The translations under genes were made by a program, and so were the position numbers. Source: Candidatus Binatota bacterium (GTDB lineage: Bacteria > Desulfobacterota > Binatia > UBA1149). Taken from it: a stretch of 64,000 nt of DNA. The notes under the pieces were generated by a model that saw only the letters and a list, made by a program, of their open reading frames with translations, searched no databases and was not told the origin of the DNA. Each line of letters begins with the position of its first letter. Positions within the stretch are counted from its first letter, which is position 1. Shown in pieces: positions 1 through 64,000 of the stretch. The stretch spans positions 10,627 through 74,626 of the forward strand of contig DUBO01000038.1 in the NCBI GenBank assembly GCA_012960245.1, in the 5' to 3' direction.

Positions 1-2140
1 TCCTCGTCCCAGATACACATCGCGTAGCCGAGCTCGCCGCTTACCGGGTTGCCAAAATCAGCGGTGCTCACGGCCGGACCGGGCAGCCATTTCCATAGCA
101 ACTTGTCACGCGTCTCACCGGGCCTGTCCTTGATCTCGAGCACGCTGCGGCCAGCAGACAAGGGACTCGTGCAGGTTTGGAGCGGCGCCGGCGAACATCC
201 AAATGCCCCTGACACGCAGCCCATGTTGGCGCAGGTGTCGCCCAGGGTGGTAGCATCGCCGTCCTCGCAGGCAGCCGTGTTGGCAGCCTGCAAGCAACCG
301 CTCGCAGGATCGCAGGAGTGGTCGCTGCATACGTTGCCGTCCTCGCAGTCGGGAGCCACACCGCCCACGCAGCCGCCAGCAGCGCAGGTATCGGCCGTGG
401 TGCAGGCGTTGCCATCGTCGCAAGGCAGAGAGTTGTCGTTATTGGTACAGCCGGTCACCGTGTTGCAGCCGTCGTCGGTGCAACCGTTCCCGTCGTCGCA
501 GTCGGGCGGCAGTCCGCCTACGCAGAGTCCGTCCGAACAGGTGTCGGCCGTGGTGCAGGCGTTGCCGTCATCGCAGCTTATAGAGACGTTGACACTATCG
601 CAGCCAGTGGGCGACACGCAGGAGTCTGCCGTGCACTGGTTGCCATCGTCGCAGTCAGGAGCAGCACCGCCCACGCAGGTACCGGCCGAGCAGGTGTCAC
701 CCGTGGTGCACGCATCGCCGTCGTCGCAGGCCAGGGTATTGGCGTCGTTGCGACAACCGGTACCCGGGTCGCAACTGTCGTCGGTGCACCCGTTGCCGTC
801 CTCGCAGTCCACTGACAGCCCGGACAGGCAGGCCCCGGCCGAGCAGGTGTCACCCGTTGTGCAGGCGTTACCATCGTTGCAGGCCGCGGTGTTGTTCGTG
901 CTGACGCAGCCCGCCGAGGGGTGGCAGGTGTCGTCGGTGCACACGTCGGCATCGTCACAGTCCGGAGCGGCACCACCCACGCAGACCCCGCCCGAACAGG
1001 TGTCGGCCGTGGTACAGGCGTTGCCGTCGTCACAGGCCAACGAAACGTCGTCATTCACGCAACCGGCAAAGGCGTCGCAGCTGTCCTCGGTGCAGGGATT
1101 GGAGTCGTTGCAATCGAGGGGCATGCTTCCCAGGCAGTTGCCGTCCCAGCAGGAATCAACCGTGGTGCAGACGCTGCCGTCGTCGCAAGCCAGGGTGTTG
1201 GGCTGATTACTGCAGCCCACGCCCGCGAGGCAGAGCTCGTCGGTGCAGCCGTTGTTGTCGTCGCAGACGACCAGGGGATCCTCGTCCATGCAGGTCGCCG
1301 AACAGCAGTCGCCGTCTGTGTTGTTGCCGTCATCGCACTGCTCACCCAGGTCGAGCACGCCGTTGCCGCACACATCTATCATGCGACCGAGCACCTTGAA
1401 CTCCTCGGTCAGGAAGTTGCCGAACGGGTCGGGGCCGTTCACCTTGAAGTGGTTGTCGCCACAGGGGCTACCGGCTACGCGATGCGCTATGACCGGGTTA
1501 CCCACGAAGCCGGGCGCCGGTGCGCGATTGGGGTCGGGATCATCAAAGACCAGGAAAGGGCCAACACGACTGTTGTTGATACCCGCAAACGAGGCGAGGT
1601 TGCCCGGCGGGCCGACGAGAAATCCTTGGATGTCTTCTATCACCAGGGTGCCGTCGGAAGCTGCCGTGGCCTCGTCGCTGCCGAAGGGGTGCTTGAAATC
1701 ATATTCGCCGCCAGGCACGAGACCCGAAGCGGTCACCAGGATTACAGCCTCGGCAAACTGTTTGCCGTCAACAGGCAGGCCCCCGTCAAGCGCTGTTCGC
1801 AGGCCCATAACCAGTGTTGCCGTGGCCCCGGAAGCAGACGTGGCCGTGGCCTCGGCCCGCCACCACCAGGCGCTGGACGGCCAGTTGCCCGGAAAAGACG
1901 CCGCCGCCGACGGGTCGGGAAGCTCCGAACCCGCAACGTGATTAAGACAGTTGGCCGCGTCCAGGCAGAGGTCGAGCGCCAAGGCTCCACTGTCCTGGTA
2001 GTAAAGAGGATAGCCGTTGGCCGTATCCACCGGGCCCACGCTGGTCGTGCTGAACACGCAATCGTGGTCGGCCTGGGCCGATGAAGCGCAAAGCATTACA
2101 AAAACAACCGGCAGCAGCGCGGTCAATAACTTATTGATGT
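1..2140 (-). CDS. Secreted cysteine-rich repeat protein (5' part; runs off window at position 1): signal peptide, ~170-aa N-terminal domain, myxo_disulf-like CGNGVLDLGEQCDDGNNTDGDCCSATC unit, then >=8 tandem ~47-aa Cys repeats (ACDDGNACTTxDTCSxGxCVGGxxPDCDDGNxCTDDxC)
   Basis: Reverse-complement translation from ATG at 2140 gives MNINKLLTALLPVVFVMLCASSAQA (signal peptide) followed by a continuous open frame to position 1. It is not in the ORF track because no stop lies inside the window. Plus-strand ORFs 49..1206 and 921..2084 are antisense artefacts of the repeats. Confidence 0.75.
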
Positions 2141-2435
2141 TCATTCTTTTACCCCGAGTCCAGGCGCACCGGCGCGAAGGCGGCAGATGCGGCGGACTGC
2201 TTAAGATTGAGGGGGATAAATTGAAGCTCAGCAGCCCCCCGGCGTGGGAAAGACAGCCCGTGAGCGTTTTTGCCGGGCTTGAGCCTCTACCGAGGGGCGG
2301 AAACCCGGCAAGGGGCAAGGCATGTGCTGCACCGAGGCCTACCCCCGAGGGGGGGGGCTGTTCCTGCCGAGCTAGTTGCCCACTGTTCCCGCCACCCTTG
2401 GCCTTTGTCGCGCGCGCAATTTACATTTACCCACG

Positions 2436-3695
2436 ATGGCCACTCGAATTGCACGCTACGATAACCCGCTGCGGGCCATGGAGTTCACGCGCGAACCAGG
2501 CGACTACCGCATTGAGAGCCACGGCCTGGTGGCCGCCGACTCGGGCAACTCCCAGGCCACCCTGTGGCTACCACGGGGCGAGCGGCCTCGCACCGTGGTG
2601 TCGCTGCTGCACCCTCAGGCCAACTTTACGCGTCACTACGCCGTGCCGCCGCTGCTCGAGGCCGGCCACGCGGTGTTCGCGCATAACAGCCGCTGCCTGG
2701 GCAACGACTCGACCGCCGTCCACGAACAACTGCTCATGGACGCGGCCGCGGGCTTGTTACGCCTGCGCGAGCTCGGCTTCGAGAGAATAGTGCTGCTGGG
2801 CAACAGCGGTGGCGGCTCACTGTACAGCTACTACCTGCAACAGTCCGCGTTGCCGCCCGAACAGCGGGTGACCGATACGCCGGCGGGACCCGCACCGCTG
2901 GGCGGCGCAGGCGGCGACCTGCGGAAAATTGAAATGCCCATGGCCGACGCCGTGGTCTTCCTGGCTGCGCACCCCGGCGAGGGGGATTTTCTGTTGCAGG
3001 TCATCGACGCGTCGGTCAGCGACGAGTCCGATCCCGTTTCCTGCCTGCCCTCCTTGGATCTTTACGACCCGGCCAACGGCTTTGGCCTTCCACCCGGTGA
3101 AACCCGCTACACCGACGAGTTTGTCGAGCGCTACCGCGCCGGGCAGCGCGCCCGCGTGGAGCGCATAGATGCGCGTGCACGCAAGATACTTGGCGTGAGA
3201 ACGGCGGCCCTCGAGCGGCTGGCCGAACAGCCCGACGACCGCGACGCCTGGCGCGCGGCAACCGCCGACACGCTGCTTAACACCTACCGCACCGAGGCAG
3301 ACCCGCGCTGCGTGGATCTCACGCTCGACCCCTCGGCGCGTGACTACGGCTCGCTGTTTGACCATCGGCCCGACCTCATCAATTACAACCCGCGTGGATT
3401 CGCGCGCACGACCACGCCCGAAGCCTGGCTCTCAACCTGGTCGGGGCTGTCTTCACGCGCGAGTTTTACCCGCTGCGGCAGCGACGTGACCATCCCGGCA
3501 CTGATGATCAACTACACGGGCGACAACGCGATCTTTCCTTCCGAGGCCCAGGCTATTTTTGAATCGCTGGGCAGCGCCGACAAAAAATTCGTCGAGCTGC
3601 CCGGCGATCACTACGGCCACCCGCTGGCGGACAGCGATGCCTGGGGACGAGACCTCGCGCTGGCCGAGATAACGGATTGGCTTTCGGGGCTATAG
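2436..3695 (+). CDS. Alpha/beta-hydrolase fold protein
   Basis: GNSGGG nucleophile-elbow-like motif (GxSxG), HGxP-type region. Start chosen at MATRIARYDN (2436) rather than the upstream ORF start at 2376. Confidence 0.7.
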   Translation: MATRIARYDNPLRAMEFTREPGDYRIESHGLVAADSGNSQATLWLPRGERPRTVVSLLHPQANFTRHYAVPPLLEAGHAVFAHNSRCLGNDSTAVHEQLLMDAAAGLLRLRELGFERIVLLGNSGGGSLYSYYLQQSALPPEQRVTDTPAGPAPLGGAGGDLRKIEMPMADAVVFLAAHPGEGDFLLQVIDASVSDESDPVSCLPSLDLYDPANGFGLPPGETRYTDEFVERYRAGQRARVERIDARARKILGVRTAALERLAEQPDDRDAWRAATADTLLNTYRTEADPRCVDLTLDPSARDYGSLFDHRPDLINYNPRGFARTTTPEAWLSTWSGLSSRASFTRCGSDVTIPALMINYTGDNAIFPSEAQAIFESLGSADKKFVELPGDHYGHPLADSDAWGRDLALAEITDWLSGL

Positions 3696-3735
3696 CTTTC
3701 CGGGCTATAGCTTTCCCGGCTATGGCTTTCCGGAT
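3684..3735. repeat. Short tandem repeat, ~15-16 bp unit (CGGGCTATAGCTTTC) x ~3.3 copies, lying across the stop codons of two convergent genes
   Basis: Direct reading: cggggctatagctttc / cgggctatagctttc / ccggctatggctttc / cggatggcg. The unit contains the GCTATAGC palindrome. Antisense ORF 3611..3799 shows the resulting ESYSPESYSPES peptide repeat. Confidence 0.8.
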
Positions 3736-5009
3736 GGCGTTCCGCGCACAACGTCGGCCAGGTTATCCACGTGACCGTCGTCGTTTGAAAGCAGTACATC
3801 GTTAAAACCGCAGCCCTCTTCTATGACGTCGAGCACCGCGGGCTGGTAGAACGAGGTCACCAGCGAGCGACGCATGGAGCCGCAGCCCAGGGGCGCGGGC
3901 GCAGCGTGCATGGTGTCGCCCAGGTGCATCAGCAGGTCGCCGGGCTCGCCAGCGACCGTGACCACGGGCAGGCCGACTTCCTCCTGGGCCGCGGGCGCGG
4001 AGCAGGCAAAGCGATGGCTTCCGGCCAGGAACTTGAGCGTACCCGTATCAGGGTTGGCGGGCTCGAGCAGCACACTCACCTGCACCACCGGGCAGAGAAG
4101 GGCGTGGCCACCCATGCCACAATCCACGTGCCATGGAAGATCCGACAGGCCGTCGGCGATGTCCGGGTTCTTGATGATGATAGCTATGCCGTCAAGACGG
4201 TCGGGGCCGGGCAACAGGCTGTCGTCAAAAGCCGCCACGAGGCGACGCACGCGGGGGTCGTCGCAGATGGCGGCTATGGAGGGACACGAGAGGTTGGCAT
4301 AGGTCACGCGGCACAAGCGGGTCTCGCCCTCGGCGCTGCGCGCCCACCAGCTGCGACGGTCCCCCTGCCGGGCTGCGGCTACCGCACTGTCGGCGTCGGC
4401 TCGCAGCACGGCGATCTCGTCTGCAGAAAACACCCCGCGCACGACGGCGAAGCCGGCCTCGCGAATAAAAAGCCCGAGCTCGGCGGCGCCAACATCTGCG
4501 GGGAAAACCTGCTCGATGTCCAGCCTGCCGCCGTCCTTGTCGCGAAGATCGAGCTCGCCGGGTACGAACACCGGCAGGCCGTGGTGCAAGGCCCTTATGG
4601 CCTGTTCCCAGCGCAACAGCAGCTCCACGTCACCGCGCTCAAGGCTGAGCATGCCCGAGTACAGCAGCGAGGGCACAGTACGCATCTGCTCGACGAACTC
4701 GCCCCAGGACACGGCACTCATGGCCACCACGCAGGCCGCGCGTTCGTCTCCCGCCACTACTTCCACCCCGTCGGGTCCGGGCAGGTAAGTGTAACTGGCT
4801 CCGTCCACCTCGAAGGCGATGCCTGCCAGGCCCACCGTGCCCGCGGCCGCCAGGCGGCCGTTGCCCGCCTGTATGCGTCGAGGCAACTCGTCGTTGTGAA
4901 ATTCTACGAAGTTCACGTTCTCTCCACCGGCAGCCCCGTTACCTTTAACGCAAAAGGGGCCACTACTCCCCCTTGCGAAAGAAGGAGGCCAGGTAGGGGC
5001 CGACCTCAT
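3720..5009 (-). CDS. Phytanoyl-CoA dioxygenase (PhyH)-family Fe(II)/2-oxoglutarate oxygenase with ~150-aa N-terminal extension. True start likely internal (around 4916, GTG), since the ORF start overlaps the upstream gene by 47 bp.
   Basis: PhyH-like core: FAVVRGVFSADEIAVLRAD ... WHVDCG (HxD) ... distal His. Confidence 0.6.
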   Translation of the reverse strand: MRSAPTWPPSFARGSSGPFCVKGNGAAGGENVNFVEFHNDELPRRIQAGNGRLAAAGTVGLAGIAFEVDGASYTYLPGPDGVEVVAGDERAACVVAMSAVSWGEFVEQMRTVPSLLYSGMLSLERGDVELLLRWEQAIRALHHGLPVFVPGELDLRDKDGGRLDIEQVFPADVGAAELGLFIREAGFAVVRGVFSADEIAVLRADADSAVAAARQGDRRSWWARSAEGETRLCRVTYANLSCPSIAAICDDPRVRRLVAAFDDSLLPGPDRLDGIAIIIKNPDIADGLSDLPWHVDCGMGGHALLCPVVQVSVLLEPANPDTGTLKFLAGSHRFACSAPAAQEEVGLPVVTVAGEPGDLLMHLGDTMHAAPAPLGCGSMRRSLVTSFYQPAVLDVIEEGCGFNDVLLSNDDGHVDNLADVVRGTPSGKP

Positions 5010-5919
5010 ACGGGCGGGTAAATGTTATGGCGTGGGCACCACCCTCGATGGTGTTGAGTTCGAGACCCGGCACGTCTTCAGCCAGGAGTTTCGAGCTCGA
5101 ATAGGGCACCACCTTGTCGGAGTCGCCCCACACCGCCATCACCGGCAGCGCGCTCGCGCCCAGTACGCGAAAGCGCTCGCGCATGTCGCTCAGCGGGTAC
5201 TCGACCAGCGTGGAGCCCAGGGCTTCAACGTAGCCCGGGTAGCGGAGCTGCTCGTTGTAGAGCTCCACGAAGTCACGCGGCGCACCTGCCAGGGCCGCCA
5301 TCTCCTCGACCCTTGAGCTGAGCACCCGCGGAGCGAACTGCGCGAACAACCACTCGCCCACCAGCGGCAGGCGCGTTAACCTGGCCGCCAGAGGCAAGCC
5401 CACCGGGTAGCCAGCCGGAGCGATCAGCCCCACGGCCGCCACGCGCTCGGGCCTCCGCGCGGCGTACTCGGTGACAATGGCACCGCCCATGGAGTAGCCC
5501 ACCAGGCCCACGCGCGCACCCTCGGCCGTGAGTCCATTGATGACGCCATCGAGCTGCCGGTCGAAAAGCTCGAGGTCGTACGGCGGTCCGGGGCGATCTG
5601 AAAAGCCTCGGCCGTAGTTGTCATAGGCGACCACCCGCAGGCCGGCATTGAGCAGGTAAGGCAGGACGCCGCGCCAGACGAAAGACGGTACAGAAAACCC
5701 GTGCACGAGGATTACCGTGTCAGCGTTCTCTTCTCCGCTGACCTGGTAGTGGACCCAGCCGTCCGGCAGCTCGAGAAAGCTGCCGCCCAGCCGCTCGCGT
5801 TCAGCCACGTCCAGCGGCACGGTCTCATCGGCGACGGCCTGCGCTGGCAGAAGGACCAGTAGCGAAAACAAAAACGCTGCCAGCAGGCGAGCAACCCCTG
5901 CTACTCCTGCAACTATCAC
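4963..5919 (-). CDS. Secreted alpha/beta hydrolase
   Basis: N-terminal signal peptide (LLAAFLFSLLVLLPAQAVA), VILVHGF...GYSMGG nucleophile elbow. Confidence 0.8.
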   Translation of the reverse strand: MIVAGVAGVARLLAAFLFSLLVLLPAQAVADETVPLDVAERERLGGSFLELPDGWVHYQVSGEENADTVILVHGFSVPSFVWRGVLPYLLNAGLRVVAYDNYGRGFSDRPGPPYDLELFDRQLDGVINGLTAEGARVGLVGYSMGGAIVTEYAARRPERVAAVGLIAPAGYPVGLPLAARLTRLPLVGEWLFAQFAPRVLSSRVEEMAALAGAPRDFVELYNEQLRYPGYVEALGSTLVEYPLSDMRERFRVLGASALPVMAVWGDSDKVVPYSSSKLLAEDVPGLELNTIEGGAHAITFTRPYEVGPYLASFFRKGE

Positions 5920-6794
5920 CCGACTCTCCCTTTTTTCTCCGCCGCAAGTTCATCCAGCGGCCCCCTGTAGCCCTCATGGTAGCCGGGGTAGAGCAAGCTG
6001 AATCCGCTGGCACGCAGCAGCGCGTTGCTGCAACGCTTGCCGGCGCTGTTTCCACCTGGACCTTCGAGTCGGAGGTCCGGCAGACCAAGCTCCCCCCTCG
6101 CCCAGGCGGCGACCTCGTGACGAGTGGCCGGGGTGTCATCGACCACGTTGTACAGCGCAGCGGGTTGCGGCAGTTCGGCCAGGTGCAGCAGCGCACGGGC
6201 AGCGTCGTCGACCTGGACCCGGTTGGTCCAGGCCGGACGGTCGGGGAGGCGCAGCTCGCCCGCGGCGACCGAGCGCAGGAACGCGCCCGGGCCGGGGCCG
6301 TAGATGCCCCCCAGCCTGGCCACGACCACTTCAGCCCGCGTTCGGGCGCGGGCCAGTTGCTCGGCTTCGAGCATGACCGCGCCGTTGAAACGCAGCGGCC
6401 TGGTATCGCCGTGTTCGTCTACCCAGCCGCCATCATCCTGCGCGTACACGGCCGTGCTCGAGGCAAGGACCAGGCGGCGCAAGTCCGCGCAGGCCGGGGT
6501 CGCCAGCAGCGTGGCCAGCCCGTCGAGATACACCGCGCGGTAGGCCTGCTCGTCGCCGCGATCAGGCGAGGCCGTAAATACAACGAGGTCGACGCCGCCC
6601 GGTATCGCGCTCTCCAACAAGCCCGACAGCGAGGCCGCGTCGCTGAGATCGGCGGCAAGCGGCCTCACGTTATCGGGCATGACAGCGGGCTTGCGGCTGA
6701 GCCCGTACACATCGCGACCGCCCTCGGCCATCATCCCGGCCACGCGTGAGCCCACGCGCCCGCAGCCGGCCACGAGCACGACTCCCGCACTCAA
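5916..6794 (-). CDS. NAD(P)-binding epimerase/dehydratase-like (extended SDR) protein
   Basis: VLVAGCGRVGSRVA Rossmann motif. Stop overlaps downstream start (ATGA). Confidence 0.65.
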   Translation of the reverse strand: MSAGVVLVAGCGRVGSRVAGMMAEGGRDVYGLSRKPAVMPDNVRPLAADLSDAASLSGLLESAIPGGVDLVVFTASPDRGDEQAYRAVYLDGLATLLATPACADLRRLVLASSTAVYAQDDGGWVDEHGDTRPLRFNGAVMLEAEQLARARTRAEVVVARLGGIYGPGPGAFLRSVAAGELRLPDRPAWTNRVQVDDAARALLHLAELPQPAALYNVVDDTPATRHEVAAWARGELGLPDLRLEGPGGNSAGKRCSNALLRASGFSLLYPGYHEGYRGPLDELAAEKKGRVG

Positions 6795-7753
6795 GGCTGT
6801 TTACCCATGGCCTTCAACTGCTGCTCGAAGCGTTCGCAGGGGTCGAGATCATCGGCTCGGGGTGTAAACCACAGGTAGTCAAACGGCAAGCGACCGTCAA
6901 AGTGTTCGGCGTAGTCGTCCGGACTCCGCTTGCCCGCGATCACCTCCACGAAAGCCAGGGACAGAAGCTGTCGGCGAGTACGCGAGTCGAGATGCCAGGC
7001 TACGCCGCGGTCGAGCCTCGTGTGGCCCAGGCCGGCGATCAACACAGCGCCGTCTTCTCCAGCACCGTCTTCTCCGGCACCGTCGTGGCCTGCCAGCGCG
7101 GCGGCCATGCGCGAGTCACGCGACTGCTGAATCACGACCATGGCGTCGACCATGTGGCCACTGGCGTAGCCGCAGTGCGATTCGATGATCTCGCGCCTGA
7201 GTTCGCCGACGGCCTTATCATCGAGCGGAGTATCCACCGGCGCCGAAAGTCCGCGGGCCTCGCCCCGGCTTATCCCTGCGCCTACCAGTTGCAGGTCTCG
7301 CTCCAGCGCCACGTTAAAAATCGGGCGATACAGTTGCCAGTCCGGCCAGCCACTCGAGTCCCAGTCCAACTCCCGCCTCAACTCCGCCGCCGTGCAGCCT
7401 CGCCGCCCTCGGTCTCGACAGGCGGCCCAGGCCTGCTCGGCCACGGCGGGGCTGAGCATCTCGAGCAGCAGCGCCGGACGGCGACCGGCGTCCACCAGCC
7501 CGCGAAGAACCGCGGCCTGCAGGCGATGGTGATCGGGGTTGTCGTGTTGCTCGCCGAGCAACACGAGTCGTGCGCCTCGAGCAGCCTCCCTCACCTCTCC
7601 GCAGTCAACCAACGCGGCAGCGTCCACCGACCAGCAACTGCCCACCAGCGGGTGATCGCGGTGGTGGGCACTGCGCCAGCCCGTGCCCAGGCTGCAACCC
7701 GCGACGAGGAGGCCAAGGGCAACCGCGACCGTCTCTTTCAACAACAATGCCAC
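6791..7753 (-). CDS. ChaN-family lipoprotein (haem/iron-uptake-associated fold)
   Basis: Lipobox LLVAGCS, LLGEQHDNPDHH motif typical of ChaN/Tiki/TraB fold. Internal DGAGEDGAGEDGA repeat. Confidence 0.55.
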   Translation of the reverse strand: MALLLKETVAVALGLLVAGCSLGTGWRSAHHRDHPLVGSCWSVDAAALVDCGEVREAARGARLVLLGEQHDNPDHHRLQAAVLRGLVDAGRRPALLLEMLSPAVAEQAWAACRDRGRRGCTAAELRRELDWDSSGWPDWQLYRPIFNVALERDLQLVGAGISRGEARGLSAPVDTPLDDKAVGELRREIIESHCGYASGHMVDAMVVIQQSRDSRMAAALAGHDGAGEDGAGEDGAVLIAGLGHTRLDRGVAWHLDSRTRRQLLSLAFVEVIAGKRSPDDYAEHFDGRLPFDYLWFTPRADDLDPCERFEQQLKAMGKQP

Positions 7754-7777
7754 CTGGGTTTCAATGCCACCGAGGTT

Positions 7778-8644
7778 TCACGGCCGCCCCGCGTGGGGCA
7801 CCTCCACGCGCACCAGCTCAATGCTGCCACCCAGCTGCTCGAGCGCTTCTTCGGGTTCCGAGGTTGTGGCCGCACAGATGAACAGGCTACGACCATCTTC
7901 ACCTCCCAGCATGCAGGCAAACGATTCGCTGGCCAGCTCTACGCGGTCGCTGATGCGGCCCCCTTCGTGCACGCGCAACAGCTGGTTTCCGAACACCGTG
8001 GCCACCCAGATTGCGCCCTCGGCGTCCAGGCAACACCCGTCGGGGGCCACGCCCTCGAGCTTGGCCCAGCTGCGCCGGCCCGACAGCGACCCATCGGCGG
8101 CTATGTCGAAGGCCGTCAAGCAGCCGGCAAAGGTTTCGCAGATGATCAAGGTACTACCGTCGGGCGTGATCACGGTACCGTTGGGAAATTTCATCTGGTC
8201 GGCGGCTACACTGACGGCACCGTCTCGTTCGACCATGAGCAAGAGCGCGTCGCTGGGCGTGGGATCGTCACCGTAGATGTCCGAGCCGAAGTTTCCGACA
8301 TAAGCGCGCCCCTGCTCATCGACCACCATGTCGTTGCAGTGCCAGGTGGCCAGGCCCGACAAGTCGGCCACCTCGACCAGGCCGTCGGGGTCCAGGCGCA
8401 GCAAGCGACGGTCGCGCATGGAAACCACCAGCATGCGCCCCGCGTCGGCCGCACCGTCGTCGGGTAACCAGCCCAAGCCCGAGGGCGACTGCTCCACCCG
8501 GCACACCAGTTCGACAGAACCGCTTTCGTCCACGGACTCCACCACGCAACGGTGCATGTCAGAATAGTAGAGGCGGCCGTCCTTCCACCTCGGCCCCTCG
8601 CCAAAGGCCAGGCCGGACACCAGGGTTTCGGTTTTATAATTCAT
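7778..8644 (-). CDS. SMP-30/gluconolactonase/LRE-like beta-propeller protein
   Basis: Motifs GLAFGEGPRW ... GRLYYSD ... FPNGTVITPDG ... DGxxxD typical of the SGL family. Start taken at MNYKTETLV. Confidence 0.65.
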   Translation of the reverse strand: MNYKTETLVSGLAFGEGPRWKDGRLYYSDMHRCVVESVDESGSVELVCRVEQSPSGLGWLPDDGAADAGRMLVVSMRDRRLLRLDPDGLVEVADLSGLATWHCNDMVVDEQGRAYVGNFGSDIYGDDPTPSDALLLMVERDGAVSVAADQMKFPNGTVITPDGSTLIICETFAGCLTAFDIAADGSLSGRRSWAKLEGVAPDGCCLDAEGAIWVATVFGNQLLRVHEGGRISDRVELASESFACMLGGEDGRSLFICAATTSEPEEALEQLGGSIELVRVEVPHAGRP

Positions 8645-8743
8645 AGCAGGCCCCCGCGACGCGCCACGAAAAATCAACGCGCCAGTGACCGTCGCTACAC
8701 GCGTCGGGGAGAAGAAACAAAAGCTGAGACCAAAGCGGGGGCG

Positions 8744-9925
8744 TCAGTGCCAGACAAAGCCGGCGGTGGCCAGCGACGACTCAACGAAGCGTTGCACGCT
8801 GGACTTCATGAGGTAAGTAACGTGGGCACCGTCGAACCAGTGCACCGGCGGTCGCTCCCAGTGCCGCCACAACGCGTCGGCCTGGTAAGGCCGGGCCAGG
8901 CGGTCGGCGAGACCCGCAAAAATAAACCGCTTGTCCCTGGCCACCTGCGGGGCGAAGCTCAGCGGATTTATAACGCTGGTCACCCGCGCTAGCAGCTGGT
9001 AGCCCTGCTCGCTTGCGAGCGGCTTGCGACCAGGTATCGGGATCTCGTTGTCACGCACCAGGCCAGCGAAATCGACGGCGGGTATGCCCGCAATCACGCA
9101 ATCGGCCGGCTCCAGTCCGCTGGTGAGCGAAGCGGCGAGTGAACCCAACGACAATCCGTACAAGCCCACCGGTTGGTCGTCTTCGCTCTTGAGCCAACCG
9201 ACCAGTCGCCGCAGATCCCAGGCAGCCTGCGCGAAGCAGTAGACCATGGTCATGAAGTCGGCGGCCAGCAGTTCACGGCCGCTCGTCCTGCCGGGTGCGC
9301 GCGGACCGTGCAGCGGCAGGACGGGAAACGCGAGGTTCAAGCCGAGCTCGCTGTGAAGTTTCCGCGCGTTGAATCCGGTAAACGCGGTCAGCGGCCCACC
9401 CATGCCGAAGCCGTGTACACACACCAACCAGGGGCGCGGCGGCCCAGGGTAGCGAAGCACGTAAGCATGAAAACGACGGTTGGGCTCTATGACTTGCCAG
9501 CGTTCGCGCCCCGGCTCGCTCGGCCACGGCTCGTAGAGGCTGGGGTAACTCAACTGCTGGTACTGCAACCGCCGGAGCCCCTGCTGAGACACGGCGCGCC
9601 CCAGCGATACTTCTTCCACCGGCGGCGGGTCGCGGTGGTAGCTGGACGGGTCGGCCAACCAACCGCGTCGCTCAAACAACTGCTCAGCGTCGGCGAGCTG
9701 GGCGAAGCCCTTGGAGATTCGTTCTTCAAGGTTACGCCCGGCCGCAAGGTTGGCGGCCAACGCAAAACCCCTGTCCAGCGCCGCTTCGGCCATAGCTCCC
9801 AGCGACGGACCGGGCCGCGGGACCCGCAGGCGCATATCGTTCTCGCGGTATCCCTTCCAGGTATCGCTGAGCGTATTAACGGCGGACCGAGCAGACAGGG
9901 CAAGGTTGTCCAGGTAGTTTCCCAA
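8744..9925 (-). CDS. Alpha/beta hydrolase
   Basis: VCVHGFGMGG ... GLSLGS nucleophile elbow. Confidence 0.7.
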   Translation of the reverse strand: MGNYLDNLALSARSAVNTLSDTWKGYRENDMRLRVPRPGPSLGAMAEAALDRGFALAANLAAGRNLEERISKGFAQLADAEQLFERRGWLADPSSYHRDPPPVEEVSLGRAVSQQGLRRLQYQQLSYPSLYEPWPSEPGRERWQVIEPNRRFHAYVLRYPGPPRPWLVCVHGFGMGGPLTAFTGFNARKLHSELGLNLAFPVLPLHGPRAPGRTSGRELLAADFMTMVYCFAQAAWDLRRLVGWLKSEDDQPVGLYGLSLGSLAASLTSGLEPADCVIAGIPAVDFAGLVRDNEIPIPGRKPLASEQGYQLLARVTSVINPLSFAPQVARDKRFIFAGLADRLARPYQADALWRHWERPPVHWFDGAHVTYLMKSSVQRFVESSLATAGFVWH

Positions 9926-10001
9926 CTGCTTAAGCTAAACCCGCAGGGGGACTGCTGTCAATAGCTTTCTGTGCGGTTACCGTCACCCAGACCGCCGGCG
10001 G

Positions 10002-10769
10002 TCAGCCGGCAGACCTCAGCTCAACGGTATCCACGCTCGCGCCTGCCGGGCGGGTGACGGCGTGCAACAGCGACTCGGCCACGGTCGAGGGCTGCATGGG
10101 AGCGCCGGCGAAGGCGAGGTAGCCTTGCTCGTCCCACAGCTCGATCGCGCGCGCGGCCTCGGCCGGATCCCAGTCTTCCATGAAACCACCGTCGGTGGCG
10201 CCCGACCTGAGCAGGGTCACGCGGATGTTGTCACCGCGCAACTCGGCCCGCAGGCCACGCGTAAACAACTCGAGTCCGGCCTTTGTGGCGGTGTAAGTCG
10301 ACAACAACGGAAACGGATTGAGCACCGCCTCCGAGCCTATGTTGACGATCTGCCCTCCACCCGATTTTTTCATAAGCGGCACAGCCTCACGGCTGCACAA
10401 CAGCGGGCCGCCCAGGTTGGTGTAAACGGTTGCGCGCAGGTCTTCGTCCGACGCGTTTTCTATTGAGTGCAGGCAGCCGATGGCAGCGTTGTTGACCAGC
10501 AGGTCGAGGCCGCCCATTTCGCGCGCCACGGTGACAAAAGCAGCGCGCACGCTGTCAGCATCGGCAACATCGGTCGGTACGGCCAGCGCCTGCGCGCCCA
10601 GCTCGGCGGCGACGCGCTCGAGTCGCTCACGTCCGCGGGCCAGCAAGGCCACCCTGGCGCCGGCATCAACAAGACAGCGGGCAACGGCTTCGCCAATTCC
10701 GCGCGAGGCTCCGGTGACGACCGCCACGCGGCCGGCAAGTTCAGCGGCAGTACTACCCTGAGCCGGCAT
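10002..10769 (-). CDS. SDR-family oxidoreductase
   Basis: TGASRGIG, NNAA, catalytic YTATK. Confidence 0.85.
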   Translation of the reverse strand: MPAQGSTAAELAGRVAVVTGASRGIGEAVARCLVDAGARVALLARGRERLERVAAELGAQALAVPTDVADADSVRAAFVTVAREMGGLDLLVNNAAIGCLHSIENASDEDLRATVYTNLGGPLLCSREAVPLMKKSGGGQIVNIGSEAVLNPFPLLSTYTATKAGLELFTRGLRAELRGDNIRVTLLRSGATDGGFMEDWDPAEAARAIELWDEQGYLAFAGAPMQPSTVAESLLHAVTRPAGASVDTVELRSAG

Positions 10770-10847
10770 GGCGGCCAGCATCCAGTCCCCCCGCGCCCAG
10801 TGCAAGCGCCGATGATACATGCTCCCTTGTGGGGGCTATCGAGCAGC

Positions 10848-11465
10848 TTACGCAGGCGGGCGCATAGTCACGCCGACGAGCGTGTTGAGAAAGTGCTCGA
10901 CCTGGTCGTCCGGCCGGCCGGCGAACTTCATCTGAACCAGCATGTGGGCCGAGCCGACCACCAACCTGGCGTCGTCGTCTGCGTCCACGTCGGCGGCGAC
11001 GCTGCCCTCGGCCTGCCCGCGCTCAATGGTGTCACGCATGATGGCCACGATCTCTTCCTGTAGCTCGAGGTAGCGCGGCCAGGTGTCCTCGCCCACCGCG
11101 GTGCTGTAGTCGAGCCACACGCGCGCCACGTCGGGACGGCGAGTGACACCTTCCACGAAGGCCCGAGCGTGACGGTGCACGACCTCCGGTGCCGGGCCAC
11201 CGCGGCCGTGAACGCTCTCGGCCATCTCGAGGAGAAAATCGGCCACCTCGCTGACCACCGCTTCCACCAGGCTTTCGCGGCTGGGAAAATAAACAAACAC
11301 CGTTGATACCGCGCAACCCGCCTGCTCGGCCACCTGGGAGTGGCCCGCGCGGCCCACTCCCAAACGAGCAAACACCGCTATGGCAGCCTCGAGGAGCTCT
11401 CTCCTGCGCTGTTCGGGAGACAATCGCCGGCGTTTTTTTGCGTTGTTTTGCACGATCCTTGACAC
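10848..11465 (-). CDS. TetR-family transcriptional regulator
   Basis: N-terminal HTH LSPEQRRRELLEAAIAVFARLGVGRAGHSQVAEQAGCAVSTVFVYF. Divergent from the diiron operon. Confidence 0.85.
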   Translation of the reverse strand: MSRIVQNNAKKRRRLSPEQRRRELLEAAIAVFARLGVGRAGHSQVAEQAGCAVSTVFVYFPSRESLVEAVVSEVADFLLEMAESVHGRGGPAPEVVHRHARAFVEGVTRRPDVARVWLDYSTAVGEDTWPRYLELQEEIVAIMRDTIERGQAEGSVAADVDADDDARLVVGSAHMLVQMKFAGRPDDQVEHFLNTLVGVTMRPPA

Positions 11466-11491
11466 GGTGGGCTCCAGTGGGGTACACTCTG

Positions 11492-11521
11492 ACGACTATT
11501 GAGTGATTTGTCAATAGTCGT
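11492..11521. promoter_or_regulatory. Perfect inverted repeat ACGACTATTGA-N8-TCAATAGTCGT in the tetR/diiron-oxygenase divergent intergenic region; probable TetR operator
   Basis: Read directly: gacgactattgagtgatttgtcaatagtcgtt. 11-bp arms are exact reverse complements. Confidence 0.65.
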
Positions 11522-11577
11522 TGTAAGCGAAGCGCCCGGGCAGCAAGCTGCCCGTGAGAGCAAAAACAGGAGCCACC

Positions 11578-12768
11578 ATGAGCAAGCCAGCCGCCAGTCC
11601 CACTGACCTCAAGCCCCTGCCCCCCGAACACGCCGTGCCCGAAGAAAGCTTGGAGTCTTACGAGCTGGCCTTCGGCCAACAGATGAACACCTGGGCCGAG
11701 ATACTGGAGGAAAACCACGAACGTCTTCACGCCGGAAGATTCTCGCTGCACTGGATGGAGACCGACAAGGCTAACTGGGGCCGGCGGGCAAAACCGTCGT
11801 CGCGCGGCATGACCTACACCGACACGAACCGGGTCGAACCTTACGGGCAGATGCCCGAGAAGGCCGACTGGCTCAACTTTGCACCGCGCGGTTCGGTACG
11901 CGAGCCCTACGCGGACCGCATGCCCGTGGTCTCTGCTTACGATGTCGTCGATCGCAACGAGCTGTGGGCCGAAAACGTCATCACCCTCTACGAAGAGGCC
12001 AAGGCCAGGCAGTGGAACGCCACACGCGACATTCCCTGGGACGAGCTCGAGCCCCTGCCCGATGACCTCGAGAAGGCCACCTGCCAGTTGTGTACCTTCC
12101 TGACCGAAGTCGAGTTCGTGGCCGGTGACTTCCCGGCCAAGTGGTTGTACCGCATTCCCCAGGACTTTCTCGAGGTCAAGAGTTTTCTCGCCACCCAGTT
12201 GATGGACGAGGCCCGCCACCAGGAGGTATTCCGCAAGCGCGCGATTGCCGGCGGTGGCCTGCTGCATGCCTCGCCGGGATTCGAGTGGGCGCTCAAGGCC
12301 ATCATGGAAGCACCATCGCACACCATGGGTACCTTCCTGCTGAACCTGCTCGGCGAGGGCCTGGTTCTGTCCATATTCCGCTCGGGCGAAATGATAGCCA
12401 AGACCCACGTGGACAAGGAAATCTTTCGCCGTTGCTTGCAGGATGAGGCCCGCCACGTGAGCTACGGCGTCATGGAACTCAAGAACCACCTCGACAACGT
12501 GCCCGATCGCGACGCGGCGCTTGAAGACATGCACCGTTTTGCCGACGTGGGGGAGATGGTGATTCTCACCGCCTTTACCGAGGCCGCGCTGGTGGAACCG
12601 CTGTCCATACTCCTGGGAGGCGGGCTCGACCGCATAGAGCAGGGGCTGGAGCAGGCCGGTGCCCTGTGGGGCGACTTCATCGAGGAGTACCTCGGTCGCT
12701 GCCAACGCGCCGGCTTCGATCGCAGCGAGCGCTGCGGCATTCCGATCCAGGCACCGTGGTTGCAGTAA
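11578..12768 (+). CDS. Ferritin-like diiron-carboxylate oxygenase (AurF/DUF-type diiron protein)
   Basis: Two ExxH motifs (DEARHQEVF, DEARHVSYG) plus additional Glu ligands (TEVEFVAGD). RBS aggagccacc before ATG 11578. Confidence 0.6.
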   Translation: MSKPAASPTDLKPLPPEHAVPEESLESYELAFGQQMNTWAEILEENHERLHAGRFSLHWMETDKANWGRRAKPSSRGMTYTDTNRVEPYGQMPEKADWLNFAPRGSVREPYADRMPVVSAYDVVDRNELWAENVITLYEEAKARQWNATRDIPWDELEPLPDDLEKATCQLCTFLTEVEFVAGDFPAKWLYRIPQDFLEVKSFLATQLMDEARHQEVFRKRAIAGGGLLHASPGFEWALKAIMEAPSHTMGTFLLNLLGEGLVLSIFRSGEMIAKTHVDKEIFRRCLQDEARHVSYGVMELKNHLDNVPDRDAALEDMHRFADVGEMVILTAFTEAALVEPLSILLGGGLDRIEQGLEQAGALWGDFIEEYLGRCQRAGFDRSERCGIPIQAPWLQ

Positions 12769-13259
12769 TGCCCGAGCCGCAGCAACAGGGCCGCGCTGCC
12801 GCCGGGACGGCCAACGCTATAGAGTTCCCCTCGCTCGCGTGGTTCGAGCGCCTGGCCGCGATGATGAACGACAACCGCGCGCGGCAGGAAAAACTCGGCT
12901 ACACGGATTGCGTGGCCGGCTTCTCGGTGACCGGTACCGAAGCGCTGACCGTGCAGGTGAGCTTTGATGAGTTCGAAGCAGTGGACGTGCGCGTGGTCGA
13001 CGCGAGCGAAGCCTCGCGTGCCGACTTCACGCTGGAGGCCGATCTCGCGACCTGGCAGGCGATGATAGAAAGCATCGCCGCGGGCGAAGGTCGCCCTGCC
13101 CTCGACCAGACGCTCAACCGCCTGAGCCACATGGGCACGCCCCTGCGCCTGAGCTCGGACGACCCCCTGCGACGCGACATGTACTTTCGTTTCAACCAGA
13201 GCCTGCAGGAGTTTTTTAACGCTTCGGCGAGCTTCGAGACCAGCTTTCCCGCGTCCTGA
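12768..13259 (+). CDS. SCP2/sterol-carrier-like small protein (hypothetical)
   Basis: TAATG stop/start overlap with the upstream diiron gene. ~160 aa with SCP2-like C-terminal region. No catalytic motifs. Confidence 0.45.
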   Translation: MPEPQQQGRAAAGTANAIEFPSLAWFERLAAMMNDNRARQEKLGYTDCVAGFSVTGTEALTVQVSFDEFEAVDVRVVDASEASRADFTLEADLATWQAMIESIAAGEGRPALDQTLNRLSHMGTPLRLSSDDPLRRDMYFRFNQSLQEFFNASASFETSFPAS

Positions 13260-13270
13260 GCCTGTTACTC

Positions 13271-13561
13271 ATGCCCCGCCGACACGGACACTACTACGTA
13301 GACGACACCTGCATTGGTTGCGGCGCCTGCGATCACGCCTGCCCGGGCAAGGTGGAGGCGGTCTACGAGGTTCCCGGCGATTTTCTGGGCCGTTTCGCCA
13401 TCGTGGTCGAGGAGTGCATAGACTGCGACCTCTGCGTGCCGCTGTGCCCGGTCGACTGCATACACGACGCCCGCAACGAGGGCATAGCCAGCAAAGATGG
13501 CGACCTCGAGCAGATCAATAAACTCCAGTCCTGGGCAGAAGCCCGTCCCCAGCCGCTGTAA
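13271..13561 (+). CDS. 2x[4Fe-4S] ferredoxin
   Basis: CIGCGACDHACP and CIDCDLCVPLCP cluster-binding motifs. Confidence 0.85.
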   Translation: MPRRHGHYYVDDTCIGCGACDHACPGKVEAVYEVPGDFLGRFAIVVEECIDCDLCVPLCPVDCIHDARNEGIASKDGDLEQINKLQSWAEARPQPL

Positions 13562-13651
13562 CGCGCGCTTTTTTCAGCGCGGCGGTACGGCTAGATTCCG
13601 CAGGCTCACGCTGCGCGAAATCGCGCTCCGCGAAACCACAGGGGGTTACCT

Positions 13652-15883
13652 TTGCCGATGAACAAATTCTATACAGCCATTGCCTGCGTCCTGTTGCTTA
13701 CCGCCTGCGGGCAACACGAGGGCCCGGGCAGCATAGAAGGCGCGGGCCAGCCCGACTCCATGGCAGCCGACAAGACGGCCCGCCAGGCGGCGACCGCCAA
13801 TGTCCTGGCCAACCGTGCGAAAGCCGGTGCAACAGACAAGCAGATCCTGTTCGGCGACCTGCACGTACACTCCACCTTTTCGGCCGACGCTTTCATGATG
13901 AGCCTGCCCATCCTCCAGGGCGAAGGCGCGCACCCGGTGGCCGACGCCTGCGACTTTGCGCGCTACTGCTCCAACCTCGACTTCTGGAGCATCAACGACC
14001 ACGCCGAGGCCATCACGCCCCTGCGCTGGAAGGAAACCACCGACACCATTCGCCAGTGTAACGAGTTGGCCGGTGACCCCGACAACCCCGACGTGGTGGC
14101 CTACCTGGGCTGGGAGTGGACGCAGATAGGCTTCACCCGCGACACGCACTACGGCCACAAGAACGTCATCCTGCGTGACCTCGACGACGGCATGATCCCC
14201 ACCCGGCCCATACACGCGGGCGGCCTCGCCGGACAAGGCATGCGCACCCGGCAGAGTTTTCTGCAGCGTTGGTTCCCGGTCGTCGCCGACCTCCCCAACG
14301 CCCAGCGCTACCTCAACGCCAACACCTTCCAGGAAGAAATCGGCGAGACTCCCATCTGCGCTGACGGCGTAGACACGCGCGAGCTGCCACCGGACTGCTC
14401 CGAAGAAGCGGTCTCACCCGACGTGCTCTACGAAAAACTCGCGCAGTGGGGACACGAGTCCATTGTTATTCCCCACGGCACCACCTGGGGCCTGTATTCG
14501 CCGCCCGGCTCGAGCTGGGACAAGCAACTGTCCGGAACCATGCACGACGCCGATCGGCAGACCCTGATCGAGGTCTTCTCGGGCCACGGCAACAGCGAAG
14601 AGTACCGCTCGTGGCGAGCCGCTGATATCGAACAGGAAGGAGCCGATGCCTGCCCAGCGCCCGAACCCGGCTTCGAGGCCTGCTGCTGGCGCGCCGGCGA
14701 AATCATCGGCGATCTCTGCGATAACCGGGATTCGGACGAGTGCCGCGAGAAGATAGTCGAGGCCCGCGCCAACTACCTGGCCGCGAGCCCATCGGGACGA
14801 CTGACAATCCCGTGGGCGCCGCTGGTCGAGTGGGGCAACTGCGACGAATGCAGCGACTGTTTCATACCCTCGATGGGTTACCGCCCGGCCAGCTCGGCCC
14901 AGTACATCATGGCGATTTCGAACTTCGAGGACGAAGACAAGGAGCCACGACGATTTCGCTTCGGCTTCATGGCGTCGAGCGACAACCACACCGCCCGCCC
15001 CGGTACCGGCTTCAAGGAATTTGACCGGCAGGCCAACACCGAGGCCGCCGGCGCCCGCGACGAGACCTGGGCCAAGCGCTTGATGCCCAGCTACCTCGCC
15101 CCGGCAGGCGACCGCTCCCAGCAGGTCACGCCGGGCGACCCGGCCGCCATGCGTACGCAGATCGTCGACTTCGAACGACAGGCGTCGTTCTTCATGACCG
15201 GTGGCCTGGTGGCCGTGCACTCCCCGGCGCGTGATCGCGGAGCGATATGGGACTCGATGGCACGCCGCGAGATCTACGGCACCAGCGGCCCGCGCATACT
15301 GCTCTGGTTTGACCTCCTCAACGGCCCCGACGGCGAGGTGCTGCCCATGGGCAGTGAACTCGAGCTGGCCAACAACCCGCGCCTGCGCGTGCGCGCAGCC
15401 GGTAGCTTTGAGCAGACCGAGGGCTGCCCCGAAGAATCACTGTCGGCCCTGTCACCCGAGCGACTGGCCTACCTCTGCCGTGGCGAGTGCTACAACCCGG
15501 GCGAAAAACGCCGGCAGATAACCCGCATAGACGTGGTGCGCATCAGGCCGCAGGAATCGCCCGACGAGGACGTGGCCGACCTCATCGACGACCCCTGGCG
15601 CAGTTTTGACTGCCCGGCCGACGCCGACGGCTGCACGGTAGAGTTCGACGACCCCGAGTTCCTGGGCAGCGGCCGCGAGGCGCTCTACTACGCGCGCGCC
15701 ATCGAAGAGCCCACGCCCACGGTGAACGCCGGCGGATCGCGGTGCGAATTTGACGAGCAGGGCGACTGCAAGCCCGACCCCTGCTACGGCGACTACCGCA
15801 CCGACTACGACGACGACTGCCTGGAGCCGGCCGCCCACCGCGCCTGGTCGTCGCCGATATTCCTGACGCCGGCGGGCAGCTGA
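13652..15883 (+). CDS. DUF3604-family lipoprotein (PHP-like metal-binding N-terminus) with Cys-rich acidic C-terminus
   Basis: Lipobox LLLTACG. FGDLHVHSTFSADA motif characteristic of DUF3604. C-terminal CxxC/acidic segment. Confidence 0.6.
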   Translation: MPMNKFYTAIACVLLLTACGQHEGPGSIEGAGQPDSMAADKTARQAATANVLANRAKAGATDKQILFGDLHVHSTFSADAFMMSLPILQGEGAHPVADACDFARYCSNLDFWSINDHAEAITPLRWKETTDTIRQCNELAGDPDNPDVVAYLGWEWTQIGFTRDTHYGHKNVILRDLDDGMIPTRPIHAGGLAGQGMRTRQSFLQRWFPVVADLPNAQRYLNANTFQEEIGETPICADGVDTRELPPDCSEEAVSPDVLYEKLAQWGHESIVIPHGTTWGLYSPPGSSWDKQLSGTMHDADRQTLIEVFSGHGNSEEYRSWRAADIEQEGADACPAPEPGFEACCWRAGEIIGDLCDNRDSDECREKIVEARANYLAASPSGRLTIPWAPLVEWGNCDECSDCFIPSMGYRPASSAQYIMAISNFEDEDKEPRRFRFGFMASSDNHTARPGTGFKEFDRQANTEAAGARDETWAKRLMPSYLAPAGDRSQQVTPGDPAAMRTQIVDFERQASFFMTGGLVAVHSPARDRGAIWDSMARREIYGTSGPRILLWFDLLNGPDGEVLPMGSELELANNPRLRVRAAGSFEQTEGCPEESLSALSPERLAYLCRGECYNPGEKRRQITRIDVVRIRPQESPDEDVADLIDDPWRSFDCPADADGCTVEFDDPEFLGSGREALYYARAIEEPTPTVNAGGSRCEFDEQGDCKPDPCYGDYRTDYDDDCLEPAAHRAWSSPIFLTPAGS

Positions 15884-15914
15884 GAGCGGGAGTAGCTGAA
15901 AGCGAGGCCGGCGG

Positions 15915-16583
15915 TCAGAGCTTGCGCGCCAGCAGCAGGCCGTCGGCCACGCTTATCATCACTGCTTCAACGCGCGGGTCGGCGACCACGGCATCGTTCA
16001 GTTCGCGGATTGCTACCGTGTCTTCGGTCTGGTCCTTTTCGCGCGCCACCTGCCCCAGCCACAGCACGTTGTCGAACACGATCAACCCTCCCGCGCGCAT
16101 GCGCGGCAACAACTGCTCGTAGTAGTCGCGGTAGCCGGTCTTGTCGGCATCGATGAAGGCAAAGTCAATGTCGGCTTCTTCGGGCAATGCGCGCAGGGTT
16201 TCGGCGGCAGGCGCGATACACAGCTCTATGGTGTCGTCCAACCCGGCGCGCGTGAAGTAGCGACGGGCCATCGAGGTCCATTCCTCGCTCACGTCGCAAC
16301 AGAGCAGGCTGCCCCCCGGCGCGAGCCCACTGGCGATACAGATCGCGCTGTAGCCGGTAAAGGTACCCACTTCGACTGCCTTGCGGGCACCCATCAAGCG
16401 CACGAGCATGGTCAACAGGGCTCCCTGGTCGGGCGCTATCTGCATCATCGAGATGTCGCCCATGGCCAGGGTCTCCTCGGCCAGCTCTTCGAGCAGCGAG
16501 CGGTGCCCGGAGTCGTGCCCGCTGCGATGTGCGCACAGGTATTCGTACAGTCCCTCGCTGAGCGGCGTCGGCAGAAGGCTCAT
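15915..16583 (-). CDS. Class I SAM-dependent O-methyltransferase (family 3, caffeoyl-CoA OMT-like)
   Basis: VEVGTFTGYSAICIA SAM motif, DADKTGY, LIVFDNVLW. Confidence 0.8.
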   Translation of the reverse strand: MSLLPTPLSEGLYEYLCAHRSGHDSGHRSLLEELAEETLAMGDISMMQIAPDQGALLTMLVRLMGARKAVEVGTFTGYSAICIASGLAPGGSLLCCDVSEEWTSMARRYFTRAGLDDTIELCIAPAAETLRALPEEADIDFAFIDADKTGYRDYYEQLLPRMRAGGLIVFDNVLWLGQVAREKDQTEDTVAIRELNDAVVADPRVEAVMISVADGLLLARKL

Positions 16584-17431
16584 CCCATGCCCCCCCCTTC
16601 ACCGTCGCGCTTTCGCCGGGCCGCGGCGCGGGCGCTCTCCACGACGTCTTCGGGGACCGGCTCCATCCAGCTCATGCCCTTGAGCATGAGTGACGGGAGG
16701 AGAAACCTCATCCAGCGGGCGGCGAGCAGCTGCGGACTGTAGCGCGGAGCGACCACCTCGCGCAGCTTGTTCTCAATGCACCCGAGGATGGCATCCACCA
16801 CTATTGACGGCGGGTGCAGGTTGCCGCTGTAGGCACTGTGACTTTCGTCCTTGTCCCAGATCTCGGTATCGATGGGCCCCGGTATGACCAGTCCCGCGTG
16901 GATGCCCGACCCCGCCAGGTCGGTCCATAGCCCCTCGGTAAAACCATCCATTGCCGCCTTTGAAGCCGTGTAGGCAGTCTCGCGCGGCGGCGCGACCTGG
17001 GCGGCAAACGAAGACACGTTTACTATCCACGCCTCGCCCAGCAACAGCATGTGGGGAATAGCCGCCAGCGTGGTCCACACGCTCGACATGAAGTTAACCC
17101 GCATCACCATCTCCACGTCTTCGGGCGTAACATCGTAGATATGTTTGTGAATGGGGATGCCCGCGTTGTTGACCAGGATGTCGAGCCGACCGAAGCGACG
17201 AGCGCTGTCGTTTACCACGTGCTCGGCGAAGGCGCGCTCACCGAGATCGCCGACCATGAAGGTGGAATCCGACGCGTGCCGTTGGCAGCGGCTGGTGAGT
17301 TCCTCGAGCTCGGCCTGCCGGCGCGCAACACCCACCACGGTGCAACCACGCTCGGCCAGTGCCAGGGCCGCCTGGTAGCCTATGCCCGACGAAGCACCCG
17401 TGACCACCGCAACCTTTCCCCTGTAGTTCAT
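16580..17431 (-). CDS. SDR-family oxidoreductase
   Basis: TGASSGIG, NNAG, YTASK. ATGA overlap with the methyltransferase. Confidence 0.85.
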   Translation of the reverse strand: MNYRGKVAVVTGASSGIGYQAALALAERGCTVVGVARRQAELEELTSRCQRHASDSTFMVGDLGERAFAEHVVNDSARRFGRLDILVNNAGIPIHKHIYDVTPEDVEMVMRVNFMSSVWTTLAAIPHMLLLGEAWIVNVSSFAAQVAPPRETAYTASKAAMDGFTEGLWTDLAGSGIHAGLVIPGPIDTEIWDKDESHSAYSGNLHPPSIVVDAILGCIENKLREVVAPRYSPQLLAARWMRFLLPSLMLKGMSWMEPVPEDVVESARAAARRKRDGEGGGMG

Positions 17432-17789
17432 CCTGTAAGCCTCTCTGTCGGTGGCAACCGTTGCGCTGCGGCTGCTCGCCCATTGGGTATACGCTCAGCC
17501 GTGGCCCTGCAACCGCGACACTTCACCCCCTTATGCAGGGGTCGGGGCCATGCGGCTGATACACAGCCGACGCCTTGCTCTTCAACGAAAAGAAGTCCCT
17601 TTGCCACCCGCTGGCCGCCAGATCCCCCTCCACGAGCTGGCGCCCGTTGACAGGTGCCGGTTGCTGCCGCTCAACTGGACAATGAGCGGGGTCTACGGGG
17701 GCCGAAGCGGGAGGATCTCCAGCCGGCCCTCCCACGGCCCACTGCAAACCAGGCTTGGCAGCAAGCAGCCGGATGCTACGGCAGGTGAA

Positions 17790-17812
17790 AACCCAGCTTA
17801 GCGGCTACAGTG
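17790..17812. promoter_or_regulatory. Copy C of a recurrent upstream element (aaacccagCTTAGCGGctacag), ~60 bp upstream of a sigma-54-type promoter
   Basis: 16/17-nt match to copy B (aaacccagGTTAGCGctcgaag). Same spacing to the -24 box as copies A, B and D. Confidence 0.45.
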
Positions 17813-17866
17813 CCGGAGCATGGACGCCCGGCGGGTAGTAGCGCCTCGCGGCGCTTGTGTCGGATG

Positions 17867-17882
17867 CGGCACAGCGATTGCA
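17867..17882 (+). promoter_or_regulatory. Sigma-54-type promoter (cGGCAC-agcga-TTGCa) for the FG-GAP/Cys-repeat gene
   Basis: GG-N10-GC spacing. 66 bp upstream of ATG 17948. Confidence 0.5.
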
Positions 17883-17947
17883 ACGTTAAAGGAAAAGAAT
17901 ACAGCGGCGGGAGCCTTACAGGGGCCCCTGCCGGGGGGACAGATAAC

Positions 17948-20900
17948 ATGACCACTGAATACCATTCATCGATTTACCGCAGCGATCCCATGGGCCCAGG
18001 CGCCGCTTGCGTCGCAGTGCGGGGTTTTTCTTTGCTCGCGCTGGCAGTGCTTGCCATCACGCTGACAGCCCAGCAGGCCCAGGCGGTACCGGCCGAGGTC
18101 TCGGCCCAGGCCGTGAGCGGCCACGATTACCTGGGCGGTGGCGCGCTGGCCACCGATTCGGGCCGCGGCGTGGCCGTGGGCGATCTTGACGCTGACGGCT
18201 TTGACGACATCGCCATAGGCGTGCCCGGCAGCGACCACGTGTGCCTTGTACGCGGGCCCATCGCCATGGGAGCAGCGCCCGAAGACGTGAGCGTGCTTTG
18301 CAAAGCCGGCGCCGTCGCGCCCAACGCCTTCCGCATCAACGCACCCACGGCCTTGACGGGCAGCGGCGGTTTTGGCCTGGGCCTTGAGATTGCCGACATC
18401 GACTGCGACGGGCAGAACGACCTCATCATCGGTGACCCACTGGCCGATCCGGTGGCCGGCCTCGCGGGTGGAGTAAAGGTTGATGGCGGTGCCATCCACG
18501 TGCTGCACAAGTCGGCGGGACTTGTGTGGGGACAGGAAATATTTGCCGATAACTGGCGCCTGTACACCGGGGGCAACGGCTACTCGATAATGAGCGGTGG
18601 CGCGCAACTGGAAATGTTCGGCTACCCGGCAGCCGGCGATATAGACAACGACGGACTGGTCGACCTCGTGGTCGGCGCACCCATACACCGCCACGGATTC
18701 GCCCGCGCTGGACGCGTGTACCTGCTTGGAACCGCGGCCGTGGTCGAGTTCAACTTCTGCGCCAACGGCCCCATCAACAATCCCGTCTCCCAGCCCTTGA
18801 GCATCATGGACGGCGCGCCGGCCTGTGGCGGCTCCTGCTCCTGCGTCGCTTCGGCCTGCATCGACATGAAGAAAGACGACGCCTGGTTCGGCCAGGGCAT
18901 TGACGTGGCCGACGTCAATGCCGACGGCATCGACGACCTCGTGGTCGGGTCTCCCAGCGACGGCGTGGCGGTGGAATCGCGCGTGTACATCAAGTACGGA
19001 CCCATAGCGGCTTCGCCCGCGGTCTACCCGGTGGACTTTCCCTCGCCTTATTCCAGCGCCGACAGTTGCATAGGAGACGGCGACGCGGCGTTTGATCGCC
19101 TCGGCACAGACCTGGCCGCCGCCGACTACGACGGTGACGGTAAGCTCGAACTCTACATTGGCGCGCCCTTGTATTCCGGAGGCGGAATGGTCCAGAACGG
19201 CGGCGTCTTTGCGCTGACGGGCGGAAACTACGGCGCCCTGACCACGTCCATATCCACCGCACCCGTGGTCTGGTACGGCAAGGTCAACGACGGTAATCTC
19301 GGCTGGGGCGTAGACCTCGGCGACCTCGATGACGACGGCGCCCTCGATCTCTCGGTTGGCGGCTCGGGCATAGGCGACCCCAACGGCAGCACGCACGTAA
19401 TAAAAGAACCCGCCCCCGACCCCTGCCTGACCCTGGTGTGCAATGACGCCAACGAGTGCACCTCGGACTCCTGCGCGCTGGGCGCCTGCGTGTTCACGCC
19501 GGTGGCCAACGGTACTGCCTGCACCGACGACGGACTTTACTGCACTGGCACCGAGACCTGCCAGGCGGCGGTCTGCACCAGCGCCGGCGACCCCTGCGCG
19601 GGTGGCGCCGAATGCGACGACAGTTGCGACGAAGCAGCTAACAGCTGCGCGGTGGCGGTGAATACAGCCTGCACCAGCGACGGCAACGAATGCACCGACG
19701 ACGCGTGCGACGGCACGGGCGCCTGCGCGCATCCGGCCGTGGCCAACGACACTGTCTGCACCGACGACGGACTTTACTGTACTGGTTCAGAATCCTGCCA
19801 GGCTGGAGCCTGCACCAGCGATGGCGACCCCTGCGTCGGTGGCGCCGAGTGCGCCGACAGTTGCGACGAGGCGGCCAACAGCTGTGACGTGAGTGCGGGA
19901 ACAGCCTGCACGAACGACGGCAACGAATGCACCGACGACCAGTGCGACGGAGCGGGCGCCTGCGCGCATTCGGCCGTAGCCAACGGAACGGCCTGCTCGG
20001 ACGACGGGCTTTACTGCACGGGCACCGAGACCTGCCAGGCCGCGTCCTGCACCAGCGCCGGCGACCCCTGCGCGGGTGGCGCCGAGTGCGCCGACAGTTG
20101 CGACGAGGCGGCCAACAGCTGCGACGTGAGCGCTGGCACCGCCTGCATCGATGACGGCAACGAGTGCACCGACGACGAGTGCGACGGCGCGGGCGCCTGC
20201 GCGCATCCGGCCCTGGCCAACGGAACGGCCTGCTCGGACGACGGGCTTTACTGCACGGGCATTGAGACCTGCCAGGCCGCGGTCTGCACCGGCGCCGGTG
20301 ACCCCTGTTCAGGGCTGGGCGTGTGCTTCAGCTGTGACGAGGCCGCCGATAGCTGCGACGACACCGACGCCGACGGCGACCTGATCTGTGGTCCCGATGA
20401 CAACTGCGCCGCCGAGTACAACCCGGACCAGCTCAACAGTGACTGTCCCCCTGGAGGCACCGACACCGGCTTCGGTGGCATAGACTGCTCGGCTCCCCTG
20501 GGCGCCAACGAAGCGGGCTGCTGTGACGGTGGCGATGTATGCGACGCCTGCCCGGCCAACAACGACAACTCGAAGTGCGACGCCGGCCTGTCGGGCGGCG
20601 AGAGCATCGGGGCCGCAGGAGGCAGCTTCAGCCTCGGTGGCTGTCTAAGCGTAACCATCCCTGCCGGCGCCCTGGCGGCCGACACCAGTATCTCTGTGTC
20701 CACAGGGCTCAACGCTTCGACCAACCCGCTGATAGGCGGCGACCCGATCAAGCTGAAGAAGGCCGGTGGATCGTCAGTTCACAAGTACATAATACTGCCG
20801 CACGGACAGTCATTCCTCGTGCCCATCACGCTGGGATTCTGCTGGGACGACGCCGATAACGATGGCACGGTTGACCTCGGGACCTGTGATCTCGACGCGT

Positions 20901-21820
20901 CGCTGACCTGCGACGACAACGCCGACTGCGGTGCTTTTGCCCCCTGCAACGGTGGCGGGAGCATGGCTGAAAACAACCTGCTGCTGCGCCGCGAGGGCAA
21001 GAACTTTGACTACGCCGGCTTTGGGACTTCGGCGCCCGGCAGTGTCCAGAAATGCGGCGACGCCGAACACCAGAACGTGGGCACCTGCGGGCCCGCCGCG
21101 GCAGTAGCAGACTGCACGGACGCGCCCGGGGTCGACGAAGCCAGCGTGGCCAACTGCTGCGACACGGCCGGCAACTCCTGGCCCTGGCAGACCTGCAACT
21201 TCTCCGAGTACTACTTCGGAGAACTTTCCGGCGACCTTATACCAGGCAAGGGCAGCGAGAAGACCGACTGTCACCTCGAGTGGAGCGTGGTCAATCCTTT
21301 CAACACCGAGGACAAGTACGACAGGAGAGGCCTGCTCAACTACAAGCAGGACTGCACCGATGGTGACGCCAATTGCGACAAGGACGGCGAAGCCAACGGG
21401 GTGTGTATCTTCGAAATCGGCCTTTGCCTGAACGTCGACGACAGTCGCCTGTTCGACAAGAAGACCCTCGACCCGGTCTGCACCCCGACAGCGACCGACC
21501 TGTTCCAACTCAAGAAACCCCGGCCCAACAGTCGCAAGCTGCACGAGGCCGAGGCGGCCGAGGCGCTGCTGGCCGCGGTGATGGAGCTCGACGTGGAGGC
21601 AACGATCGGTGGCCGCAGGCTCAACGAGGTGACCTTCTCGGGTCTCGGCTACGACAACGGCGACGCCTGCACCAATACATTCCAACTCGAGGTGCCGCTC
21701 AACGGACGCTCCAAGGCCAAGGGCAAGCTCAAGGCCGGCGTAGAAACCGTAGCCTCGGAAACCCTGCGCGCAACCAAGGACAAGGACACGCTCAAGTTTA
21801 CCTGTTACAGCAGCGAGTGA
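17948..21820 (+). CDS. Large secreted FG-GAP (integrin-alpha-like) repeat protein with tandem Cys-rich 79-aa repeats and thrombospondin-type-3-like Asp-rich segment
   Basis: Signal peptide (LLALAVLAITLTAQQAQA). >=6 FG-GAP-like units (GDLDADGFDDIAIGVPG, ADIDCDGQNDLIIGDP, GDIDNDGLVDLVVGAP...). Repeats NGTACTDDGLYCTGTETCQAAVCTSAGDPCAGGAECxDSCDEAANSC. Then DTDADGDLICGPDDNC. Confidence 0.8.
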   Translation: MTTEYHSSIYRSDPMGPGAACVAVRGFSLLALAVLAITLTAQQAQAVPAEVSAQAVSGHDYLGGGALATDSGRGVAVGDLDADGFDDIAIGVPGSDHVCLVRGPIAMGAAPEDVSVLCKAGAVAPNAFRINAPTALTGSGGFGLGLEIADIDCDGQNDLIIGDPLADPVAGLAGGVKVDGGAIHVLHKSAGLVWGQEIFADNWRLYTGGNGYSIMSGGAQLEMFGYPAAGDIDNDGLVDLVVGAPIHRHGFARAGRVYLLGTAAVVEFNFCANGPINNPVSQPLSIMDGAPACGGSCSCVASACIDMKKDDAWFGQGIDVADVNADGIDDLVVGSPSDGVAVESRVYIKYGPIAASPAVYPVDFPSPYSSADSCIGDGDAAFDRLGTDLAAADYDGDGKLELYIGAPLYSGGGMVQNGGVFALTGGNYGALTTSISTAPVVWYGKVNDGNLGWGVDLGDLDDDGALDLSVGGSGIGDPNGSTHVIKEPAPDPCLTLVCNDANECTSDSCALGACVFTPVANGTACTDDGLYCTGTETCQAAVCTSAGDPCAGGAECDDSCDEAANSCAVAVNTACTSDGNECTDDACDGTGACAHPAVANDTVCTDDGLYCTGSESCQAGACTSDGDPCVGGAECADSCDEAANSCDVSAGTACTNDGNECTDDQCDGAGACAHSAVANGTACSDDGLYCTGTETCQAASCTSAGDPCAGGAECADSCDEAANSCDVSAGTACIDDGNECTDDECDGAGACAHPALANGTACSDDGLYCTGIETCQAAVCTGAGDPCSGLGVCFSCDEAADSCDDTDADGDLICGPDDNCAAEYNPDQLNSDCPPGGTDTGFGGIDCSAPLGANEAGCCDGGDVCDACPANNDNSKCDAGLSGGESIGAAGGSFSLGGCLSVTIPAGALAADTSISVSTGLNASTNPLIGGDPIKLKKAGGSSVHKYIILPHGQSFLVPITLGFCWDDADNDGTVDLGTCDLDASLTCDDNADCGAFAPCNGGGSMAENNLLLRREGKNFDYAGFGTSAPGSVQKCGDAEHQNVGTCGPAAAVADCTDAPGVDEASVANCCDTAGNSWPWQTCNFSEYYFGELSGDLIPGKGSEKTDCHLEWSVVNPFNTEDKYDRRGLLNYKQDCTDGDANCDKDGEANGVCIFEIGLCLNVDDSRLFDKKTLDPVCTPTATDLFQLKKPRPNSRKLHEAEAAEALLAAVMELDVEATIGGRRLNEVTFSGLGYDNGDACTNTFQLEVPLNGRSKAKGKLKAGVETVASETLRATKDKDTLKFTCYSSE
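19506..20330 (+). repeat. Intragenic near-identical tandem DNA repeats, 237-bp unit (~3.5 copies), encoding the 79-aa Cys-rich repeat
   Basis: gccaacgg/acnnn...tttactgcac unit recurs at ~19506, 19743, 19980, 20217. The ORF track shows near-identical antisense mini-ORFs at 237-bp offsets (19537-19761, 19774-19983, 20011-20220). Confidence 0.8.
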
Positions 21821-21831
21821 GCCTGCAGCCG

Positions 21832-21862
21832 CGCCGGCCGAAACCAGGCCGACGCGGCTACG
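21832..21862. terminator. GC-rich hairpin between convergent genes (possible bidirectional terminator)
   Basis: gccgcgccggcc-gaaacca-ggccgacgcggc nested stems. No clear T-tract. Confidence 0.3.
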
Positions 21863-21874
21863 GCCGCGGGTCGT

Positions 21875-22852
21875 TCAGACCAGCGGCACTACCTCGCGCA
21901 TAAATCGGCGTGCCTGCGAATCCTCACCGCCGGCGTCGCAGAGGTCCTGGAACCAGCAGATCACCAGCGACGCGCCCCGCTCGGTAAAAAACCTTATCTC
22001 GGCCGCGATGTCTTCGGCCCGGCCCGTCCAGCAATTGGCCAGGAACTTGGTGAGTTGTTTTTCGTTGTAGTGCGGCCACCAGCGTGCGGCAAAATCACGT
22101 AGCTCGGCTTCGCTCTCGTAGATCACGCAGGTGTTCTCCACCGATATGCGCACGCTGTCGGGGTCGCGGCCGCGGTCGCGACAGTGCCCTGCAAGGATCT
22201 CGCGCTTGCGCTCGTACTCGTCGGGCCCGCGGTTATGGTTCCAGCCGTCGGCCACTTCGGCCACCATGCGCAGGCCGACTTTTTCGCCCTGCGTGCCTAT
22301 CCATATCGGGGGCCCCCCGGCCTGCAGCGGCTTTGGCTCGTTTATGGCGTCGGTCACCCGGTGGTGCACACCCTCCACGGTGGCTTTCTCGTCTGCGAAC
22401 ATCGCCCGGCAGATGCGCGCCGTATCCTCCATGCGGTCGAGCCGCTCGCGTATGCCGGCAAACGGGTACTCGTAGGCCTCGAACTCCTCGGTTTTCCAGC
22501 CGGCGCCTAAACCCAGGTCGACCCTGCCGCCGCTCATCACGTCCACGCAGCTGGCGAGCTTGGCGAGGTAAGCCGGGTTACGGTAGGCGCTGCAGGTCAC
22601 CAACTGTCCCAAGCGCACTCGGCTTGTCACCTGCGAGAGAGCGGCCATCGTACTCCAGCACTCGAAGGTTGGCTCCATGGCCGGGCGCGGCACGGTGTGA
22701 AAGTGGTCGTACAACCACAACGAGTCGTAGCCAGCGTCTTCAAGCGCGCGCGCACTCGCGGTCAAGGCATTCCACTGGGACTCGCCGCCCTGGAGATGCT
22801 GCATCTCCATGCGCCAGCCCTGCGGCACGAACGTTCCATATTCAACGGCCAT
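21875..22852 (-). CDS. Luciferase-like monooxygenase (LLM) family flavin/F420-dependent oxidoreductase
   Basis: LLM fold hallmarks: N-terminal GxF...W..DH..., GLGAGW. Confidence 0.75.
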   Translation of the reverse strand: MAVEYGTFVPQGWRMEMQHLQGGESQWNALTASARALEDAGYDSLWLYDHFHTVPRPAMEPTFECWSTMAALSQVTSRVRLGQLVTCSAYRNPAYLAKLASCVDVMSGGRVDLGLGAGWKTEEFEAYEYPFAGIRERLDRMEDTARICRAMFADEKATVEGVHHRVTDAINEPKPLQAGGPPIWIGTQGEKVGLRMVAEVADGWNHNRGPDEYERKREILAGHCRDRGRDPDSVRISVENTCVIYESEAELRDFAARWWPHYNEKQLTKFLANCWTGRAEDIAAEIRFFTERGASLVICWFQDLCDAGGEDSQARRFMREVVPLV

Positions 22853-22901
22853 GACGGTTAGTTAGGCGAGCGCCCCCGCTCTGGCAATCAGGCGGCCCGC
22901 T

Positions 22902-24479
22902 TCAAGGGCGAACCGTATGACTGGTGGGCCCCACCAGCGTGGCCAGGCGCGGCTGTATCCACTCCACCCAGCGGCACAGGCGCTCGCGGGTTTCGGCGGG
23001 CTCGATGAGATCGTGCACACCGAAGGACTCGGCGCGCGGAAACGGCGTGCGCGAGGCGGCGAACTGTTCCTCGAGCTCGCTGCGAAGGGCGTCGGGATCA
23101 TCGGCGGCGGCTATCTCGCGTCCGAAGGCCACCGCCACGCCACCCTCGACGGGCAGCGCGCCGCTCTCGGCCGAGGGCCAGGCCAGCACGTACGAGTCCG
23201 GGCCGAAATGGGCCGCGGCGGCCACGCCGAAGGCCTTGCGCAGGTGAACCGCCGCCCAGGGCACCGATGACTGGTTGGCCGCAAATATGGTCTGCGCGCC
23301 GTAGCGGATGGTGCCGGCCGCCTCGGCACCGGTGCCTATCATGAAACCGGGCTCGTCGACCAGGCTGATGATGGGCAGGTGAAAGCTGTCACAGAGGTCA
23401 ATGAAACGCCTGGCCTTCTGCGCCCCGTCGGCGTCCATCGCGCCAGCCCAGAAGCGGCAGTCGTTGGCCCACACGCCCACCGCCTGCCCGTCCAGTCGCG
23501 CCAGGCCGGTGACCTGCGAAGGCCCGTAGCCGGCCGACATCTCGAAGAAACTGCCCGCGTCAAATACCAGTTCCAACACCCGCCTGATGTCGAAGGCCTT
23601 GCGACGGTCGCGCGGGATGATCGAGTTGAGTTCGCTTTCGGCCCGGGATGGATCGTCGTCGCAGGCCACCCGGGGCGCCGGCTCCCAGACGTTGGTGGGC
23701 AGGTAGGAAAGAAAGCGCCTTACCTGCGCCAGCGCACCCGCTTCGTCGTCGGCCAGGTTGTCGACCACGCCGCTGTGCATGTGCACGGCCGCACCGCCGA
23801 GTTCTTCCTTGGTTTTCTTCTCGCCCAGCGCGCGCTCAACAACCGCCGGCCCGGCGATGAGCACCTGGGATGTATCGCGCACCATTATGGAAAAGTGAGA
23901 AGACACCAGGCGCGCAGCCGGGAAACCCGCCACCGGCCCCAGTGCCACCGACACCACGGGCACCGCCGCCATGGCCTCGGCAAACGACATGAACCTGGGC
24001 GTAACGTAAACCGGATCGCCGGCGTGGGCTCCGCCGCCACCCTTGCCCGCGTTCTTGCCGCCACGTGTTCCGGCCACGCTGCCGCCGCCGCCCTCGAGCA
24101 GGCGCACCAGGGGCACCCGGTACTGCACGGCCAGTTGCTCGGCGTAGACGCTCTTGCGCAGGCCGGCCGGCGTGGGCGACCCGCCCTTGAGCGTGAAATC
24201 CTCGCCCCCTACCACGCAGGGCCGACCGTCCAGGCGCGCCATGCCCAGCACGTAGTTGCCCGGCGTGAATTCGACCAGGCGTCCCTCGTCGTCGATCTCG
24301 GAGTGACCGGCCATCGGGCCCTGCTCGGCGAAGCTCCCCTCGTCGACCAGCACGTCAATGCGCTCGCGCACCGTCAGGCGGCCCTTGCCGTGCTGACGCT
24401 CAACGGCCTCGGCGCCGCCCATGGCCAGCGCGGCCTCGCGGCGCGCCCGTATCCCCTCGGTTTCCTTGTCCCAGCCCAC
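22902..24479 (-). CDS. Acyl-CoA carboxylase carboxyltransferase subunit (propionyl-CoA carboxylase beta-like)
   Basis: Carboxyl-transferase domain: GKGRLTVRERIDVLVDEGSF ... GGEDFTLKGGS ... two-lobed CT architecture. Confidence 0.8.
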   Translation of the reverse strand: MGWDKETEGIRARREAALAMGGAEAVERQHGKGRLTVRERIDVLVDEGSFAEQGPMAGHSEIDDEGRLVEFTPGNYVLGMARLDGRPCVVGGEDFTLKGGSPTPAGLRKSVYAEQLAVQYRVPLVRLLEGGGGSVAGTRGGKNAGKGGGGAHAGDPVYVTPRFMSFAEAMAAVPVVSVALGPVAGFPAARLVSSHFSIMVRDTSQVLIAGPAVVERALGEKKTKEELGGAAVHMHSGVVDNLADDEAGALAQVRRFLSYLPTNVWEPAPRVACDDDPSRAESELNSIIPRDRRKAFDIRRVLELVFDAGSFFEMSAGYGPSQVTGLARLDGQAVGVWANDCRFWAGAMDADGAQKARRFIDLCDSFHLPIISLVDEPGFMIGTGAEAAGTIRYGAQTIFAANQSSVPWAAVHLRKAFGVAAAAHFGPDSYVLAWPSAESGALPVEGGVAVAFGREIAAADDPDALRSELEEQFAASRTPFPRAESFGVHDLIEPAETRERLCRWVEWIQPRLATLVGPTSHTVRP

Positions 24480-24538
24480 GGACTGGTTTTAGCAAACCCC
24501 GGCCGTGATGAAAGGCCGCGTCATTTACCCACCTCTTT

Positions 24539-27340
24539 CTACAGGCACAGGCAGCCCGGTGCGCCGGTGGGATCGACGGTACAGACCTGGGCGGGATCGG
24601 CGCACACCCCGTTGCAGGTGGGTCCGCCAAGCGACTCGCAGGGGTCCTCGGGTGGATCAACGCACTCGCACTCCTGCAGCCCGGCGCTGTACTCGCAGAC
24701 CTGGCCGGGATTAATGCACACCCCGTTGCAGGTGGGTCCGGCCAGCGACTCGCAGGGGTCCTCGGGCGGGTCAACGCACTCGCACTCCTGCAGTCCGGCG
24801 CTGTACTCGCAGACCTGGCCGGGGGTGCTACACCACCCGTCACAGGTGGGTCCGGCCAGCGACTCGCAGGGATCCCCCGGCGGGTCAACGCACTCGCACA
24901 GGGCGGCAGTCACTACACCCGACTGCTCACAGAGCTGAGGATACGGGCAGGTGCCCGCGCAGGCAGGCGACGACGCCACGACGCAGGGCAACAGCTTCCA
25001 CGGCCAGCAGCTACCGTCCGTCACGTCGTTGTCGAACTGGTCGCAGTCATACTCCAGGTTGTCAACGCCGTTGATCAGCCGCGCCATGCGCGCAAGTGCG
25101 ACCCTTTGGACACAGTCCACGAACGCCGCCGGCGCGACAGAGCGGTCAGCGAGTGCGCACTCACCGGGAAACGCCAGCCCGAGATCCACCGTCGCGCACT
25201 TCTTTAACACCGCCTTCTCTACCTTGGCGACCGACCGCGCCAGTTTGCCGCGAGCGTCAGTCTTGATCGCCTCGAAGCCTTCGACCAGCGGACCGGGAAG
25301 TACCGGCAACTCCGGCACTTCGAGCAGGCCTTTCTTCTTCCAGTACGCAAAGCTCCCCAGGCCCGATTTCATTACCCCGCCCATGGCCTTGAATACGACC
25401 GCCTGGCAGCGAGCGCCGTCCCGGTCAATGTCATCCGCGATAATCGCTGCGTCGGCGTCGTCACCCAGCAGGTCAACGAGCGTTCCTACCTCGTGGTCGA
25501 GCACCTCGGCCGCGGCGTCGGCCGCCGCCACGTAGCCATAGGGGGGCGCCGGATTGAGCGCGAAGACTTCGCACTTCGTCGTGTCCACCTTTTCCAGCTT
25601 GGCGATAGCCTTTGCCACCTTGCCCCTGCGATCGGCCCGAACACACTCGGCCACGCTGGCCTCGCGCCCGCGACCGGCATCCTTGACGCAGGAGGCATTC
25701 TCTTTTTCCTGGACCTTGGCCAGCTTGAACGCCGCCTTGTTCATGGCGGCAATGCAGCCCGGGGCGCCCTCCGGAAATTCGAACGCCGAGGTGCAATCGT
25801 CGAAGCAAAAGGGACTACCCCCCTCGCTGAACGGCGGATCACAGTCTTCGCCCGGGCCGACCATGCCGTCGCCGCAGATCGCCCCGCGCGCGAACAGGAT
25901 GTCCCAGTCATTGTCGATGCCGCCCGTGTCGTATTCACTCGCCCACACCGCCACCCAGTTGCCGGCGCTGTCGCTTGTCAGCTGGGGGACGAAGTCCCAG
26001 ACAGAATCAACAGCAGCGTGGCTGTTGAGCGGCGCCGCAGCGCTCCAGGTCGCACCGTTGTCGGTCGAGCGCGCGAACAGGATGTCAGGATCATCACCGA
26101 TGCCGCCCGTATCGTAGGAACTCTCCCACACCGCCACCCAGTTGCCGGCGCTGTCGGTTGTCAGCTGGGGGTAGGAGTAATTCCAAAGACTAGAAAAATC
26201 CGAAGAATCAGAATCAACAGCAGCATAGCTGTTAAGCGGCGCCGCCGCGCTCCAGGTCGCGCCGTTGTCGGTCGAGCGCGCGAACAGGATGTCATAATCA
26301 TCACCGATGCCGCCCGTGTCGTATTTACTCCCCCACACCGCTACCCAGTTACCGGCGCTGTCGGTTGTCAGCTGGGGGGGCAGGTCATCATAGTCACCAC
26401 CAGGATCAACAGCAGCGTAGCTGTTAAGCGGCGCCGCAGCGCTCCAGGTCGCGCCGTTGTCGGTCGAGCGCGCGAACAGGATGTCATAATCACTACCGAT
26501 GCCGCCCGTGTCGTAGCGACTCCACCACACCGCCACCCAGTTGTCAGCGCTGTCGGTTGTCAGCTGGGGGAATAAGTCAGAATCACCATCCCACCCAGGA
26601 GAATCAACAGCAGCGTAGCTGTTAAGCGGCGCCGCAGCGCTCCAGGTCGCGCCGTTGTCGGTCGAGCGCACGAACAGGATGTCAGAATCATTACCGTAGC
26701 GACTCCACCACACCGCCACCCAGTTGCCGGCGCTGTCGGTTGTCAGCTGGGGGGACCAGTCAATAGTACCGTCACCAGTACTTGGGCTGTGAAGCGGCGC
26801 AGCGGCGCTCCAGGTCGCGCCGTTGTCGGTCGAGCGCGCGAACATGATGGCAGGATCAGTAGTCGGGTACCCACTGGTCCACACCGCCACCCAGTTGCCG
26901 GCGCTGTCGGTTGTCACCGGGACCCCCCCGCCGTTGTTGATTGGGTTCCAATTCCAGTCAGTGTTAACTGTTGCGTAGCTGTTAAGCGGTGCGGCCGCGC
27001 TCCAGGTCGCGCCGTTGTCGGTCGAGCGCGCGAACAGGATGTCCCAATCACCACCTATGCCGCCGGTGCCGTATTCACTCCTCCACACCGCCACCCAGTT
27101 GCCGGCGCCGTCGGTTGTCAGCTCGGGGACCCTGTCCCCGTTAGAACTGCTATACCCACCATGAAAATCAACAGCAGCGTAGCTGTTAAGCGGCGCCGCA
27201 TCTCCGAACTTCATGCCGGCGGCTCCCACCGGTGCGGCCGACAGTACCAGCATCGCCAGCACCGCCACCGTTAAAGCCGCTACGCTCACAACGCTCCGGA
27301 CAGTCTCCAACCTTGAAATTGAAACCACGTCTGAATCCAT
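24539..27340 (-). CDS. Secreted BNR/Asp-box repeat protein (sialidase-like beta-propeller repeats) with myxo_disulf-like unit and C-terminal 6-Cys tandem module
   Basis: Signal/TM N-terminus. ~9 repeats of ILFARSTDNGATWSAAAPLNSYAAVD (SxDxGxTW Asp-box). ICGDGMVGPGEDCD. C-terminal 3x PCESLAGPTCxGxCxxPGQVCEYSAGLQECEC. Confidence 0.8.
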   Translation of the reverse strand: MDSDVVSISRLETVRSVVSVAALTVAVLAMLVLSAAPVGAAGMKFGDAAPLNSYAAVDFHGGYSSSNGDRVPELTTDGAGNWVAVWRSEYGTGGIGGDWDILFARSTDNGATWSAAAPLNSYATVNTDWNWNPINNGGGVPVTTDSAGNWVAVWTSGYPTTDPAIMFARSTDNGATWSAAAPLHSPSTGDGTIDWSPQLTTDSAGNWVAVWWSRYGNDSDILFVRSTDNGATWSAAAPLNSYAAVDSPGWDGDSDLFPQLTTDSADNWVAVWWSRYDTGGIGSDYDILFARSTDNGATWSAAAPLNSYAAVDPGGDYDDLPPQLTTDSAGNWVAVWGSKYDTGGIGDDYDILFARSTDNGATWSAAAPLNSYAAVDSDSSDFSSLWNYSYPQLTTDSAGNWVAVWESSYDTGGIGDDPDILFARSTDNGATWSAAAPLNSHAAVDSVWDFVPQLTSDSAGNWVAVWASEYDTGGIDNDWDILFARGAICGDGMVGPGEDCDPPFSEGGSPFCFDDCTSAFEFPEGAPGCIAAMNKAAFKLAKVQEKENASCVKDAGRGREASVAECVRADRRGKVAKAIAKLEKVDTTKCEVFALNPAPPYGYVAAADAAAEVLDHEVGTLVDLLGDDADAAIIADDIDRDGARCQAVVFKAMGGVMKSGLGSFAYWKKKGLLEVPELPVLPGPLVEGFEAIKTDARGKLARSVAKVEKAVLKKCATVDLGLAFPGECALADRSVAPAAFVDCVQRVALARMARLINGVDNLEYDCDQFDNDVTDGSCWPWKLLPCVVASSPACAGTCPYPQLCEQSGVVTAALCECVDPPGDPCESLAGPTCDGWCSTPGQVCEYSAGLQECECVDPPEDPCESLAGPTCNGVCINPGQVCEYSAGLQECECVDPPEDPCESLGGPTCNGVCADPAQVCTVDPTGAPGCLCL

Positions 27341-27567
27341 GCCGTAAGGCCCCCTTTACCCATCGGCCGCGGCCCAGCGCGGGGACGGGAGTGTCCGGGC
27401 ACGCTAATAAACTTTTACCCGTACGGCAATGCCAACGACGCCGGTAACGGGTTACAGGCGCTTATTGCCCGCGTACGCCTGCTGGGAGACGAAAACACTG
27501 TTGGCGCAACCGGGGGGTAGCCGTTCAGGCACCCGCCAGGCGGCCCTTGCCGGCACCCCCATCCCCC

Positions 27568-27596
27568 TTGACATATATACCCCCCGGGGGTATATT
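27568..27596 (+). promoter_or_regulatory. Sigma-70-like promoter (TTGACA -17 bp- TATATT) whose spacer is a perfect 20-bp palindrome ATATACCCCC|GGGGGTATAT, a CsoR-type operator. Implies leaderless or near-leaderless csoR.
   Basis: Read directly at 27568-27596. Palindrome 27576-27595 ends 8 bp before ATG 27603. Confidence 0.65.
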
Positions 27597-27602
27597 CCCG
27601 GC

Positions 27603-27890
27603 ATGGACGATGAGACCCGCAAGAAGGTTCTGACCCGGCTCAACCGGGCCGAGGGGCAGGTGGCGGCCCTGCGGCGCATGGTGGAGCAGGACACCTACTG
27701 CGTGGACGTGCTCACCCAGGTCGCGGCCGCCCAGGGCGCGCTCGGGCGCGCGGGCGAGATGATACTGTCGAACCACATCGAGACCTGCGTCAGCCACGCG
27801 TTTGAAAGCGGCAGCGCCGACGACCGCGCGGCCAAGGTAGACGAGCTGATGGAAGTGTTCTCGCGCTACAGCCGCATAGGGGCGCGCTGA
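27603..27890 (+). CDS. csoR: CsoR/RcnR/FrmR-family metal-sensing transcriptional repressor
   Basis: LTRLNRAEGQVAALRRMVEQDTYCVDVLTQ...NHIETCV: Cys-His-Cys W-X-Y-Z ligand pattern of the CsoR family. ATGA overlap with downstream permease. Confidence 0.8.
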   Translation: MDDETRKKVLTRLNRAEGQVAALRRMVEQDTYCVDVLTQVAAAQGALGRAGEMILSNHIETCVSHAFESGSADDRAAKVDELMEVFSRYSRIGAR

Positions 27891-29086
27891 TGGTTTTCCT
27901 GGCCGAAGCCTGGGGCGTGATGCTCTCGCTGGCACCCTGGCTGCTGCTGGGCGCCGTCGTGGCCGGTCTGCTGCACGTCGCGCTCCCGGCCGGCTTCGTA
28001 CACCGCGAGCTGGGCGGGCGGCTGGGCGTTCTCAAGGCCGTCGCGCTGGGCGTGCCGCTGCCGCTTTGTTCCTGCGGAGTCATCCCCGCCGCGCTGGGGT
28101 TACGTCGCGACGGCGCCGGTCGCGGTGCCACGGTTGGATTCCTGATAAGCACGCCGCAGACCGGTGTTGACTCGGCCCTGGTGAGCGCGTCGTTCCTCGG
28201 CTGGCCCTTTGCCCTGTTCAAGATAGCGGCGGCCGCGGTCACGGGCATAGCCGGCGGTTACCTGGCGGGCGCGGTTTCGCCGGGAGCCGTACAAGGCGAC
28301 GAACAACAGTCGCCCGACGAACAGGCCGAGCGCAGCCTGCGGGGAATGGCGTCACACTCGATCAGTATCCTGCGCACCATATGGCGCTGGATCGCCGTGG
28401 GCGTGCTGGCGTCGGCCGCAATCTCGACCTGGGTACCGCCGGGCTCACTGGCCGGGCTGGGCAGCATGGCCTCTATGCTGGCGGTGCTGGCCGTGTCGGT
28501 GCCGCTGTACGTGTGCGCGACCGGCTCGGTGCCCATAGCCGCGGCCCTGGTTGCCGGTGGCCTGCCCGCGGGCAGCGCGCTGGTATTTCTCATGGCTGGC
28601 CCGGCCACCAACGTGGCCACCATCGGTGCCGTCTACCGGGCGCTGGGTGGCCGCACGCTGGCCGTGTACCTGGGCACCATCGTTGTCGGATCCATTGCAG
28701 CCGGCCTGCTGTTCGACTCGCTGCTGCCCGTGGGAGCCGCTGCCCTGCCCCACCACGGCAACGGGCCGGCCTGGTGGGAACTGGGCTCGGCGTTGCTGCT
28801 CACGGGAGTGCTCGCGTGCTTTGCCGTGGGCGAACTGCGCACGGCGCTTACCCGGGCCATGACCTCGCGCAGGACGGCCGACCTCGAGCTGACCGTCGAA
28901 GGCATGACCTGCAACAACTGCCGCACGCGACTGGAGACAGCGCTGCTGGCGACACCGGGCGTCAAATCGGCGGTCGTCGTGCTCGAGCCGGGCGGCGCCA
29001 GCGTATGGGGCGATGTCGACGAGCAAAAGGTCCGCGAAGCGATAAGCGAGGCCGGCTACACCCCCCTGCCGGCCACGGGTGACTGA
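27890..29086 (+). CDS. ArsP_1/DUF318-type permease fused to C-terminal heavy-metal-associated (HMA) domain
   Basis: Polytopic membrane protein with LPLCSCGVIP and VPLYVCATGSVP motifs (ArsP/DUF318 family). C-terminal GMTCNNC HMA motif. Confidence 0.65.
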   Translation: MVFLAEAWGVMLSLAPWLLLGAVVAGLLHVALPAGFVHRELGGRLGVLKAVALGVPLPLCSCGVIPAALGLRRDGAGRGATVGFLISTPQTGVDSALVSASFLGWPFALFKIAAAAVTGIAGGYLAGAVSPGAVQGDEQQSPDEQAERSLRGMASHSISILRTIWRWIAVGVLASAAISTWVPPGSLAGLGSMASMLAVLAVSVPLYVCATGSVPIAAALVAGGLPAGSALVFLMAGPATNVATIGAVYRALGGRTLAVYLGTIVVGSIAAGLLFDSLLPVGAAALPHHGNGPAWWELGSALLLTGVLACFAVGELRTALTRAMTSRRTADLELTVEGMTCNNCRTRLETALLATPGVKSAVVVLEPGGASVWGDVDEQKVREAISEAGYTPLPATGD

Positions 29087-29092
29087 CTGCCG

Positions 29093-30196
29093 TCAGGACC
29101 AGGCCACGGCGATCTCGCGAGGCCCCGAGTAGGGTAGCCTGCCATGCGAGGTGGAATGGTTGTCTATCACCAGCACGTCGCCGCGATGCCAGGACGTCAC
29201 CTTCATATTGCGCCAGATGGCGTCGAATACTGCCGCCACGTCGCGGTTCGGGATCTCGCTGCCGTCAAGCCGGGTACAGTGCATGGCCTGCTCCTCGCTG
29301 CTGCGGGTAAAGCGTTGCAGCAGGGTCAGCAGTTTCGCGAACTGCCACACCGCGAAGTTTCGCAAGGTTGGCCGCATCCTGAAAATACGCCGGTACTCGC
29401 CGGCGGCAGACGACAAGTGAAACACCTGCAGGTGATTGTGCCACGCAGCCTCGCCCGTTTCAGGATGGTCCCTGCTGATCGCCTGGGTACTCACCAGGCG
29501 CAGGCCGTTGTCGTCAAGCCAGGTGACATCAAACCCCTGCTCGCGACACTTGGTTTCCACGGCCACGCGGTCGGTGGTGCCGAACATCTCGTCCCAGCCC
29601 TTGAGCTGAAACGGGCTACGGGACTTCACGCCGGGACCGCAGTAGTTGCGCACGATGCGCAGGCCTCCTTCGACCAGTCGCGCCTTTAAATCCTCGTCGA
29701 GTTCGCGCCACACCCTGCGCAGGTCGGTCACCGGTGTTTCGCCGCTGTCTTCACCCGGTTGCTCGAAGCAACAGAAAAACAGTTTCCCGGGAGGATTGGC
29801 CACGAAGGTCATCTCGGCGTGCTGGGCTATGGGAAAGTGGGCGGGCAACTCGCTGGCAGAAAAAATGTAATCGCTGCCCTGCAGCGGCTCGCGGGGCGAG
29901 GTGCCGAGGTACTCTTTGCCCAGCCGGGGCGCGACAGCGCGGGCCACGGCCTCGAAGCCGACAGCGTCGGTGATGTTGAAATCGCGAAACAGCAGCGCCC
30001 CGTGTTCGACCAGCCTCGCCTGCACCCAGTCGCTGTTGCGCAGTAGCCAGGAAACCAGCCCCGGCCCGGAGTCCACGCCGGCGGGCCCCAGTAGCAGGGG
30101 CAGATCGCCCTCTCCCAGTGCCCTGCACCCCGCCGGAACGGAGGCCGGTGTTGCCCGGTCGATCACAGGTAAGTCCAGGTGGCCAGTAGTCGACAT
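29093..30196 (-). CDS. TauD/TfdA-family Fe(II)/2OG dioxygenase-like protein (SyrP-like)
   Basis: Clavaminate-synthase-like fold features: H-x-E/D (AQHAEM) and distal IDNHSTSHGR. Confidence 0.55.
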   Translation of the reverse strand: MSTTGHLDLPVIDRATPASVPAGCRALGEGDLPLLLGPAGVDSGPGLVSWLLRNSDWVQARLVEHGALLFRDFNITDAVGFEAVARAVAPRLGKEYLGTSPREPLQGSDYIFSASELPAHFPIAQHAEMTFVANPPGKLFFCCFEQPGEDSGETPVTDLRRVWRELDEDLKARLVEGGLRIVRNYCGPGVKSRSPFQLKGWDEMFGTTDRVAVETKCREQGFDVTWLDDNGLRLVSTQAISRDHPETGEAAWHNHLQVFHLSSAAGEYRRIFRMRPTLRNFAVWQFAKLLTLLQRFTRSSEEQAMHCTRLDGSEIPNRDVAAVFDAIWRNMKVTSWHRGDVLVIDNHSTSHGRLPYSGPREIAVAWS

Positions 30197-30337
30197 CGCC
30201 AGCCACAGTGCCCCCCGGTAGCACCCATGCCAAGCCCCGCTGCTGGACGAAACCGTGTCACTGCATTACGGTCTCTGGGCTAGCGGCGAACTTTACTATG
30301 TGCAGACACGGGCCTGGTAACCAGGAAAACCAATAAC

Positions 30338-31615
30338 ATGGCCGATAACATTCCGCGTGGGGCCTCGTGCCCCCACCAGTTAGACCTGATGAACCCAGAG
30401 CTCATGAGCCAGGGGCTTCCACACGAAGACCTGGCCGCCATGAGACGAGAGTGCCCCGTCGCACTGCAGGATAAAACCGAGCACGGCGACAAGTTCTGGG
30501 CGATCACCGGCCGCGAGGAGATCGATTATATTTCCAAGCACCCGGAGCTGTTCTCGTCGGCGACCAACGGTTCCCACCCCCTCCCGGGCGACCAGGACCC
30601 CGGGGTCAGCGATATAGTGCGCCGCTTGATCATCAACATGGACCCGCCTGAGCACAACCAGTATCGCAAAGTTGTAAGCAACGCGTTCAAGATCAGGGCC
30701 ATCGACAAGCTCGAACCGATGATGAGAGAGAGAGCTCGCGAGATAGTCGACAAGGTTGCGCCGCGTGGAAGTTGCGAGTTCGTGTCCGAGGTCGCATCGG
30801 AAATGCCGCTGTTCGTCATCTGCGAGTTGATGGAAATGCCCACCGAGGGACGGCAGGAGTTCTCGGAGCTGGTCACTACCATGCTCGGCATGGACGACCC
30901 CGAGCTCAACGTAAGCTCGGTGGACGGCCAACTCGCGGCGGCGCGGATCTTCGAGGTCGCGATGGGGCTGGCGACCGAACACAAGGCCAACCCTAAAAAG
31001 GGCACCGTGCTCGACGCGTTGCTGACCGGCGCGGTGGAAGGCGAGGCGCTGGACGAGTTCGAATTCTGCTGCTTCTGTCTCATACTCATCGCCGGGGGTG
31101 TTGAAACCACGCGCACGGCCACGGGCCAGGGCATGCGACTGTTGATGGAATACCCCGACCAGCTGCAGAAACTCGTCGACGACCCTTCGCTGATCCCCGG
31201 CGCGGTTGAAGAGATTCTTCGATTTCACCCTCCATTTAATTTCATGCAGCGCACCGCCACCAAGGACCTCACGCTGGGCGACATGGAAATTAAGGAGGGC
31301 GACATAGTGAAAATGTTCTACCCGGTGGCCAACCGCGACGAAGCGGTATTCGGTGACGACTCCGATCATTTTGACGTGACCCGCGCCGAGCGGATGCACG
31401 ACCTGAGAGGAGAACACCGCACTTTCGGCATAGGCCACCACTACTGCATCGGGGCATACCTCGCGCGCTTGGAACTCTCGGTGATGTTCGAAGAAATCAT
31501 TCCGCGCCTGCGCAACCCGCGCCTGGTGGGTGAAGCACGACCGCTGGTGTCCCACTTCGTTACCGGGTTGAAAAAGATGCAGGTTGAGTTTGACGCCGAG
31601 GCCAGCGAGGGCTGA
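30338..31615 (+). CDS. Cytochrome P450
   Basis: FGIGHHYCIGAYLARLE haem-thiolate loop, AGGVETT I-helix, ExxR. Confidence 0.9.
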   Translation: MADNIPRGASCPHQLDLMNPELMSQGLPHEDLAAMRRECPVALQDKTEHGDKFWAITGREEIDYISKHPELFSSATNGSHPLPGDQDPGVSDIVRRLIINMDPPEHNQYRKVVSNAFKIRAIDKLEPMMRERAREIVDKVAPRGSCEFVSEVASEMPLFVICELMEMPTEGRQEFSELVTTMLGMDDPELNVSSVDGQLAAARIFEVAMGLATEHKANPKKGTVLDALLTGAVEGEALDEFEFCCFCLILIAGGVETTRTATGQGMRLLMEYPDQLQKLVDDPSLIPGAVEEILRFHPPFNFMQRTATKDLTLGDMEIKEGDIVKMFYPVANRDEAVFGDDSDHFDVTRAERMHDLRGEHRTFGIGHHYCIGAYLARLELSVMFEEIIPRLRNPRLVGEARPLVSHFVTGLKKMQVEFDAEASEG

Positions 31616-31644
31616 GTCCCGCGCACAGAAAAGGGGAGACAAGC

Positions 31645-32022
31645 ATGTTGCAGAAATTTGTTCTTATTACCGGAGCCCTGGACTACCTGGTGGGACTGGC
31701 CACCTGGGGAGGCGCGCTGGCCGCCCCCGCCCCCGACCACTTCGTGGCCAACATGACCCTGGGCATGTTCCTGATGATGGCCGCCGCCTGCCTCGTGTGG
31801 GCGTCAAAAGACATCGCCGCGCGCGCCCCGGTAATCGTCTGGCAGGGCCTTGTGCGACTGACCGCCGTCGCCTCGGTTATATACGCGGTGCCCGCGGGCC
31901 TGGCCCATCCCGGTCTGTACGCCCTGGTGGTCTTCGACGGAGTAATCGGTCTCGTTTACGTCTTCGGCACCCAGCGCTTCACCGGCCAACCGATGCTGCA
32001 GCTGCTGGCCTGGCGTAGCTGA
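31645..32022 (+). CDS. Small integral membrane protein (hypothetical), likely co-transcribed with the P450
   Basis: RBS aaggggagacaagc-ATG. 4 predicted TM helices. Confidence 0.5.
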   Translation: MLQKFVLITGALDYLVGLATWGGALAAPAPDHFVANMTLGMFLMMAAACLVWASKDIAARAPVIVWQGLVRLTAVASVIYAVPAGLAHPGLYALVVFDGVIGLVYVFGTQRFTGQPMLQLLAWRS

Positions 32023-32060
32023 GCCGAACGGCGGCCCGCGCCAGCAGAAAAGCTGCCAGC

Positions 32061-32450
32061 TCAGATCAGCTGTCCGAGTATGACGAGCTGACCGCCCAGG
32101 CCCACGAACCAGACCAGCGTGCGCCAGGGCTGAAGGCCGGCCGTATACACGGGCACGTAAAGAACGCGGGCCCAGAAAAACACCGTGGCCCCCAGGGCCG
32201 TGGTCTCGTTGGCAAGGCCCGCCGTGTGGGCAACCAGCACGAGAGCGGCAAACGGCACCAGGCTCTCGATGAGGTTGTAGTGAGCGCGTACCGCACGATC
32301 GGTCCACTCAGGCACTTCGAGCGCGCTGTCGCGATTGCCCATCAGCCACTCCATGCCACCAGCCGCTCCGAAACGTCCGGCCAGGTACAACGCGGGGCTA
32401 AGCAGCGCCAGGGTGCAACAGTAAACCAGCATCAATAGATCGGTAGTCAT
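32061..32450 (-). CDS. MAPEG-family membrane protein
   Basis: ~130 aa, 4 TM, MAPEG-like conserved Arg/Tyr pattern (RAHYNLIESLVPFA). Start at MTTDLLM. Confidence 0.55.
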   Translation of the reverse strand: MTTDLLMLVYCCTLALLSPALYLAGRFGAAGGMEWLMGNRDSALEVPEWTDRAVRAHYNLIESLVPFAALVLVAHTAGLANETTALGATVFFWARVLYVPVYTAGLQPWRTLVWFVGLGGQLVILGQLI

Positions 32451-33571
32451 GTTTCGTTTCCTCCCTTGTTCTTCTCGCCGTCGCCGGGCAGGGCCAGCGA
32501 AGCATCGAACCAACTCAGTATACGGTCGTTCTCGTCACGGGCATAGGTATGCGACAGACCGTCTATCTCCCGGTATACAAGATCCGCGCCGGCTTCCCGG
32601 AGCTGCCCGGCGGCCCAACGCGCTGTTTCCACCGGGAACATCCAGTCCAGGGCGCCGTGCACGAGATAAATACGCCTGCCCGCGGCGCGCTGCATGTTGC
32701 CTCGCTCGAGGTTTCCGGGGTGCAGTACCCCCGACATCGGAGCAAACGCAGTAAAAGGTGAATCTTCGGCAAGGCCGGTGAGCAGCGAGTATGTCGCGCC
32801 GTCGGACAGGCCGGTGAGCAGGATGCTCGAGCGCTTTACCGGCCAGCGCTCGGCGACCAGCTCTACCATGGCCCGCAGGGCCGGGCCGTCGATGTCTTCG
32901 CCCATCATCGACCAGGTCGAGCCCTGGGCGGTAGGAGCGAGCAGAAAAAAACCACGGCCGCGGGCCTCCCTCAGCCAGCTCCACATGAAACCGCGCCCGT
33001 CGCCCGAGCCTCCGTGCAGGGCTACCACGAGCGGCATCTCGGCGCTGCCGTCCCACCACTCGGGAACGTAGAGCGCGAAGCCACCGCGTGCCTTGCGATC
33101 GTTGGCGTCACCGCCCAGGTGCACGCCCGTGGCCACACCCTCGCGCGGCTCGGGATCAAGCTCGTCGAGGCGATCGTGAAACTCCTGTTCGACAAAGAAT
33201 CGCCCGAGCGGCGGGAAGGTGCGCAGTGGGTAGAGTTGTTCGAGCGAACGGGTGAAGGCACCCATCGACGCGAGCACCTGCATGATGCCCTGCTCGGCCG
33301 ACGCCTCTGAGCAGAAAAGATCGAAGGCCTCGGCCAGCGATCGGCCACCGGCCAACAGCTGGTCATTGAAGCCGCGCAAGGCCTCGGGCGGGCTGGCAGC
33401 TGCAATACCGTCCAGCCCCGAGGCGAGGCGCTGTCCCACCGGTTTCATGGCTGCACGCAGGGCGGGCAGCTCGGGCGGATGGAGGCGGCGCTGCACCTGT
33501 TCGAAGCCGTCGAGAGTGGCCAGCAGCGGGCCCACCGCAGCCGCCATCACCGCTTCGTAATCATCAGCCAC
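32447..33571 (-). CDS. Esterase/PHB-depolymerase-type alpha/beta hydrolase
   Basis: LVVALHGGSGDGRGF ... GLSDGATY nucleophile elbow. Confidence 0.65.
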   Translation of the reverse strand: MADDYEAVMAAAVGPLLATLDGFEQVQRRLHPPELPALRAAMKPVGQRLASGLDGIAAASPPEALRGFNDQLLAGGRSLAEAFDLFCSEASAEQGIMQVLASMGAFTRSLEQLYPLRTFPPLGRFFVEQEFHDRLDELDPEPREGVATGVHLGGDANDRKARGGFALYVPEWWDGSAEMPLVVALHGGSGDGRGFMWSWLREARGRGFFLLAPTAQGSTWSMMGEDIDGPALRAMVELVAERWPVKRSSILLTGLSDGATYSLLTGLAEDSPFTAFAPMSGVLHPGNLERGNMQRAAGRRIYLVHGALDWMFPVETARWAAGQLREAGADLVYREIDGLSHTYARDENDRILSWFDASLALPGDGEKNKGGNET

Positions 33572-33589
33572 TTACGTACCCCGCGGCAA

Positions 33590-33802
33590 TCAGAACGGCA
33601 GTTCGTCGAGGGTGTCGGCCGTGGCGTCGATGGCGTCGTGGGCCTGGTTGCCCGCGATCGGGACTATGGAAACCACCGCACCGGCGACCCGCAGCGGCAC
33701 CGAAACGATCTTGGTCAGCAGGCAGCCGGTGCTCATGAAACAACCCAGCAGCAGGGCGACCCACATCCAGCTGGCACGGCGACCGTTGATGACATTGTTC
33801 AT
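33590..33802 (-). CDS. Small lipoprotein (hypothetical)
   Basis: MNNVINGRRASWMWVALLLGCFMSTGC lipobox. ~70 aa. Confidence 0.45.
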   Translation of the reverse strand: MNNVINGRRASWMWVALLLGCFMSTGCLLTKIVSVPLRVAGAVVSIVPIAGNQAHDAIDATADTLDELPF

Positions 33803-33912
33803 CGGGCCATTGTAGCGCGCCTGCAGCCGCGCTGCTCGCTGCCGACCAAAACGCAACGGCAAATGCCTCGTATCAGCCGCGCACATCAGGCAGAAAGACA
33901 GTCACGCCACCC

Positions 33913-34719
33913 GTGAAAACAGGAAAAATCGTGAAAAAAAACGACTCCCAGGCAAACGATCTCTTCAATCTCGAGGGCCGCGTGGCTCTCGTCACCGGCG
34001 GCAGCCGCGGCATGGGCAAGGAGATGGCGATGGCCTTCGCCCGTGCGGGCGCCGAGGTGGTGGTCGCCAGCCGCAAGGAGAAGGCATGCGAGGAACTGGC
34101 CACGCAGCTCACCGAGCTCACCGGTCGACGCGCGCTGGGGGTCGGCTTTCACGCCGGCCACTGGCAGCAGTGCCAGGAGCTGGTCGACACGGCCTACAAG
34201 CACTTCGGCCGCGTCGACGTGCTGGTAAACAACGCCGGCATGTCGCCGCTGTACCCTTCGCTCGCCGAGGTGAGCGAAGAACTCTTCGACAAGGTCATAG
34301 GCGTAAACCTCAAGGGGCCCTTCAGGCTGTCGGCGCTCGTGGGCGAGCGAATGGCGGCGGGCGACGGCGGGTCTATTATCAACGTGAGCAGCATCGCCGC
34401 GGTGCAGCCCACGCCCAACGAGCTGCCCTACGCCACGGCCAAGGCCGGGCTCAACGCGCTCACCCTGGGCTTGGCCCGCGCCTACGCTCCCTCGGTCAGG
34501 GTCAACTGCATCATGCCCGGGCCGTTTCTCACCGACATCAGCAAGGCCTGGGACATGGATGCCTTCGAGCAGAGCGCCACCGCCCACATACCGTTGCAAC
34601 GCGGCGGCCAACCCGACGAGATCGTGGGAGCGGCGTTGTACCTGGCCAGCGACGCTTCGAGCTACACCAGCGGTTCTGTAATCAAGGTGGACGGCGGCAC
34701 GGCCTGGCCGGCGGCCTGA
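33913..34719 (+). CDS. SDR-family oxidoreductase
   Basis: TGGSRGMG, NNAG, YATAK. Confidence 0.85.
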   Translation: MKTGKIVKKNDSQANDLFNLEGRVALVTGGSRGMGKEMAMAFARAGAEVVVASRKEKACEELATQLTELTGRRALGVGFHAGHWQQCQELVDTAYKHFGRVDVLVNNAGMSPLYPSLAEVSEELFDKVIGVNLKGPFRLSALVGERMAAGDGGSIINVSSIAAVQPTPNELPYATAKAGLNALTLGLARAYAPSVRVNCIMPGPFLTDISKAWDMDAFEQSATAHIPLQRGGQPDEIVGAALYLASDASSYTSGSVIKVDGGTAWPAA

Positions 34720-34729
34720 GTCCACTCCG

Positions 34730-35725
34730 TTAGCCGTTGGCGATTATACGCTCGGCGAAATTGCGGATACTGTCGAGCCCGGTTGCCTCCAGCGCAACGA
34801 TGGACAATCCGTGCACCTGCTCACGGCGCTGCAGTTCCTCGACCATCTGAGCGGTAGTGCCCGCGAGCACGGCCGGGTGACGGCAGAACTGCTCGGCCGT
34901 GAGCCCGAACATGGCAGCCGCGCCCTCGGCGGTCTCGGCGGCCTGCTTCTCGCTGTCGGCGGGCTGGTAAACGAAAATCGTCGTAGCATAACGCACGGCA
35001 CCGTCCGTCCGGCCAGCGGCTTTGGCCTCCTCCCGCACCAGCGCGAGCTTTTCGGCGACCGATTCGTCGCCGAAGGCACTCACGCTTTCCAACGTGGTCG
35101 TACCGGCCTTGCCGATCTCGGGCACCATGTGGAGAATATCGGCCCAGCGCCCGGCGCGCCTGAGTATGCCCTTGCCACCGCCGCCCAGCATCAGCGGTGG
35201 TCGCGGCTGTTGCGTCGGGGTCGGCCTGACCACGGCGTCGTGCAGCCGATAGTGCTCGCCGTCAAAGCTGCAAGGCTCACCGGTCCACAGTGCCTGCATG
35301 ATCTCTACCGCCTCGTCCATCATGCGCAGGCGCTCGGACACGGGCGGAAAGTCCAGGCCGAACATCTCGAACTCGGCCCTCGTCCAGCCGGCACCTACGC
35401 CGGCAATCACGCGACCTCCACTGAGCTCGTCGAGCTGGGCAAACTGGCGAGCGAGCATGGCCGGGTGACGAAACAGCGTGCAGGCAACGTGGCTGCCCAG
35501 CTTGATGCTACGCGTGCGCTGGGCGATGGCACCAAGCAGCGCAAACAACTCGTAGGTTGGCTGCTCGGTCTTGAGCTCGCCCATCTGTTCAAAAAGATAA
35601 TGGTCGGGCACGAAGACGGTCGTATAACCCAGCGACTCGGCCAGCTGGGCCTGCTCAACAAAAGCATCCAGCCCGTGCCCTTCCTGCTCGACCTGCCCTC
35701 CCCCGACTACTACTGCATACTCCAT
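34730..35725 (-). CDS. LLM-family flavin/F420-dependent oxidoreductase
   Basis: Luciferase-like fold motifs. RBS aagggag before ATG (MEYAVVV). Confidence 0.75.
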   Translation of the reverse strand: MEYAVVVGGGQVEQEGHGLDAFVEQAQLAESLGYTTVFVPDHYLFEQMGELKTEQPTYELFALLGAIAQRTRSIKLGSHVACTLFRHPAMLARQFAQLDELSGGRVIAGVGAGWTRAEFEMFGLDFPPVSERLRMMDEAVEIMQALWTGEPCSFDGEHYRLHDAVVRPTPTQQPRPPLMLGGGGKGILRRAGRWADILHMVPEIGKAGTTTLESVSAFGDESVAEKLALVREEAKAAGRTDGAVRYATTIFVYQPADSEKQAAETAEGAAAMFGLTAEQFCRHPAVLAGTTAQMVEELQRREQVHGLSIVALEATGLDSIRNFAERIIANG

Positions 35726-35805
35726 GACGTCTCCCTTGCGCGCCAGCGGCGCCGACAAGGTGTCGCCGTCTCAGGTCGCAAAGGCAACCGGCGCGCCAGC
35801 CGTGG

Positions 35806-37227
35806 TCAGGAGAAGTAGTCGTCGAGGCTCTCGCGTATGCGCGGCGCCAACACGTACAGTCCTATGACGTTGGGCAGCGCTACTACGAACAACAGCGCGT
35901 CGGACATGGTGAGCACGGCGTCAAGATCAAGCACACAGCCCAGCACGACGAAAGCGCAGTAGACCAACTTGAAAGAAAGCTCGGCCACGCGCGAGTCGCC
36001 CACCAGGTAGGTCCAACCCTTGAGCCCGTAGTAACCCCAGGCGATCATCGTGGAGTACGCGAACAGCAGCGCGGCCAGGCCGACGGCTGCCGGCGACCAC
36101 GACAGCGTGCTCTCAAAAGCGCGCGAGGTAAGCGCCACTCCCTGTACCCCGCTGCCCGCCAGCGATGGTTCGTACACCGTGGTGAGGATCACCAGCGCCG
36201 TCATGGTGCAGATCACGACCGTGTCGATAAACGGTTCGAGCAATCCGACCAGGCCCTCGGTTGCAGGGTGGTGGGTGTTGACCGCCGAGTGGGCGATGGC
36301 GGCCGAGCCGAGTCCAGCCTCGTTTGAGAAAGCCGCGCGGCGAAACCCGAGCATCATCACGCCCAGCACGCCACCGCTTATGCCCTCGGGCGAGAACGCC
36401 CCGTGCCATATCGAAGCAAACGCACCCGGGACCTTGTCGAAGTTAAGGCCGATGACCAGCAGCGCACCCAGGCAGTAGAACAAGGCCATGAACGGCACCA
36501 GGCGAGTGGTGACACGGGCTATGGATTGTATGCCGCCCACCAGCACCAGGCCCACGGCCACGGCCAGAAGCAGGCCCACCTCCAGTGAGCGCCCGGCCAT
36601 GGGGCCGTCGGCACCACCGGTCACGACCAGCAGTTGTTCGAAGACCTGGTTGCTCTGGAACATGTTGCCCGCGCCCAGGCAGCCCAGCACTATGGCCACC
36701 GCGTAGAACCCGCCCAGCGCTCGACCAGCCAGCGGCCAGCCGCGCTCGGCGAAACCCGCGCGCAGGTAGTACATGGGGCCGCCCGACACCTGGCCGTTCT
36801 CGTCGACCTGGCGGTAGCGTACCCCCAGCACGCACTCGGCACACTTGCTGGCCATGCCCAGCAGGCCGGCGACCAGGAGCCAGAACGTCGCCCCGGGGCC
36901 ACCCATTGAAATCGCCACGGCCACGCCGCCTATGTTGCCGATGCCCACGGTGCCCGACACGGCCGTCGAAAGCGCGCCCCAGGGACTGATCTCCCCGCTT
37001 GAATTCGGTGAGCGGCGCTTGCCCGTAACTATGCGCAGGCCCTCGGCCATGCCACGAAAATTGATGAAGCGCAGGTAGAAGGTAAAAAACAGGCCCGCGC
37101 CTATTAACCAGGCCACGATGAGCGGCACCTGCGCGTCGCCTATGGGTACAGCGTAGAAAACTACCGCGGCCATGGCGTCGGCCACGGGACCAAGGACTTC
37201 GTTGACCGCGACGTCTATGCTGTTCAA
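35806..37227 (-). CDS. Alanine/glycine:cation symporter (AGCS) family transporter
   Basis: AGCS signature stretches (GALSTAVSGTVGIGNIGGVAVAI, SGGPMYY). ~11 TM. Confidence 0.8.
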   Translation of the reverse strand: MNSIDVAVNEVLGPVADAMAAVVFYAVPIGDAQVPLIVAWLIGAGLFFTFYLRFINFRGMAEGLRIVTGKRRSPNSSGEISPWGALSTAVSGTVGIGNIGGVAVAISMGGPGATFWLLVAGLLGMASKCAECVLGVRYRQVDENGQVSGGPMYYLRAGFAERGWPLAGRALGGFYAVAIVLGCLGAGNMFQSNQVFEQLLVVTGGADGPMAGRSLEVGLLLAVAVGLVLVGGIQSIARVTTRLVPFMALFYCLGALLVIGLNFDKVPGAFASIWHGAFSPEGISGGVLGVMMLGFRRAAFSNEAGLGSAAIAHSAVNTHHPATEGLVGLLEPFIDTVVICTMTALVILTTVYEPSLAGSGVQGVALTSRAFESTLSWSPAAVGLAALLFAYSTMIAWGYYGLKGWTYLVGDSRVAELSFKLVYCAFVVLGCVLDLDAVLTMSDALLFVVALPNVIGLYVLAPRIRESLDDYFS

Positions 37228-37239
37228 ACTGTTCCCCCC

Positions 37240-37977
37240 ATGAAGATAGGCATCCTTCTCACCGACTCAGTCCAGCCCGCGCTCGCCGCCACGCACGGCC
37301 AGTATAGCGACATGTTCGCCCGCCTGCTCGGTGGCGTGGACCCCTCTCTGCAGTTCGCTTGCTGGGATGTGCATCGCGGCGAGTTTCCCGACTCGATCGA
37401 CGATTGCGATGGCTACCTGATGACCGGCGGCCGGCACAGTGTTTACGACGAGTTGGAGTGGATCGCTCCGCTCGAGAGCTACGTCGTACGGCTGGCCGAA
37501 GCGAGCTGGCCGCTGTTCGCCGTGTGCTTTGGCCACCAGTTGGTTGCCCGCGCACTGGGCGGCCGCACTGAGTTGGCCGAGCAGGGGTGGACGCTCGGTG
37601 TGCACAGCACGCGCATCGAGTCGCCGTTTCCCTGGGCCGTTGCCGGCGGAGATAGCGTTGCCGGCACGCACGGTGAGCTGCGGCTCATACACAGCCACCG
37701 CGACCAGGTGACGCGCCTGCCCGACGGTGCCAGCCTCGTGGGCTCCAGCGATTCCTGCCCTGTTTCTATGTACCGCATCGGCAAGCACGTGATGAGTTGC
37801 CAGGGCCATCCGGAGTTCAGCCCCGAGTATGCGCTGGGCTTGTACGAAAGCAGGCGCGGGTTGTACGCGGATGATCTGTGGAACCGGTCACTGGCTTCGC
37901 TGGCCGAGGACACCGACGGCGGGGTCATCGCCCGGTGGGCGGTAGAGTTTTTTCGTGACGCCGCCGACAGCGACTGA
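37240..37977 (+). CDS. Class I glutamine amidotransferase-like protein
   Basis: AVCFGHQ catalytic Cys motif, HxE region (CQGHPEF). Confidence 0.75.
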   Translation: MKIGILLTDSVQPALAATHGQYSDMFARLLGGVDPSLQFACWDVHRGEFPDSIDDCDGYLMTGGRHSVYDELEWIAPLESYVVRLAEASWPLFAVCFGHQLVARALGGRTELAEQGWTLGVHSTRIESPFPWAVAGGDSVAGTHGELRLIHSHRDQVTRLPDGASLVGSSDSCPVSMYRIGKHVMSCQGHPEFSPEYALGLYESRRGLYADDLWNRSLASLAEDTDGGVIARWAVEFFRDAADSD

Positions 37978-37979
37978 CT

Positions 37980-38801
37980 TCACACCGGTCGGTCGCCCTC
38001 TATGGTAATGCGCTGGTGGCAACGGCGCGCCGGCCACCAATCCTGTACCGGCTTGTGCTGCGTGGCGCGGTTGTCCCAGAAAGCGATCGAGTCGACCTCC
38101 CAGTGAAAGCGGCAATGGAACTCCGGCTTCTCGAGGTGCTCAAACAACCGGGCAAGCAACTGCTCGCTCTCCTGCTCTTCGACGCCGAGCAAGCGGGTGG
38201 TGAACAGGCTGTTGACGAACAGGCAGGGGCGATTGCTCACCGGGTGACGACGCATCACCGGGTGCAGCACAGGCGGGTTGTCGGCCACCGCCACGGCCAG
38301 CCGCTCCCTACCACCAGGTTCGGCCAGGCTCTCGCGGTAGCCGTGGGCAAAGCTGTGCTCGGCGGTCATTGCTTCGAGCTGTTGCCTGAGGGCCGCCGGC
38401 AACGCTGCCCATGCTGCCTCGGTATTAATCCACATGGTGTCGCCGCCCTCGTCAGGAATGACTGTACCCCTGAGCACACTGCCCAGCGGTGGGCACTCGA
38501 GGTAAGTCATGTCGCAGTGCCACTTGTCTATTTTTGAAGGACGCGCGCGGTCGCTTTCGAGTATGGTGAGCTCGGGGTAGTCGTCCACGTGGGGAAACGC
38601 CGGGTGGCGTTGCAACGAACCAAAGCAGGACGCAAAGCGGTGGTGATCGGCTGGCTCAAGAGGCTGGTCGCGAAAGAACAGCACCTTGTGCTCGACCAGC
38701 GCCGCCATCACCCCTGCTATCTCTGTACCCGTCAATTCGCGGGTAAGACCAAGCCCCCTTACTTCGGCCCCGAGGGCCGCCCCTGAAGGAAAAACTTCCA
38801 C
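37980..38801 (-). CDS. TauD/TfdA-family taurine-dioxygenase-like Fe(II)/2OG oxygenase
   Basis: WHCDMTY (HxD) motif, distal FWDNRATQH. Confidence 0.8.
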   Translation of the reverse strand: MEVFPSGAALGAEVRGLGLTRELTGTEIAGVMAALVEHKVLFFRDQPLEPADHHRFASCFGSLQRHPAFPHVDDYPELTILESDRARPSKIDKWHCDMTYLECPPLGSVLRGTVIPDEGGDTMWINTEAAWAALPAALRQQLEAMTAEHSFAHGYRESLAEPGGRERLAVAVADNPPVLHPVMRRHPVSNRPCLFVNSLFTTRLLGVEEQESEQLLARLFEHLEKPEFHCRFHWEVDSIAFWDNRATQHKPVQDWWPARRCHQRITIEGDRPV

Positions 38802-38902
38802 CCGAAGACTTTTATCATCTTGTCCCCGGTATGTAACTGCCCGCCGGCTCTGGTCTCACCCTCCGCGATATCGTAATCGTGTTACCGCGGAGGATGACCA
38901 CC

Positions 38903-39964
38903 ATGGAACCACGCCCGCTCAGCCTCGCTGAAAAAGCCCAACGCCTGTTGCTGCGATCGATGATGGCACTGCCCGAACGCCTGCAGCGCCTGCTGTCCGG
39001 CGGCAGCCATATCGAGATTGACGGGCAGACCCTTAACAGCGACACGCAACTGTTGATTCGCTTGACCCAGCTTGCGGGAGAGAGATCGTTCGACAACATG
39101 ACGGTGGCCGAGGTACGTGAGCAGATGGACAGTGGGGTGGCAGTGATAAGCGGGCCTCCGATCCAGATGGAAACCGTACGGGAACTGGTAATACCCGGTC
39201 CGGCCGGGCACATCCCTGCAAGGTTCTACGTACCACCTGGGTGCGAGGACGGTGGCGGACTGCTGGTGTACTACCACGGTGGTGGCTGGGTCATCGGTGG
39301 CCTGGACTCCCACGATTTGCCCTGCCGCTTTCTCGCCAGCGAGGCCGGCGTAAAAGTCCTGTCGATCGATTACCGTCTTGCTCCCGAGCATCCTTTCCCA
39401 GCCGCCTGTGACGATGCTCTCGCCGCGTTCCGCTGGGCGGTCGAGCACGCCGACAGCCTGGCTGTCGACCCGGCACGGATCGCCGTGGCCGGGGACAGTG
39501 CCGGCGGTAACCTGGCGGCCGCGGTATCGCTACGCGCAACCCGCGACGATGGACCCACGCCTGCTTTCCAGATGCCCATCTACCCCGTGACCGACCTCGC
39601 CAACCGGACCGAGTCGTATCGCCTGTTCGCCGAGGGCTTCTTCCTTACCGCTGACCAGATGGATTGGTTCATCGACCACTATAGCGCCAGCAATCGCGAA
39701 AACGCCGAAAACCCCTCTGCCTCGCCACTGCTGGCAGAAGACCTTTCGGGCCTGCCACCGGCTTACGTCACCACGGCCGGCTTCGACCCCCTCAGAGACG
39801 AGGGCGAAGCATACGCCGAGCGACTGAAGGAAGCAGGCGTACCGGTTACCCTGAAACGCCACGAAGGCCTGGTACACGGCTTCGCGAATACCACCTGGAT
39901 AAGCGAGGGATCGCGAAGCGCAATGGCAGAAGCAGCCGCGGCGCTGTCGGCGGCTATCGGCTGA
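38903..39964 (+). CDS. Alpha/beta hydrolase, HSL/Aes-type esterase-lipase
   Basis: HGGGW oxyanion motif, GDSAGG nucleophile elbow. Confidence 0.85.
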   Translation: MEPRPLSLAEKAQRLLLRSMMALPERLQRLLSGGSHIEIDGQTLNSDTQLLIRLTQLAGERSFDNMTVAEVREQMDSGVAVISGPPIQMETVRELVIPGPAGHIPARFYVPPGCEDGGGLLVYYHGGGWVIGGLDSHDLPCRFLASEAGVKVLSIDYRLAPEHPFPAACDDALAAFRWAVEHADSLAVDPARIAVAGDSAGGNLAAAVSLRATRDDGPTPAFQMPIYPVTDLANRTESYRLFAEGFFLTADQMDWFIDHYSASNRENAENPSASPLLAEDLSGLPPAYVTTAGFDPLRDEGEAYAERLKEAGVPVTLKRHEGLVHGFANTTWISEGSRSAMAEAAAALSAAIG

Positions 39965-41705
39965 CCGGGTAAACTTTACCCGAGAGCACGGTGGCCACCG
40001 GGATAAGGTCGGGCCACGCATCGACGCCCACTACCAGCGGATCGTCGGGTAGCGCCACGAAGTCGGCCCTGAGGCCCACTCGTATACTGCCCAGCTCGTC
40101 TTCCATACCGACCGCGTAGGCCGCGTCGCTGGTGATCGCGAGCAGGGCCTGTCCCGGGGTAAGCGCCTCGTCGGCGCCACGGGTATTGCCTTCATGGGTC
40201 AGCCGAGTGGCAGCGGCCCAGGCCGCGAGCAGAGGGCGCGCCGGCCCCATGGGCAGGTCGGAATGCAGCGACACCTTCACCCCGCGTTTGACCAGCGACC
40301 CCAGCGGCGTGATCTTTTCTGCGCGCGGCAGGCCAAGCCCACGCTCGGCGTATATGTCGGCCATGAAGTAGTTGTAGTACACGTTGGCTGACACCAACGC
40401 GCCGGCCGCGGCGAGGCGATCCAACTCGGCCGGGCGCGCCTGCGCAAAGTGATGAAAGGTAAAGCGGTGATCCTCTCGCGGGTGCTCGGCCTGCAGCTGA
40501 TCGAGCGCGTCGAGCACCGCCACCTGGGCCGCGTCGCCGTTGCTGTGCACGTGCAGTTGGTAGCCCGCTTTCCACCAGGGCGCGAGACCGTCGGCCATGC
40601 GACCTGGCTCGGTGTTCCACTCGCCCACTCCCCCCTCCAGGTAACCCGGCGGTTGCATCCGCATCAACAGGGAAAAGAACGCGCCGTCGCCTATCATCTT
40701 GACCTGGCGCAAAAAGGCCAGGCGCTCGCTGTTGCGTTGCGGCAGGGCCTCTACTTTATCGAATAGTTCATCGCCCCACTCACGTCCCAACGCGAAGGGC
40801 AGCGGCACCAGGCGGGTGCGAAAAGGCACGTCGTCGCGGTCGAGGTTACGCTTGAGAATCGGCCACTCGCGCTCGTCGCTGAACATACCGTAGGCCATGT
40901 CGACAACCGTAGTGATGCCGCCGCTGTGTATCATCTGCCGCACGATGGAATGACCGCGATCCATGGCCTCTTCGCCCAGCACCACCGGGGACAGAGTGCC
41001 GAGCGCGACCAGCAGCCCCAGCTCCGACAGGCGGCCAGTGGGTTCGCCATCTGCGCGCAATGCGACACCGGGCAAGCGCGCCGCCGTCTCGCGGGTGACT
41101 CCCATCCACTCGAGCGCGACCGAATTGGCTATGACCTCGTGAAACGAACGGTGCCAGGCCACCACTGCGCGCGTGGTCGACACCGAGTCGAGCGCGTCAC
41201 GGTCGAGTCCCGCACCGTGAAAGAAATCGTGGTAGCCCCAGGTGATCAACGGCTGCTCAGCGTCGTCAAGAGCGGCATCGAGTTCGCGCAGCCTGTCGAG
41301 AAAAGCTGGCCTGCCGCGTATGCCCTTGATCGTTCCGCCGGGTAGCTCCCAGTCAAACGGTGCCGTTATGGGTAACGCCAGCAGCATTGCGGCCATGTCG
41401 GGATGCAGGTGGTTCTCCACGAAGCCGGGCAACAGCACCTCGTCGGCAAAGCGTTCGTCAATGACGCACCCATTGCAGCCGGCCAGCGGCGCGAGCTCCT
41501 CGCGGCTGCCCACCGCGATGATCCTTCCATCGGCCACCGCCACGGCCTCGGCATGGGGACGAGCCGGGTCCATGGTTACCACGCTCCTGGCCGTGAAAAC
41601 CGTGACGGCCGGTGCACGCGTGCAAGCAGCAGCGGCGGTAAGAGCCACGCAGATCGCCGAAACAGCCAGCTTATGCTGGCGCCAACCTGAAATCGTATGG
41701 AGCAT
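39954..41705 (-). CDS. Secreted amidohydrolase-family (Amidohydro_3-like) metal-dependent hydrolase
   Basis: Signal peptide/lipobox (LTAAAAC). HxH near the N-terminus of the TIM barrel (ENHLHP), HSD and C-terminal D motifs. Confidence 0.7.
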   Translation of the reverse strand: MLHTISGWRQHKLAVSAICVALTAAAACTRAPAVTVFTARSVVTMDPARPHAEAVAVADGRIIAVGSREELAPLAGCNGCVIDERFADEVLLPGFVENHLHPDMAAMLLALPITAPFDWELPGGTIKGIRGRPAFLDRLRELDAALDDAEQPLITWGYHDFFHGAGLDRDALDSVSTTRAVVAWHRSFHEVIANSVALEWMGVTRETAARLPGVALRADGEPTGRLSELGLLVALGTLSPVVLGEEAMDRGHSIVRQMIHSGGITTVVDMAYGMFSDEREWPILKRNLDRDDVPFRTRLVPLPFALGREWGDELFDKVEALPQRNSERLAFLRQVKMIGDGAFFSLLMRMQPPGYLEGGVGEWNTEPGRMADGLAPWWKAGYQLHVHSNGDAAQVAVLDALDQLQAEHPREDHRFTFHHFAQARPAELDRLAAAGALVSANVYYNYFMADIYAERGLGLPRAEKITPLGSLVKRGVKVSLHSDLPMGPARPLLAAWAAATRLTHEGNTRGADEALTPGQALLAITSDAAYAVGMEDELGSIRVGLRADFVALPDDPLVVGVDAWPDLIPVATVLSGKVYPVSR

Positions 41706-41790
41706 GCGCGAACCCTATCAAAACGGGGAGGCGTCCGATAACCCCCTTTCGGGATTGGACACAGCGTGGGCGAGTCAAAATATTACCCCC

Positions 41791-43044
41791 ATGGAGAACA
41801 AGGGCTACGGCCAACGCACCGTCGCTGGGCCGCTGGCCGGCTACCGGGTAATCGAACTCACCTCCACCGTGTCTGGCCCGCTCGCGGGAATGATACTGGC
41901 CGACCAGGGCGCCGACGTCATCAAGATCGAGCCGCCGGGCATAGGCGACCTCGCGCGCTTCATGGGAAACATCCGCAACGGCACGGCGGCCATGTTCTCG
42001 ACCATCAACCGCAACAAGCGCTCGGTTGCGCTCGACCTCAAGCAGGACGACGACAAGGCCGTGCTGCTGGGGCTGGTCGAAACCGCCGACGTTCTCATCG
42101 AGAATTACCGGCCCGGCAAAACTGCTGCGCTGGGCCTCGATTACGAATCGCTCGCACGCATCAACCCGCGGCTGGTCTACGCGTCGATCACCGGCTACGG
42201 CCAGTCGGGCCCCTACGCCCGCCGGCGCGTGTACGACCCACTGGTCCAGGCCACCATCGGCATGGCCGTTGCCCAGGGAGCGGGCGGGCAGGACGGCAAG
42301 CCGGCCAACGTGCGCACGGTGTTGTTCGACAAGGTGGCGGGCATGACCGCTGCCCAGGCCGTGACCGCAGCCCTGCTGCAGCGCCAACGCAGCGGCCGCG
42401 GACAATTTCTGCCCGTGTCCATGATGGACGCCGGACTATACTTCCTGTGGCCCGACGCCATGTGGCGGCACACGCTACTGGGCGACGACATCAGCGAACA
42501 GGGCGAACTGGCCGACTACTTTCCGCTGTTTGCTACCAGCGATGGCCACGTAGCCATGATCGTAATAGTCGACGGTGACTTCGCCCGCGTGTGCGAGGGG
42601 CTGGGCTGCCAACTGCACAGCGACGAACGCTTTGCCACTTTTGCCGGCCGCGTTGCCAACCGCGGTGAGCTGGCAGATGAGATGAACCGCGTGCTCGCCG
42701 GCCACGACACCGAGGCGGTGTGCAGCCTGCTCGACGAGCTCGACATCCCGGTGGCCGCGGTCAACGGTCCCGGCAACGTGCACGAAGACCCGCAGGTGCA
42801 GCACTCGGGCACGCTGGTGGAGGTCGAGCACCCGCTGGGCGGCAAGTCGAGGCTGCCCAGGCCGCCGCTGGTCTTCGACGAGCAGGCGGGTGGACTCGGT
42901 AGCTGCTCACCCCTGCTGGGTGAACACAGCCGCGAGCTGCTGGTCGAACTCGGCACCGACGAGGAACACATAGCCCGCATCGAGGAGCGCGACCGCGCCA
43001 ACCGCGAAGCCTTCGGCGGGCTCGACCTCACCAAGCTGCGCTGA
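41791..43044 (+). CDS. Family III CoA-transferase (CaiB/BaiF)
   Basis: RVIELTSTVSGPLAGMILADQGADVIKIEPPGIGD signature N-terminus. Confidence 0.85.
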   Translation: MENKGYGQRTVAGPLAGYRVIELTSTVSGPLAGMILADQGADVIKIEPPGIGDLARFMGNIRNGTAAMFSTINRNKRSVALDLKQDDDKAVLLGLVETADVLIENYRPGKTAALGLDYESLARINPRLVYASITGYGQSGPYARRRVYDPLVQATIGMAVAQGAGGQDGKPANVRTVLFDKVAGMTAAQAVTAALLQRQRSGRGQFLPVSMMDAGLYFLWPDAMWRHTLLGDDISEQGELADYFPLFATSDGHVAMIVIVDGDFARVCEGLGCQLHSDERFATFAGRVANRGELADEMNRVLAGHDTEAVCSLLDELDIPVAAVNGPGNVHEDPQVQHSGTLVEVEHPLGGKSRLPRPPLVFDEQAGGLGSCSPLLGEHSRELLVELGTDEEHIARIEERDRANREAFGGLDLTKLR

Positions 43045-43110
43045 TCGGCTGGGCTCCTGGCCGTGCCAGCTGACGGCAAGATCTTTCGGCCCCTGGAAGG
43101 GCCCACGCCA

Positions 43111-43929
43111 TTACTTGCGCGCCAGTATGTGCAGGCTGACGATGGCCTTGCGGTACTCGTCGGCCTGCTCGCGGCTTATGCCCATGGACTCGATCATGCG
43201 CGCCACGTCGGGGTCGTCGAGTGAGAACATGTCGCCGAAGCAGGACTCCTTCGTGATTTCCACAGAGGCAAAACCGGCTTCGCGTATGGTGTCGAGATAA
43301 CGTTCTCGCAGCGAGGCGCCGCCCACGCAGCCTATCCACGCGTCGATGCTGCCCAGCACTTCGGCGGGCAGCTCGCGGTCGAGCACGATGTCGCTCACCA
43401 TCACGCGCCCGCCGGGCTTGAGTACGCGGTAGGCCTCGGCGTAGACCTTCTCTTTTTCGGGCGAGAGGTTAATGACGCAGTTCGACAGGATGACGTCGAC
43501 GCTTTCGTCTTCGAGCGGCAGTTGCTCGATGAAACCCTTGCGGAACTCCACGTTCTGGTAGCCGCCGGCCTCGGCATTGACCCTCGCCTTTTCGAGCATC
43601 TCGTCGGTCATGTCCACGCCGATCACGCGACCCGTGGGACCGACCGCAGCAGCCGCGAGAAACGAATCCATGCCGGCGCCCGAGCCGAGATCGACCACGA
43701 CCTCGCCCGCCGACAGCGAGTCAATAGCCGTCGGGTTACCGCAACCCACGCCCAGGTTGGCGCCGTCGGGCACGGCCTCGAGTTGCTCGGCCTGGTAGCC
43801 CACCCGCGCGCTGGCGGCGTTGACGTCTTCGGTACCGACGGCCGAACCGTCCACGGCCACCCGCGCGTAACCCTTGCGCACCTCGTCTCTCAGTTGCTCG
43901 TTGTCGGCCGGTCGATTTTCAGCACTCAT
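43111..43929 (-). CDS. arsM: Arsenite S-adenosylmethionine methyltransferase
   Basis: GCGNP ... VVDLGSGAGMD ... VIGVDMTDEML ... VDVILSNCVINLSP ... RVLKPGGR match the ArsM/AS3MT family with conserved Cys. Confidence 0.8.
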   Translation of the reverse strand: MSAENRPADNEQLRDEVRKGYARVAVDGSAVGTEDVNAASARVGYQAEQLEAVPDGANLGVGCGNPTAIDSLSAGEVVVDLGSGAGMDSFLAAAAVGPTGRVIGVDMTDEMLEKARVNAEAGGYQNVEFRKGFIEQLPLEDESVDVILSNCVINLSPEKEKVYAEAYRVLKPGGRVMVSDIVLDRELPAEVLGSIDAWIGCVGGASLRERYLDTIREAGFASVEITKESCFGDMFSLDDPDVARMIESMGISREQADEYRKAIVSLHILARK

Positions 43930-43938
43930 CGTTCATCC

Positions 43939-44265
43939 TCACGCTGCCAGTCCCCGGCAGCAGTCCTCGGTGAGAAACCCCACCAGTTGTTTCATCGATT
44001 CGAAGTCGGGGCTGTAAATACGCGACCGGCCGCGCTTCTGGCAAATCACGATGCCGGCGGTCCTGAGCTCCTTGAGATGGAAGGACAGCGTGGCCGGGGC
44101 CAGGCCCAGCTCTGCGGCCACCGCGCCGGCTGCCAGGCCCCCGGGACCGGCCTTTACCAGCAGGCGGAATATCTCGAGCCGGGCCTCCTGGGCAAGTGCC
44201 CCCAACATTTCGACCGCAACGGCCGTTTCTACGGGGGGCGCCGTTCTCGTTATCCTTGTTTCCAT
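43939..44265 (-). CDS. arsR: ArsR/SmtB-family metalloregulator
   Basis: Winged-HTH LAQEARLEIFRLLV...ELRTAGIVICQKRG. C-terminal CC pair. Immediately upstream of arsM. Confidence 0.75.
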   Translation of the reverse strand: METRITRTAPPVETAVAVEMLGALAQEARLEIFRLLVKAGPGGLAAGAVAAELGLAPATLSFHLKELRTAGIVICQKRGRSRIYSPDFESMKQLVGFLTEDCCRGLAA

Positions 44266-44359
44266 ATTTCCATTATTAAGCAACTATCGTATCTAGTCAA
44301 GCAGAATTGCGACCTCTTCCCCTTCCGATAGAGGCGGTGGGTGGGTAAACAGAGCGGTT

Positions 44360-45694
44360 ATGGCATGGGATTTTCAGACAGACCCCGAATACCAGGAAAA
44401 GCTCGACTGGGCCGACCGCTTCGTAGCCGAGAAAATCGAGCCCCTCGACCTGGCCTTTCCCGACCCAACGGCACCCTTCGACCGCAGCAACCCTGATTTC
44501 AAGCGCCTGACCGATCCGCTCAAGCAGCAGGTGCGCGAACAGGGCCTGTGGGCCTGCCACCTGGGACCCGAGCTGGGCGGCAAGGGCTACGGACAGTTAA
44601 AGCTGGCGCTGCTCAACGAAATCCTCGGGCGCTCTGCCTGGGCCCCGGCGGTGTTCGGCTGCCAGGCGCCGGACACCGGCAACGCCGAGATCCTGGCCCA
44701 CTACGGCAGCGACGAACAGAAATCCCGCTACCTGCAGCCGCTGATGGACGGCGAAATGGTATCGTGTTTTTCAATGACGGAGCCGCAGGCGGGTTCCGAC
44801 CCGTCGGAGTTCCGCTGCACCGCCACGCGCGACGGCGACCACTGGGTCATCGAGGGCGAAAAATATTTTTCGTCGCACGCCGACTTCGCAGACTTCATCA
44901 TCGTGATGGCGATCACCGACACCGAGGTGCCCGTGTACCAGGGCGCGTCAATGTTTCTCGTGCCCGGCGACGCCGAGGGGCTCGAGGTTATACGCAACAC
45001 CGGCCTGGGCTGGGAGCCCCTGGGCACCGGTAGCCACCCGCACCTGCGTTACAACAAGGTGCGCGTACCCGCCGACCACCTGTTGGGCGGCGAGGGCCAG
45101 GCCTTCGCCATCGCGCAGACCCGGCTGGGCGGCGGCCGCGTGCACCACGCCATGCGCACCATGGCCATGGTCAAGAGCGCCTTCGACATGATGTGCGAGC
45201 GCATGCTCAGCCGCCGCACACGCGGCAAAGAACTCGCCCGTCACCAGATGATGCAGCAGTACGTAGCCGACAGCTTCCTGCAGATCGAGCAGTTCCGACT
45301 GCTGGTGCTCTACACCGCCTGGCACATAGACCAGGCGAACAGCGCCGATGAGAAGATTGCCCAGGGCCACCGCGACCAGGTGCGCACTTACATAGCGGCC
45401 GTAAAAATACAGATGGCCGAGGTGCTGCACGACGTCGTCAGGCGGGCGGTGCAGGTGCACGGAGCGCTGGGCTGCTCCAACGAAATGCCCTTGGCACGGT
45501 TGTGGATGACCGTACCCATCATGGCCGTGGCCGACGGCCCCAGCGAGGTGCACAAGATCACCGTCGCCAGGCAGGTGCTCAAGGATTACAAGCCAGCCGA
45601 TGGCCCGTGGCCCGATCGTTTTCTGCCCGAACGAACCGAGGAAGCCCGCCGTCGCGTGGCCGACGCCCTCGAAAACGAAATCGCCAACCTCTGA
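44360..45694 (+). CDS. Acyl-CoA dehydrogenase family protein
   Basis: ACAD N/M/C domain architecture (TEPQAGSD..., catalytic region ALGCSNE). Confidence 0.8.
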   Translation: MAWDFQTDPEYQEKLDWADRFVAEKIEPLDLAFPDPTAPFDRSNPDFKRLTDPLKQQVREQGLWACHLGPELGGKGYGQLKLALLNEILGRSAWAPAVFGCQAPDTGNAEILAHYGSDEQKSRYLQPLMDGEMVSCFSMTEPQAGSDPSEFRCTATRDGDHWVIEGEKYFSSHADFADFIIVMAITDTEVPVYQGASMFLVPGDAEGLEVIRNTGLGWEPLGTGSHPHLRYNKVRVPADHLLGGEGQAFAIAQTRLGGGRVHHAMRTMAMVKSAFDMMCERMLSRRTRGKELARHQMMQQYVADSFLQIEQFRLLVLYTAWHIDQANSADEKIAQGHRDQVRTYIAAVKIQMAEVLHDVVRRAVQVHGALGCSNEMPLARLWMTVPIMAVADGPSEVHKITVARQVLKDYKPADGPWPDRFLPERTEEARRRVADALENEIANL

Positions 45695-45724
45695 ACTACT
45701 CCCCACGGCGCCGAGAAAAAACCA

Positions 45725-46789
45725 ATGCCCGACAAGCAGGACAGCAGTGAGCACATCCAGAAAGCCGTCAATCCCCTGGCGCTGGCCCGCTGGATGGACG
45801 AGCAAGGATTGCCCGGCGCCGGCTCGCCGGTGGAGGCGAGCTTCATAAGCGGCGGCGCGTCCAACGAAATCTTCCTGCTCGAGCGCGGTGGCGAACGCCT
45901 GGTCATGAGACGGCCGCCCCTGGAAGTGCCCCGCGGCCGTAACGAGACCATGCTCAGGGAGTACCGCGTGCTGAGCGCCCTGCGCGACACCGACGTGCCC
46001 CACTCGCGGGTGCTGGCCGCCTGCGAAGACATCGGCCTGGTGGGTGCGTGTTTCTACCTGATGGAGCACGTCGACGGTTGGTCGTGCATGAACCTTGACG
46101 GCTGGCCCGAGCCCTTCGACGAGGACCTCGTGGTACGCCGATCGTTGGCCTGGGAACTGGTGGACGCCATAGCCAGGCTGTCGCGCGTGGACTGGGAAGC
46201 CAACGGCCTGCAGGGTTTCGGGCGGCCGGACGGTTTTCACGAAAGGCAGGTGGCGAGATGGACGGCTCACCTCGACTCGTTCAAGTTCCGCGAGCTGCCC
46301 GGACTCGACGAGGCCGCCGGCTGGCTGTCGGAACACGGCCCGCTGGACTACCGGCCGGGAATAATGCACGGCGACTACCAGTTTGCCAACGTAATGTTCC
46401 GCCACGGAGCGCCCGCGCGAATGGCCGCCATCGTTGACTGGGAGATGGCCACCGTGGGAGACCCCCTGCTCGACCTCGCCTGGGTGATAATGGGCTGGCC
46501 CGACGAGGGCGAGGACCGTTCGGCCTCGGGCTACGTCGACTACACCGGCATGCCCAACCGCGACGAGCTGTGCGAACGCTACTCGCGCGTGAGCGGACGA
46601 AGCACCGACGACATCGACTACTACGTCGTGCTGGCCCGCTTCAAGATGGCCTGTGTTCTCGAGGGTGGTTATGCGCGCTACAAGAAAGGCGGCGCAGACA
46701 ACCCCAAGATGGCGATGTTCGGCGACGTGGTGCTCGACATGGCACGTCGAGCTGCCGAGCTCGCGCGCAGTACCGACTACGACAGCTGA
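45725..46789 (+). CDS. Phosphotransferase (APH/ChoK-like kinase) family protein
   Basis: Brenner motif HGDYQFANVMF, IVDWEMATVGDP. Confidence 0.8.
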   Translation: MPDKQDSSEHIQKAVNPLALARWMDEQGLPGAGSPVEASFISGGASNEIFLLERGGERLVMRRPPLEVPRGRNETMLREYRVLSALRDTDVPHSRVLAACEDIGLVGACFYLMEHVDGWSCMNLDGWPEPFDEDLVVRRSLAWELVDAIARLSRVDWEANGLQGFGRPDGFHERQVARWTAHLDSFKFRELPGLDEAAGWLSEHGPLDYRPGIMHGDYQFANVMFRHGAPARMAAIVDWEMATVGDPLLDLAWVIMGWPDEGEDRSASGYVDYTGMPNRDELCERYSRVSGRSTDDIDYYVVLARFKMACVLEGGYARYKKGGADNPKMAMFGDVVLDMARRAAELARSTDYDS

Positions 46790-47412
46790 GCGCCACCCGA
46801 ATTGCCTCCGCCCCAGCGCCGGTAACAGGCGATCGTCATCCAGTAGAACAACGGCGTCATCAACAGCCACGGCGACTGGGTCTGCAGCTGCACGGGACGC
46901 CCTCCCAGCTCGAACAGGATCGGGTTGAACCACGGACCTCCCGGCATCATGGGCCCCCAGGACAGCCTGAAACCAGCGCTCACCTGCTCGTGGTACACTA
47001 CCGTTTCAATAAAAACGTTCTGCGCCACGAACCAGGTAAACAGCAGCGCAAATGCACCCCAGCGCCAACGCTCAAACGCCTTGTTGCTACGACCGTAAGC
47101 CAGCCACACCATCGCCAGCCCCGGCATGCACACCACCCCTGCGTCGCCCAGCGAGTTAGTGAGCCAGTTGATCCAGGCGGGCACGGCCCGGCTCATGACC
47201 TCTGGACGGCGCATGTCTACCGGCAGTCCGTCGACCAGGCCAGCCGAGATCCACAGTTCCCAACCGAACACGCACACCGCGAGCGACAGCAGGTACACCA
47301 TACCAACCCAGCGCGGCAGCCGGCCAGCAGCGTACGAAACCGCCACCACCGCCAGCGACCCGAAAGCCACCACGTAAATCATCCCCGCTGTAAGCAGTTG
47401 TTGCGTTGTCAT
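46777..47412 (-). CDS. Integral membrane protein (hypothetical)
   Basis: ~6 TM, Trp-rich. No recognisable motif. Confidence 0.45.
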   Translation of the reverse strand: MTTQQLLTAGMIYVVAFGSLAVVAVSYAAGRLPRWVGMVYLLSLAVCVFGWELWISAGLVDGLPVDMRRPEVMSRAVPAWINWLTNSLGDAGVVCMPGLAMVWLAYGRSNKAFERWRWGAFALLFTWFVAQNVFIETVVYHEQVSAGFRLSWGPMMPGGPWFNPILFELGGRPVQLQTQSPWLLMTPLFYWMTIACYRRWGGGNSGGAQLS

Positions 47413-48386
47413 TGTTGTCCCCTTTGGGCGTGCGGCGCTACGGCCTGCAGGCCCTGGTAGGTATCACGGATCAGCGGGCAATGGGCGCCCGCTTCTTCGG
47501 CCGCTCGCAGCGGGTTGCCGTAGATGGCTTCTGTCTCCAGCGGACGACCGGTTCGGTAGTCGAGCAACATGCTTGGGCTGTAGGCCGCCATGGCCTCGGT
47601 GTCGCGCAGCATTATCTCAACGAACTCCTCCTTGATCTCGCGCCCGCAGGCCGCAGCCGCACGTACGACCTCCAGCATAATCTCGCGACAACGCGCTCGC
47701 AGGGAGGGGTCGCCCATGAGGACATCGGTGGTACAGTCGTGCAGCACGCAGAGACCGTTGTAGGTGATGTTCCAGACGAGCTTCTTCCAGCGGCCGAGCA
47801 GCAGGTCTTCTTCCGTGCTCACCTGCAGGCCGGCGCGCTCGAAGTCGGCCGCGACATTTTCAACGAGGCCTGTCACGCCGGCAGCCCGACCATCTGCCGT
47901 CCACTGTCCCAGGCGCACGGCACCGTAATCGAGGTGACGGATGTGCCCCGGCCCCAGCTTGTTGGAACACAGGAAGGCCATGCCGCCCAAGACTTCGCGC
48001 CCGGGACAGGCCCGCGCCGCCAGGTCTTCCATGAACAGGCCGTTCTGCATGACAAGCACCGCCCCACCCTCGCGCACGGCGGGCGGCAACAGCGCGGGCA
48101 ACGATTCGTTGCTCGTGGTCTTGAGCGCGACCAGGGCCACGTCGGCTGGTTCCATGTTCTCGGCCGAGGAATAAATGACAGGTTGCGCAACGGAGAAATC
48201 GCCTTCGGGCGACTCGACCCGCAAGCCCCTGGCCCGCACCTGCTCGTAGTCGCTGCGCAACAGAAAGCGCACGTCGAGCCCGGCACAGGCCAGGCGCGCG
48301 CCGTAATAGCCGCCCAGCGCACCGGTGCCGATGATGTTGTAACTGCGTTCGCTCACAGGTCTGCGCGGCCACCCAGGAGGCAACAC
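47409..48386 (-). CDS. 2-dehydropantoate 2-reductase (ApbA/PanE) family oxidoreductase
   Basis: NIIGTGALGGYYG Rossmann motif. KPA-reductase C-terminal region. Confidence 0.7.
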   Translation of the reverse strand: MLPPGWPRRPVSERSYNIIGTGALGGYYGARLACAGLDVRFLLRSDYEQVRARGLRVESPEGDFSVAQPVIYSSAENMEPADVALVALKTTSNESLPALLPPAVREGGAVLVMQNGLFMEDLAARACPGREVLGGMAFLCSNKLGPGHIRHLDYGAVRLGQWTADGRAAGVTGLVENVAADFERAGLQVSTEEDLLLGRWKKLVWNITYNGLCVLHDCTTDVLMGDPSLRARCREIMLEVVRAAAACGREIKEEFVEIMLRDTEAMAAYSPSMLLDYRTGRPLETEAIYGNPLRAAEEAGAHCPLIRDTYQGLQAVAPHAQRGQQ

Positions 48387-48433
48387 GACCCGAGGCTATC
48401 CTGATCGCCGCCGCCAATCTATAGTCGGCAACA

Positions 48434-49672
48434 GTGAGCACGCCCGACGACTACGACCTGTTTGCGCCCGACACCATCGCCAGCCCCTGGGAGTTCTATG
48501 CCGCGTTGCGCGAGCACGCCCCGGTGTACCCGCTCGAACAGACCGGTTACAGCTTGGTGTCGCGCTATGACGACTGCCGCGCCGCGGCACTGGACACCGA
48601 TACTTTTTCGTCCAACCTGGTCGCCATGGTGGTGGGGCTGACCGGGCAGGCCCCGGCGCTGCTCGAAGTTTCATCAGCGACGACCCGGCCGGTGGACGTG
48701 CTCGCCATAGCCGACGAGCCGGTGCACGCCCGCCAGCGCAAGGTGGCCAACAGCGCGATGACCCCCCGGCGTGTAGCCGCGATGGAAGACAGCCTGCGCA
48801 GCCTGGCCGGCCAACTTGTGGAAACGTTTCTCGCCCGTGACTCCAGTGACGACTGGATGCAGGCGGTGGCCAACGAAATGCCCGTGCAGGTGGTCTGTCG
48901 GCTGGTGGGCCTGCCGCTCGAAGACCGAGTGCAGTTGCGCGCCTGGGCCAACGACGGCTCGGCGCTGTTGTCGGGAGTGCTCAACGACGAACAACTGGCG
49001 CGCTACGCCGCAAGCGTGATGAAACTCAACGCCTACTTGGCCGACGCTTTTCGCGCAGCCCGCGACTCGCCGGGAGACAACGTGCTGGGCGTACTCGCCC
49101 GCGCGACCCACGAAGACGAGGACTTCCTCAGCGAGGACGAGGTAGTGGCCATTCTGCTGCAATTGCTGTCGGCGGGCAGCGAATCGACCGCGGCCCTGCT
49201 GGGCAGCGCCGTACTGCTGCTGGCCCGTGACCCGCAACTGCAGCAGGCACTGCGCGCTGACCCCTCGGCGATACCCGACTTCATAGAGGAAACCCTGCGC
49301 CTGGAGTCCCCCTTCCAGGGACACTTCAGGCTCGCCACGCGCGACTGCAGGCTGGGCGACGTCGAGATAGCCTCCGGCACGCGCCTGATGCTCTTGTGGG
49401 GCTCGGCCAACCGCGATCCATCCCAGTTTGCAGACCCCGACAGGCTACGGCCCGGCCGCGACAACGCCTCGGCTCACCTCGCTTTCGGGCTTGGCATACA
49501 CCACTGCATAGGGGCGGCGCTGGCACGCATGGAGACGCGGGTGGCGCTCGAAGAACTGCTGGCACGCACGCGCTCGTTCGAACTCGCCGACCGGGATCAA
49601 ACGCCGTCCTACCTGCCCAGTGTCATGATACGACGCCTGGCACGGATGCCACTGACGGCTACCCCCCGCTGA
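48434..49672 (+). CDS. Cytochrome P450
   Basis: FGLGIHHCIGAALARME haem loop, AGSESTA I-helix, ETLR. GTG start. Confidence 0.9.
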   Translation: MSTPDDYDLFAPDTIASPWEFYAALREHAPVYPLEQTGYSLVSRYDDCRAAALDTDTFSSNLVAMVVGLTGQAPALLEVSSATTRPVDVLAIADEPVHARQRKVANSAMTPRRVAAMEDSLRSLAGQLVETFLARDSSDDWMQAVANEMPVQVVCRLVGLPLEDRVQLRAWANDGSALLSGVLNDEQLARYAASVMKLNAYLADAFRAARDSPGDNVLGVLARATHEDEDFLSEDEVVAILLQLLSAGSESTAALLGSAVLLLARDPQLQQALRADPSAIPDFIEETLRLESPFQGHFRLATRDCRLGDVEIASGTRLMLLWGSANRDPSQFADPDRLRPGRDNASAHLAFGLGIHHCIGAALARMETRVALEELLARTRSFELADRDQTPSYLPSVMIRRLARMPLTATPR

Positions 49673-50477
49673 CCGTTGAGCAGGCGTCGAAGGCCGCCAG
49701 CATCTCGTCGTAGCGTTGCTCGACTATGGCGCGAACCTCGGGGTGGCTGAGAATGAAAAAATCGTCTCGCTCCACCGCGGCTACCACCAGGCGGCCCACC
49801 TCGTCGGGGTCCATGCCCTCGGTGAACAGCTCGGCGAACTCGGCCGGCGATTGCTCGGGCCCCCCGTAAGCCTGCTGGCGATTGCGCCCCGCGTTCCAGA
49901 TGTCGGTGGCTACCAGGCCGGGGCACAGTATGCTCACGCCTATACCGTCGTCGACAAGCTCCCGGCGCATGACGTCCGACAAGGCCAGCACCGCGTGTTT
50001 GCTGGCGGTGTAGATGCCCATGCCGGCAAAGGGGATTCCCAGGCTGTGTTCCGACCCGGTGTTGACCACGTGAGCGGGGCCGCCCTGCTGCTTGAAGCGG
50101 GGTACGAAGGCCGCGCAGCCGTTGAGCACGCCGAAGACGTTGACGTCGAACACCCACCTCGCGTTGTCCTCGGGCAGTTCGGCCACCGCGCCCATGGTAC
50201 CTACGCCGGCGTTGTTGCAAAGCAGCCGCACCTGGCCCAGCTCGGCAAACGCGCGCTCGGCCAGCGCTTCGAGTGACTCGCGACTGGTCACGTCGCACTC
50301 AACGGCTATGCTTTCGACGCCGGTGGCGGCAAGCTCGTCGGCCACCTCGCGGGCGCGGTCGAGTTCTATGTCGGCCACGGCCACCGACACGCCGCGCGCA
50401 GCCAGCTCGCGGGCCACGCCTCGGCCTATGCCGCTGGCGGCGCCGGTCACGACGGCCGCCATGCGCTCGATCTTCAT
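49659..50477 (-). CDS. SDR-family oxidoreductase
   Basis: TGAASGIG, NNAG, YTASK. RBS GGGAGG 9 nt before ATG 50477. Confidence 0.85.
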   Translation of the reverse strand: MKIERMAAVVTGAASGIGRGVARELAARGVSVAVADIELDRAREVADELAATGVESIAVECDVTSRESLEALAERAFAELGQVRLLCNNAGVGTMGAVAELPEDNARWVFDVNVFGVLNGCAAFVPRFKQQGGPAHVVNTGSEHSLGIPFAGMGIYTASKHAVLALSDVMRRELVDDGIGVSILCPGLVATDIWNAGRNRQQAYGGPEQSPAEFAELFTEGMDPDEVGRLVVAAVERDDFFILSHPEVRAIVEQRYDEMLAAFDACSTVSGG

Positions 50478-50998
50478 GCGCTGTCGCCTCCCACCGCGCT
50501 GCGCGCCTCGTTGAGCATGTCCGCGGGCGAGGGCCGACCCATGGCGCCATAAGCGTTGAGCATGCCAGGACGCTGCACCCACTCGTGCAGGAGCTCGTGG
50601 GCGCCATCGCCACCCGCTCGCAACACGAAGTAAGCCGGCTGCAGGAACGCACCCTCGGGGTACTTGCGGGACATCGGGTGACCACTGCTGGTCGGCACGT
50701 CAAAAAGTTTGAGCGAACTCAACGAGGGATCGCTCAACAGCGTAAACGGTAGTCCCAGGGCGCGGCGCATACGCGACAGCGCGCGTGGGCTGTCGGCCGA
50801 TATACCCAGCAGGCGGACACCGGTTTCGGAAAAATCATCGGCAAGTGAGGAGAGCCCCTTCCAGGAGCGCACACAGAAGGGTCACCAGTAGCCGCGAAAA
50901 AACACCAAGCCCAGGGTGTCCCCGCCGGCAAGAGCTTCGGCGAGACTGAAGTCGGCGTCTTCGTGGGTTTTCAGAAGAAGATCGGCAGCATCATTCAT
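50474..50998 (-). CDS. Thioredoxin-fold redoxin (AhpC/TSA-redoxin-like) with an in-frame TGA at the first Cys of the CxxC motif (W-[TGA]-P-F-C): candidate selenoprotein, or gene disrupted by a nonsense mutation
   Basis: Minus-strand frame from ATG 50998 reads MNDAADLLLKTHEDADFSLAEALAGGDTLGLVFFRGYW-TGA(50882-50884)-PFCVRSWKGLSSLADDFSETGVRLLGISADSP...LLSDP, continuous in one frame. ATGA overlap with the downstream SDR start. 6-bp stem (CCCUUC/GAAGGG) directly 3' of the UGA. Confidence 0.5.
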
Positions 50999-51060
50999 GG
51001 GCGCAATCTACGCCCTGGCACTCGCCCTCGCAACGCAGCTGCCCTGCCGGGTTCCCAGCT

Positions 51061-52725
51061 TCAGTTCGGCCAGTAAATATACTCGTCGCCCTCGTTCATC
51101 GTGTCTTCGCCGGTCTTATCAACGGGCACCGGTACTTCTACCAACGATGGCCACATCGGTTCGGCCTGCTCGGCGTTGTGCCTGGCGAGCAGGTCCTCCA
51201 GTTCGGCGACCTTCCCTGGATTAATCTCGGCCAGGTTTTCCTGCTCGGTCGGATCATCGACCATGTTGTAGAGCCAGCGTTTCGCCGGCCGGTCAGATAC
51301 CTGCAGCTTCCAACCACCCGACAGCACCGCCTGGTAGTAGCCCTGCCTCCAGAACACCGCCTCGTGCGGGCTCCCCTGTTCCTCCCCGGCTATAAACGGC
51401 AGCAGGTCTACCCCGTCGACCTTCTTGTCTGTCCAACTCCCCCCACCCCCGGCGGCCACCGCTGTGGCCATTATATCCACGTGAGAAACCGGCTCGTGGT
51501 ACACCAGTCCCGGCTCTATCCGGGCCGGCCATTTAACAAAAAACGGCACGTGGGTTCCTCCCTCGAACAGGGTGATCTTCCAGCCCCGGTAAGGATCGTT
51601 TATCCCCGGCAACCCTATGTACCCGGCACCGCCGTTATCGCTGGTGAACACCACCATCGTGTTGTCCTCCAGCCCGTGCTCACGCAACGCCGCAAGTACC
51701 CGGCCGACACTGCGATCGACCGACCGCACCATGCCGGCGTATACCCGCAGGCGGTGGTCTTCTATGTGGTCGAGCGCATCGTAATCGGCCCGGGTGGCCT
51801 GCAACGGGGTGTGCACACCCCAGTGCGCCAGGTAAAGAAGAAATGGTCGGTTCCTGTTCGCCTCGATTGCCGCGACCGCCTGGTCTGCCAGGTAGTCGGT
51901 CAGGTACCCCTCGGGCTCAAACCATTCCGAGTCATTGAAACTGACCGCGTACTGCAGGATCGCCCATAGCACCCGATCGATGACGTCAAAATCCTGCTTG
52001 GAGTTAACGACGCCAGGCGAGTCCTCGGGCAAGTAGAGACCGCTTTCCATCATGATACTCTCGTCAAAGCCCTGGGCTGACGGCCTGAAGCGCGGACTGC
52101 GTCCCAGGTGCCACTTGCCAAGATGCATGGTGTGATAGCCGCGGTCGCCAAGCGCCTCGGCCAGGGTGACCTCCGACGGTGGCATACCCATCTCCTCCAT
52201 CGGCATGCGGTTGTCAGCCTTGTCCTCGTCTATCACCAATTGGTGTAGTCCCGGGTCGTGGTGGCTGAGCACGCGCGCAATCCTGGTCATGGCCGCCGGC
52301 GTAGGCGTAAACTCGAACCCGAAGCGGGTGGAATACCTGCTGGTCATAATGGAAGCCCGCGACGGGGCACACACCGCGTTGCCAGCGTAGCCGTTTACCA
52401 GGTCCGCACCGTTGCGTGCCACCGAGTCTATGTTCGGCGTGGGGACGGTGCCGCCCGCCACGCCACCACCGTGGAGCGTGATGTCGTTGAACCCCATGTC
52501 GTCAACGAGAATCACGACTATGTTTGGCTTCCGCTGATCCGGGGGCAGGTCGGCAGTTGCCGGCCCCTGCTGCCAGGTCACCGGACGGTTTGCGGCTACG
52601 CTGTTACGCATGCGGCTGGCCAGTCCTATGGCCTCGATCATCAGCCACTCGCGCATCGAGTAAGCACACGCGGCCAGCAGCGCCACGACCACCAGCACGG
52701 ACAGTGTTTTCTTACCTATCATCAT
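51061..52725 (-). CDS. Sulfatase (formylglycine-dependent arylsulfatase family)
   Basis: Signal/TM N-terminus. CAPSRASIMTSRY (C-x-P-x-R) active-site signature, DDMGFND metal site. Confidence 0.9.
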   Translation of the reverse strand: MMIGKKTLSVLVVVALLAACAYSMREWLMIEAIGLASRMRNSVAANRPVTWQQGPATADLPPDQRKPNIVVILVDDMGFNDITLHGGGVAGGTVPTPNIDSVARNGADLVNGYAGNAVCAPSRASIMTSRYSTRFGFEFTPTPAAMTRIARVLSHHDPGLHQLVIDEDKADNRMPMEEMGMPPSEVTLAEALGDRGYHTMHLGKWHLGRSPRFRPSAQGFDESIMMESGLYLPEDSPGVVNSKQDFDVIDRVLWAILQYAVSFNDSEWFEPEGYLTDYLADQAVAAIEANRNRPFLLYLAHWGVHTPLQATRADYDALDHIEDHRLRVYAGMVRSVDRSVGRVLAALREHGLEDNTMVVFTSDNGGAGYIGLPGINDPYRGWKITLFEGGTHVPFFVKWPARIEPGLVYHEPVSHVDIMATAVAAGGGGSWTDKKVDGVDLLPFIAGEEQGSPHEAVFWRQGYYQAVLSGGWKLQVSDRPAKRWLYNMVDDPTEQENLAEINPGKVAELEDLLARHNAEQAEPMWPSLVEVPVPVDKTGEDTMNEGDEYIYWPN

Positions 52726-52743
52726 CAGTTTCTTTCCGTCGCC

Positions 52744-53829
52744 CTATTGATACCGCGCGATTACCTGCTCGGCGAACTCGCGATAGCAGTCGCGGGCGAA
52801 CTCCATGGGGGGTAACAGGGTGACTTCCTTCAGTCCCATGGCCTCCTGTGCCCGAAGCTGCTCGATGATCTCGTCGGGCTCACCCACCAGCCCGCCCGAA
52901 GCGCGTATTGTGGCCGGGGTGACAAAGCGCCGCTCGGCCGGCACCAGGTAAGTGCAGTGGCCGTCGTGGATCTGCAGGTAGCGGCGGTCCTCGGGGGTTT
53001 CCATGCCGTCGACGTAGGCCTTGTACTCGTCCCAGGTGTCGCGGATCGACTCATCGATAAAATCGTCGCTGCCCGCCTGCCGGGCCAGCTCCCAGAAGAA
53101 GTGCAGGCTGGCGGTGACCATCGACCCCACCTGGTCTATCACCCGGTCGTCGGTGAGCTGTTCACCGGGCTTGAGCACGCAGGAGAAGGTGAGCGCGGCA
53201 GTGTGGTAGTCGTTCTCCAGGTCACGCCCCGCGGCCGAAGCTGCCTTCAGGGCCAGGCCCAGGTTGTGCTTGAAAGCCGGCTCCGGCTCGCCGCCTGCCG
53301 AGATACGACCGTCGCCGTACATGCCAGCGGCCTTGAGCGCCAGCGGGCCGTTGGCGGCCACGTATATGGGCACCGGCTGCTCGGTGTTCATGAAGCCCAG
53401 TTCTTCGTGCAGGAACTTTATCTCGCGCGTCACCCCGTCCTGCGTGTACTCCACCTGGCGGCCATGCAGCAGCTCCCTGACCACGTGCAGGTACTCGCGA
53501 AAGGGGCGCGGCTTGACCGGGTCCATGCCCATCACGCGCATGGCAGTGTGACCGGTGCCCACGCCCAGGAACACGCGCCCGGGCGCAAGCTGGTTGATGC
53601 TGGCAATGGAATGGGCAGTGACTGGCGCCGTGCGCGTGCCGGCGATCGACACGCCGGTGCCCAGGCGAATACGCGAGGTGTTGGCCGCAGCGAGCGCCAG
53701 CACCGCGTAGCAGTCGGACCAGATCATCTGCGAATCGGGTACCCAGCCGTGGTCGTAACCGAGGTCCTCGGCAAAACTGAGCAACTGCCAGTCGTCTATC
53801 CGCGGGGCTATCATAGCTCCAAACTTCAT
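52744..53829 (-). CDS. LLM-family flavin/F420-dependent oxidoreductase
   Basis: Luciferase-like TIM-barrel motifs (GVGTGHT, FWEL). Confidence 0.75.
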   Translation of the reverse strand: MKFGAMIAPRIDDWQLLSFAEDLGYDHGWVPDSQMIWSDCYAVLALAAANTSRIRLGTGVSIAGTRTAPVTAHSIASINQLAPGRVFLGVGTGHTAMRVMGMDPVKPRPFREYLHVVRELLHGRQVEYTQDGVTREIKFLHEELGFMNTEQPVPIYVAANGPLALKAAGMYGDGRISAGGEPEPAFKHNLGLALKAASAAGRDLENDYHTAALTFSCVLKPGEQLTDDRVIDQVGSMVTASLHFFWELARQAGSDDFIDESIRDTWDEYKAYVDGMETPEDRRYLQIHDGHCTYLVPAERRFVTPATIRASGGLVGEPDEIIEQLRAQEAMGLKEVTLLPPMEFARDCYREFAEQVIARYQ

Positions 53830-53880
53830 ATACTATCTCCTCCAAGCGGCCCGTGGACCGGTGCCCCGACAGGAGACCAC

Positions 53881-54915
53881 ATGAAAGTTCTGCGAACCCC
53901 CGACGAGCAATTCAACAATCTTCCTGGCTACCCCTTCGAACCCCACTACACCGACCTGCCCGACGGCGACGGCGGCACGCTGCGCGTACACCACCTTGAC
54001 GAGGGACCAGGCGACGCCCCGATTGTGCTCTGCTTACACGGGCAGCCGACCTGGAGCTACCTCTACCGCCTGATGATACCGCCGCTGGTGGAGTCGGGCC
54101 TGCGCGTACTCGCGCCCGATCTGGTGGGCTACGGCCGCAGCGACAAACCCGCCGCGCGCGAGGACTACAGCTACCAGCGACAGGTCGACTGGATGACCGC
54201 GTGGCTTGAGGCAAACGACGTCACAGGCGCAACACTGTTCGGGCAGGACTGGGGAGGACTTATCGGCCTGAGGCTGGTGGCCGAGAACCCCGGGCGCTTC
54301 GACAGGGTGGTCATCAGCAACACCGGCCTGCCGATGCCCCCGGACCTACCAGCCGGCATCGTCGACGAAGTAAAAGACTTCAGGCAGAACGCACCCACGC
54401 CCACCATGATGGAGATGGCCGCCGCAATTTCGGGTGACTCGCAGGCTGGAGGCAGCGATGAGATCGGGCGAGGCGCCATGGCCTTCGCCTACTGGCAGAA
54501 GTGGTGCTGGGAGACCGAGGACCTTCCGGTGGGAATGGCCGTGGGCGGCATGGTGGGCGCCGAGAAAGCCGTGGCGCCCGAGGAAGTAGCGGCCTACGAC
54601 GCCCCCTTCCCTGACCCTTCCTACAAGATGGGTCCGCGCGCGATGCCCAGCCATGTGCCCACGTTGCCGGGAGATCCATCCACGCAGGCCAACCTGGCAG
54701 CGTGGAAAGTGCTCGAACAGTGGGACAAGCCCTTTCTATGTGCCTTTGCTGACAACGACCCGGTTACCAGGGGAGCGGAGAAAGCCTTTCTCGAACGCGT
54801 GCCCGGCAGCAAGGGCCTGCCGCACGTTACCTTTAACGGCGGCGGCCATTTCATCCAGGAAACCCGGCCCGATGAGCTGGCCGGCATTATATCCGCACTG
54901 GTCGAGTCGGCCTGA
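53881..54915 (+). CDS. Haloalkane-dehalogenase-like alpha/beta hydrolase
   Basis: LCLHGQPTWSYLYR, nucleophile GQDWGG, C-terminal GGHFIQE. RBS aggagaccac-ATG. Confidence 0.8.
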   Translation: MKVLRTPDEQFNNLPGYPFEPHYTDLPDGDGGTLRVHHLDEGPGDAPIVLCLHGQPTWSYLYRLMIPPLVESGLRVLAPDLVGYGRSDKPAAREDYSYQRQVDWMTAWLEANDVTGATLFGQDWGGLIGLRLVAENPGRFDRVVISNTGLPMPPDLPAGIVDEVKDFRQNAPTPTMMEMAAAISGDSQAGGSDEIGRGAMAFAYWQKWCWETEDLPVGMAVGGMVGAEKAVAPEEVAAYDAPFPDPSYKMGPRAMPSHVPTLPGDPSTQANLAAWKVLEQWDKPFLCAFADNDPVTRGAEKAFLERVPGSKGLPHVTFNGGGHFIQETRPDELAGIISALVESA

Positions 54916-54946
54916 ACGCCGCTTCCGCACGAGGCACAAAAAGGTA

Positions 54947-54973
54947 ACCCCGGGCTCCTTGTGAGAGCCCGGG
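54947..54973. terminator. Perfect 10-bp-stem hairpin (CCCCGGGCTC-cttgtga-GAGCCCGGGG) between convergent genes; likely bidirectional terminator
   Basis: Read directly. Lies 32 bp after the dehalogenase stop and 57 bp after the minus-strand gene stop. Confidence 0.55.
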
Positions 54974-55029
54974 GCGTCGGGGGCCGGTGGGGTGTTGCCG
55001 GCCGGTGGGGAAAACGGGTAGCCGCCAGC

Positions 55030-55728
55030 CTACTGGCACACGCAGAATGCCGCCACTGGATCGCCTACGAACGTGCACTGCTTGGTGGTATCGGCGCAAT
55101 CGCCACCGCAGGTGGGAGCGCCTGACTGTTCGCAGGGATCGCTCTGCTCGGGCTCGCATCGGCAAGCCAGGGTACCGGCTATATTCGTGCACACGTCGGT
55201 CGGATTGGGGCAGTCGCCGTTACAGGTCGGGGCACCGGACTGTTCGCAGGGGACCGGCTGGTCGAACACCTTCCAGGCGGGCGTGCACATCTTGGTGGTC
55301 CTGAAACCGGCGATCTCGCGCTGGCCAAACTGGTCAACCACGTCCTGGGCACTGGGCGGCATCGCGCCAGTAGGATCCTTGGGGCAGCGGATCTTGTAGC
55401 AGAGAAAGTCGTTGGTCAGGTCCTGGCCAACCACGTCCTCGTGCGGGGCATCGCGCTTGTTGTTGGGCTGCATGATGCGATCTTTATTGACCGGCAGGCA
55501 GAACTCCTTGCTCTTGACCATTATCCTGCAGCCGGCTTCGCTCGGGTACATGGATTGGTCAGAGTTTGTGATGAGATCGGCTACCGCCGAGTACCTGTGA
55601 GAATCCTTGATCTTGTAGCACTTCAGGTGGTCGTTGACGTTCTGGGCCTGCGAGATTGCGGGCAGCGCCAGGGCCAGGAAAGCTACGGTTACTGTTGCTG
55701 TTACTATTGCTGTGATTGCCTTGTTCAT
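55030..55728 (-). CDS. Small secreted Cys-rich protein with C-terminal 2x 6-Cys module (PCEQSGAPTCxGDC...C.C) shared with the BNR protein
   Basis: Signal peptide MNKAITAIVTATVTVAFLALALPAISQA. KCYKIKD / LCYKIRCPKDP motifs. C-terminal tandem Cys module. Confidence 0.7.
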   Translation of the reverse strand: MNKAITAIVTATVTVAFLALALPAISQAQNVNDHLKCYKIKDSHRYSAVADLITNSDQSMYPSEAGCRIMVKSKEFCLPVNKDRIMQPNNKRDAPHEDVVGQDLTNDFLCYKIRCPKDPTGAMPPSAQDVVDQFGQREIAGFRTTKMCTPAWKVFDQPVPCEQSGAPTCNGDCPNPTDVCTNIAGTLACRCEPEQSDPCEQSGAPTCGGDCADTTKQCTFVGDPVAAFCVCQ

Positions 55729-55773
55729 GTCGATTCCTCCGTCGGCGGCGCGGGTTGAGCCCGCGCCGGCATG

Positions 55774-55789
55774 CCCCTGTCAAAGCAAC
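55774..55789 (-). promoter_or_regulatory. Sigma-54 promoter, exact consensus TGGCAC-agcag-TTGC (read on minus strand)
   Basis: Plus strand gcaactgctgtgccaa. 45 bp upstream of start 55728. Confidence 0.6.
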
Positions 55790-55828
55790 TGCTGTGCCAA
55801 TCGGTAACGGCCCGGAAACCCTGTAAAC

Positions 55829-55865
55829 ACGGGCTCTAACCGGGGCTGTGCTGCTAACGTAAGTT
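55829..55865. promoter_or_regulatory. Copy A of the recurrent upstream element: CCGGGGCTGTG-N12-GTTAGCGCTCGAAG, with internal GCTAAC-gtaa-GTTAGC palindrome
   Basis: Identical 10-nt and 14-nt blocks to copy B at 62218-62253. ~65 bp upstream of the -24 box. Confidence 0.55.
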
Positions 55866-55930
55866 AGCGCTCGAAGGGCGGTAGCGTGTGGGTGGGTTTG
55901 CAGCGGAGCACCCGGATGCGCCGCCGGTCT

Positions 55931-56986
55931 CTAGAGCGAGAAAATACCCAGTAGCAGGCCACAACCGGTGAGAGCCATCAGGGGGCCATCACAGGTATGC
56001 GGGCTCACGGCTTCGGCAAGCGTCAGCCCAAGGGGAATAACGGCCACCGCCACCAGGAATTGTTCGGGCGTAAACACCGGGACGGCCGACAGGAACTGGT
56101 ATCCACACAGCACCACGACCGAAACGATAAACACCGTCGCACTACCCTCCAGGGATCGTACGAACTGCCCACTCCAGATACGCCCGTTGTGCCACAGGGC
56201 CTTGGTGCGGTACTTGTGCTTGCCGAAACGGATACCCACCGGTTCGGCGAGGCCGTCACCAAATTCGTTTATCAGTTGCGGCACGAGAACGATGAAGGGA
56301 TTGGCGACCAGCGCCATGAAAGGCAGGTATACGGCGAAACGAAACACGTCCTCGAGCATGTCATAACGCAGGGAATATGGCCTATCCTCCAGCCGATCCC
56401 ACGAAACGAACGCGTACCGGAACAACGCGACCCGGCGCCGAACGCGATGATACTCGAGCCCTATGGTTTTCAACTGGCCGAGGCAGAACAGGAACGCTAT
56501 GTCGATAATCACCTTGTCGCCGCTTACTATGAGAAGCGGGATCACGAAGGCCGAGAGCTTCTTTACGGGGCGAAGAATCAGTTTGCGGACGTAATTGATC
56601 CGAACTCGGTGCCGCATCACGAGCCATGATGCGAAGAGTTTACCCGCGACTTCGACTACGATCGAGATGCCAAAAAAAGCCATTGCCGCCGTGTTAAGTG
56701 CCGGGAGTACGCCGACAGCCCCCAGTACCCCAAGCGTGGCGGCTACAGCCAGGTAAAACGGACCAAGTACGGCTACGAATCGGTCCTCGCCCCTCCAGTC
56801 ATAGGCCTCGTTCTCCAGCCCGTAAGGATCGGCATACAGGCGGGCGAAATAGCCGTCCCGCGACTGGTGTACTGTCTCCTGGGATACCGGCCCTTCCCGC
56901 GTGATCGCCACCGCGGCCAAAGCGGCCCCCGGATACAGTGCCGCGTCGTTACCGGTCGGCTCGTTGGCAGTGCTGGTCCTTGTCAT
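55931..56986 (-). CDS. Integral membrane protein, CTP-dependent polyprenol/phytol-kinase-like (dolichol kinase/CDS superfamily)
   Basis: C-terminal FGDGLAEPVGIRFGKHKY...LEGSATVFIVS resembles the DGxAxxxGxxxGxxK...EGSxxxF motif of the CTP_transf_1/phytol-kinase family. ~7 TM. Confidence 0.45.
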   Translation of the reverse strand: MTRTSTANEPTGNDAALYPGAALAAVAITREGPVSQETVHQSRDGYFARLYADPYGLENEAYDWRGEDRFVAVLGPFYLAVAATLGVLGAVGVLPALNTAAMAFFGISIVVEVAGKLFASWLVMRHRVRINYVRKLILRPVKKLSAFVIPLLIVSGDKVIIDIAFLFCLGQLKTIGLEYHRVRRRVALFRYAFVSWDRLEDRPYSLRYDMLEDVFRFAVYLPFMALVANPFIVLVPQLINEFGDGLAEPVGIRFGKHKYRTKALWHNGRIWSGQFVRSLEGSATVFIVSVVVLCGYQFLSAVPVFTPEQFLVAVAVIPLGLTLAEAVSPHTCDGPLMALTGCGLLLGIFSL

Positions 56987-57074
56987 AACTTGCTCCCCAC
57001 TGTCTTCTTGAACGACCCGATGCTGATGTCAGTCGGACCCAGACCCGCAACAGGACGAGCTCAATATACAAGTA

Positions 57075-57089
57075 CTGCAACTCGTGTGC
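57075..57089 (-). promoter_or_regulatory. Sigma-54 promoter, exact consensus TGGCAC-acgag-TTGC (minus strand)
   Basis: Plus strand gcaactcgtgtgcca. 89 bp upstream of start 56986. Confidence 0.6.
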
Positions 57090-57133
57090 CAGTAGGAAAT
57101 TGGCACAAAAACGGGCTCCCGCCGAGACCGGAT

Positions 57134-57153
57134 GCAAACCAGGGTTAGCCCTA
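57134..57153. promoter_or_regulatory. Copy D of the recurrent upstream element (aaaccaGGGTTAGCCctagg)
   Basis: Matches the aaacccaGGTTAGCGC core of copies B and C. 53 bp upstream of the -24 box. Confidence 0.4.
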
Positions 57154-57233
57154 GGAGGCCCGGACCGCCTTCCTGGCTTAGCACTGGCCGACGTGGAGGC
57201 GCCGCTTAGCGGGCCCAGCTGGAGGATAGAAAA

Positions 57234-57458
57234 ATGATAAAACTCTGTTTCTGCGTACACCGGTTGCCGTCGCTCACGCGCGAGCAGTTCCAGGATTACT
57301 GGCACTCGACCCACGCGGCGCTGTTAAAGCGCCACGCCGAGGTCCTCGGCACAGAACAGGCGCAGGCTGCCGTCGCAGAGTTGATCGAAGACGAGCATCG
57401 ATTTGCAGACCTGTCGCGCTCGCCCATATTCCTGGCCGAAGAACGGCAGATCCTGTAG
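57234..57458 (+). CDS. EthD/Dabb-like small alpha+beta-barrel protein (hypothetical)
   Basis: MIKLCFCVHRLPSLTREQFQDYWHSTHAAL resembles the EthD N-terminus. 74 aa. RBS ggagg. Confidence 0.45.
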   Translation: MIKLCFCVHRLPSLTREQFQDYWHSTHAALLKRHAEVLGTEQAQAAVAELIEDEHRFADLSRSPIFLAEERQIL

Positions 57459-57484
57459 CGGCCGGCGGTAAGGAGAAAATCACG

Positions 57485-58285
57485 ATGGACTACGAGCAGA
57501 TCACCTACGAAGTACGCGACCAGGTGGCACTGATCACGCTTGACCGGCCCGACAAGCTCAACGCGTGGACGCCACAGATGAGCGAGGAGCAGGCCCACGC
57601 CGTCGCGCGCGCCAACGCCGACAACGCTGTGGGTGCCATCGTCACGACCGGTGCCGGCCGCGGTTTTTGCGCTGGCGCCGACATGGGCGACACCTTCCAG
57701 TCGCGCATAGACGGTGTTGACCCCGGCCACAACACCCAGGACGGATCGGGAGGAATGCCCGCAGGCCTCGACTGGGTGGCGCTGGTGCGCGAGTCCAAGC
57801 CCATGATTGCCGCGGTCAACGGCGCGACCGTCGGCATCGGGCTTACCATGCTGCTGCCCTTCGACGTCATACTGGCGTCGGACAAGGCGCGCCTGGGCAT
57901 GGGCTTCATCAAGATGGGGCTGGTGCCCGAGCTGGCCAGCACCCATTTCCTGGTGCAGCGCATGGGCTTTGGCCGCGCATCGGAGATGTGCCTTACAGGT
58001 CGCCTTTACAAGGCCGACGAGGCACTGGAGGCCGGCCTGGTGGACCGGGTCGTGGCTCACGACGACCTCGTGGCCGCCGCCCTGCAACTGGCCGGCGAGA
58101 TCGCGGCCAACCCCGTGCCGCAGTTGCTCATGACCAAGCGGCTACTGACCGAAAACGGCAGCGCCACCGACCTCACCCTGGTGCAGGAGTCGGAGAGCGC
58201 CTTGCTGCGCGAGTGCTGGAAGACACCCGAGCACGCCGAGGCGGTGGCGGCTTTTATCGAGAAACGACCACCGCGTTTTCGCTAG
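57485..58285 (+). CDS. Enoyl-CoA hydratase/isomerase (crotonase) family protein
   Basis: ITLDRPDKLNAW ... GAGRGFCAGADM oxyanion-hole motifs. Confidence 0.85.
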   Translation: MDYEQITYEVRDQVALITLDRPDKLNAWTPQMSEEQAHAVARANADNAVGAIVTTGAGRGFCAGADMGDTFQSRIDGVDPGHNTQDGSGGMPAGLDWVALVRESKPMIAAVNGATVGIGLTMLLPFDVILASDKARLGMGFIKMGLVPELASTHFLVQRMGFGRASEMCLTGRLYKADEALEAGLVDRVVAHDDLVAAALQLAGEIAANPVPQLLMTKRLLTENGSATDLTLVQESESALLRECWKTPEHAEAVAAFIEKRPPRFR

Positions 58286-58342
58286 CCCGACCATCCACCA
58301 TTTTCAGACAAGGACGTCGTAAGAGACCCCGTCCAGCTGCAG

Positions 58343-61300
58343 CTACTGGTCCAGCTGGCGAACCCTGTGTATTACCGCTTCGATTGTCACCGGCACGGGA
58401 CAGTTAACAATATGCCGAGCGTCGCTTGGCGAATTCGGATGCTCAAAATCATAGTTGTCAGACCCCACATTTGGCGGTGGCGGGAATTCAAGGACTTCCA
58501 ATTTACCCTCGGCCCTGAGCCGCTGAATCTGCTTGACCCCTTTAAGGACCTCGCTCGCCGGCTCCTTCCAGTGAGCAAAACCGATGTGCCACATCGGACT
58601 GTAATCGTCCTCTGGCCTAAAGTAGGAGGGCACTCCCACCTGGCTGCCGAACGGGCCACCACCCAGGAATCCAAAACCGTCGCTTGGCGTCGGTGGATAG
58701 GTTGGATCTATCGGCGCTGGGGGCAGCGACTGGATCAGGGGAACTCCGACGCTTCCAAGGTTCTTATACATTGGTACATAGGGGACTCCCATCGCCCTTG
58801 CCGGACCAAATGGATAGGTGTCCAGGACTATGTAGTAGGGAAGATAATCACCTTCTCCCGCCCAAGCCTTGTGAAGCTTGAAGGTGATCGACGGATCTGG
58901 TCCGACCGTGTCCAGTGCCAGCACATGCCCCGATGCGTCCCTGTCACCCCAGAATTCACCGTTGTAAAAACAAGTCGAGTTGGGAGGTTCATCTGGAAAA
59001 CTGACACAACTCAGGTCAATCCGATTGTGATGCCATTCCTCGTCGCCCCACTTTGCAAACACGGCATTAACGATAACATCCTGCCCGTCAATCGTGACTC
59101 GACGCAAAGGCGAATACGTATTCAGGTCATCAACGTCTGGAATTAAATCCGGATTCTTGCAGGGTCTTCCCGAACCGGAATCGATACCATCAGACACCCT
59201 GCAAGCCGGCGAGGCCCATATCGGATTGGGCACGTTCCCGTAAAACGTCCAGTGACCCGTAACTGGATCAATGGTTGCATCCCCGGTAGCCGCTATTGGC
59301 GTGCCGGTTAATTTACCAGCCCAGGCCAGGCCCATTTCCTCGGCCAGGGCTTCGTCGCTGATGTCGTGCAGGAAGAACCATACGGGGGTCAGTACGCCGC
59401 CGTCGTCGTTCGTTCCCTGCATCAGCGGGAAGGTAATGGTACCGCGTTCGTTGGGCTGCGGGTCAAGGGCGTCGCCGAGCGGAATATCCCTTATGTCGTC
59501 TAACTCGCCGATTACCGCCCCATCCACCCAGATATCCACAGGGTCAACCTGCGGTCCGTATTCGCCAACAGCGTCTCCGGTTCTGTATGTAGGCAGTGCG
59601 TGGGTGTCCACGTAGCTTACCCCGTCCCACGAGGGGATAGGTGTCGGCATGACCAGGGTCTGCCCCGGATGCTCAATATCCCAGCGCAACAGCATGGCGT
59701 GGTCCTCGTGCTGCGTGTTGTGGCAATGCTCCATGAAGGTGCCCGCGAACTCCCGGAAGCGAAGTGCGATCTCCACCATCACCCCACTGTCGGCCTGTGG
59801 TCCGAGCCGGTACACGTCCTTGCGAGCCCACTTTTCCCACTCGGGCGGCTCCTGGCCGTCACGTCTCAGTATGATCCCCTCCTCAAAGTGGATGTGTATC
59901 GGGTGGCTCCAGGTTCCGCTGTTGAGAAGGCGCCAGACCTCCAGCCCACCGGAATTTTTCTCGGGAGCCGCAGATAGACGGCGGGGGTCCATTCCGAACC
60001 CCTTGCCGCCATCGGTCTCTATGACCCAGGGGCGATCGTCGGTGGGCTGCCTCTCAAATTCAAAGGTGCGGTGAAGAGCCGCGTCCAGCTCTGCCTGCGC
60101 GGGCATCTGGATGGGGATCATCTTCTGCCCGCCGGCCACGTAGTCCATTGGATCAAGACTGTTGTCGACCCCGGCGTACTCGGTAACACGGAACTCCATG
60201 AATTTACCTACAACCGGGTCACCGTCGATCCAGCGGTCGGCAATGCCATCGGGGGGAACCGTGTCGTCGATGGTAACCGGTGCGTAGGCTCCGCTTACGA
60301 TATCGGCCAGGGGAATCACTTCGTCGGTGACTTGCCCGTTCTTGTGTTGCAGCAGGTTGACCAGGTACAGCTTGTCACCCGGTTCGAAGTTGGCAAAGTC
60401 GATGATGACGTCGTAGCGTTCGGCTATGCCGAGGGTCGGCAGCTCGCCGTTACTGAACTCCACGGCGTGCTCCATGATGTTGCCGTCGTTGGCAACCATG
60501 TGGAACGGGACCGGGTTGCCGGCCTCGTCGACCAGCGCCAGCTTGAAGTAGCGAGATACCGAGGCATTCAGGACGCGGAAGCGGTACCGGCGGGCACGAA
60601 CGTCGAAGTAAGGCTTGTACAGCCAGTTAACGGTCATAACGTCGCCGAGAAAGCCTTTCTGGTTGAAGGGGTTAAAACACAACTGCCCGTCACCATCAAA
60701 GGCTTTCTCTGCCAGCATCAGGTTGACGTCGTAATCGCGGTTGCCCCAGGGCAGCGCGGATCCACTGGGCAACCTCAGGTTGATGCCGTCATTGACGGAT
60801 TCGTTGCCGCGATCGAGTGAACTGTAATAGTTCATCATCGCGGCGCTGCCCTTGTAGACGTTCTGGGCAGTGAAATCGAGCATGTGATCGTGGAACCAGT
60901 GGGTGCTCATGGTCTCGTGCCAGTCGCCCTTGATCCGCTTTATGCCTCCGTTGCCCATGGGCATCCCTGCCCTTTTATCCCTCTTATTCGTATTGATGGA
61001 GTCGTGTCCTGCGAGCACCATCGGCCACCTGTAGTCGTAGAACTGGCCGGGAAAGAAAAACGCGTTGGCGAACCCGTCGCTCTCAGCCGGGTTATGGCCG
61101 TTGTGCTCGTGGGTGGTCAGCGTGTGAACACCGAAACCACGGTTCTCGGCGACGTCGATCGGTAACGCATTGTAGTGGCGCATTACCAGGGGCTCGCCAT
61201 AACGCGCGGTGAGCAGCTTGGGGGGAAAAGTTCCGTCGAAAGTCCACACCGCGTCCGGATCCTGCAAAGGCATGCTGGCATGAAACCGGACCTCGATTCC

Positions 61301-62083
61301 CGACGTCGTGCCATCGGATCCAGCTGGTTCCGCGGTTGAATGATACAGTCCTGTGGGCCCGAATTCACCGTGCCTGTAGCGATGCCTCTGAGCTCTATCA
61401 CGCAGGCCGCGATTCTCCCGACCACCGGTTGTCGCAGTCTTGAAGTAAACCCTGGGCTTGAACTCATCCCACCGCTGGTGTGCCCATCCTTCCCCAGGCG
61501 GTCGTCCTTCGATCGGGGGGTCGTCAAGATCGCGGCCCAACCATGATTCAATCTTCGACTCCCACGGATTCTCGTCCGAGGTATTCGCCTTGCGCTTGGG
61601 GATAGGCCATACCCGGGCTTTCAAAAACTTATCCAGTTTTACTGAACGCGGATAAGCCTGGGGGTTGGCTGGTTTGGGTAGCCGTTTATGTTTGGGGCTA
61701 TCTTCGGCATGAATTCCACGCTTTGTGGTCCCAAATTCTTCCAATCGCAACATTTTCTGGCTGAAAGGCGTTGCGCCAAAAAGCGGACTCGGTGGGTAAT
61801 CGGTTGGCACGTTGAAGGTGCCAGAATCCCGCTGGGCAGTCACCGGTATGGCATTCTGCTCGCGGGTGTCTTCGGGGGTTCCAGTCAAGCCCCCCTCAAA
61901 ACTCCCCTCGTTTGCCTCGGGCAAACCCTCTGGCAGATCTCCCACGATCGGACCCGCACACGCCGAAGGATCTCCGGAAGGCGGGCACTGGGCATGCAGC
62001 GTCGGTGGGAAAAAACACGCAATGGCCAGAAAAAATAACGAACAATACAACCCTGGAAAACAATACCTACTAACTCGTCTCAT
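58343..62083 (-). CDS. Large secreted multicopper oxidase (1246 aa) with ~480-aa C-terminal extension beyond the T1 copper site
   Basis: Signal peptide. Four Cu-ligand motifs in order: HTLTTHEHNGH, WFHDHMLD, HPIHIHFEEG, HCHNTQHEDHAM(L). Confidence 0.85.
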   Translation of the reverse strand: MRRVSRYCFPGLYCSLFFLAIACFFPPTLHAQCPPSGDPSACAGPIVGDLPEGLPEANEGSFEGGLTGTPEDTREQNAIPVTAQRDSGTFNVPTDYPPSPLFGATPFSQKMLRLEEFGTTKRGIHAEDSPKHKRLPKPANPQAYPRSVKLDKFLKARVWPIPKRKANTSDENPWESKIESWLGRDLDDPPIEGRPPGEGWAHQRWDEFKPRVYFKTATTGGRENRGLRDRAQRHRYRHGEFGPTGLYHSTAEPAGSDGTTSGIEVRFHASMPLQDPDAVWTFDGTFPPKLLTARYGEPLVMRHYNALPIDVAENRGFGVHTLTTHEHNGHNPAESDGFANAFFFPGQFYDYRWPMVLAGHDSINTNKRDKRAGMPMGNGGIKRIKGDWHETMSTHWFHDHMLDFTAQNVYKGSAAMMNYYSSLDRGNESVNDGINLRLPSGSALPWGNRDYDVNLMLAEKAFDGDGQLCFNPFNQKGFLGDVMTVNWLYKPYFDVRARRYRFRVLNASVSRYFKLALVDEAGNPVPFHMVANDGNIMEHAVEFSNGELPTLGIAERYDVIIDFANFEPGDKLYLVNLLQHKNGQVTDEVIPLADIVSGAYAPVTIDDTVPPDGIADRWIDGDPVVGKFMEFRVTEYAGVDNSLDPMDYVAGGQKMIPIQMPAQAELDAALHRTFEFERQPTDDRPWVIETDGGKGFGMDPRRLSAAPEKNSGGLEVWRLLNSGTWSHPIHIHFEEGIILRRDGQEPPEWEKWARKDVYRLGPQADSGVMVEIALRFREFAGTFMEHCHNTQHEDHAMLLRWDIEHPGQTLVMPTPIPSWDGVSYVDTHALPTYRTGDAVGEYGPQVDPVDIWVDGAVIGELDDIRDIPLGDALDPQPNERGTITFPLMQGTNDDGGVLTPVWFFLHDISDEALAEEMGLAWAGKLTGTPIAATGDATIDPVTGHWTFYGNVPNPIWASPACRVSDGIDSGSGRPCKNPDLIPDVDDLNTYSPLRRVTIDGQDVIVNAVFAKWGDEEWHHNRIDLSCVSFPDEPPNSTCFYNGEFWGDRDASGHVLALDTVGPDPSITFKLHKAWAGEGDYLPYYIVLDTYPFGPARAMGVPYVPMYKNLGSVGVPLIQSLPPAPIDPTYPPTPSDGFGFLGGGPFGSQVGVPSYFRPEDDYSPMWHIGFAHWKEPASEVLKGVKQIQRLRAEGKLEVLEFPPPPNVGSDNYDFEHPNSPSDARHIVNCPVPVTIEAVIHRVRQLDQ

Positions 62084-62161
62084 AATTTATCCCCCTGCAG
62101 AGATGAAAAAAAACATGGCTAACTTAACTAAAATCCCCGTCAAGGGTGTAATCCAGAACAA

Positions 62162-62176
62162 GCAACTTGTGTACCA
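62162..62176 (-). promoter_or_regulatory. Sigma-54-like promoter TGGtAC-acaag-TTGC (minus strand) for the multicopper oxidase
   Basis: Plus strand gcaacttgtgtacca. GG-N10-GC preserved, one mismatch in the -24 box. 79 bp upstream of start 62083. Confidence 0.45.
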
Positions 62177-62217
62177 AGCTGAAAATGCCTGGCCCCACAG
62201 TCAATACAGGATGAGGT

Positions 62218-62253
62218 CGGGGCTGTGTTGTAAACCCAGGTTAGCGCTCGAAG
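62218..62253. promoter_or_regulatory. Copy B of the recurrent upstream element: TCGGGGCTGTG-N12-GTTAGCGCTCGAAG
   Basis: Identical 10-nt and 14-nt blocks to copy A. 64 bp upstream of the -24 box. Confidence 0.55.
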
Positions 62254-62398
62254 TCAAAAAGTCTGCACTCGAAGGTCAAAGGTCTGCAGATAACCGCAGC
62301 AAGGATGCAACAGCTTGCGCAGTGGCGTCGCAAGCCGGCAGCATAAAGAAAAATTGTAGAGATCCTCAACAGTGGCCGGTTGGGTGCCTACGCCCACA

Positions 62399-62475
62399 TG
62401 GGGGGGGATTCGCCCTTACGTGGGCGGTCAGCGCTGGATCCCCCCCCCCGAATGGGTTTGTGTGTGGGGGGGGGG
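62399..62475. repeat. Three long homopolymer tracts (G9, C10, G10) within 77 bp in the Sco-fusion/MCO intergenic region
   Basis: catGGGGGGGGG(62399-62407) ... gatCCCCCCCCCC(62440-62449) ... tgtgtGGGGGGGGGG(62466-62475). Confidence 0.8.
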
Positions 62476-62499
62476 CTGACGACCTCTGCGTCCTCCCGG

Positions 62500-63810
62500 T
62501 TATTTTACCTTCACCGGGACAGCCACGACCTGTGTTCTCCCGGATTCAAAGGAAAGCGTCATATTGATGGTCTGACCTGCTTCCGCTCGCCGGACCGGTT
62601 CCATGAGCATAAGATGCTTGCCTCCCGGGGCAAGCTTCGCCTGCCCCCCCGGGGGCACCAGGAGTTGTTCGACCTCCCTCATTCTCATCAACCCGTCGAC
62701 AACCGCCATTTCGTGCACCTCTATGCGACCGAAGGCCGGGGACTCTACCTTGACCAAGGAAACAGCCTCCTGGCCGACGTTAACAAGGGTCATATATCCG
62801 GCGTTAGCCGGGGCCCTGGCGTCTGCCTCGCGCACCCAGGCATCCATGACCGCCAGCACGTCTCCTTCCGGCTCGGCGTCGGCAACCGGAGCTGCCTCCT
62901 CCCGCAGCTCGCCCATCGAAGCAAGGTAGACAAGCAGGTCATCGGCCTCCTGCCTGTTCAGCCGCATATTCGGCATGACCAGATTCCCCCACTCTTCGAG
63001 CATGGCTACCGCGATCGGGTCCTCGTCAGCAATCATTTTGTCTGGTGCCTGCAGCCATCCAAGAAGCCACTGGCGATCGCGGCGCCCTGTTACTCCCATG
63101 AGATCCGGCCCGAGTGCGCCGGGTCGGGTCTCGCCGTCGACCGTGTGACAAACTGAACAACGAGTCCGAAACAACTGCTCTCCCGCCGACATGGGCCGCA
63201 GCTCAGGCGCCTTGTGATAACTCTGCTTGGAAAGAGGAGGGCACTTGGGGCACAGGCCATTCAGCTGAGACGCAAGAATGTAGGGGTTTTCTGTCGGCGC
63301 TCGCTTCATCCACTGCCCGGTAGCCTGGTTGCCGATCATCATGTTCAAGTTGTGATCGCCACTTCCGTCCTGGATCTCCTCCACGTACAGGCCGAGCTTT
63401 CTACGTAGCAGCGTGATGTCTTCTTCGTTACCGGTGAAGAAATCCCAGTGCGCACCGAATCTATCCTTGTACTCGCTCAGTATCGGCGGCTGGTCGTGTT
63501 CAGGGTCGATAGAGATCGAATAAAAAAAGATATCGTCGCCAATTCGATCACCCAGTATGTCCTGGACCTTTTTCAGCTGGGCCGTCTCAAGGGGGCAACT
63601 GTCCGGACAGCTGGTGAAGATAAAGTTAACCGCGACGATCTTTCCCTCGATAAGGTCGTCGAAAAACCGCACCTGTTCTCCGTCCTGGTTGGTCAGTTCG
63701 ACGTTTGGAAAATAGTTCCTGCCCCATGACGCGGCCACGGCAGACGAATAGAAAGCCAGCACCAAGGGCAGCACGATAAACCACCGGCAAAATTTCAAGC
63801 TACTTCTCAC
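62500..63810 (-). CDS. Sco1/SenC - cytochrome c - PCu(A)C fusion copper-chaperone protein, membrane-anchored
   Basis: N-terminal TM. FIFTSCPDSCP (Sco CxxxC). CSVCH haem-c motif. C-terminal GGKHLMLMEP (PCuAC H/M motif). Start placed at GTG 63810 (RBS aaagggg), since the upstream ORF extension lies in AT-rich promoter-like sequence. Confidence 0.75.
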   Translation of the reverse strand: MRSSLKFCRWFIVLPLVLAFYSSAVAASWGRNYFPNVELTNQDGEQVRFFDDLIEGKIVAVNFIFTSCPDSCPLETAQLKKVQDILGDRIGDDIFFYSISIDPEHDQPPILSEYKDRFGAHWDFFTGNEEDITLLRRKLGLYVEEIQDGSGDHNLNMMIGNQATGQWMKRAPTENPYILASQLNGLCPKCPPLSKQSYHKAPELRPMSAGEQLFRTRCSVCHTVDGETRPGALGPDLMGVTGRRDRQWLLGWLQAPDKMIADEDPIAVAMLEEWGNLVMPNMRLNRQEADDLLVYLASMGELREEAAPVADAEPEGDVLAVMDAWVREADARAPANAGYMTLVNVGQEAVSLVKVESPAFGRIEVHEMAVVDGLMRMREVEQLLVPPGGQAKLAPGGKHLMLMEPVRRAEAGQTINMTLSFESGRTQVVAVPVKVK

Positions 63811-64000
63811 GCGAGAAGAGATACCCCTTTTTCGATTCAATACAACTAGTAGACTACATTTATCAGCGAACCGGACCATCGCCGGCACACCGTCCGATTG
63901 GCACGGAAATCAGGGCAACGAGCCCTGGTACGTCAAAGATGCGGCCGGCAATTTTTCCGAGTTTTTCTCGGGCATGGATCGCATCCTCGACGACGACGGC

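Follow-up and report, generated by a model that had tools for sequence, protein, structure and literature searches.

Three genes in a 64-kb window, the whole stretch of DNA that was analyzed, encode large, Sec-exported, acidic, disulfide-rich modular proteins built on one plan: a head, a stalk, and a C-terminal module. P1 (3..2144, minus strand) is represented in the window by residues 1-714 of 831; the open reading frames and translations of P2 (17948..21820, plus strand) and P3 (24539..27340, minus strand) give secreted proteins of 1290 and 933 aa. All three carry sequence-predicted Sec-type N-termini (signal peptides) and are strongly acidic, with Asp plus Glu against Lys plus Arg at 117/33 in P1, 193/55 in P2, and 129/50 in P3. 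Their Cys content is 8.5%, 6.8%, and 4.1%, respectively, and the third-position GC of the ORFs is 0.76-0.80.

A sequence-only reading of this DNA had named repeats in three real ORFs and proposed that they encode large secreted, disulfide-rich modular proteins with poorly characterized repeat families. Both proposals hold: P1 contains a myxo_disulf unit and Dicty_CTDC repeats, P2 contains FG-GAP repeats, and P3 contains BNR repeats, and very little has been published on DUF4215 and Dicty_CTDC. The HMM searches for which the reading had called placed TIGR02232 on P1 at 31.5 bits (cut-off 20.8), FG-GAP on P2 at 87.7 bits (cut-off 22.1), and BNR_2 on P3 at 58.5 bits (cut-off 31.4). The adhesion- or propeller-type N-termini that it described were found in P2 (FG-GAP) and P3 (Asp-box), but not in P1, whose head has no recognized domain. 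TRF recovered the 79-aa Cys repeat in P2 (237-nt period × 3.5, 85% matches, 19475..20307), whereas no period corresponds to the claimed 47-aa repeat; the P1 stalk repeats every 51 aa (153-nt period × 4.8, 298..1031) and the P3 C-terminus every 38 aa (114-nt period × 2.8, 89% matches, 24582..24899).

On balance, we favor reading P1, P2, and P3 as extracellular or surface binding proteins, in which a head is joined through a rigid stalk to a lineage-specific C-terminal retention or sorting module. The heads, comprising a 230-aa domain without family match in P1, a calcium-loop FG-GAP propeller in P2, and an Asp-box propeller in P3, would bind extracellular ligands. The stalks, presumably rigid and disulfide-knotted, consist of 51-aa Dicty_CTDC pairs in P1 and 79-aa units in P2, with only one CGDG unit and a Cys-paired mid domain in the stalk region of P3; they would keep the heads at a distance from the cell. 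The C-terminal modules (BCT in P1; a TSP3-like motif, a ZU5-like domain, and a 190-aa end domain in P2; three 38-aa six-Cys repeats in P3) would retain or sort the proteins at the cell surface or matrix. As seen in this window, Binatia appear to shuffle heads, disulfide-knotted stalks, and lineage-specific C-terminal modules into large extracellular proteins. Binatia (UBP10) are a globally distributed, uncultured phylum known from metabolic reconstructions only, and we found no published literature on their cell surface or secretome.

Head and stalk of P1

The P1 gene was completed by reading past position 1, as had been suggested. On the encoding contig (L001:12866-15361), it specifies 831 aa, of which 117 lie past the window edge, and the ...ADFGNPV tail is therefore not the end of the protein that it was taken to be. 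The start codon is the ATG at 2144, with GGGGT upstream, instead of position 2140, and the CGNG unit described as opening the protein is preceded by a signal peptide and a 230-aa domain. The signal peptide, MNINKLLTALLPVVFVMLCASSAQA (2070..2144, minus strand), was identified by direct reading and has a hydrophobic window score of 2.96. The N-terminal domain that follows (1380..2069, minus strand) has no Pfam match at E≤1 and no PDB sequence match; a word-indexed homolog search returned P0002 (30% identity, Terriglobales label) as its sole database homolog. A P1 paralog in L010 (41%) has the same architecture.

A single myxo_disulf/DUF4215 unit, CGNGVLDLGEQCDDGNNTDGDCCSATC (1284..1379, minus strand; aa 256-287), connects the head to the stalk and is a member of TIGR02232, with DUF4215 at 19.7 bits falling under its cut-off of 27 bits. 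Of the myxo_disulf-like units proposed by the sequence-only reading, only this one passes the HMM, whereas the P3 unit resembles the family at the motif level only; the TIGR02232 and DUF4215 HMMs have no match in P2 or P3.

The Cys-rich stalk (195..1283, minus strand) is built from Dicty_CTDC-type double units of 51 aa (25+26), each with 8 Cys, and Dicty_CTDC (PF00526) scores 57.8 bits over four stretches (cut-off 27). The closest parallels are the Dictyostelium spore-coat Cys repeats (Dicty_CTDC; SP75-like C4C modules) and avian CREMP, in both of which, as in P1, acidic structural proteins that are secreted carry four-Cys units of ~25 aa in arrays. Slime-mold proteins with Dicty_CTDC-type units form disulfide-bonded coat layers (PMC3068167). 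Unlike those of Dictyostelium and CREMP, the Binatia units are organized as 51-aa pairs (P1) or 79-aa 12-Cys super-units (P2), and occur in a bacterial host between a putative binding head and a C-terminal module.

The C-terminal BCT family

The 'LEIKD…DKLLWKW…DFGNPV' stretch of P1 (3..194, minus strand; aa 651-714) makes up the initial third of a six-cysteine β-sandwich of ~180 aa, here named BCT. Positions 4-68 of the BCT HMM match this windowed end of P1 (E 9e-18), and alignment of the full-length domain from L001 recovers each of the six conserved Cys. The stretch had been called distinctive; it is present, but as a member of a very large family and not as an oddity. A word-indexed homolog search with the P1 tail gave a single match, and the rarity that this implied was overturned by an exhaustive HMMER search, which used the domain of P0001 (38% identical to P1's) as the family query and returned 5,747 cluster representatives at E≤1e-3 and 3,885 at E≤1e-10.

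With at least 5,700 sequence clusters and a confidently predicted fold, BCT has no Pfam, NCBIfam, or PDB entry: no family in Pfam or NCBIfam matches five BCT domains (P1's included) even at E≤1, and no PDB sequence matches. The AlphaFold 2 model is all-β with a pLDDT of 94.8 and shows short strands packed into a compact sandwich, to which no PDB fold corresponds at E<1e-3 (best TM 0.29). The six invariant Cys probably form disulfides, three being presumed.

In about 140 of the 152 proteins examined (~93%), BCT lies within five residues of the C-terminus, with a minority of copies internal or N-proximal and a few duplicated within one protein. The domain ends on the conserved motif F-[KR]-D-[KR]-[SG]-[DE], which closes the polypeptide and reaches the stop codon; 85 of 101 proteins have Phe at position −6. 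Its passengers include DUF4215, Disintegrin, Dicty_CTDC, SGL, Laminin_G_3, CBM96, GH5, and several propellers, among them the lactonase type; the commonest partner is the TIGR02232/DUF4215 unit (11 of 65 proteins). Propellers homologous to that of P3 (37-47% identity) stand directly upstream of BCT in L068 and L073, indicating module shuffling.

A genome scan based on a 6-sequence alignment gave 291 genome hits and located many BCT copies per genome: a single 7-Mb contig accounts for 8 of the 80 listed loci, and at least two tandem copies occur in 12 of 77 loci. In Binatia and UBP10_UBA1149 MAGs, the BCT of P1 itself recurs at 93-98% identity. Most BCT-bearing MAGs are labeled Binatia or Deltaproteobacteria, with others labeled Polyangiaceae or Thermodesulfobacteriota and two Terriglobales contigs; because these labels are heterogeneous ('delta proteobacterium', Polyangiaceae, Terriglobales), restriction of BCT to Binatia is likely, short of proven. 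A clear signal peptide is absent from 33 of 91 M-starting BCT proteins, most of which look like 5′-truncated metagenomic calls. A search of the neighborhoods of 80 BCT loci turned up no conserved gene (a sortase-like or secretion component, for example), and the largest neighbor 'clusters' are antisense shadow ORFs of Cys repeats. A survey of the BCT loci for alternative C-terminal tags gave only six BCT-less Cys-rich ORFs.

Dockerins, SLH domains, and T9SS C-terminal domains are likewise terminal, with many passengers and many copies per genome. By analogy, BCT may hold its host proteins at the cell surface or sort them there, since its C-terminal position is fixed, its dozens of passengers are unrelated and include enzymes, and its copies per genome are many. 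The resemblance to these domains, and to PEP-CTERM/IPTL-CTERM, lies in C-terminal position, unrelated passengers, and numerous paralogs per genome; BCT differs from them in its ~180-aa length, its three presumed disulfides, its lack of a transmembrane helix, and the absence of any model match. The T9SS C-terminal domain is a small β-sandwich of ~80-100 aa, about half the size of BCT, and identification of BCT with that sorting domain (Por_Secre_tail) was rejected, as there is no Pfam or NCBIfam match at E≤1 and BCT has ~180 aa and six conserved Cys. An autotransporter (T5SS) ends in an outer-membrane β-barrel of ~250-300 aa; this assignment was likewise rejected, given the lack of a Pfam match and the predicted compact six-Cys sandwich. 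PEP-CTERM, IPTL-CTERM, and MYXO-CTERM signals, in which a short motif precedes a C-terminal transmembrane helix and a basic tail, were also dismissed, as P1, P2, and P3 end in soluble domains without a terminal hydrophobic helix.

Taken further, BCT could act as the tag for recognition or attachment in a Binatia-specific sorting or anchoring route, comparable in function to the T9SS C-terminal domain or the exosortase/PEP-CTERM system yet based on an unrelated six-Cys β-sandwich; the 38-aa repeats of the P3 type and the end domain of the P2 type would then be alternative tags. We advance this proposal tentatively. If it is true, BCT marks a 'surfaceome' of thousands of proteins in an uncultured phylum and represents a new surface-display route in diderm bacteria; if BCT is only structural, what results is an ordinary though useful domain-family description. 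With the family defined, thousands of 'hypothetical proteins' would be better annotated, and exported Binatia proteins would become predictable from a simple marker.

An anchor and a binding module would accommodate the minority of internal or N-proximal copies equally well. It is conceivable, at rather long odds, that BCT is instead a CBM- or lectin-like module that binds a ligand or carbohydrate and brings diverse secreted enzymes and binders to one shared substrate outside the cell. The fusions with GH5 cellulase, CBM96, Laminin_G_3, and lactonase-type propellers are consistent with this role, as are the few copies that are internal or duplicated in one protein, the predicted β-sandwich fold, and the lack of a conserved partner gene nearby. 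CBMs are usually free in position, however, whereas ~93% of BCT copies end no more than five residues from the C-terminus, with an end motif that stays conserved to the stop codon; moreover, no CBM or lectin model in Pfam and no PDB fold matches the domain.

Propeller proteins P2 and P3

The P2 head (18086..19432, plus strand; aa 47-495) is an integrin-α-like FG-GAP β-propeller, as indicated by the FG-GAP HMM, six DxDxDGxxD calcium-type loops between aa 79 and 459, and matches to integrin α chains in the PDB (E 1.5e-5). FG-GAP repeats with calcium-type loops are shared with integrin α propellers and bacterial FG-GAP/VCBS adhesins. Unlike integrin α, P2 lacks a β-subunit partner, thigh and calf domains, and a transmembrane helix, and after its propeller come Cys-rich units and a ZU5-like module. 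The Cys-rich stalk (19433..20347, plus strand) contains 3.5 units of 79 aa with 12 Cys per unit; Dicty_CTDC reaches 22 bits, under the cut-off of 27, and P2 is not a member of that family.

Beyond the stalk (20348..21235, plus strand), alignment with 11 homologs and Foldseek delineate a thrombospondin-type-3-like motif (DxDxDGxxDxCDNCPxxxNPDQLNSD) and a ZU5-like β-sandwich with Cys-rich insertions. The tail model, of moderate confidence (pLDDT 67.9), matches the ZU5 domains of ankyrin and UNC5 with a Foldseek probability of 1.0 and TMt of 0.53-0.56. Against the Pfam ZU5 model (cut-off 21 bits), the homologs P0161 and P0163 pass with 25.9 and 21.9 bits, and P2 itself has no match at E≤1. The autoproteolysis site of eukaryotic ZU5 domains is HFS; in the homolog alignment, a conserved F-S pair closes the ZU5-like domain. 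This likeness to the ZU5 domains of ankyrin, UNC5, and PIDD is one of modeled fold, with homologs passing Pfam, and the P2 region differs from the eukaryotic domains in being extracellular and bacterial, in its Cys-rich insertions, and in that the His of the HFS site is not conserved.

P2 ends in a 194-aa domain without family match (LIPGKGSxxTDCxxEW ... KDKDTLKFTC; 21236..21817, plus strand). Alignment shows this ~190-aa end domain to be conserved in seven homologs; it has no Pfam match, and a divergent BCT was ruled out (hhalign probability 0.1%). In the shorter homologs P0161-P0163, a hydrophobic C-terminal 'IPALSxWGW...' tail replaces the end domain, which suggests, by comparison of these sequences, that the end position serves anchoring. 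None of the NCBIfam sorting-signal models passes on the P0161-P0163 tails, the only related match being midcut_by_XrtH at 16.6 bits (cut-off 45), so the analogy to sorting signals rests on reading of the sequence.

The P3 head (25880..27220, minus strand) is a BNR/Asp-box β-propeller without Cys. In addition to BNR_2, the BNR model matches (54.8 bits, cut-off 27), and six exact STDNGATW boxes recur at a spacing of 56-69 aa. TRF detects a 192-nt period × 6.5, and the blades are near-identical at the DNA level (76%), which points to recent duplication.

Such a propeller could belong to an enzyme. Under this explanation, P1, P2, and P3 would be extracellular enzymes, with P3 sialidase- or GH33-like, the P1 head an enzyme, and the Cys repeats mere stabilizing linkers. 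The BNR_2 match lends it something, as do the weak PDB matches of P3 to sialidases and anhydrosialidases (E 4e-4 to 4e-3) and the real enzymes fused to BCT relatives. GH33 sialidases are recognized by a FRIP motif, a catalytic Arg triad, and a Tyr/Glu nucleophile pair. No FRIP motif ([FYW]R[IVL]P) occurs anywhere in P3, and its propeller's ten Arg mostly occupy the same repeat position (...LFAR closing each blade). The PDB matches span one or two blades only, the blades themselves are near-identical, seemingly recent copies, and no catalytic-family HMM scores above its cut-off. A GH33 sialidase was accordingly rejected for P3, and we regard the broader enzymatic explanation as improbable.

Downstream of the propeller (24941..25879, minus strand), a CGDG...GEDCD unit, CGDGMVGPGEDCD, precedes a mid domain with paired Cys. 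The unit was recognized by motif, and the region has no family match. The mid domain, with no Pfam match and no significant PDB match, is lysine/alanine-rich by eye and probably helical; weak relatives of the unit and mid-domain region occur in Binatia loci L039 and L081. P3 ends in approximately three copies of the 38-aa six-Cys repeat (24542..24940, minus strand). Two further copies are found in a fourth, small secreted Cys-rich protein of 232 aa encoded at 55030..55728 on the minus strand (tblastn 50% identity, E 2e-11), whose translation begins with a signal peptide and which has no Pfam match.

Host, genomic setting, and gene integrity

The 64-kb window differs at 14 of 15,009 bases (99.9% identity) from GCA_015660195.1/JGI 3300001683 (Guaymas plume contigs), and the closest P1 relatives come from 'bacterium UBP10_UBA1149' and 'Candidatus Binatia' MAGs. 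These sequence matches place the host among the Binatia (UBP10, close to UBA1149) and not the myxobacteria; it is an uncultured deep-sea bacterium of a hydrothermal plume. The Binatota phylum paper describes UBA1149 as a Binatota order from marine hydrothermal vents and reports methylotrophy and alkane degradation, without mention of social traits or of secreted or cysteine-rich proteins.

These results undercut the association with social and predatory bacteria drawn by the sequence-only reading, namely that P1, P2, and P3 are surface or matrix proteins of a myxobacterial type. TIGR02232 was first defined in Myxococcus, and P1 contains such a unit. The tail of P2 homologs also shows similarity to the TSP3 portion of MtsC, a cohesion protein from Myxococcus, albeit far under the cut-off (25.7 versus 350 bits), and published proteomics places a DUF4215 protein in diatom adhesive trails. 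Compared with the TIGR02232/DUF4215 arrays of Myxococcus, P1 has a single unit that passes the HMM, P3 has a unit at the motif level, and the host belongs to the Binatia, not Myxococcota, with methylotrophy and alkane use in place of social traits in the genome analysis. We consider a social or predatory role quite unlikely, and retain the interpretation of P1, P2, and P3 as surface binding proteins.

Nor do positions 1..27340 form one set or locus, as had been supposed. The three genes are not clustered: they lie on differing strands, separated by gaps of ~16 kb and 2.7 kb that contain unrelated, largely metabolic genes (hydrolase, PhyH, SDR, TetR, DUF3604, methyltransferase, luciferase-like, carboxyltransferase). 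No tRNA genes or Rfam families were found within the window.

That the ORFs are spurious open frames of GC-rich DNA or repeat-assembly chimeras is scarcely credible: long shadow ORFs are indeed numerous in this high-GC DNA, and the exact 933-aa P3 product is not on record in databases, with a 921-aa version called at the same position in GCA_039833305.1, but the significant HMM matches, the conserved orthologs, the identical P2 calls, and the thousands of BCT homologs argue otherwise, and for P1 and P2 the idea is refuted. The identical 1290-aa P2 product was called on five independent contigs of other assemblies. The P1 orthologs in L003 and L004 are colinear and 831 aa long, and 132 of 172 nucleotide differences in the L003 ortholog fall at codon position 3, a pattern indicating that they are kept under purifying selection.

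Three secreted genes from a Binatia host

The window has a GC content of 65%, and high third-position GC of the open frames marks its real genes. Long open frames encode three large modular proteins: P1 (3..2144, minus strand), which leaves the window at its edge, P2 (17948..21820, plus strand), and P3 (24539..27340, minus strand). P1 opens with the signal peptide MNINKLLTALLPVVFVMLCASSAQA, whose start codon is an ATG at 2144, and Sec-type N-termini are also present on P2 and P3, in agreement with the secretion claimed by the sequence-only reading. All three are strongly acidic (D+E versus K+R: P1 117/33, P2 193/55, P3 129/50) and contain 71, 88, and 38 Cys, respectively.

An exact match of the protein encoded beside P1 led to two other contigs that complete P1 beyond the window edge as an 831-aa gene, GCA_015660195.1 (DQLL01000022.1) and JGI 3300001683 (GBIDBA); 14 of 15,009 bases differ between the window and a contig with complete P1. 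P1 orthologs are colinear in three other MAGs. Those at loci L003 and L004 have 831 aa each, with codon position 3 holding 132 of the 172 differences between L003 and P1. The 1290-aa P2 is called, identical, on five contigs from other assemblies. P1, P2, and P3 are thus real genes, and the view that the open frames are artefacts is weak given the conserved P1 orthologs and the identical P2 copies. The 933-aa P3 product has no exact counterpart on record: at its position other assemblies call versions of 921 aa or truncated ones of 515 aa (cf. L084:9592-9873), which suggests that the repeat number is variable or collapsed, or that the start differs.

The P1 tail has counterparts with 93-98% identity in "bacterium UBP10_UBA1149", "Candidatus Binatia bacterium CB21", and "Proteobacteria bacterium NIOZ-UU50", placing the proteins in Binatia. 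The phylum paper lists UBA1149 and UTPRO1 among the orders of Binatota, with UBA1149 genomes recovered from marine hydrothermal vents and Lake Kivu, and it describes methylotrophy and alkane degradation; cysteine, secretion, and adhesion go unmentioned. Given these relatives and this metabolism, the social or predatory framing offered from sequence is unsupported and a myxobacterial reading is weak. The initial observation was largely right and its view of the architecture partly so; the organism and lifestyle were wrong.

Heads, stalks, and tails

Each protein combines an N-terminal head, a Cys-rich stalk, and a C-terminal tail. P1 had been taken to begin with a CGNG unit, which is in fact preceded by a 230-aa domain with no match in Pfam or PDB. 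Only two relatives of this head were found, a Terriglobales-labelled protein at 30% identity and a paralog at 41% in MAG NIOZ-UU50 (JACNKC010000068.1, L010:3886-6537, plus strand). The expected myxo_disulf repeat occurs once, passing TIGR02232 with 31.5 bits (cut-off 20.8), and the Dicty_CTDC array scores 57.8 bits (cut-off 27). The L010 paralog has the same order of parts as P1, with a P1-like head, one DUF4215-like unit, and the C-terminal domain BCT. Its stalk consists of P2-type "CDDGLFCTGVETC...DGVGCTDDSCDE" units, and stalk types therefore swap between paralogs. Tandem Repeats Finder (TRF) confirmed the 79-aa repeat (237 nt) in P2 and found no 47-aa period; the others are 51 aa (153 nt) in P1 and, in P3, 64 aa (192 nt) for the blades and 38 aa (114 nt).

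P2 bears the proposed FG-GAP head (87.7 bits), which contains six DxDxDGxxD loops and matches integrin-alpha entries of PDB; the Dicty_CTDC score of P2 is 22 bits, under the cut-off. A second conserved module spans the last 501 aa of P2 and has homologs in 11 proteins (29-46% identity), in which partners include Beta_helix, Disintegrin, and others. The module comprises a thrombospondin-type-3-like motif (DxDxDGxxDxCDNCPxxxNPDQLNSD), a ZU5-like sandwich carrying Cys-rich insertions, and a 194-aa end domain that has no family match and is unrelated to BCT. The ZU5-like part (model pLDDT 67.9) matches ankyrin/UNC5 ZU5 with Foldseek probability 1.0 and TMt 0.53-0.56, and homologs P0161 and P0163 pass Pfam ZU5.

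At P2 aa ~1085-1090 ("WQTCNFSEYY", 21170..21190, plus strand), the ZU5-like domain ends, as in all homologs, with an invariant F and nearly invariant S (xFS[EDQ]); the preceding His is not conserved in P2 or its homologs. Eukaryotic ZU5/UPA proteins self-cleave at this F-S position (HF|S), and P2 may be autoproteolytic. In place of the 194-aa end domain, the shorter homologs P0161-P0163 have a hydrophobic "IPALSxWGWxLLVAG..." C-terminus, by eye reminiscent of IPTL/PEP-CTERM signals. Sorting-signal HMMs confirmed none on these tails, the sole related match being midcut_by_XrtH (16.6 versus 45 bits).

P3 has the BNR propeller claimed for it (BNR_2, 58.5 bits; six exact STDNGATW boxes). Behind the propeller come a CGDG...GEDCD unit and a mid domain with paired Cys that matches neither a known family nor PDB, and the protein closes with three copies of a 38-aa six-Cys repeat. 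Two such repeats recur, after an "LKCYKIKD" N-domain, in a small secreted Cys-rich protein of 232 aa (55030..55728, minus strand) without a Pfam match.

The BCT family and possible function

The P1 tail, singled out as distinctive, is present; it is no lone oddity, though, and belongs to BCT, a ~180-aa six-Cys domain with a confidently predicted beta-sandwich fold. A word-indexed search with the P1 tail returned a single relative, P0001, whose domain served as query in an exhaustive HMMER search that gave 5,747 cluster representatives at E<=1e-3; tightening the threshold to E<=1e-10 left 3,885, and E<=1e-30 left 111. Among the best 152 proteins, BCT lies <=5 residues from the C-terminus in 141 matches, and a few copies are internal or N-proximal. 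The polypeptides end in a conserved N-x4-F-[KR]-D-[KR]-[SG]-[DE], and in 85/101 proteins F occupies position -6. Six invariant Cys, all present in P1, accompany WKW, DFGDP, PAGGTCxGKPCW, and CW motifs. No Pfam or NCBIfam model matched BCT at E<=1, and its profile matched no PDB sequence.

N-terminal partners in 65 members include DUF4215 (11), Disintegrin (8), Dicty_CTDC (6), SGL (5), Laminin_G_3 (4), CBM96 (4), several propellers, a GH5 cellulase, and others. Signal-peptide-like N-termini occur in 58 of the 91 members beginning with M; most members without one look 5'-truncated. In a scan that took a single genome for each species, 291 stretches were confirmed. Among the 80 best, almost all come from MAGs that carry the label Candidatus Binatia, "delta proteobacterium", Deltaproteobacteria, Polyangiaceae (including UTPRO1), or Thermodesulfobacteriota, with 8 loci on a single 7-Mb contig. 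At least two BCT genes occur in 12/77 loci, and no neighbouring gene family is conserved around the 80 BCT loci. At loci L068 and L073, P3-homologous propellers (37-47% identity) lie directly upstream of BCT; heads and tails are therefore shuffled. As a C-terminal domain family, BCT is very large, lineage-centred, and without prior description. P1-P3 combine known repeat types in new ways and add four modules lacking a family match, BCT among them. In UBA1149 contig DBZX01000024.1 (L005:6001-6468), the P1 ortholog matches BCT only to residue 156 (98% identity). Beyond that point the frame stays colinear, shows an excess of non-synonymous differences, and lacks a stop codon, probably through a frameshift or assembly error close to the 3' end.

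We infer that P1-P3 function in binding or adhesion outside the cell. Their Cys-rich units would serve as rigid disulfide-stabilised spacers, by analogy with slime-mold coat proteins (PMC3068167), and the C-terminal modules may hold the proteins at the surface or sort them there. A DUF4215 protein is known in diatom adhesive trails. The main rival is that BCT may be a ligand-binding module and no anchor. An enzymatic role is weak: P3 is unlikely to be a sialidase, as it has no FRIP motif and its blades, duplicated recently, remain near-identical.

Genomic surroundings

P1-P3 had been presented as a set. The three genes are there, but unrelated genes on both strands intervene and they form no cluster or common locus. 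Between and around them lie genes for alpha/beta hydrolases, PhyH, an epimerase, ChaN, SMP-30, SDRs, TetR, ferredoxin, DUF3604, O-methyltransferase, luciferase-like monooxygenase, carboxyltransferase, CsoR, ArsP, TauD, and P450; neither tRNA genes nor Rfam RNAs occur in the window. A small 2x[4Fe-4S] ferredoxin (13220..13561, plus strand) immediately precedes a 743-aa DUF3604 protein (13652..15883, plus strand), a pair kept in the other assemblies. A 1246-aa multicopper-oxidase-like protein (58343..62083, minus strand; Cu-oxidase_2 and DUF7482, His-rich copper motifs by eye) adjoins a fused SCO1/SenC-cytochrome c-PCuAC copper-chaperone protein (62500..63888, minus strand). Both copper genes lie where GC drops from about 0.65 to 0.56-0.61.

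Follow-up and report, generated by a model that had tools for sequence, protein, structure and literature searches.

Do four genes spread over a 64-kb stretch of a Binatota genome answer to a single sigma-54 circuit? The Binatota are uncultured bacteria, and none of the papers searched describes how their genes are regulated. An earlier note had pointed to TGGCAC-N5-TTGC elements upstream of four genes in the window (the whole stretch of DNA that was analyzed, 64,000 nucleotides in length) and had read them as a candidate RpoN regulon. That reading is supported by the position and strand of the sites, a shared and phased upstream palindrome, signs of selection, a fifth promoter in a sister genome, and the lack of a credible sigma-70 alternative. 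Judged from sequence, we place a probability of roughly 0.77 on the four sites being sigma-54 (RpoN)-dependent promoters, with one enhancer-binding protein (bEBP) probably activating all of them through the dyad GCWAAC-N4-GTTWGC. The promoters, upstream palindromes (UAS), and target genes are lettered A to D in Table 1.

Table 1. Candidate sigma-54 promoters, upstream palindromes, target genes, and neighboring features, in window coordinates
Feature	Position	Strand	Description
Promoter A -24/-12 element	55785..55799	-	TGGCACAGCAGTTGC; exact consensus, then T; predicted transcription start ~55773
Promoter B -24/-12 element	57077..57091	-	TGGCACACGAGTTGC; exact, then A; predicted transcription start ~57065
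Promoter C -24/-12 element	62162..62176	-	TGGTACACAAGTTGC; TGGTAC..TTGC, one mismatch, then T; predicted transcription start ~62150
Promoter D -24/-12 element	17867..17881	+	CGGCACAGCGATTGC; CGGCAC..TTGC, one mismatch, then A; predicted transcription start ~17893
UAS-A	55853..55868	-	GCTAAC-TTAC-GTTAGC, perfect palindrome; starts 69 nt upstream of -24
Possible auxiliary half-site at A	55896..55901	-	GCAAAC; 102 nt upstream of -24, 33 nt upstream of UAS-A; suggestive only
UAS-B	57134..57149	-	GCTAAC-CCTG-GTTTGC; starts 58 nt upstream of -24
UAS-C	62230..62245	-	GCTAAC-CTGG-GTTTAC; starts 69 nt upstream of -24
UAS-D1	17787..17802	+	GAAAAC-CCAG-CTTAGC, degenerate palindrome; starts 80 nt upstream of -24
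UAS-D2	17744..17759	+	GCAAAC-CAGG-CTTGGC; starts 123 nt upstream of -24; 14/16 match to reverse complement of UAS-B
Target A	55030..55728	-	232-aa secreted Cys-rich protein; signal peptide; conserved N-terminal domain with LKCYK motifs; two Cys-rich C-terminal repeats
Hairpin after target A	54947..54975	-	GC-rich, followed by T-run; terminator-like
Target B	55931..56986	-	351-aa polytopic membrane protein; putative CdsA/polyprenol-kinase-like fold
Target C	58343..62083	-	1246-aa exported multicopper oxidase; Cu-oxidase_2 + DUF7482
Target D	17948..21820	+	1290-aa exported protein; FG-GAP repeats + Cys-rich repeats
SCO1/SenC-cytochrome c-PCuAC fusion gene	62500..63888	-	Upstream of UAS-C; not driven by these promoters

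The four elements are present upstream of the genes named before, two of them exact and two with a single mismatch, and end 57 (A), 91 (B), 79 (C), and 67 (D) nt before a start codon that is accompanied in each case by a Shine-Dalgarno sequence. The positions first given for C and D hold (D ends at 17881), whereas those for A and B were 2 to 10 nt off and are corrected from 55774-55789 to 55785-55799 and from 57075-57089 to 57077-57091. The sigma-54 promoter consensus is YTGGCACGrNNNTTGCW (Barrios et al. 1999, quoted in PMC3707914); GG-N10-GC is kept at the one-mismatch sites C and D, and TTGCW is present at all four. The exact TGGCAC-N5-TTGC element occurs twice in the 64-kb window, both times on the minus strand, against 0.27 expected, and at least two occurrences were seen in 1 of 100 shuffles. 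Allowing up to one mismatch yields nine matches in the window against 6.5 expected, a raw count that is not significant alone. Four of the nine lie in a promoter-competent position, i.e., intergenic, on the correct strand, and 30 to 130 nt before a start codon, for which 1.8% of positions qualify (binomial P = 1.3e-5). Of the remaining five, four are intragenic, and one (35784-35798) is intergenic but no more than 26 nt away from the start codon and lacks an upstream palindrome.

The palindrome GCWAAC-N4-GTTWGC is found upstream of each promoter, at offsets from the -24 element that differ in 11-nt steps, or about one helical turn (Table 1). GCTAAC-N4-GTTNNC with up to one mismatch has eight matches in the window against 2.5 expected (none of 100 shuffles reached eight), and the composite of -24/-12 element plus palindrome is found four times, compared with an average of 0.11 over 300 shuffles (maximum, 2), although the palindrome consensus derives from these same sites and its window statistics are partly circular. 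A symmetric version of the pattern matches 10 times in 64 kb; five of these matches are upstream of the four promoters, and the rest lack a neighboring -24/-12 element. We see in the four promoters not merely a set of RpoN promoters but, most likely, a regulon under one enhancer-binding protein.

Related genomes add further evidence. UBP10_UBA1149 (L015) has a fifth promoter built in this way and independent of the others (promoter E), with an exact TGGCAC-N5-TTGC and the palindrome GCTAAGTCAGGTTTGC at 58 nt; it precedes genes for a 982-aa multicopper oxidase paralogue (53% identity) and an SCO1-cytochrome c protein, and its flanks are unrelated to those of promoter C. A scan of six further Binatota loci found the palindrome accompanying all near-consensus sites in which TTGC is retained. 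Conservation was compared for modules A and B, the copies of modules C and D at hand being identical. Among Binatota variants of A and B, all closely related (about 93 to 100% identity), variation is seen in 1 of the 44 functional columns (palindrome half-sites and -24/-12 elements) and in 87 of the 405 remaining intergenic ones (Fisher p = 5e-4). The sole change, TGGCAC to TGGTAC, is at promoter B in orthologues and is the same variant that promoter C carries. The -24/-12 element of promoter A is invariant in all Binatota variants covering it, only the N4 spacer varies in UAS-A, and UAS-B is invariant in seven distinct variants. This pattern indicates purifying selection on the -24/-12 and palindrome bases in related genomes.

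Of the four promoters, the one preceding the FG-GAP gene (site D) has the weakest case. It is unlikely, but by no means negligible, that only the clustered promoters A, B, and C (55.8 to 62.2 kb) are real and that D is a chance match, as its -24 element has CGG in place of TGG (T-to-C at the first position), both of its palindromes have two mismatches, it is 38 kb from the other promoters, and the other copies at hand are all identical to it. In its favor, site D falls between genes, is correctly oriented, and ends 67 nt short of the start codon, and within 125 nt it has two palindrome-like sites, against an expected frequency of about one per 10 kb. The distances of these two, 80 and 123 nt, are in phase with those at A, B, and C, and UAS-D2 is the reverse complement of UAS-B at all but two of its 16 positions.

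A different explanation is that a sigma-70-family holoenzyme transcribes these genes, with the palindrome binding an ordinary repressor or activator and the -24/-12 match being incidental. We consider this very unlikely. A weak sigma-70-like match (CTGGCA-18-TATATT, 9/12) does overlap site B, but its -10 element lacks the final T in orthologues while GG-N10-GC is retained, and a search for such promoters at A, C, and D found none. The explanation also draws on the absence of an rpoN gene from the window, from ~8 kb beyond its right end, and from the related Binatota loci fetched, and of a cognate activator (an open reading frame with GAFTGA or a sigma-54 activator Walker A motif) from the window, the ~8 kb beyond, and any Binatota locus; the presence of sigma-54 in this genome is thus an assumption, and the activator gene may be elsewhere in the genome. 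Against a sigma-70 origin, no variation is seen in the GG and GC doublets or in the bases flanking them, a palindrome located 80 to 100 nt upstream of where transcription starts is characteristic of enhancers and not operators, and the same palindrome adjoins bEBP genes elsewhere. In Desulfobacterota-like sequences (L032, L054, L071, L076, and L079), the palindrome GCTAAC-N4-GTTWRC is 69 to 80 nt upstream of TGGCAC-N5-TTGC and precedes a gene for a YeiH-like (Cons_hypoth698) membrane protein, with a second palindrome in tandem; in L032, L054, and L079, a REC-AAA+-HTH bEBP gene is 1.3 to 2.6 kb from the palindrome site.

The shared sequences could also be leftovers of duplicated promoter/gene cassettes, their likeness reflecting common descent and not co-regulation, an account to which we give little credence. 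Module A is present in two genomic contexts with near-identical promoter, 5' UTR, and N-terminal coding sequence, and the contigs of six assemblies end inside it. Modules A and C have extra likeness around the palindrome (CTTCGAGCGCTAAC ... CACAGCCCCG), and promoters A and C may be copies of one another, which would lower the independence of the sites. Modules B and D and promoter E, however, have only the palindrome and -24/-12 bases in common with the others, and it is these bases that do not change as the remainder of the module diverges. Duplication and function are compatible, because a regulon can grow by promoter copying. That all four matches arose by chance in a GC-rich genome is effectively refuted already: the one-mismatch count is within expectation when taken alone, but position, the composite motif, conservation, and the independent fifth promoter all argue against it.

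We return to the preferred reading, sigma-54 promoters under one bEBP, and to the genes they would control. The gene identities proposed before, namely, an FG-GAP/Cys-repeat protein, a small Cys-rich secreted protein, and a multicopper oxidase, are borne out. All four targets are predicted to be monocistronic genes for exported or membrane proteins; the target A unit would be monocistronic because of the terminator-like hairpin after the gene. In paralogues and variants of target A, the two C-terminal repeats give way to a CARDB domain or to a larger number of Cys repeats. Target C matches Cu-oxidase_2 and Cu-oxidase_3 and, at E values down to 6e-35, bilirubin oxidase, CotA, and CueO, and all four copper motifs are readable (HEHNGH, WFHDH, HPIHIH, and HCHNTQHEDHAM). 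The neighboring SCO1/SenC-cytochrome c-PCuAC fusion is a putative copper-delivery partner of this oxidase, and the pairing recurs in other phyla. Homologues of targets B and C examined in other phyla have no such promoter, so the sigma-54 wiring is lineage specific and draws no support from deep conservation. The oxidase and kinase-like gene look to have been horizontally acquired and wired into the circuit within the lineage.

In the mechanism that we propose, a signal would activate the bEBP, dimers of which would occupy the palindrome and oligomerize into an AAA+ ring, with a second, weaker site helping at D and possibly at other promoters. Starting 58, 69, or 80 nt from the -24 element, the palindrome would be on the same helix face at each promoter, and the ring could therefore reach the closed sigma-54 holoenzyme over a short DNA loop and open the promoter by ATP hydrolysis. 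Each promoter would drive one gene, for the multicopper oxidase, the putative CdsA/polyprenol-kinase-like membrane enzyme, the small Cys-rich secreted protein with interchangeable C-terminal modules, or the giant FG-GAP/Cys-repeat protein, and the four products together would form an inducible cell-surface or extracellular program in this marine bacterium of the Binatota (order UBA1149). The population is present in a Guaymas Basin plume metagenome, and this plume is a setting of rapid enzymatic Mn oxidation. A bolder and rather improbable proposal is that a phyla-spanning bEBP family recognizes GCWAAC-N4-GTTWGC at quantized offsets of ~58/69/80 nt and, in plume- and sponge-associated Binatota, has captured horizontally acquired multicopper oxidase genes, a lipid-carrier enzyme, and modular Cys-rich surface proteins into an inducible extracellular metal oxidation or mineral matrix program, e.g., for Mn(II) oxidation.

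The locus offers a concrete regulatory unit in which the enhancer motif is defined and the geometry fixed, with five promoters as examples and exported targets that form a coherent group. It also illustrates how a resident sigma-54 circuit can take control of foreign genes, in this case a widespread ~1250-aa marine multicopper oxidase of uncharacterized function and its neighbors. If the activator and signal were found, the conditions that induce the oxidase family could be inferred, helping to assign its substrate (metal, phenolic, or other).

The control circuit is well supported but ordinary; sigma-54 specialists will find the design conventional, and its value is as a clean new example and not a surprise. 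What is new is the palindrome shared by all four promoters at phased offsets. The promoters resemble classical NtrC-family-activated sigma-54 promoters in GG-N10-GC spacing and TGGCAC/TTGCW flanks, a dyad ~80 to 100 nt upstream of the start, occasional second sites, and face-of-helix spacing. They differ in that TGGCAC is followed at every site by A in place of the usual G, GCWAAC-N4-GTTWGC is not one that we could assign to a characterized bEBP, and the short spacers between palindrome and promoter show no evident AT-rich IHF-like site. The PEP-CTERM/exosortase PrsK-PrsR system was also considered; the targets have no NCBIfam/TIGRFAM sorting-signal match, and no such tail is present in the C termini read directly.

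In Pseudomonas putida GB-1, mnxG and mcoA, coding for Mn-oxidizing multicopper oxidases, are preceded by predicted IHF/sigma-54 promoters and regulated by the MnxS1/S2-MnxR two-component pathway (PMC11930936, PMC8218464). Large exported multicopper oxidases behind sigma-54-type promoters, and an SCO-family copper chaperone gene with the oxidase, are common to both systems; in contrast, no two-component genes are near our locus (window plus 8 kb beyond), the regulon includes non-oxidase surface proteins, and the phylum is another one. A known case of multicopper oxidases under sigma-54 control is Myxococcus xanthus, in which CorSR, a sigma-54-dependent response regulator, governs the curA copper tolerance cluster with its multicopper oxidase CuoA (PMC3707914). 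That system likewise has several sigma-54 promoters in one cluster and envelope products including a multicopper oxidase, but its regulator genes are inside the cluster with a copper ATPase, whereas the targets here are single genes with no adjacent efflux gene, and the window plus 8 kb beyond has no sensor kinase, sigma-54 response regulator, or copper ATPase. The Desulfobacterota-like YeiH system belongs to another phylum, has another target gene, and encodes its activator next door, but it has the same palindrome, 69 to 80 nt upstream of TGGCAC-N5-TTGC, and, like promoter D, a second palindrome.

Four sites matching the sigma-54-type -24/-12 consensus TGGCAC-N5-TTGC lie ahead of genes for a 232-aa Cys-rich secreted protein (site A), a 351-aa CdsA/polyprenol-kinase-like membrane protein (B), a 1246-aa multicopper oxidase (C), and a 1290-aa FG-GAP/Cys-repeat protein (D, the FG-GAP giant). 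On both strands of the window there are two exact matches against 0.27 expected, and 1 of 100 shuffles contained two; with up to one mismatch there are nine against 6.5 expected, which by count alone is not significant. Placement is more telling. With genes called from codon-position GC content and Pfam scans, these four sites, and none of the other matches, fall between genes, on the strand that encodes the gene downstream and 57 to 91 nt ahead of its start codon; only 1.8% of window positions and strands qualify, giving a binomial P of 1.3e-5 for four of nine. Each site reads TTGCW, and a Shine-Dalgarno sequence precedes each start codon. The predicted transcription starts are near 55773 (A), 57065 (B), 62150 (C), and 17893 (D). 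The four promoter-placed sites proposed in the earlier note are thus borne out, including the one-mismatch sites before the FG-GAP giant and the multicopper oxidase; its two exact sites exist as well, although their coordinates were 2 to 10 nt off and lacked a strand. Four of the remaining five matches are intragenic, and the fifth, only 26 nt ahead of a start codon, is without an upstream element.

Positions of the -24/-12 sites and upstream palindromes in the window, with promoter E from a related UBA1149 locus (L015)
Feature	Coordinates	Strand	Sequence	Remarks
-24/-12 site A	55785-55799	minus	TGGCAC-N5-TTGC	exact
-24/-12 site B	57077-57091	minus	TGGCAC-N5-TTGC	exact
-24/-12 site C	62162-62176	minus	TGGTAC..TTGC	one mismatch
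-24/-12 site D	17867-17881	plus	CGGCAC..TTGC	one mismatch
Fifth non-promoter match	35784-35798		TGGCGC	26 nt before start codon, without upstream element
Palindrome A	55853-55868		GCTAAC-TTAC-GTTAGC	perfect
Palindrome B	57134-57149		GCTAAC-CCTG-GTTTGC	
Palindrome C	62230-62245		GCTAAC-CTGG-GTTTAC	
Palindrome D	17787-17802		GAAAAC-CCAG-CTTAGC	degenerate
Second palindrome at D	17744-17759			14/16 positions match the reverse complement of palindrome B
Promoter E (L015)			TGGCACAGCCTTTGC	exact, 23 nt before the 982-aa oxidase start codon; GCTAAGTCAGGTTTGC starts 58 nt upstream

Reading of the upstream DNA reveals a 16-bp palindrome, a candidate enhancer site, at every one of the four promoters. 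The window holds eight matches to GCTAAC-N4-GTTNNC with at most one mismatch against 2.5 expected, a count reached in 0 of 100 shuffles. Ten matches to the symmetric form GCWAAC-N4-GTTWGC with at most two mismatches occur in the 64 kb, five of them upstream of the four promoters (one being the second palindrome at D), and no GG-N10-GC is found within 140 nt of the other five. When the elements are combined (a -24/-12 match with at most one mismatch and a palindrome with at most three, 40 to 100 nt upstream), there are four composites in the window, compared with a mean of 0.11 and a maximum of 2 in 300 dinucleotide-preserving shuffles. The palindrome starts 69 (A), 58 (B), 69 (C), or 80 (D) nt before the start of the -24 element, with the second palindrome at D at 123 nt, and because the offsets step by 11 nt the palindrome would present the same helix face at each promoter. 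Extra half-sites (GCAAAC, GCTAAG, and GCAGAC) 21 to 43 nt farther upstream at all four promoters are no more than suggestive of auxiliary elements. We note that these palindrome statistics are partly circular, since the consensus was derived from the same sites; tests on sequences outside the window are free of that circularity.

'Candidatus Binatia bacterium CB21_323.63' and 'bacterium UBP10_UBA1149' carry the same promoters at ∼93 to 94% nucleotide identity, as located by a reference-genome pattern scan. Several assemblies, one of them a Guaymas Basin metagenome, have contigs that encode an identical oxidase protein. The name UBP10 denotes the phylum Binatota, in which UBA1149 is an order recorded from hydrothermal settings (PMC8262859). 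Genome and metagenome scans provide 13 sequences over module A and seven distinct versions of module B. Variable columns account for 1 of 44 functional positions (22 per module, of which 12 belong to the half-sites and 10 to the -24/-12 element) and 87 of 405 others in the stretch from 70 nt before the palindrome to the start codon (one-sided Fisher test, p = 5e-4). The sole functional change, TGGCAC to TGGTAC at promoter B, is the variant carried by promoter C. This footprint is moderate evidence for constraint on modules A and B among close relatives, and is not deep. In six additional Binatota loci, near-consensus -24/-12 sites with an intact TTGC all have the palindrome. Site D is the least certain of the four: the other copies of its region are all identical, and querying with the first 500 aa of the FG-GAP protein returns no orthologues, only repeat proteins that are 25 to 31% identical. 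Across the collection scans, 19 of 23 non-coding-like matches have the palindrome at 58 to 59, 68 to 71, or 78 to 80 nt, which is only suggestive of phasing beyond the window, as matches are only noisily divided into coding and non-coding and the counted orthologues are not independent.

Duplication of promoter modules could underlie the resemblance among sites, and it does account for part of the similarity between A and C, but leaves B, D, and the fifth promoter, E, unexplained. L015 contains an insertion not shared by the window, with a gene for a 982-aa multicopper oxidase that is 53% identical to the window's oxidase; promoter E lies ahead of this gene and a SCO1-cytochrome c gene follows it. 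The surroundings of E are unrelated to promoter C, so that E is not a copy but an independent occurrence of the design ahead of a gene of the same type. Module A, in turn, behaves as a repeated unit that breaks assemblies, as related genomes have it, together with the first ∼150 codons of its target, in two or more genomic contexts (window 55735-55923; L007, L059, L064, L066, and L068), and contigs of six assemblies end inside the unit at ∼55814-55875 in window coordinates; a second copy probably lies beyond the window. A sigma-70 reading is rejected but for one weak match: scanning with the consensus gives no match at A, C, or D, and at B a 9/12 match whose -10 element is without the final T in orthologues.

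What is inferred is sigma-54 dependence of the four promoters, DNA looping from the palindrome to the promoter, one single activator serving all of them, and the physiological role of the regulon. No rpoN or sigma-54 activator gene is present in the window, the 8 kb past its right end, or the Binatota loci examined. The same composite pattern does recur in Desulfobacterota-like genomes and metagenomes ahead of a gene for a YeiH-like (Cons_hypoth698) membrane protein; the palindrome offset there is 79 to 80 nt, or 69 nt in a single diverged member. Three of these loci encode a REC-AAA+(GAFTGA)-HTH activator 1.3 to 2.6 kb away, and a second palindrome sits ∼26 nt upstream of the first, separated by DNA that is not conserved; in L011, a GAF-AAA+-HTH activator with a similar recognition helix is encoded directly upstream of the site. 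The HTH helix of the Desulfobacterota activators reads '...SGLSRVALQK...'. As these matches were picked by the pattern itself, they show only that the motif combination recurs beside activator genes, and not orthology with the Binatota activator. The text of a D. vulgaris sigma-54 regulome paper does not contain the palindrome. In Solidesulfovibrio and relatives (L010, L013, L018, L025, and L027), a gene for a methyl-accepting chemotaxis protein is preceded by a conserved sigma-54 promoter, TGGTACGGTCCTTGCT; GCTAACC-N3-GTTTGCA is found at 78 nt, and the direct repeat GTTAC-N6-GTTA adjoins the -24 element. Metagenome contigs L060 (from 5693) and L080 carry tandem ∼29-nt units, TTGGCACGATTCTTGCAAGGGAAGGGAAC, each with a perfect sigma-54 -24/-12 consensus.

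All four targets are single-gene units: behind each lies a convergent gene or the next promoter module, and behind target A there is also a terminator-like hairpin. Target A combines a signal peptide and a conserved N-terminal domain of 155 aa with a C-terminus that varies and that among strains and paralogues (window 55030-55263; L017, L066, L070, and L081) consists of two Cys-rich repeats, four to five repeats, or a CARDB domain; Cys-rich repeats are present in the window and L070, and CARDB in other copies. Within the gene, at ∼55263, synteny with CB21_323.63 is lost. An exact look-up of the 232-aa protein finds nothing on record. Target C is a genuine multicopper oxidase, as previously proposed. 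Target D has a signal-peptide-like N-terminus, and its gene contains internal tandem repeats (19445-20360, plus strand) ∼234 nt apart with 81 to 84% DNA identity, encoding Cys-rich CTDDGLYCTG... units. PEP-CTERM and other sorting-signal models do not match the targets. Rfam identifies no RNA family in the whole window, and the 5'UTRs match no Rfam riboswitch or leader. A terminator role for the palindrome or the site C hairpin is rejected, as the stems are short, AT-containing, and upstream of genes rather than after them. A C10-N16-G10 hairpin (62440-62475, minus strand), 25 nt past the SCO1-cytochrome c-PCuAC stop codon and just upstream of the oxidase enhancer site, has no T-run and is therefore not a canonical terminator.

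Deep footprinting of promoters B and C failed. Identity of homologues falls from 94% to 58% or less for the 351-aa protein (marine Planctomycetota and Myxococcota bins) and from 100% to 72% for the oxidase (Thalassomonas, Polaribacter, Alteromonadaceae, and others, always paired with a SCO1-cytochrome c-PCuAC gene), and no -24/-12 element is found upstream in three distant loci for each (L033, L035, and L037; L041 to L043). GC content is 57 to 60% over 56 to 64 kb, the oxidase and kinase-like region, versus ∼65% elsewhere in the window. The absence of promoters from distant homologues and the lower GC content suggest that these genes were acquired horizontally and put under the circuit within the lineage, and the closest out-of-clade homologues, in other phyla, are consistent with such acquisition.

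Among neighboring genes, a CsoR/RcnR-type metal-sensing repressor gene and, immediately after it, the gene for a fusion of an ArsP-type permease with a heavy-metal-associated domain (27429-29086, plus strand) form a separate metal-response unit without a sigma-54 site. Positions 1-55000 are dense in lipid and xenobiotic oxidation enzymes, including several luciferase-like monooxygenases, two P450s, TauD and PhyH dioxygenases, short-chain dehydrogenases, an acyl-CoA dehydrogenase, a CoA-transferase, and a sulfatase, which fits the hydrocarbon-degrading lifestyle proposed for Binatota. About 5 to 9 kb past the right end (L001, 1060-4527) are genes for a protein of 1155 aa that has no Pfam match and that some assemblies (L003 and L004) carry in truncated or rearranged form, and for DUF1214, sulfotransferase, and acetoacetate-decarboxylase-family proteins, with no sigma-54 site.

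There is precedent for sigma-54 control of a multicopper oxidase in Myxococcus xanthus, in which CorSR controls the curA cluster (PMC3707914), and in Pseudomonas putida GB-1, where IHF/sigma-54 promoters are predicted for mnxG and mcoA and MnxS1/S2-MnxR regulates both genes (PMC11930936, PMC8218464). The window promoters follow a conventional design; the novelty lies in the phylum, in the set of targets, and in the particular enhancer motif and its quantised spacing.

Follow-up and report, generated by a model that had tools for sequence, protein, structure and literature searches.

A repeated six-cysteine module, uncatalogued in current databases, at the C-termini of bacterial secreted proteins

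Two otherwise unrelated secreted proteins encoded in a 64,000-nucleotide stretch of DNA from a Candidatus Binatota bacterium (hereafter the window) end in tandem arrays of a six-cysteine module, here called Cys6, which constitutes a domain family uncatalogued in current databases. Among 1.84 billion proteins the profile of a single unit matches 137 clusters at E ≤ 1e-3 (the figure counts cluster representatives) and 53 at E ≤ 1e-10, and on this sequence evidence the module is a repeat family, being neither a coincidence nor a recent local copy. Our results support its description as a shared, mobile module carried by otherwise unrelated secreted proteins. As to what it does, the sequences together with a structure model favor, with a probability that we put at roughly 55%, an extracellular disulfide-rich structural bead that would form a spacer or tail array, and not a cleavable sorting signal.

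The first carrier is a BNR/Asp-box protein, the features of which are as follows.

24539..27340, minus strand: gene of the BNR/Asp-box protein (ORF, 933 aa), secreted, with a C-terminal Cys6 array
27218..27340, minus strand: putative signal peptide or anchor, aa 1-41, with hydrophobic core VVSVAALTVAVLAMLVLSAAPVGAAG (inferred from the translation)
25826..27208, minus strand: BNR/Asp-box repeat region, ~aa 45-505 (Pfam BNR, BNR_2, BNR_3)
25001..25825, minus strand: middle region, ~aa 506-780 (sequence and motif reading)
24890..24985, minus strand: Cys6 unit 1, degenerate, CVVASSPACAGTCPYPQLCEQSGVVTAALCEC (regular expression; fourth HMM domain)
24776..24868, minus strand: Cys6 unit 2 (regular expression and unit HMM)
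24662..24754, minus strand: Cys6 unit 3 (regular expression and unit HMM)
24545..24640, minus strand: Cys6 unit 4, with the protein end CLCL (regular expression and unit HMM)
24582..24899, no strand: 114-bp DNA tandem repeat under units 2-4 (Tandem Repeats Finder, score 489)

Pfam matches on the 933-aa protein are to BNR_2 (8.9e-16) and BNR (1.8e-15, with 6 stretches), and the BNR/Asp-box region, which contains six SxDxGxTW motifs, probably forms a beta-propeller head. The middle region holds one CGDGMVGPGEDCD motif, of the TIGR02232/DUF4215 type and situated upstream of the array, as well as a Lys/Ala-rich segment with spaced Cys, and neither Pfam nor NCBIfam gave a match within it. By eye, a similar spaced-Cys look is seen in the regions N-terminal of the Cys6 arrays in two proteins from Myxococcales MAGs (L073 and L076). 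A Pfam match to Dpy-30 on the VDPPEDP linker was discarded as a low-complexity artefact. In the array itself the unit HMM detects four units (E = 4.9e-40), one more than the sequence-only reading had counted, the copy passed over being the degenerate first one, which is 93% identical to unit 1 of a fragment homologue (P0001). That homologue is 71% identical to the BNR protein and possesses 3 units versus 4; when only the BNR C-terminus was used for a word-indexed search, one close fragment was the sole result. The sequence-only reading had put the module at ~36 aa; the repeat period in the BNR protein is 38 aa, equal to the 114 bp of the DNA repeat (2.8 copies at 89% identity).

The second carrier is a small secreted protein encoded on the same strand.

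55030..55728, minus strand: gene of the small secreted protein (ORF, 232 aa), with signal peptide, DUF7450-like domain and two Cys6 units
55645..55728, minus strand: putative classical signal peptide, aa 1-28, ...ALPAISQA/QN (inferred from the sequence)
55270..55632, minus strand: N-terminal all-beta domain, DUF7450-related (conserved columns in alignment A6; PF24247 matches in homologues)
55156..55248, minus strand: Cys6 unit 1 (regular expression and unit HMM)
55036..55134, minus strand: Cys6 unit 2, with the protein end CVCQ (regular expression and unit HMM)

Here the two units that had been noticed from the outset are recovered by the unit HMM (E = 1.6e-21), and, as had also been observed, both proteins stop one residue past their last Cys. 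In alignment A6 the signal peptide is kept in all homologues, and the N-terminal domain shows the conserved columns DHLKCYK ... DFLCYK.RC ... DQFG ... C.PA.K. The DUF7450 profile (PF24247) has no match to the window protein itself at E ≤ 10, but matches the same region in homologues P0010 (1.2e-5, 25.6 bits), P0017 (1.6e-5) and P0024 (3.1e-19, 69.7 bits), while P0015 scores 27.2 bits versus a gathering score of 27 bits. By transitivity through these homologous sequences, the domain is likely related to DUF7450. The AlphaFold (AF2) model of the whole protein is poor, with a pLDDT of 54.7. A protein 96% identical to the small protein (P0002 cluster) takes its name from MAGs of candidate division UBP10 / Candidatus Binatota, a 67% identical relative (P0003) possesses 4 units versus 2, and in paralogues with an 86% identical N-domain a CARDB domain stands in place of the Cys6 array.

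Within the window the module is confined to these two proteins: all five matches of the pattern PC[ED]x4P[TS]CxGxC in a six-frame search of its whole length fall in the two ORFs, and the unit HMM found no further ORF carrying the module, which bears out the sequence-only reading's central observation of a Cys module common to the two C-termini. Units of the two proteins are ~50-55% identical to each other and no closer than they are to units from other organisms, so the two are best regarded as independent members of the family, which, as the 137 matching clusters reveal, reaches well beyond them. The carriers identified to date belong to MAGs of Binatia, of Myxococcota and of a small number of other groups, and possess between 2 and 20 units per protein. 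A signal-peptide-like N-terminus was seen by a crude test in most full-length carriers. About half have a DUF7450-like N-terminal domain (PF24247 matches 50 of 126 carriers at E ≤ 0.01), and other heads include LamG, beta-helix-like and dockerin-like domains. In most carriers it is the array that closes the protein, leaving a tail of 0-3 residues; at least 17 of the 137 carry it internally, with head domains before it and the 'RPNxxPCP' C-terminal domain of ~110 aa after it. A scan for the degenerate tandem 'CGGxCP' pattern in DNA gave at least 120 matches; about three quarters of those listed are chance matches in GC-rich genomes, and at least 28 loci were confirmed by HMM. No homologue came out of a word-indexed search using the two-unit alignment A4. 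Since in a local hmmsearch the A4 profile recovers the proteins from which it was built at 1e-40, we attribute this null result to an artefact of candidate collection and not to absence.

The unit spans ~35 residues and follows the pattern (P)C-x7-C-[GDN]-G-x-C-P-x4/5-C-x6-9-C-x-C with rigid spacing, which is near-fixed across the 733 units found by regular expression in 139 proteins. Of 745 HMM-aligned units, 669 keep the full set of six Cys and the remainder are edge truncations; units missing a Cys pair, from which a disulfide map might have been inferred for comparison with the EGF map of 1-3, 2-4 and 5-6, were sought among the 745 and none was found. Besides Cys (19% of residues), the only conserved positions are G14 (99%), P17 (75%), G29 (68%) and P10 (55%), all of which are turn or structural residues, and such a near-total absence of conserved non-structural residues speaks against any single, specific ligand shared across the family. 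The units are acidic (mean net charge -2.7), contain almost no aromatic residues (W 0.1%, Y 0.5%) and no His, and possess one CxC each, with CxxC and CC absent. They are joined by linkers of 3-8 residues that are 32% Pro.

That the module is not a described domain, as had been suspected, agrees with our searches of Pfam, NCBIfam, PDB sequences and Foldseek, none of which produced a significant match to it, and our literature searches on DUF7450, on Binatota and cysteine-rich proteins, and on bacterial EGF-like repeats found nothing relevant. The AF2 model of two units, a check proposed by the sequence-only reading, has a mean pLDDT of 80 and a pTM of only 0.46, and shows a hairpin of two strands, residues 22-26 carrying C4 and residues 31-35 carrying C5xC6. 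Foldseek returned no structural analogue (0 matches against the PDB), so the bead-like fold is drawn only from AF2 secondary structure and sequence logic.

Several known systems share some of these attributes. The Myxococcus cysteine-rich repeat (TIGR02232 / Pfam DUF4215, CGDG...EECD) is likewise Cys-rich, secreted and found in Myxococcota and the former 'Deltaproteobacteria', but its CGDG/CGNG ... E-x-CDDGN motif is absent from the module, the spacing differs, and the NCBIfam and Pfam models do not match. The fungal CBM1 domain resembles the module in its ~36 aa, its disulfide stabilization (predicted for the module) and its 'QCGG' start; it differs in possessing four Cys and in presenting three aromatic residues on a flat face, whereas the module has six Cys and W + Y below 1%, and PDB chains of CBM1 gave partial matches only (E = 0.32 and 1.2). 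CARDB, which occupies the same C-terminal position in the 86%-identical paralogues and is also a modular extracellular building block, is a ~100-aa beta-sandwich that does not depend on disulfides, and its fold is unrelated. Granulin was rejected, since it would require twelve Cys with CC doublets and the units have six singly spaced Cys, no CC and no Pfam match. A RiPP or SCIFF-like precursor was also dismissed, given that the arrays are on large signal-peptide proteins with no radical-SAM or maturase genes nearby.

The likeness to EGF-like repeats deserves closer scrutiny, as membership in that superfamily would make the module a divergent form of a known fold and not a new one. Like the module, EGF-like repeats are ~35-40 aa long with six Cys and a small beta-hairpin in which CxC ends a strand, and they form variable-number tandem arrays in secreted proteins, where they act as rod-like spacers (fibrillin and Notch in eukaryotes). 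The module's C2-x3-C3-x5-C4-x8-C5-x-C6 parallels EGF C1-C5, and the main EGF hairpin, which has a Cys on one strand (C3) and CxC on the other (C4xC5), finds its counterpart in the C4 and C5xC6 strands of the AF2 model. Follistatin/osteonectin-like FOLN domains (PF09289), an EGF sub-domain with the spacing C-x4-C-x5-C-x8-C-x-C that resembles C2-C6 of the module, are the sole Cys-rich Pfam family with any match at all, in 2 of 126 members and below threshold (best E = 0.002); however, a Kazal sub-domain comes after FOLN, while the module's units repeat alone. We nevertheless regard EGF membership as doubtful. None of the Pfam EGF-clan profiles is significant, EGF_CA reaching E = 3 and 8.3 (7-9 bits versus a cut-off of 27), and hhalign, although it set module C3-C6 on EGF C2-C5, did so with a probability of 0.9% and E = 0.06, the EGF set used being a hand-typed one. 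The module moreover ends at CxC and lacks the C-terminal EGF sub-loop (CxCxxG[FYW]...C) with its aromatic residue, while possessing an extra Cys on the N-terminal side, Pro-rich linkers and uncultured bacterial hosts; the empty Foldseek comparison with the PDB would point the same way.

Other proposals concern function. The arrays could mediate non-covalent attachment or adhesion, the milder form of what the sequence-only reading proposed. Many weakly binding repeats would together, through avidity, grip a cell-surface or environmental component (LPS or EPS, an S-layer, a partner protein, or a surface that is mineral or rich in cations) and so tether the head domains. Such a role would be in keeping with the extreme C-terminal position in most carriers, with the cell-adhesion-related CARDB at that position in close paralogues, with a repeat number that varies as in many adhesins, and with a charge of -2.7 per unit, which might attract cations or surfaces of positive charge. 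We consider it less likely than a spacer all the same, as there are no conserved surface residues other than Cys, Gly and Pro, aromatics are almost absent, unlike in carbohydrate-binding modules, at least 17 proteins have the array internally, and no conserved neighborhood or partner gene was found among relatives. Both window genes are flanked by metabolic genes. The window also encodes copper-handling proteins (a multicopper oxidase at 58343-62083, SCO1/PCuAC at 62500-63888 and an HMA-domain permease at 27890-29086), none of them adjacent to either module gene. Their presence, the absolutely conserved six Cys with a CxC motif, and the acidic composition might suggest metallothionein-like units that employ the six Cys as thiolate ligands of Cu, Zn, Cd or an Fe-S-type centre and act as extracellular or periplasmic metal buffers. 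This is improbable: signal peptides would direct the proteins to an oxidising compartment, the rigid spacing, Gly/Pro turns and predicted hairpins are those of disulfide domains, His, CxxC and CC are lacking, typical metallothioneins exceed the module's 19% Cys, and no metal-binding family in Pfam or NCBIfam matches. Least probable is a C-terminal sorting or anchoring signal for sortase-, exosortase- or T9SS-like machinery, an idea that the terminal position and common ...C-x-C-X end on two unrelated secreted proteins had initially inspired. Signals of this kind pair a signature motif with a hydrophobic helix and basic tail, or form a CTD of ~80-100 aa, at the very C-terminus and in a single copy. 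The arrays have neither a hydrophobic transmembrane helix nor a basic tail, occur in 2-20 copies, and in at least 17 of 137 proteins precede a further domain; no sortase or secretion genes lie beside either window gene, and NCBIfam, which includes LPXTG, PEP-CTERM, MYXO-CTERM, GlyGly-CTERM and Por_Secre_tail models, gave nothing at E ≤ 1.

We therefore return to the structural bead as the preferred reading. Each unit would probably be a small bead with three disulfides around the beta-hairpin, the C4 strand being followed by the C5-x-C6 strand, and the Pro-rich linkers would join 2-20 such beads into an acidic, semi-rigid rod. As a mobile building block on BNR propeller, DUF7450, LamG, beta-helix-like and dockerin-like heads, the rod would most likely be a spacer or extension, resistant to proteases and to stress, by which a functional domain is held or stabilized outside the cell, and its length could be tuned through tandem duplication and deletion. 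Spacer-like placement between heads and a C-terminal domain in at least 17 proteins supports this interpretation, and the replacement of the array by CARDB in close paralogues supports an interchangeable module. Against a spacer stands the commonest architecture, that of both window proteins included, in which the array is at a free C-terminus, where a spacer would keep nothing apart unless some partner is bound at its end.

Less likely, though more novel, is a reading in which the disulfide-rich fold of the unit is itself new and bacterial, or else is a bacterial EGF-like fold whose third disulfide has been re-routed to tie the N- and C-termini together (C1-C6). Uncultured members of Binatia, Myxococcota and allied lineages would then employ the unit much as eukaryotes employ EGF arrays, assembling extracellular rods that are long, rigid and acidic and from which enzymes and lectin-like heads are displayed or tethered at the cell surface or in the matrix.

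By itself the module reveals no new mechanism. What it does reveal is a domain family missed by current libraries, with the consequence that annotation pipelines call hundreds of Binatia and Myxococcota secreted proteins 'hypothetical', and one that marks modular extracellular proteins with the diverse heads listed above. Annotation would benefit from a clean profile together with a solved structure, which could also tell whether an EGF-like rod arose independently in bacteria, and as a small, repeatable and probably very stable scaffold the unit may interest protein engineers. With disulfides predicted throughout, the family further suggests that these little-known lineages, mostly of soil, groundwater and marine habitats, rely on heavy extracellular disulfide chemistry. 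If the rod reading is true, the arrays would be the prokaryotic equivalent of the EGF-repeat architecture and might bind cations or minerals besides.

Tandem arrays of a six-Cys repeat of about 35 residues, hereafter the Cys6 unit, are carried by both the BNR protein and the small secreted protein of the window:

24539-27340, minus strand: BNR protein, 933 aa, with a putative N-terminal hydrophobic signal or anchor
24890-24985, minus strand: degenerate Cys6 unit of the BNR protein, found by a looser six-Cys search pattern
55030-55728, minus strand: small protein, 232 aa, with a putative classical signal peptide

The sharing of this module by two secreted proteins, proposed in the sequence-only reading, was confirmed by a six-frame regular-expression search of the whole window, in which all five matches to PC[ED]x4P[TS]CxGxC lay within the two ORFs, and by a unit HMM that matched the BNR ORF (E = 4.9e-40, 4 domains), the small ORF (1.6e-21, 2 domains) and no third ORF in the window. 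The count of two units in the small protein stands, while that of three in the BNR protein rises to four with the degenerate copy, and both proteins do end one residue past their last Cys. At the DNA level, units 2-4 of the BNR gene are a tandem repeat with a 114-bp period (2.8 copies, 89% identity); the small gene's pair of units has diverged too far to be detected as one. Units of the two proteins are ~50-55% identical, and units of unrelated proteins elsewhere are equally close; they belong to one family as independent members and are no recent local copy.

The BNR protein has six Asp-box/BNR matches (Pfam BNR 1.8e-15, BNR_2 8.9e-16), and its middle (25001-25825, minus strand) contains one CGDGMVGPGEDCD motif, resembling a Myxococcus Cys-rich repeat, and a segment rich in Lys and Ala in which Cys recur at regular spacing. 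By eye, this middle is resembled by the N-terminal regions of two ~985-aa proteins from Myxococcales MAGs (locus L073, 1732-4698, plus strand; locus L076, 4672-7623, minus strand), which likewise terminate in Cys6 arrays.

The module extends well beyond the window. A 35-position profile of 22 units, searched exhaustively against 1.84 billion cluster representatives, retrieved 137 proteins at E <= 1e-3 (53 at E <= 1e-10) with up to 20 units per protein. Counting by regular expression over the carriers gave 733 units, spread over 139 proteins, whose spacing is near-fixed: C1-C2 x7 (mostly 6-10), C2-C3 x3 (725 of 733), C3-C4 x5 or x6, C4-C5 mostly x6-9 and C5-C6 always x1. Linkers between units span 3-8 residues and are 32% Pro. 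Of 745 HMM-aligned units, 669 retain all six Cys, the rest being edge truncations; other conservation is limited to Gly14 (99%), Pro17 (75%), Gly29 (68%) and Pro10 (55%). Trp (0.1% of unit residues) and Tyr (0.5%) are scarce, and the mean net charge per unit is -2.7. A word-indexed homologue search with a two-unit alignment gave 345 candidates and 0 matches; with hmmsearch, that profile recovers known members at 1e-40. Word-indexed searches can silently overlook short Cys-rich repeat families.

In line with the first reading, which did not recognise it, the module is an undescribed domain. Up to E = 10, neither Pfam nor NCBIfam matched it in the two window proteins, and a ‘Dpy-30’ Pfam match was dismissed as an artefact falling on the VDPPEDP linker. 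Among 126 other carriers compared with Pfam (E <= 0.01), the only on-module matches were two weak FOLN and one CC-domain; seven strong carriers had no relevant NCBIfam match, profiles of 22 and 121 units found nothing significant among all PDB sequences (best E = 0.13), and no description was found in the literature. Pfam (2025 copy), NCBIfam 20.0 and the PDB all lack the Cys6 family. As a kind of element, a small Cys-rich tandem repeat of extracellular proteins is familiar; the family itself is uncatalogued.

In an AlphaFold2 model from the two-unit alignment (mean pLDDT 80, pTM 0.46), each unit has short strands and forms a clear hairpin whose two strands bear C4 and C5-x-C6, respectively. 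The spacing C2-x3-C3-x5-C4-x8-C5-x-C6 parallels C1-C5 of EGF, and hhalign places unit C3-C6 onto EGF C2-C5 (probability 0.9%, E = 0.06, against a hand-written EGF set). On these alignments the resemblance is a lead that stops short of membership, and an EGF-like fold, a question independent of function, is possible though doubtful. Should the analogy hold, the disulfides would pair C2-C4, C3-C5 and C1-C6, with the C1-C6 bond standing in for the EGF C5-C6 loop.

In 65 of the 137 carriers a signal peptide and a DUF7450-like domain precede a Cys6 array at the extreme C-terminus, with Pfam DUF7450 falling on the N-terminal domain and off the Cys unit. The small protein belongs to this class and is typical of it, though divergent. 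Its homologues have in common an N-terminal domain of ~125 residues (DHLKCYK ... DQFG ... C.PA.K) and differ in their C-termini:

C-terminal parts of small protein homologues
P0002, P0008: 2 Cys6 units
P0010: 3 Cys6 units
P0003: 4 Cys6 units
P0011 (NCBI ‘Candidatus Binatia bacterium’): 7 Cys6 units
P0004-6, P0012: CARDB domain
P0013: other Cys-rich stretch + PF13884

In P0004-P0006 and P0012 (L127 6001-6822) the N-terminal domain is 86% identical to that of the small protein, and CARDB replaces the Cys6 units right after ...WKVFD. These paralogues are encoded elsewhere in the genome, next to genes of acyl-CoA metabolism, and are a clean case of C-terminal module swapping. In P0013 the DUF7450-like N-domain is followed by a different Cys-rich stretch (PTCGGDGASCAAGDACCDGLFCCEG...) and PF13884 (Peptidase_S74 / endosialidase chaperone), a hint of possible fibre-like, self-processing proteins within the family.

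In at least 17 carriers the array is central or N-terminal, and a conserved domain of ~110 aa with the ending RPNxxPCP comes after it; LamG, beta-helix-like or ‘DSFFDVF’ heads often lie on the other side of the array. Dockerin-like segments begin a few carriers, and the BNR + Cys6 fusion was found once among the sequences seen. Given these varied architectures and positions, the module is a shuffled building block for which the C-terminal place is not obligatory. The ~110-aa domain (...W.P..C...YNVYR...D.D.DG.AD.YG.C...H.YLVT.EN..GEGS.G..S.G..RPN..PCP) occurs in P0014, P0023, P0033, P0034, P0046, P0047, P0056, P0062, P0069, P0119 and P0143, and at L025 4177-7998 (minus strand) and L062 311-2086 (plus strand); it had no Pfam match in P0033, the protein scanned, and may in its own right serve in anchoring or sorting.

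MAGs named candidate division UBP10 / Candidatus Binatota contain a copy of the small protein at 96% identity, which points to that lineage as the probable source of the window. A tandem ‘CGGxCP’ DNA pattern, run against GTDB species genomes, had at least 120 matches, a pattern-biased lower bound. Among the matches listed, at least 28 loci were HMM-confirmed, all in MAGs, from Candidatus Binatia, ‘Deltaproteobacteria bacterium’ bins of soil and groundwater and Myxococcota/Myxococcales, with a few labelled Acidobacteriota or Gemmatimonadales; matches in cultured Streptomyces and similar genomes were due to chance. Among the matches listed, the family was found only in uncultured bacteria.

Both window genes are flanked by metabolic genes (luciferase-like oxidoreductases, carboxyltransferase, alpha/beta hydrolase, P450, sulfatase, enoyl-CoA hydratase), and comparison of relatives' neighbourhoods revealed no conservation past close strains. 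Several other genes of the window are recorded here in their own right:

17810-21820, plus strand: 1336-aa FG-GAP repeat protein, weak Dicty_CTDC (Cys-rich repeat) match
27890-29086: ArsP-type permease with HMA domain
55931-56986, minus strand: 351-aa predicted multi-pass membrane protein, no Pfam match
58343-62083, minus strand: 1246-aa protein, multicopper-oxidase domain + DUF7482
62500-63888, minus strand: SCO1/SenC + cytochrome c + PCuAC copper-chaperone fusion, adjoining the multicopper-oxidase protein

The FG-GAP protein, also large and Cys-containing and encoded a few kb away from the BNR gene, is probably extracellular and has no Cys6 unit by the unit HMM. The membrane protein gene sits upstream of the small-protein gene at a distance of 200 bp, in the same orientation, and is syntenic in the close relative L121; it is missing at the P0011 (one distant homologue context) and P0004 (CARDB paralogue) loci.

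We favour, at a probability of roughly 0.55, a reading in which the Cys6 unit would be a disulfide-stiffened structural bead, with beads joined into an acidic rod or tail whose length on secreted proteins can be tuned. This reading draws on the restriction of conservation to structural residues, the near absence of aromatics and the short, Pro-rich linkers; on copy number that varies between close homologues (4 in the BNR protein vs 3 in P0001; 2 in the small protein vs 4 in P0003) and a recent DNA repeat; on the exchange of the array for CARDB in a paralogue that is 86% identical and encoded elsewhere; and on its spacer placement in multidomain proteins. The bead reading is weakest for the commonest architecture, where the array hangs free at the C-terminus, and such a terminal position fits non-covalent attachment or adhesion, a role we consider a less probable second choice as the units present no conserved binding surface.

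The sorting or anchoring signal suggested from sequence alone fares far worse: the arrays have no tail, vary in copy number, can be internal and match no sorting model, and no sortase, exosortase or dedicated secretion genes, nor other processing genes, occur among the neighbours of either window gene, making a processed signal highly improbable. Metal binding through thiolates is only slightly less improbable, given that the proteins are exported into an oxidising compartment, that hairpins are predicted and that the units lack CxxC, CC and His. The Cys6 family brings no new mechanism; its value lies in annotation and possibly in fold discovery.
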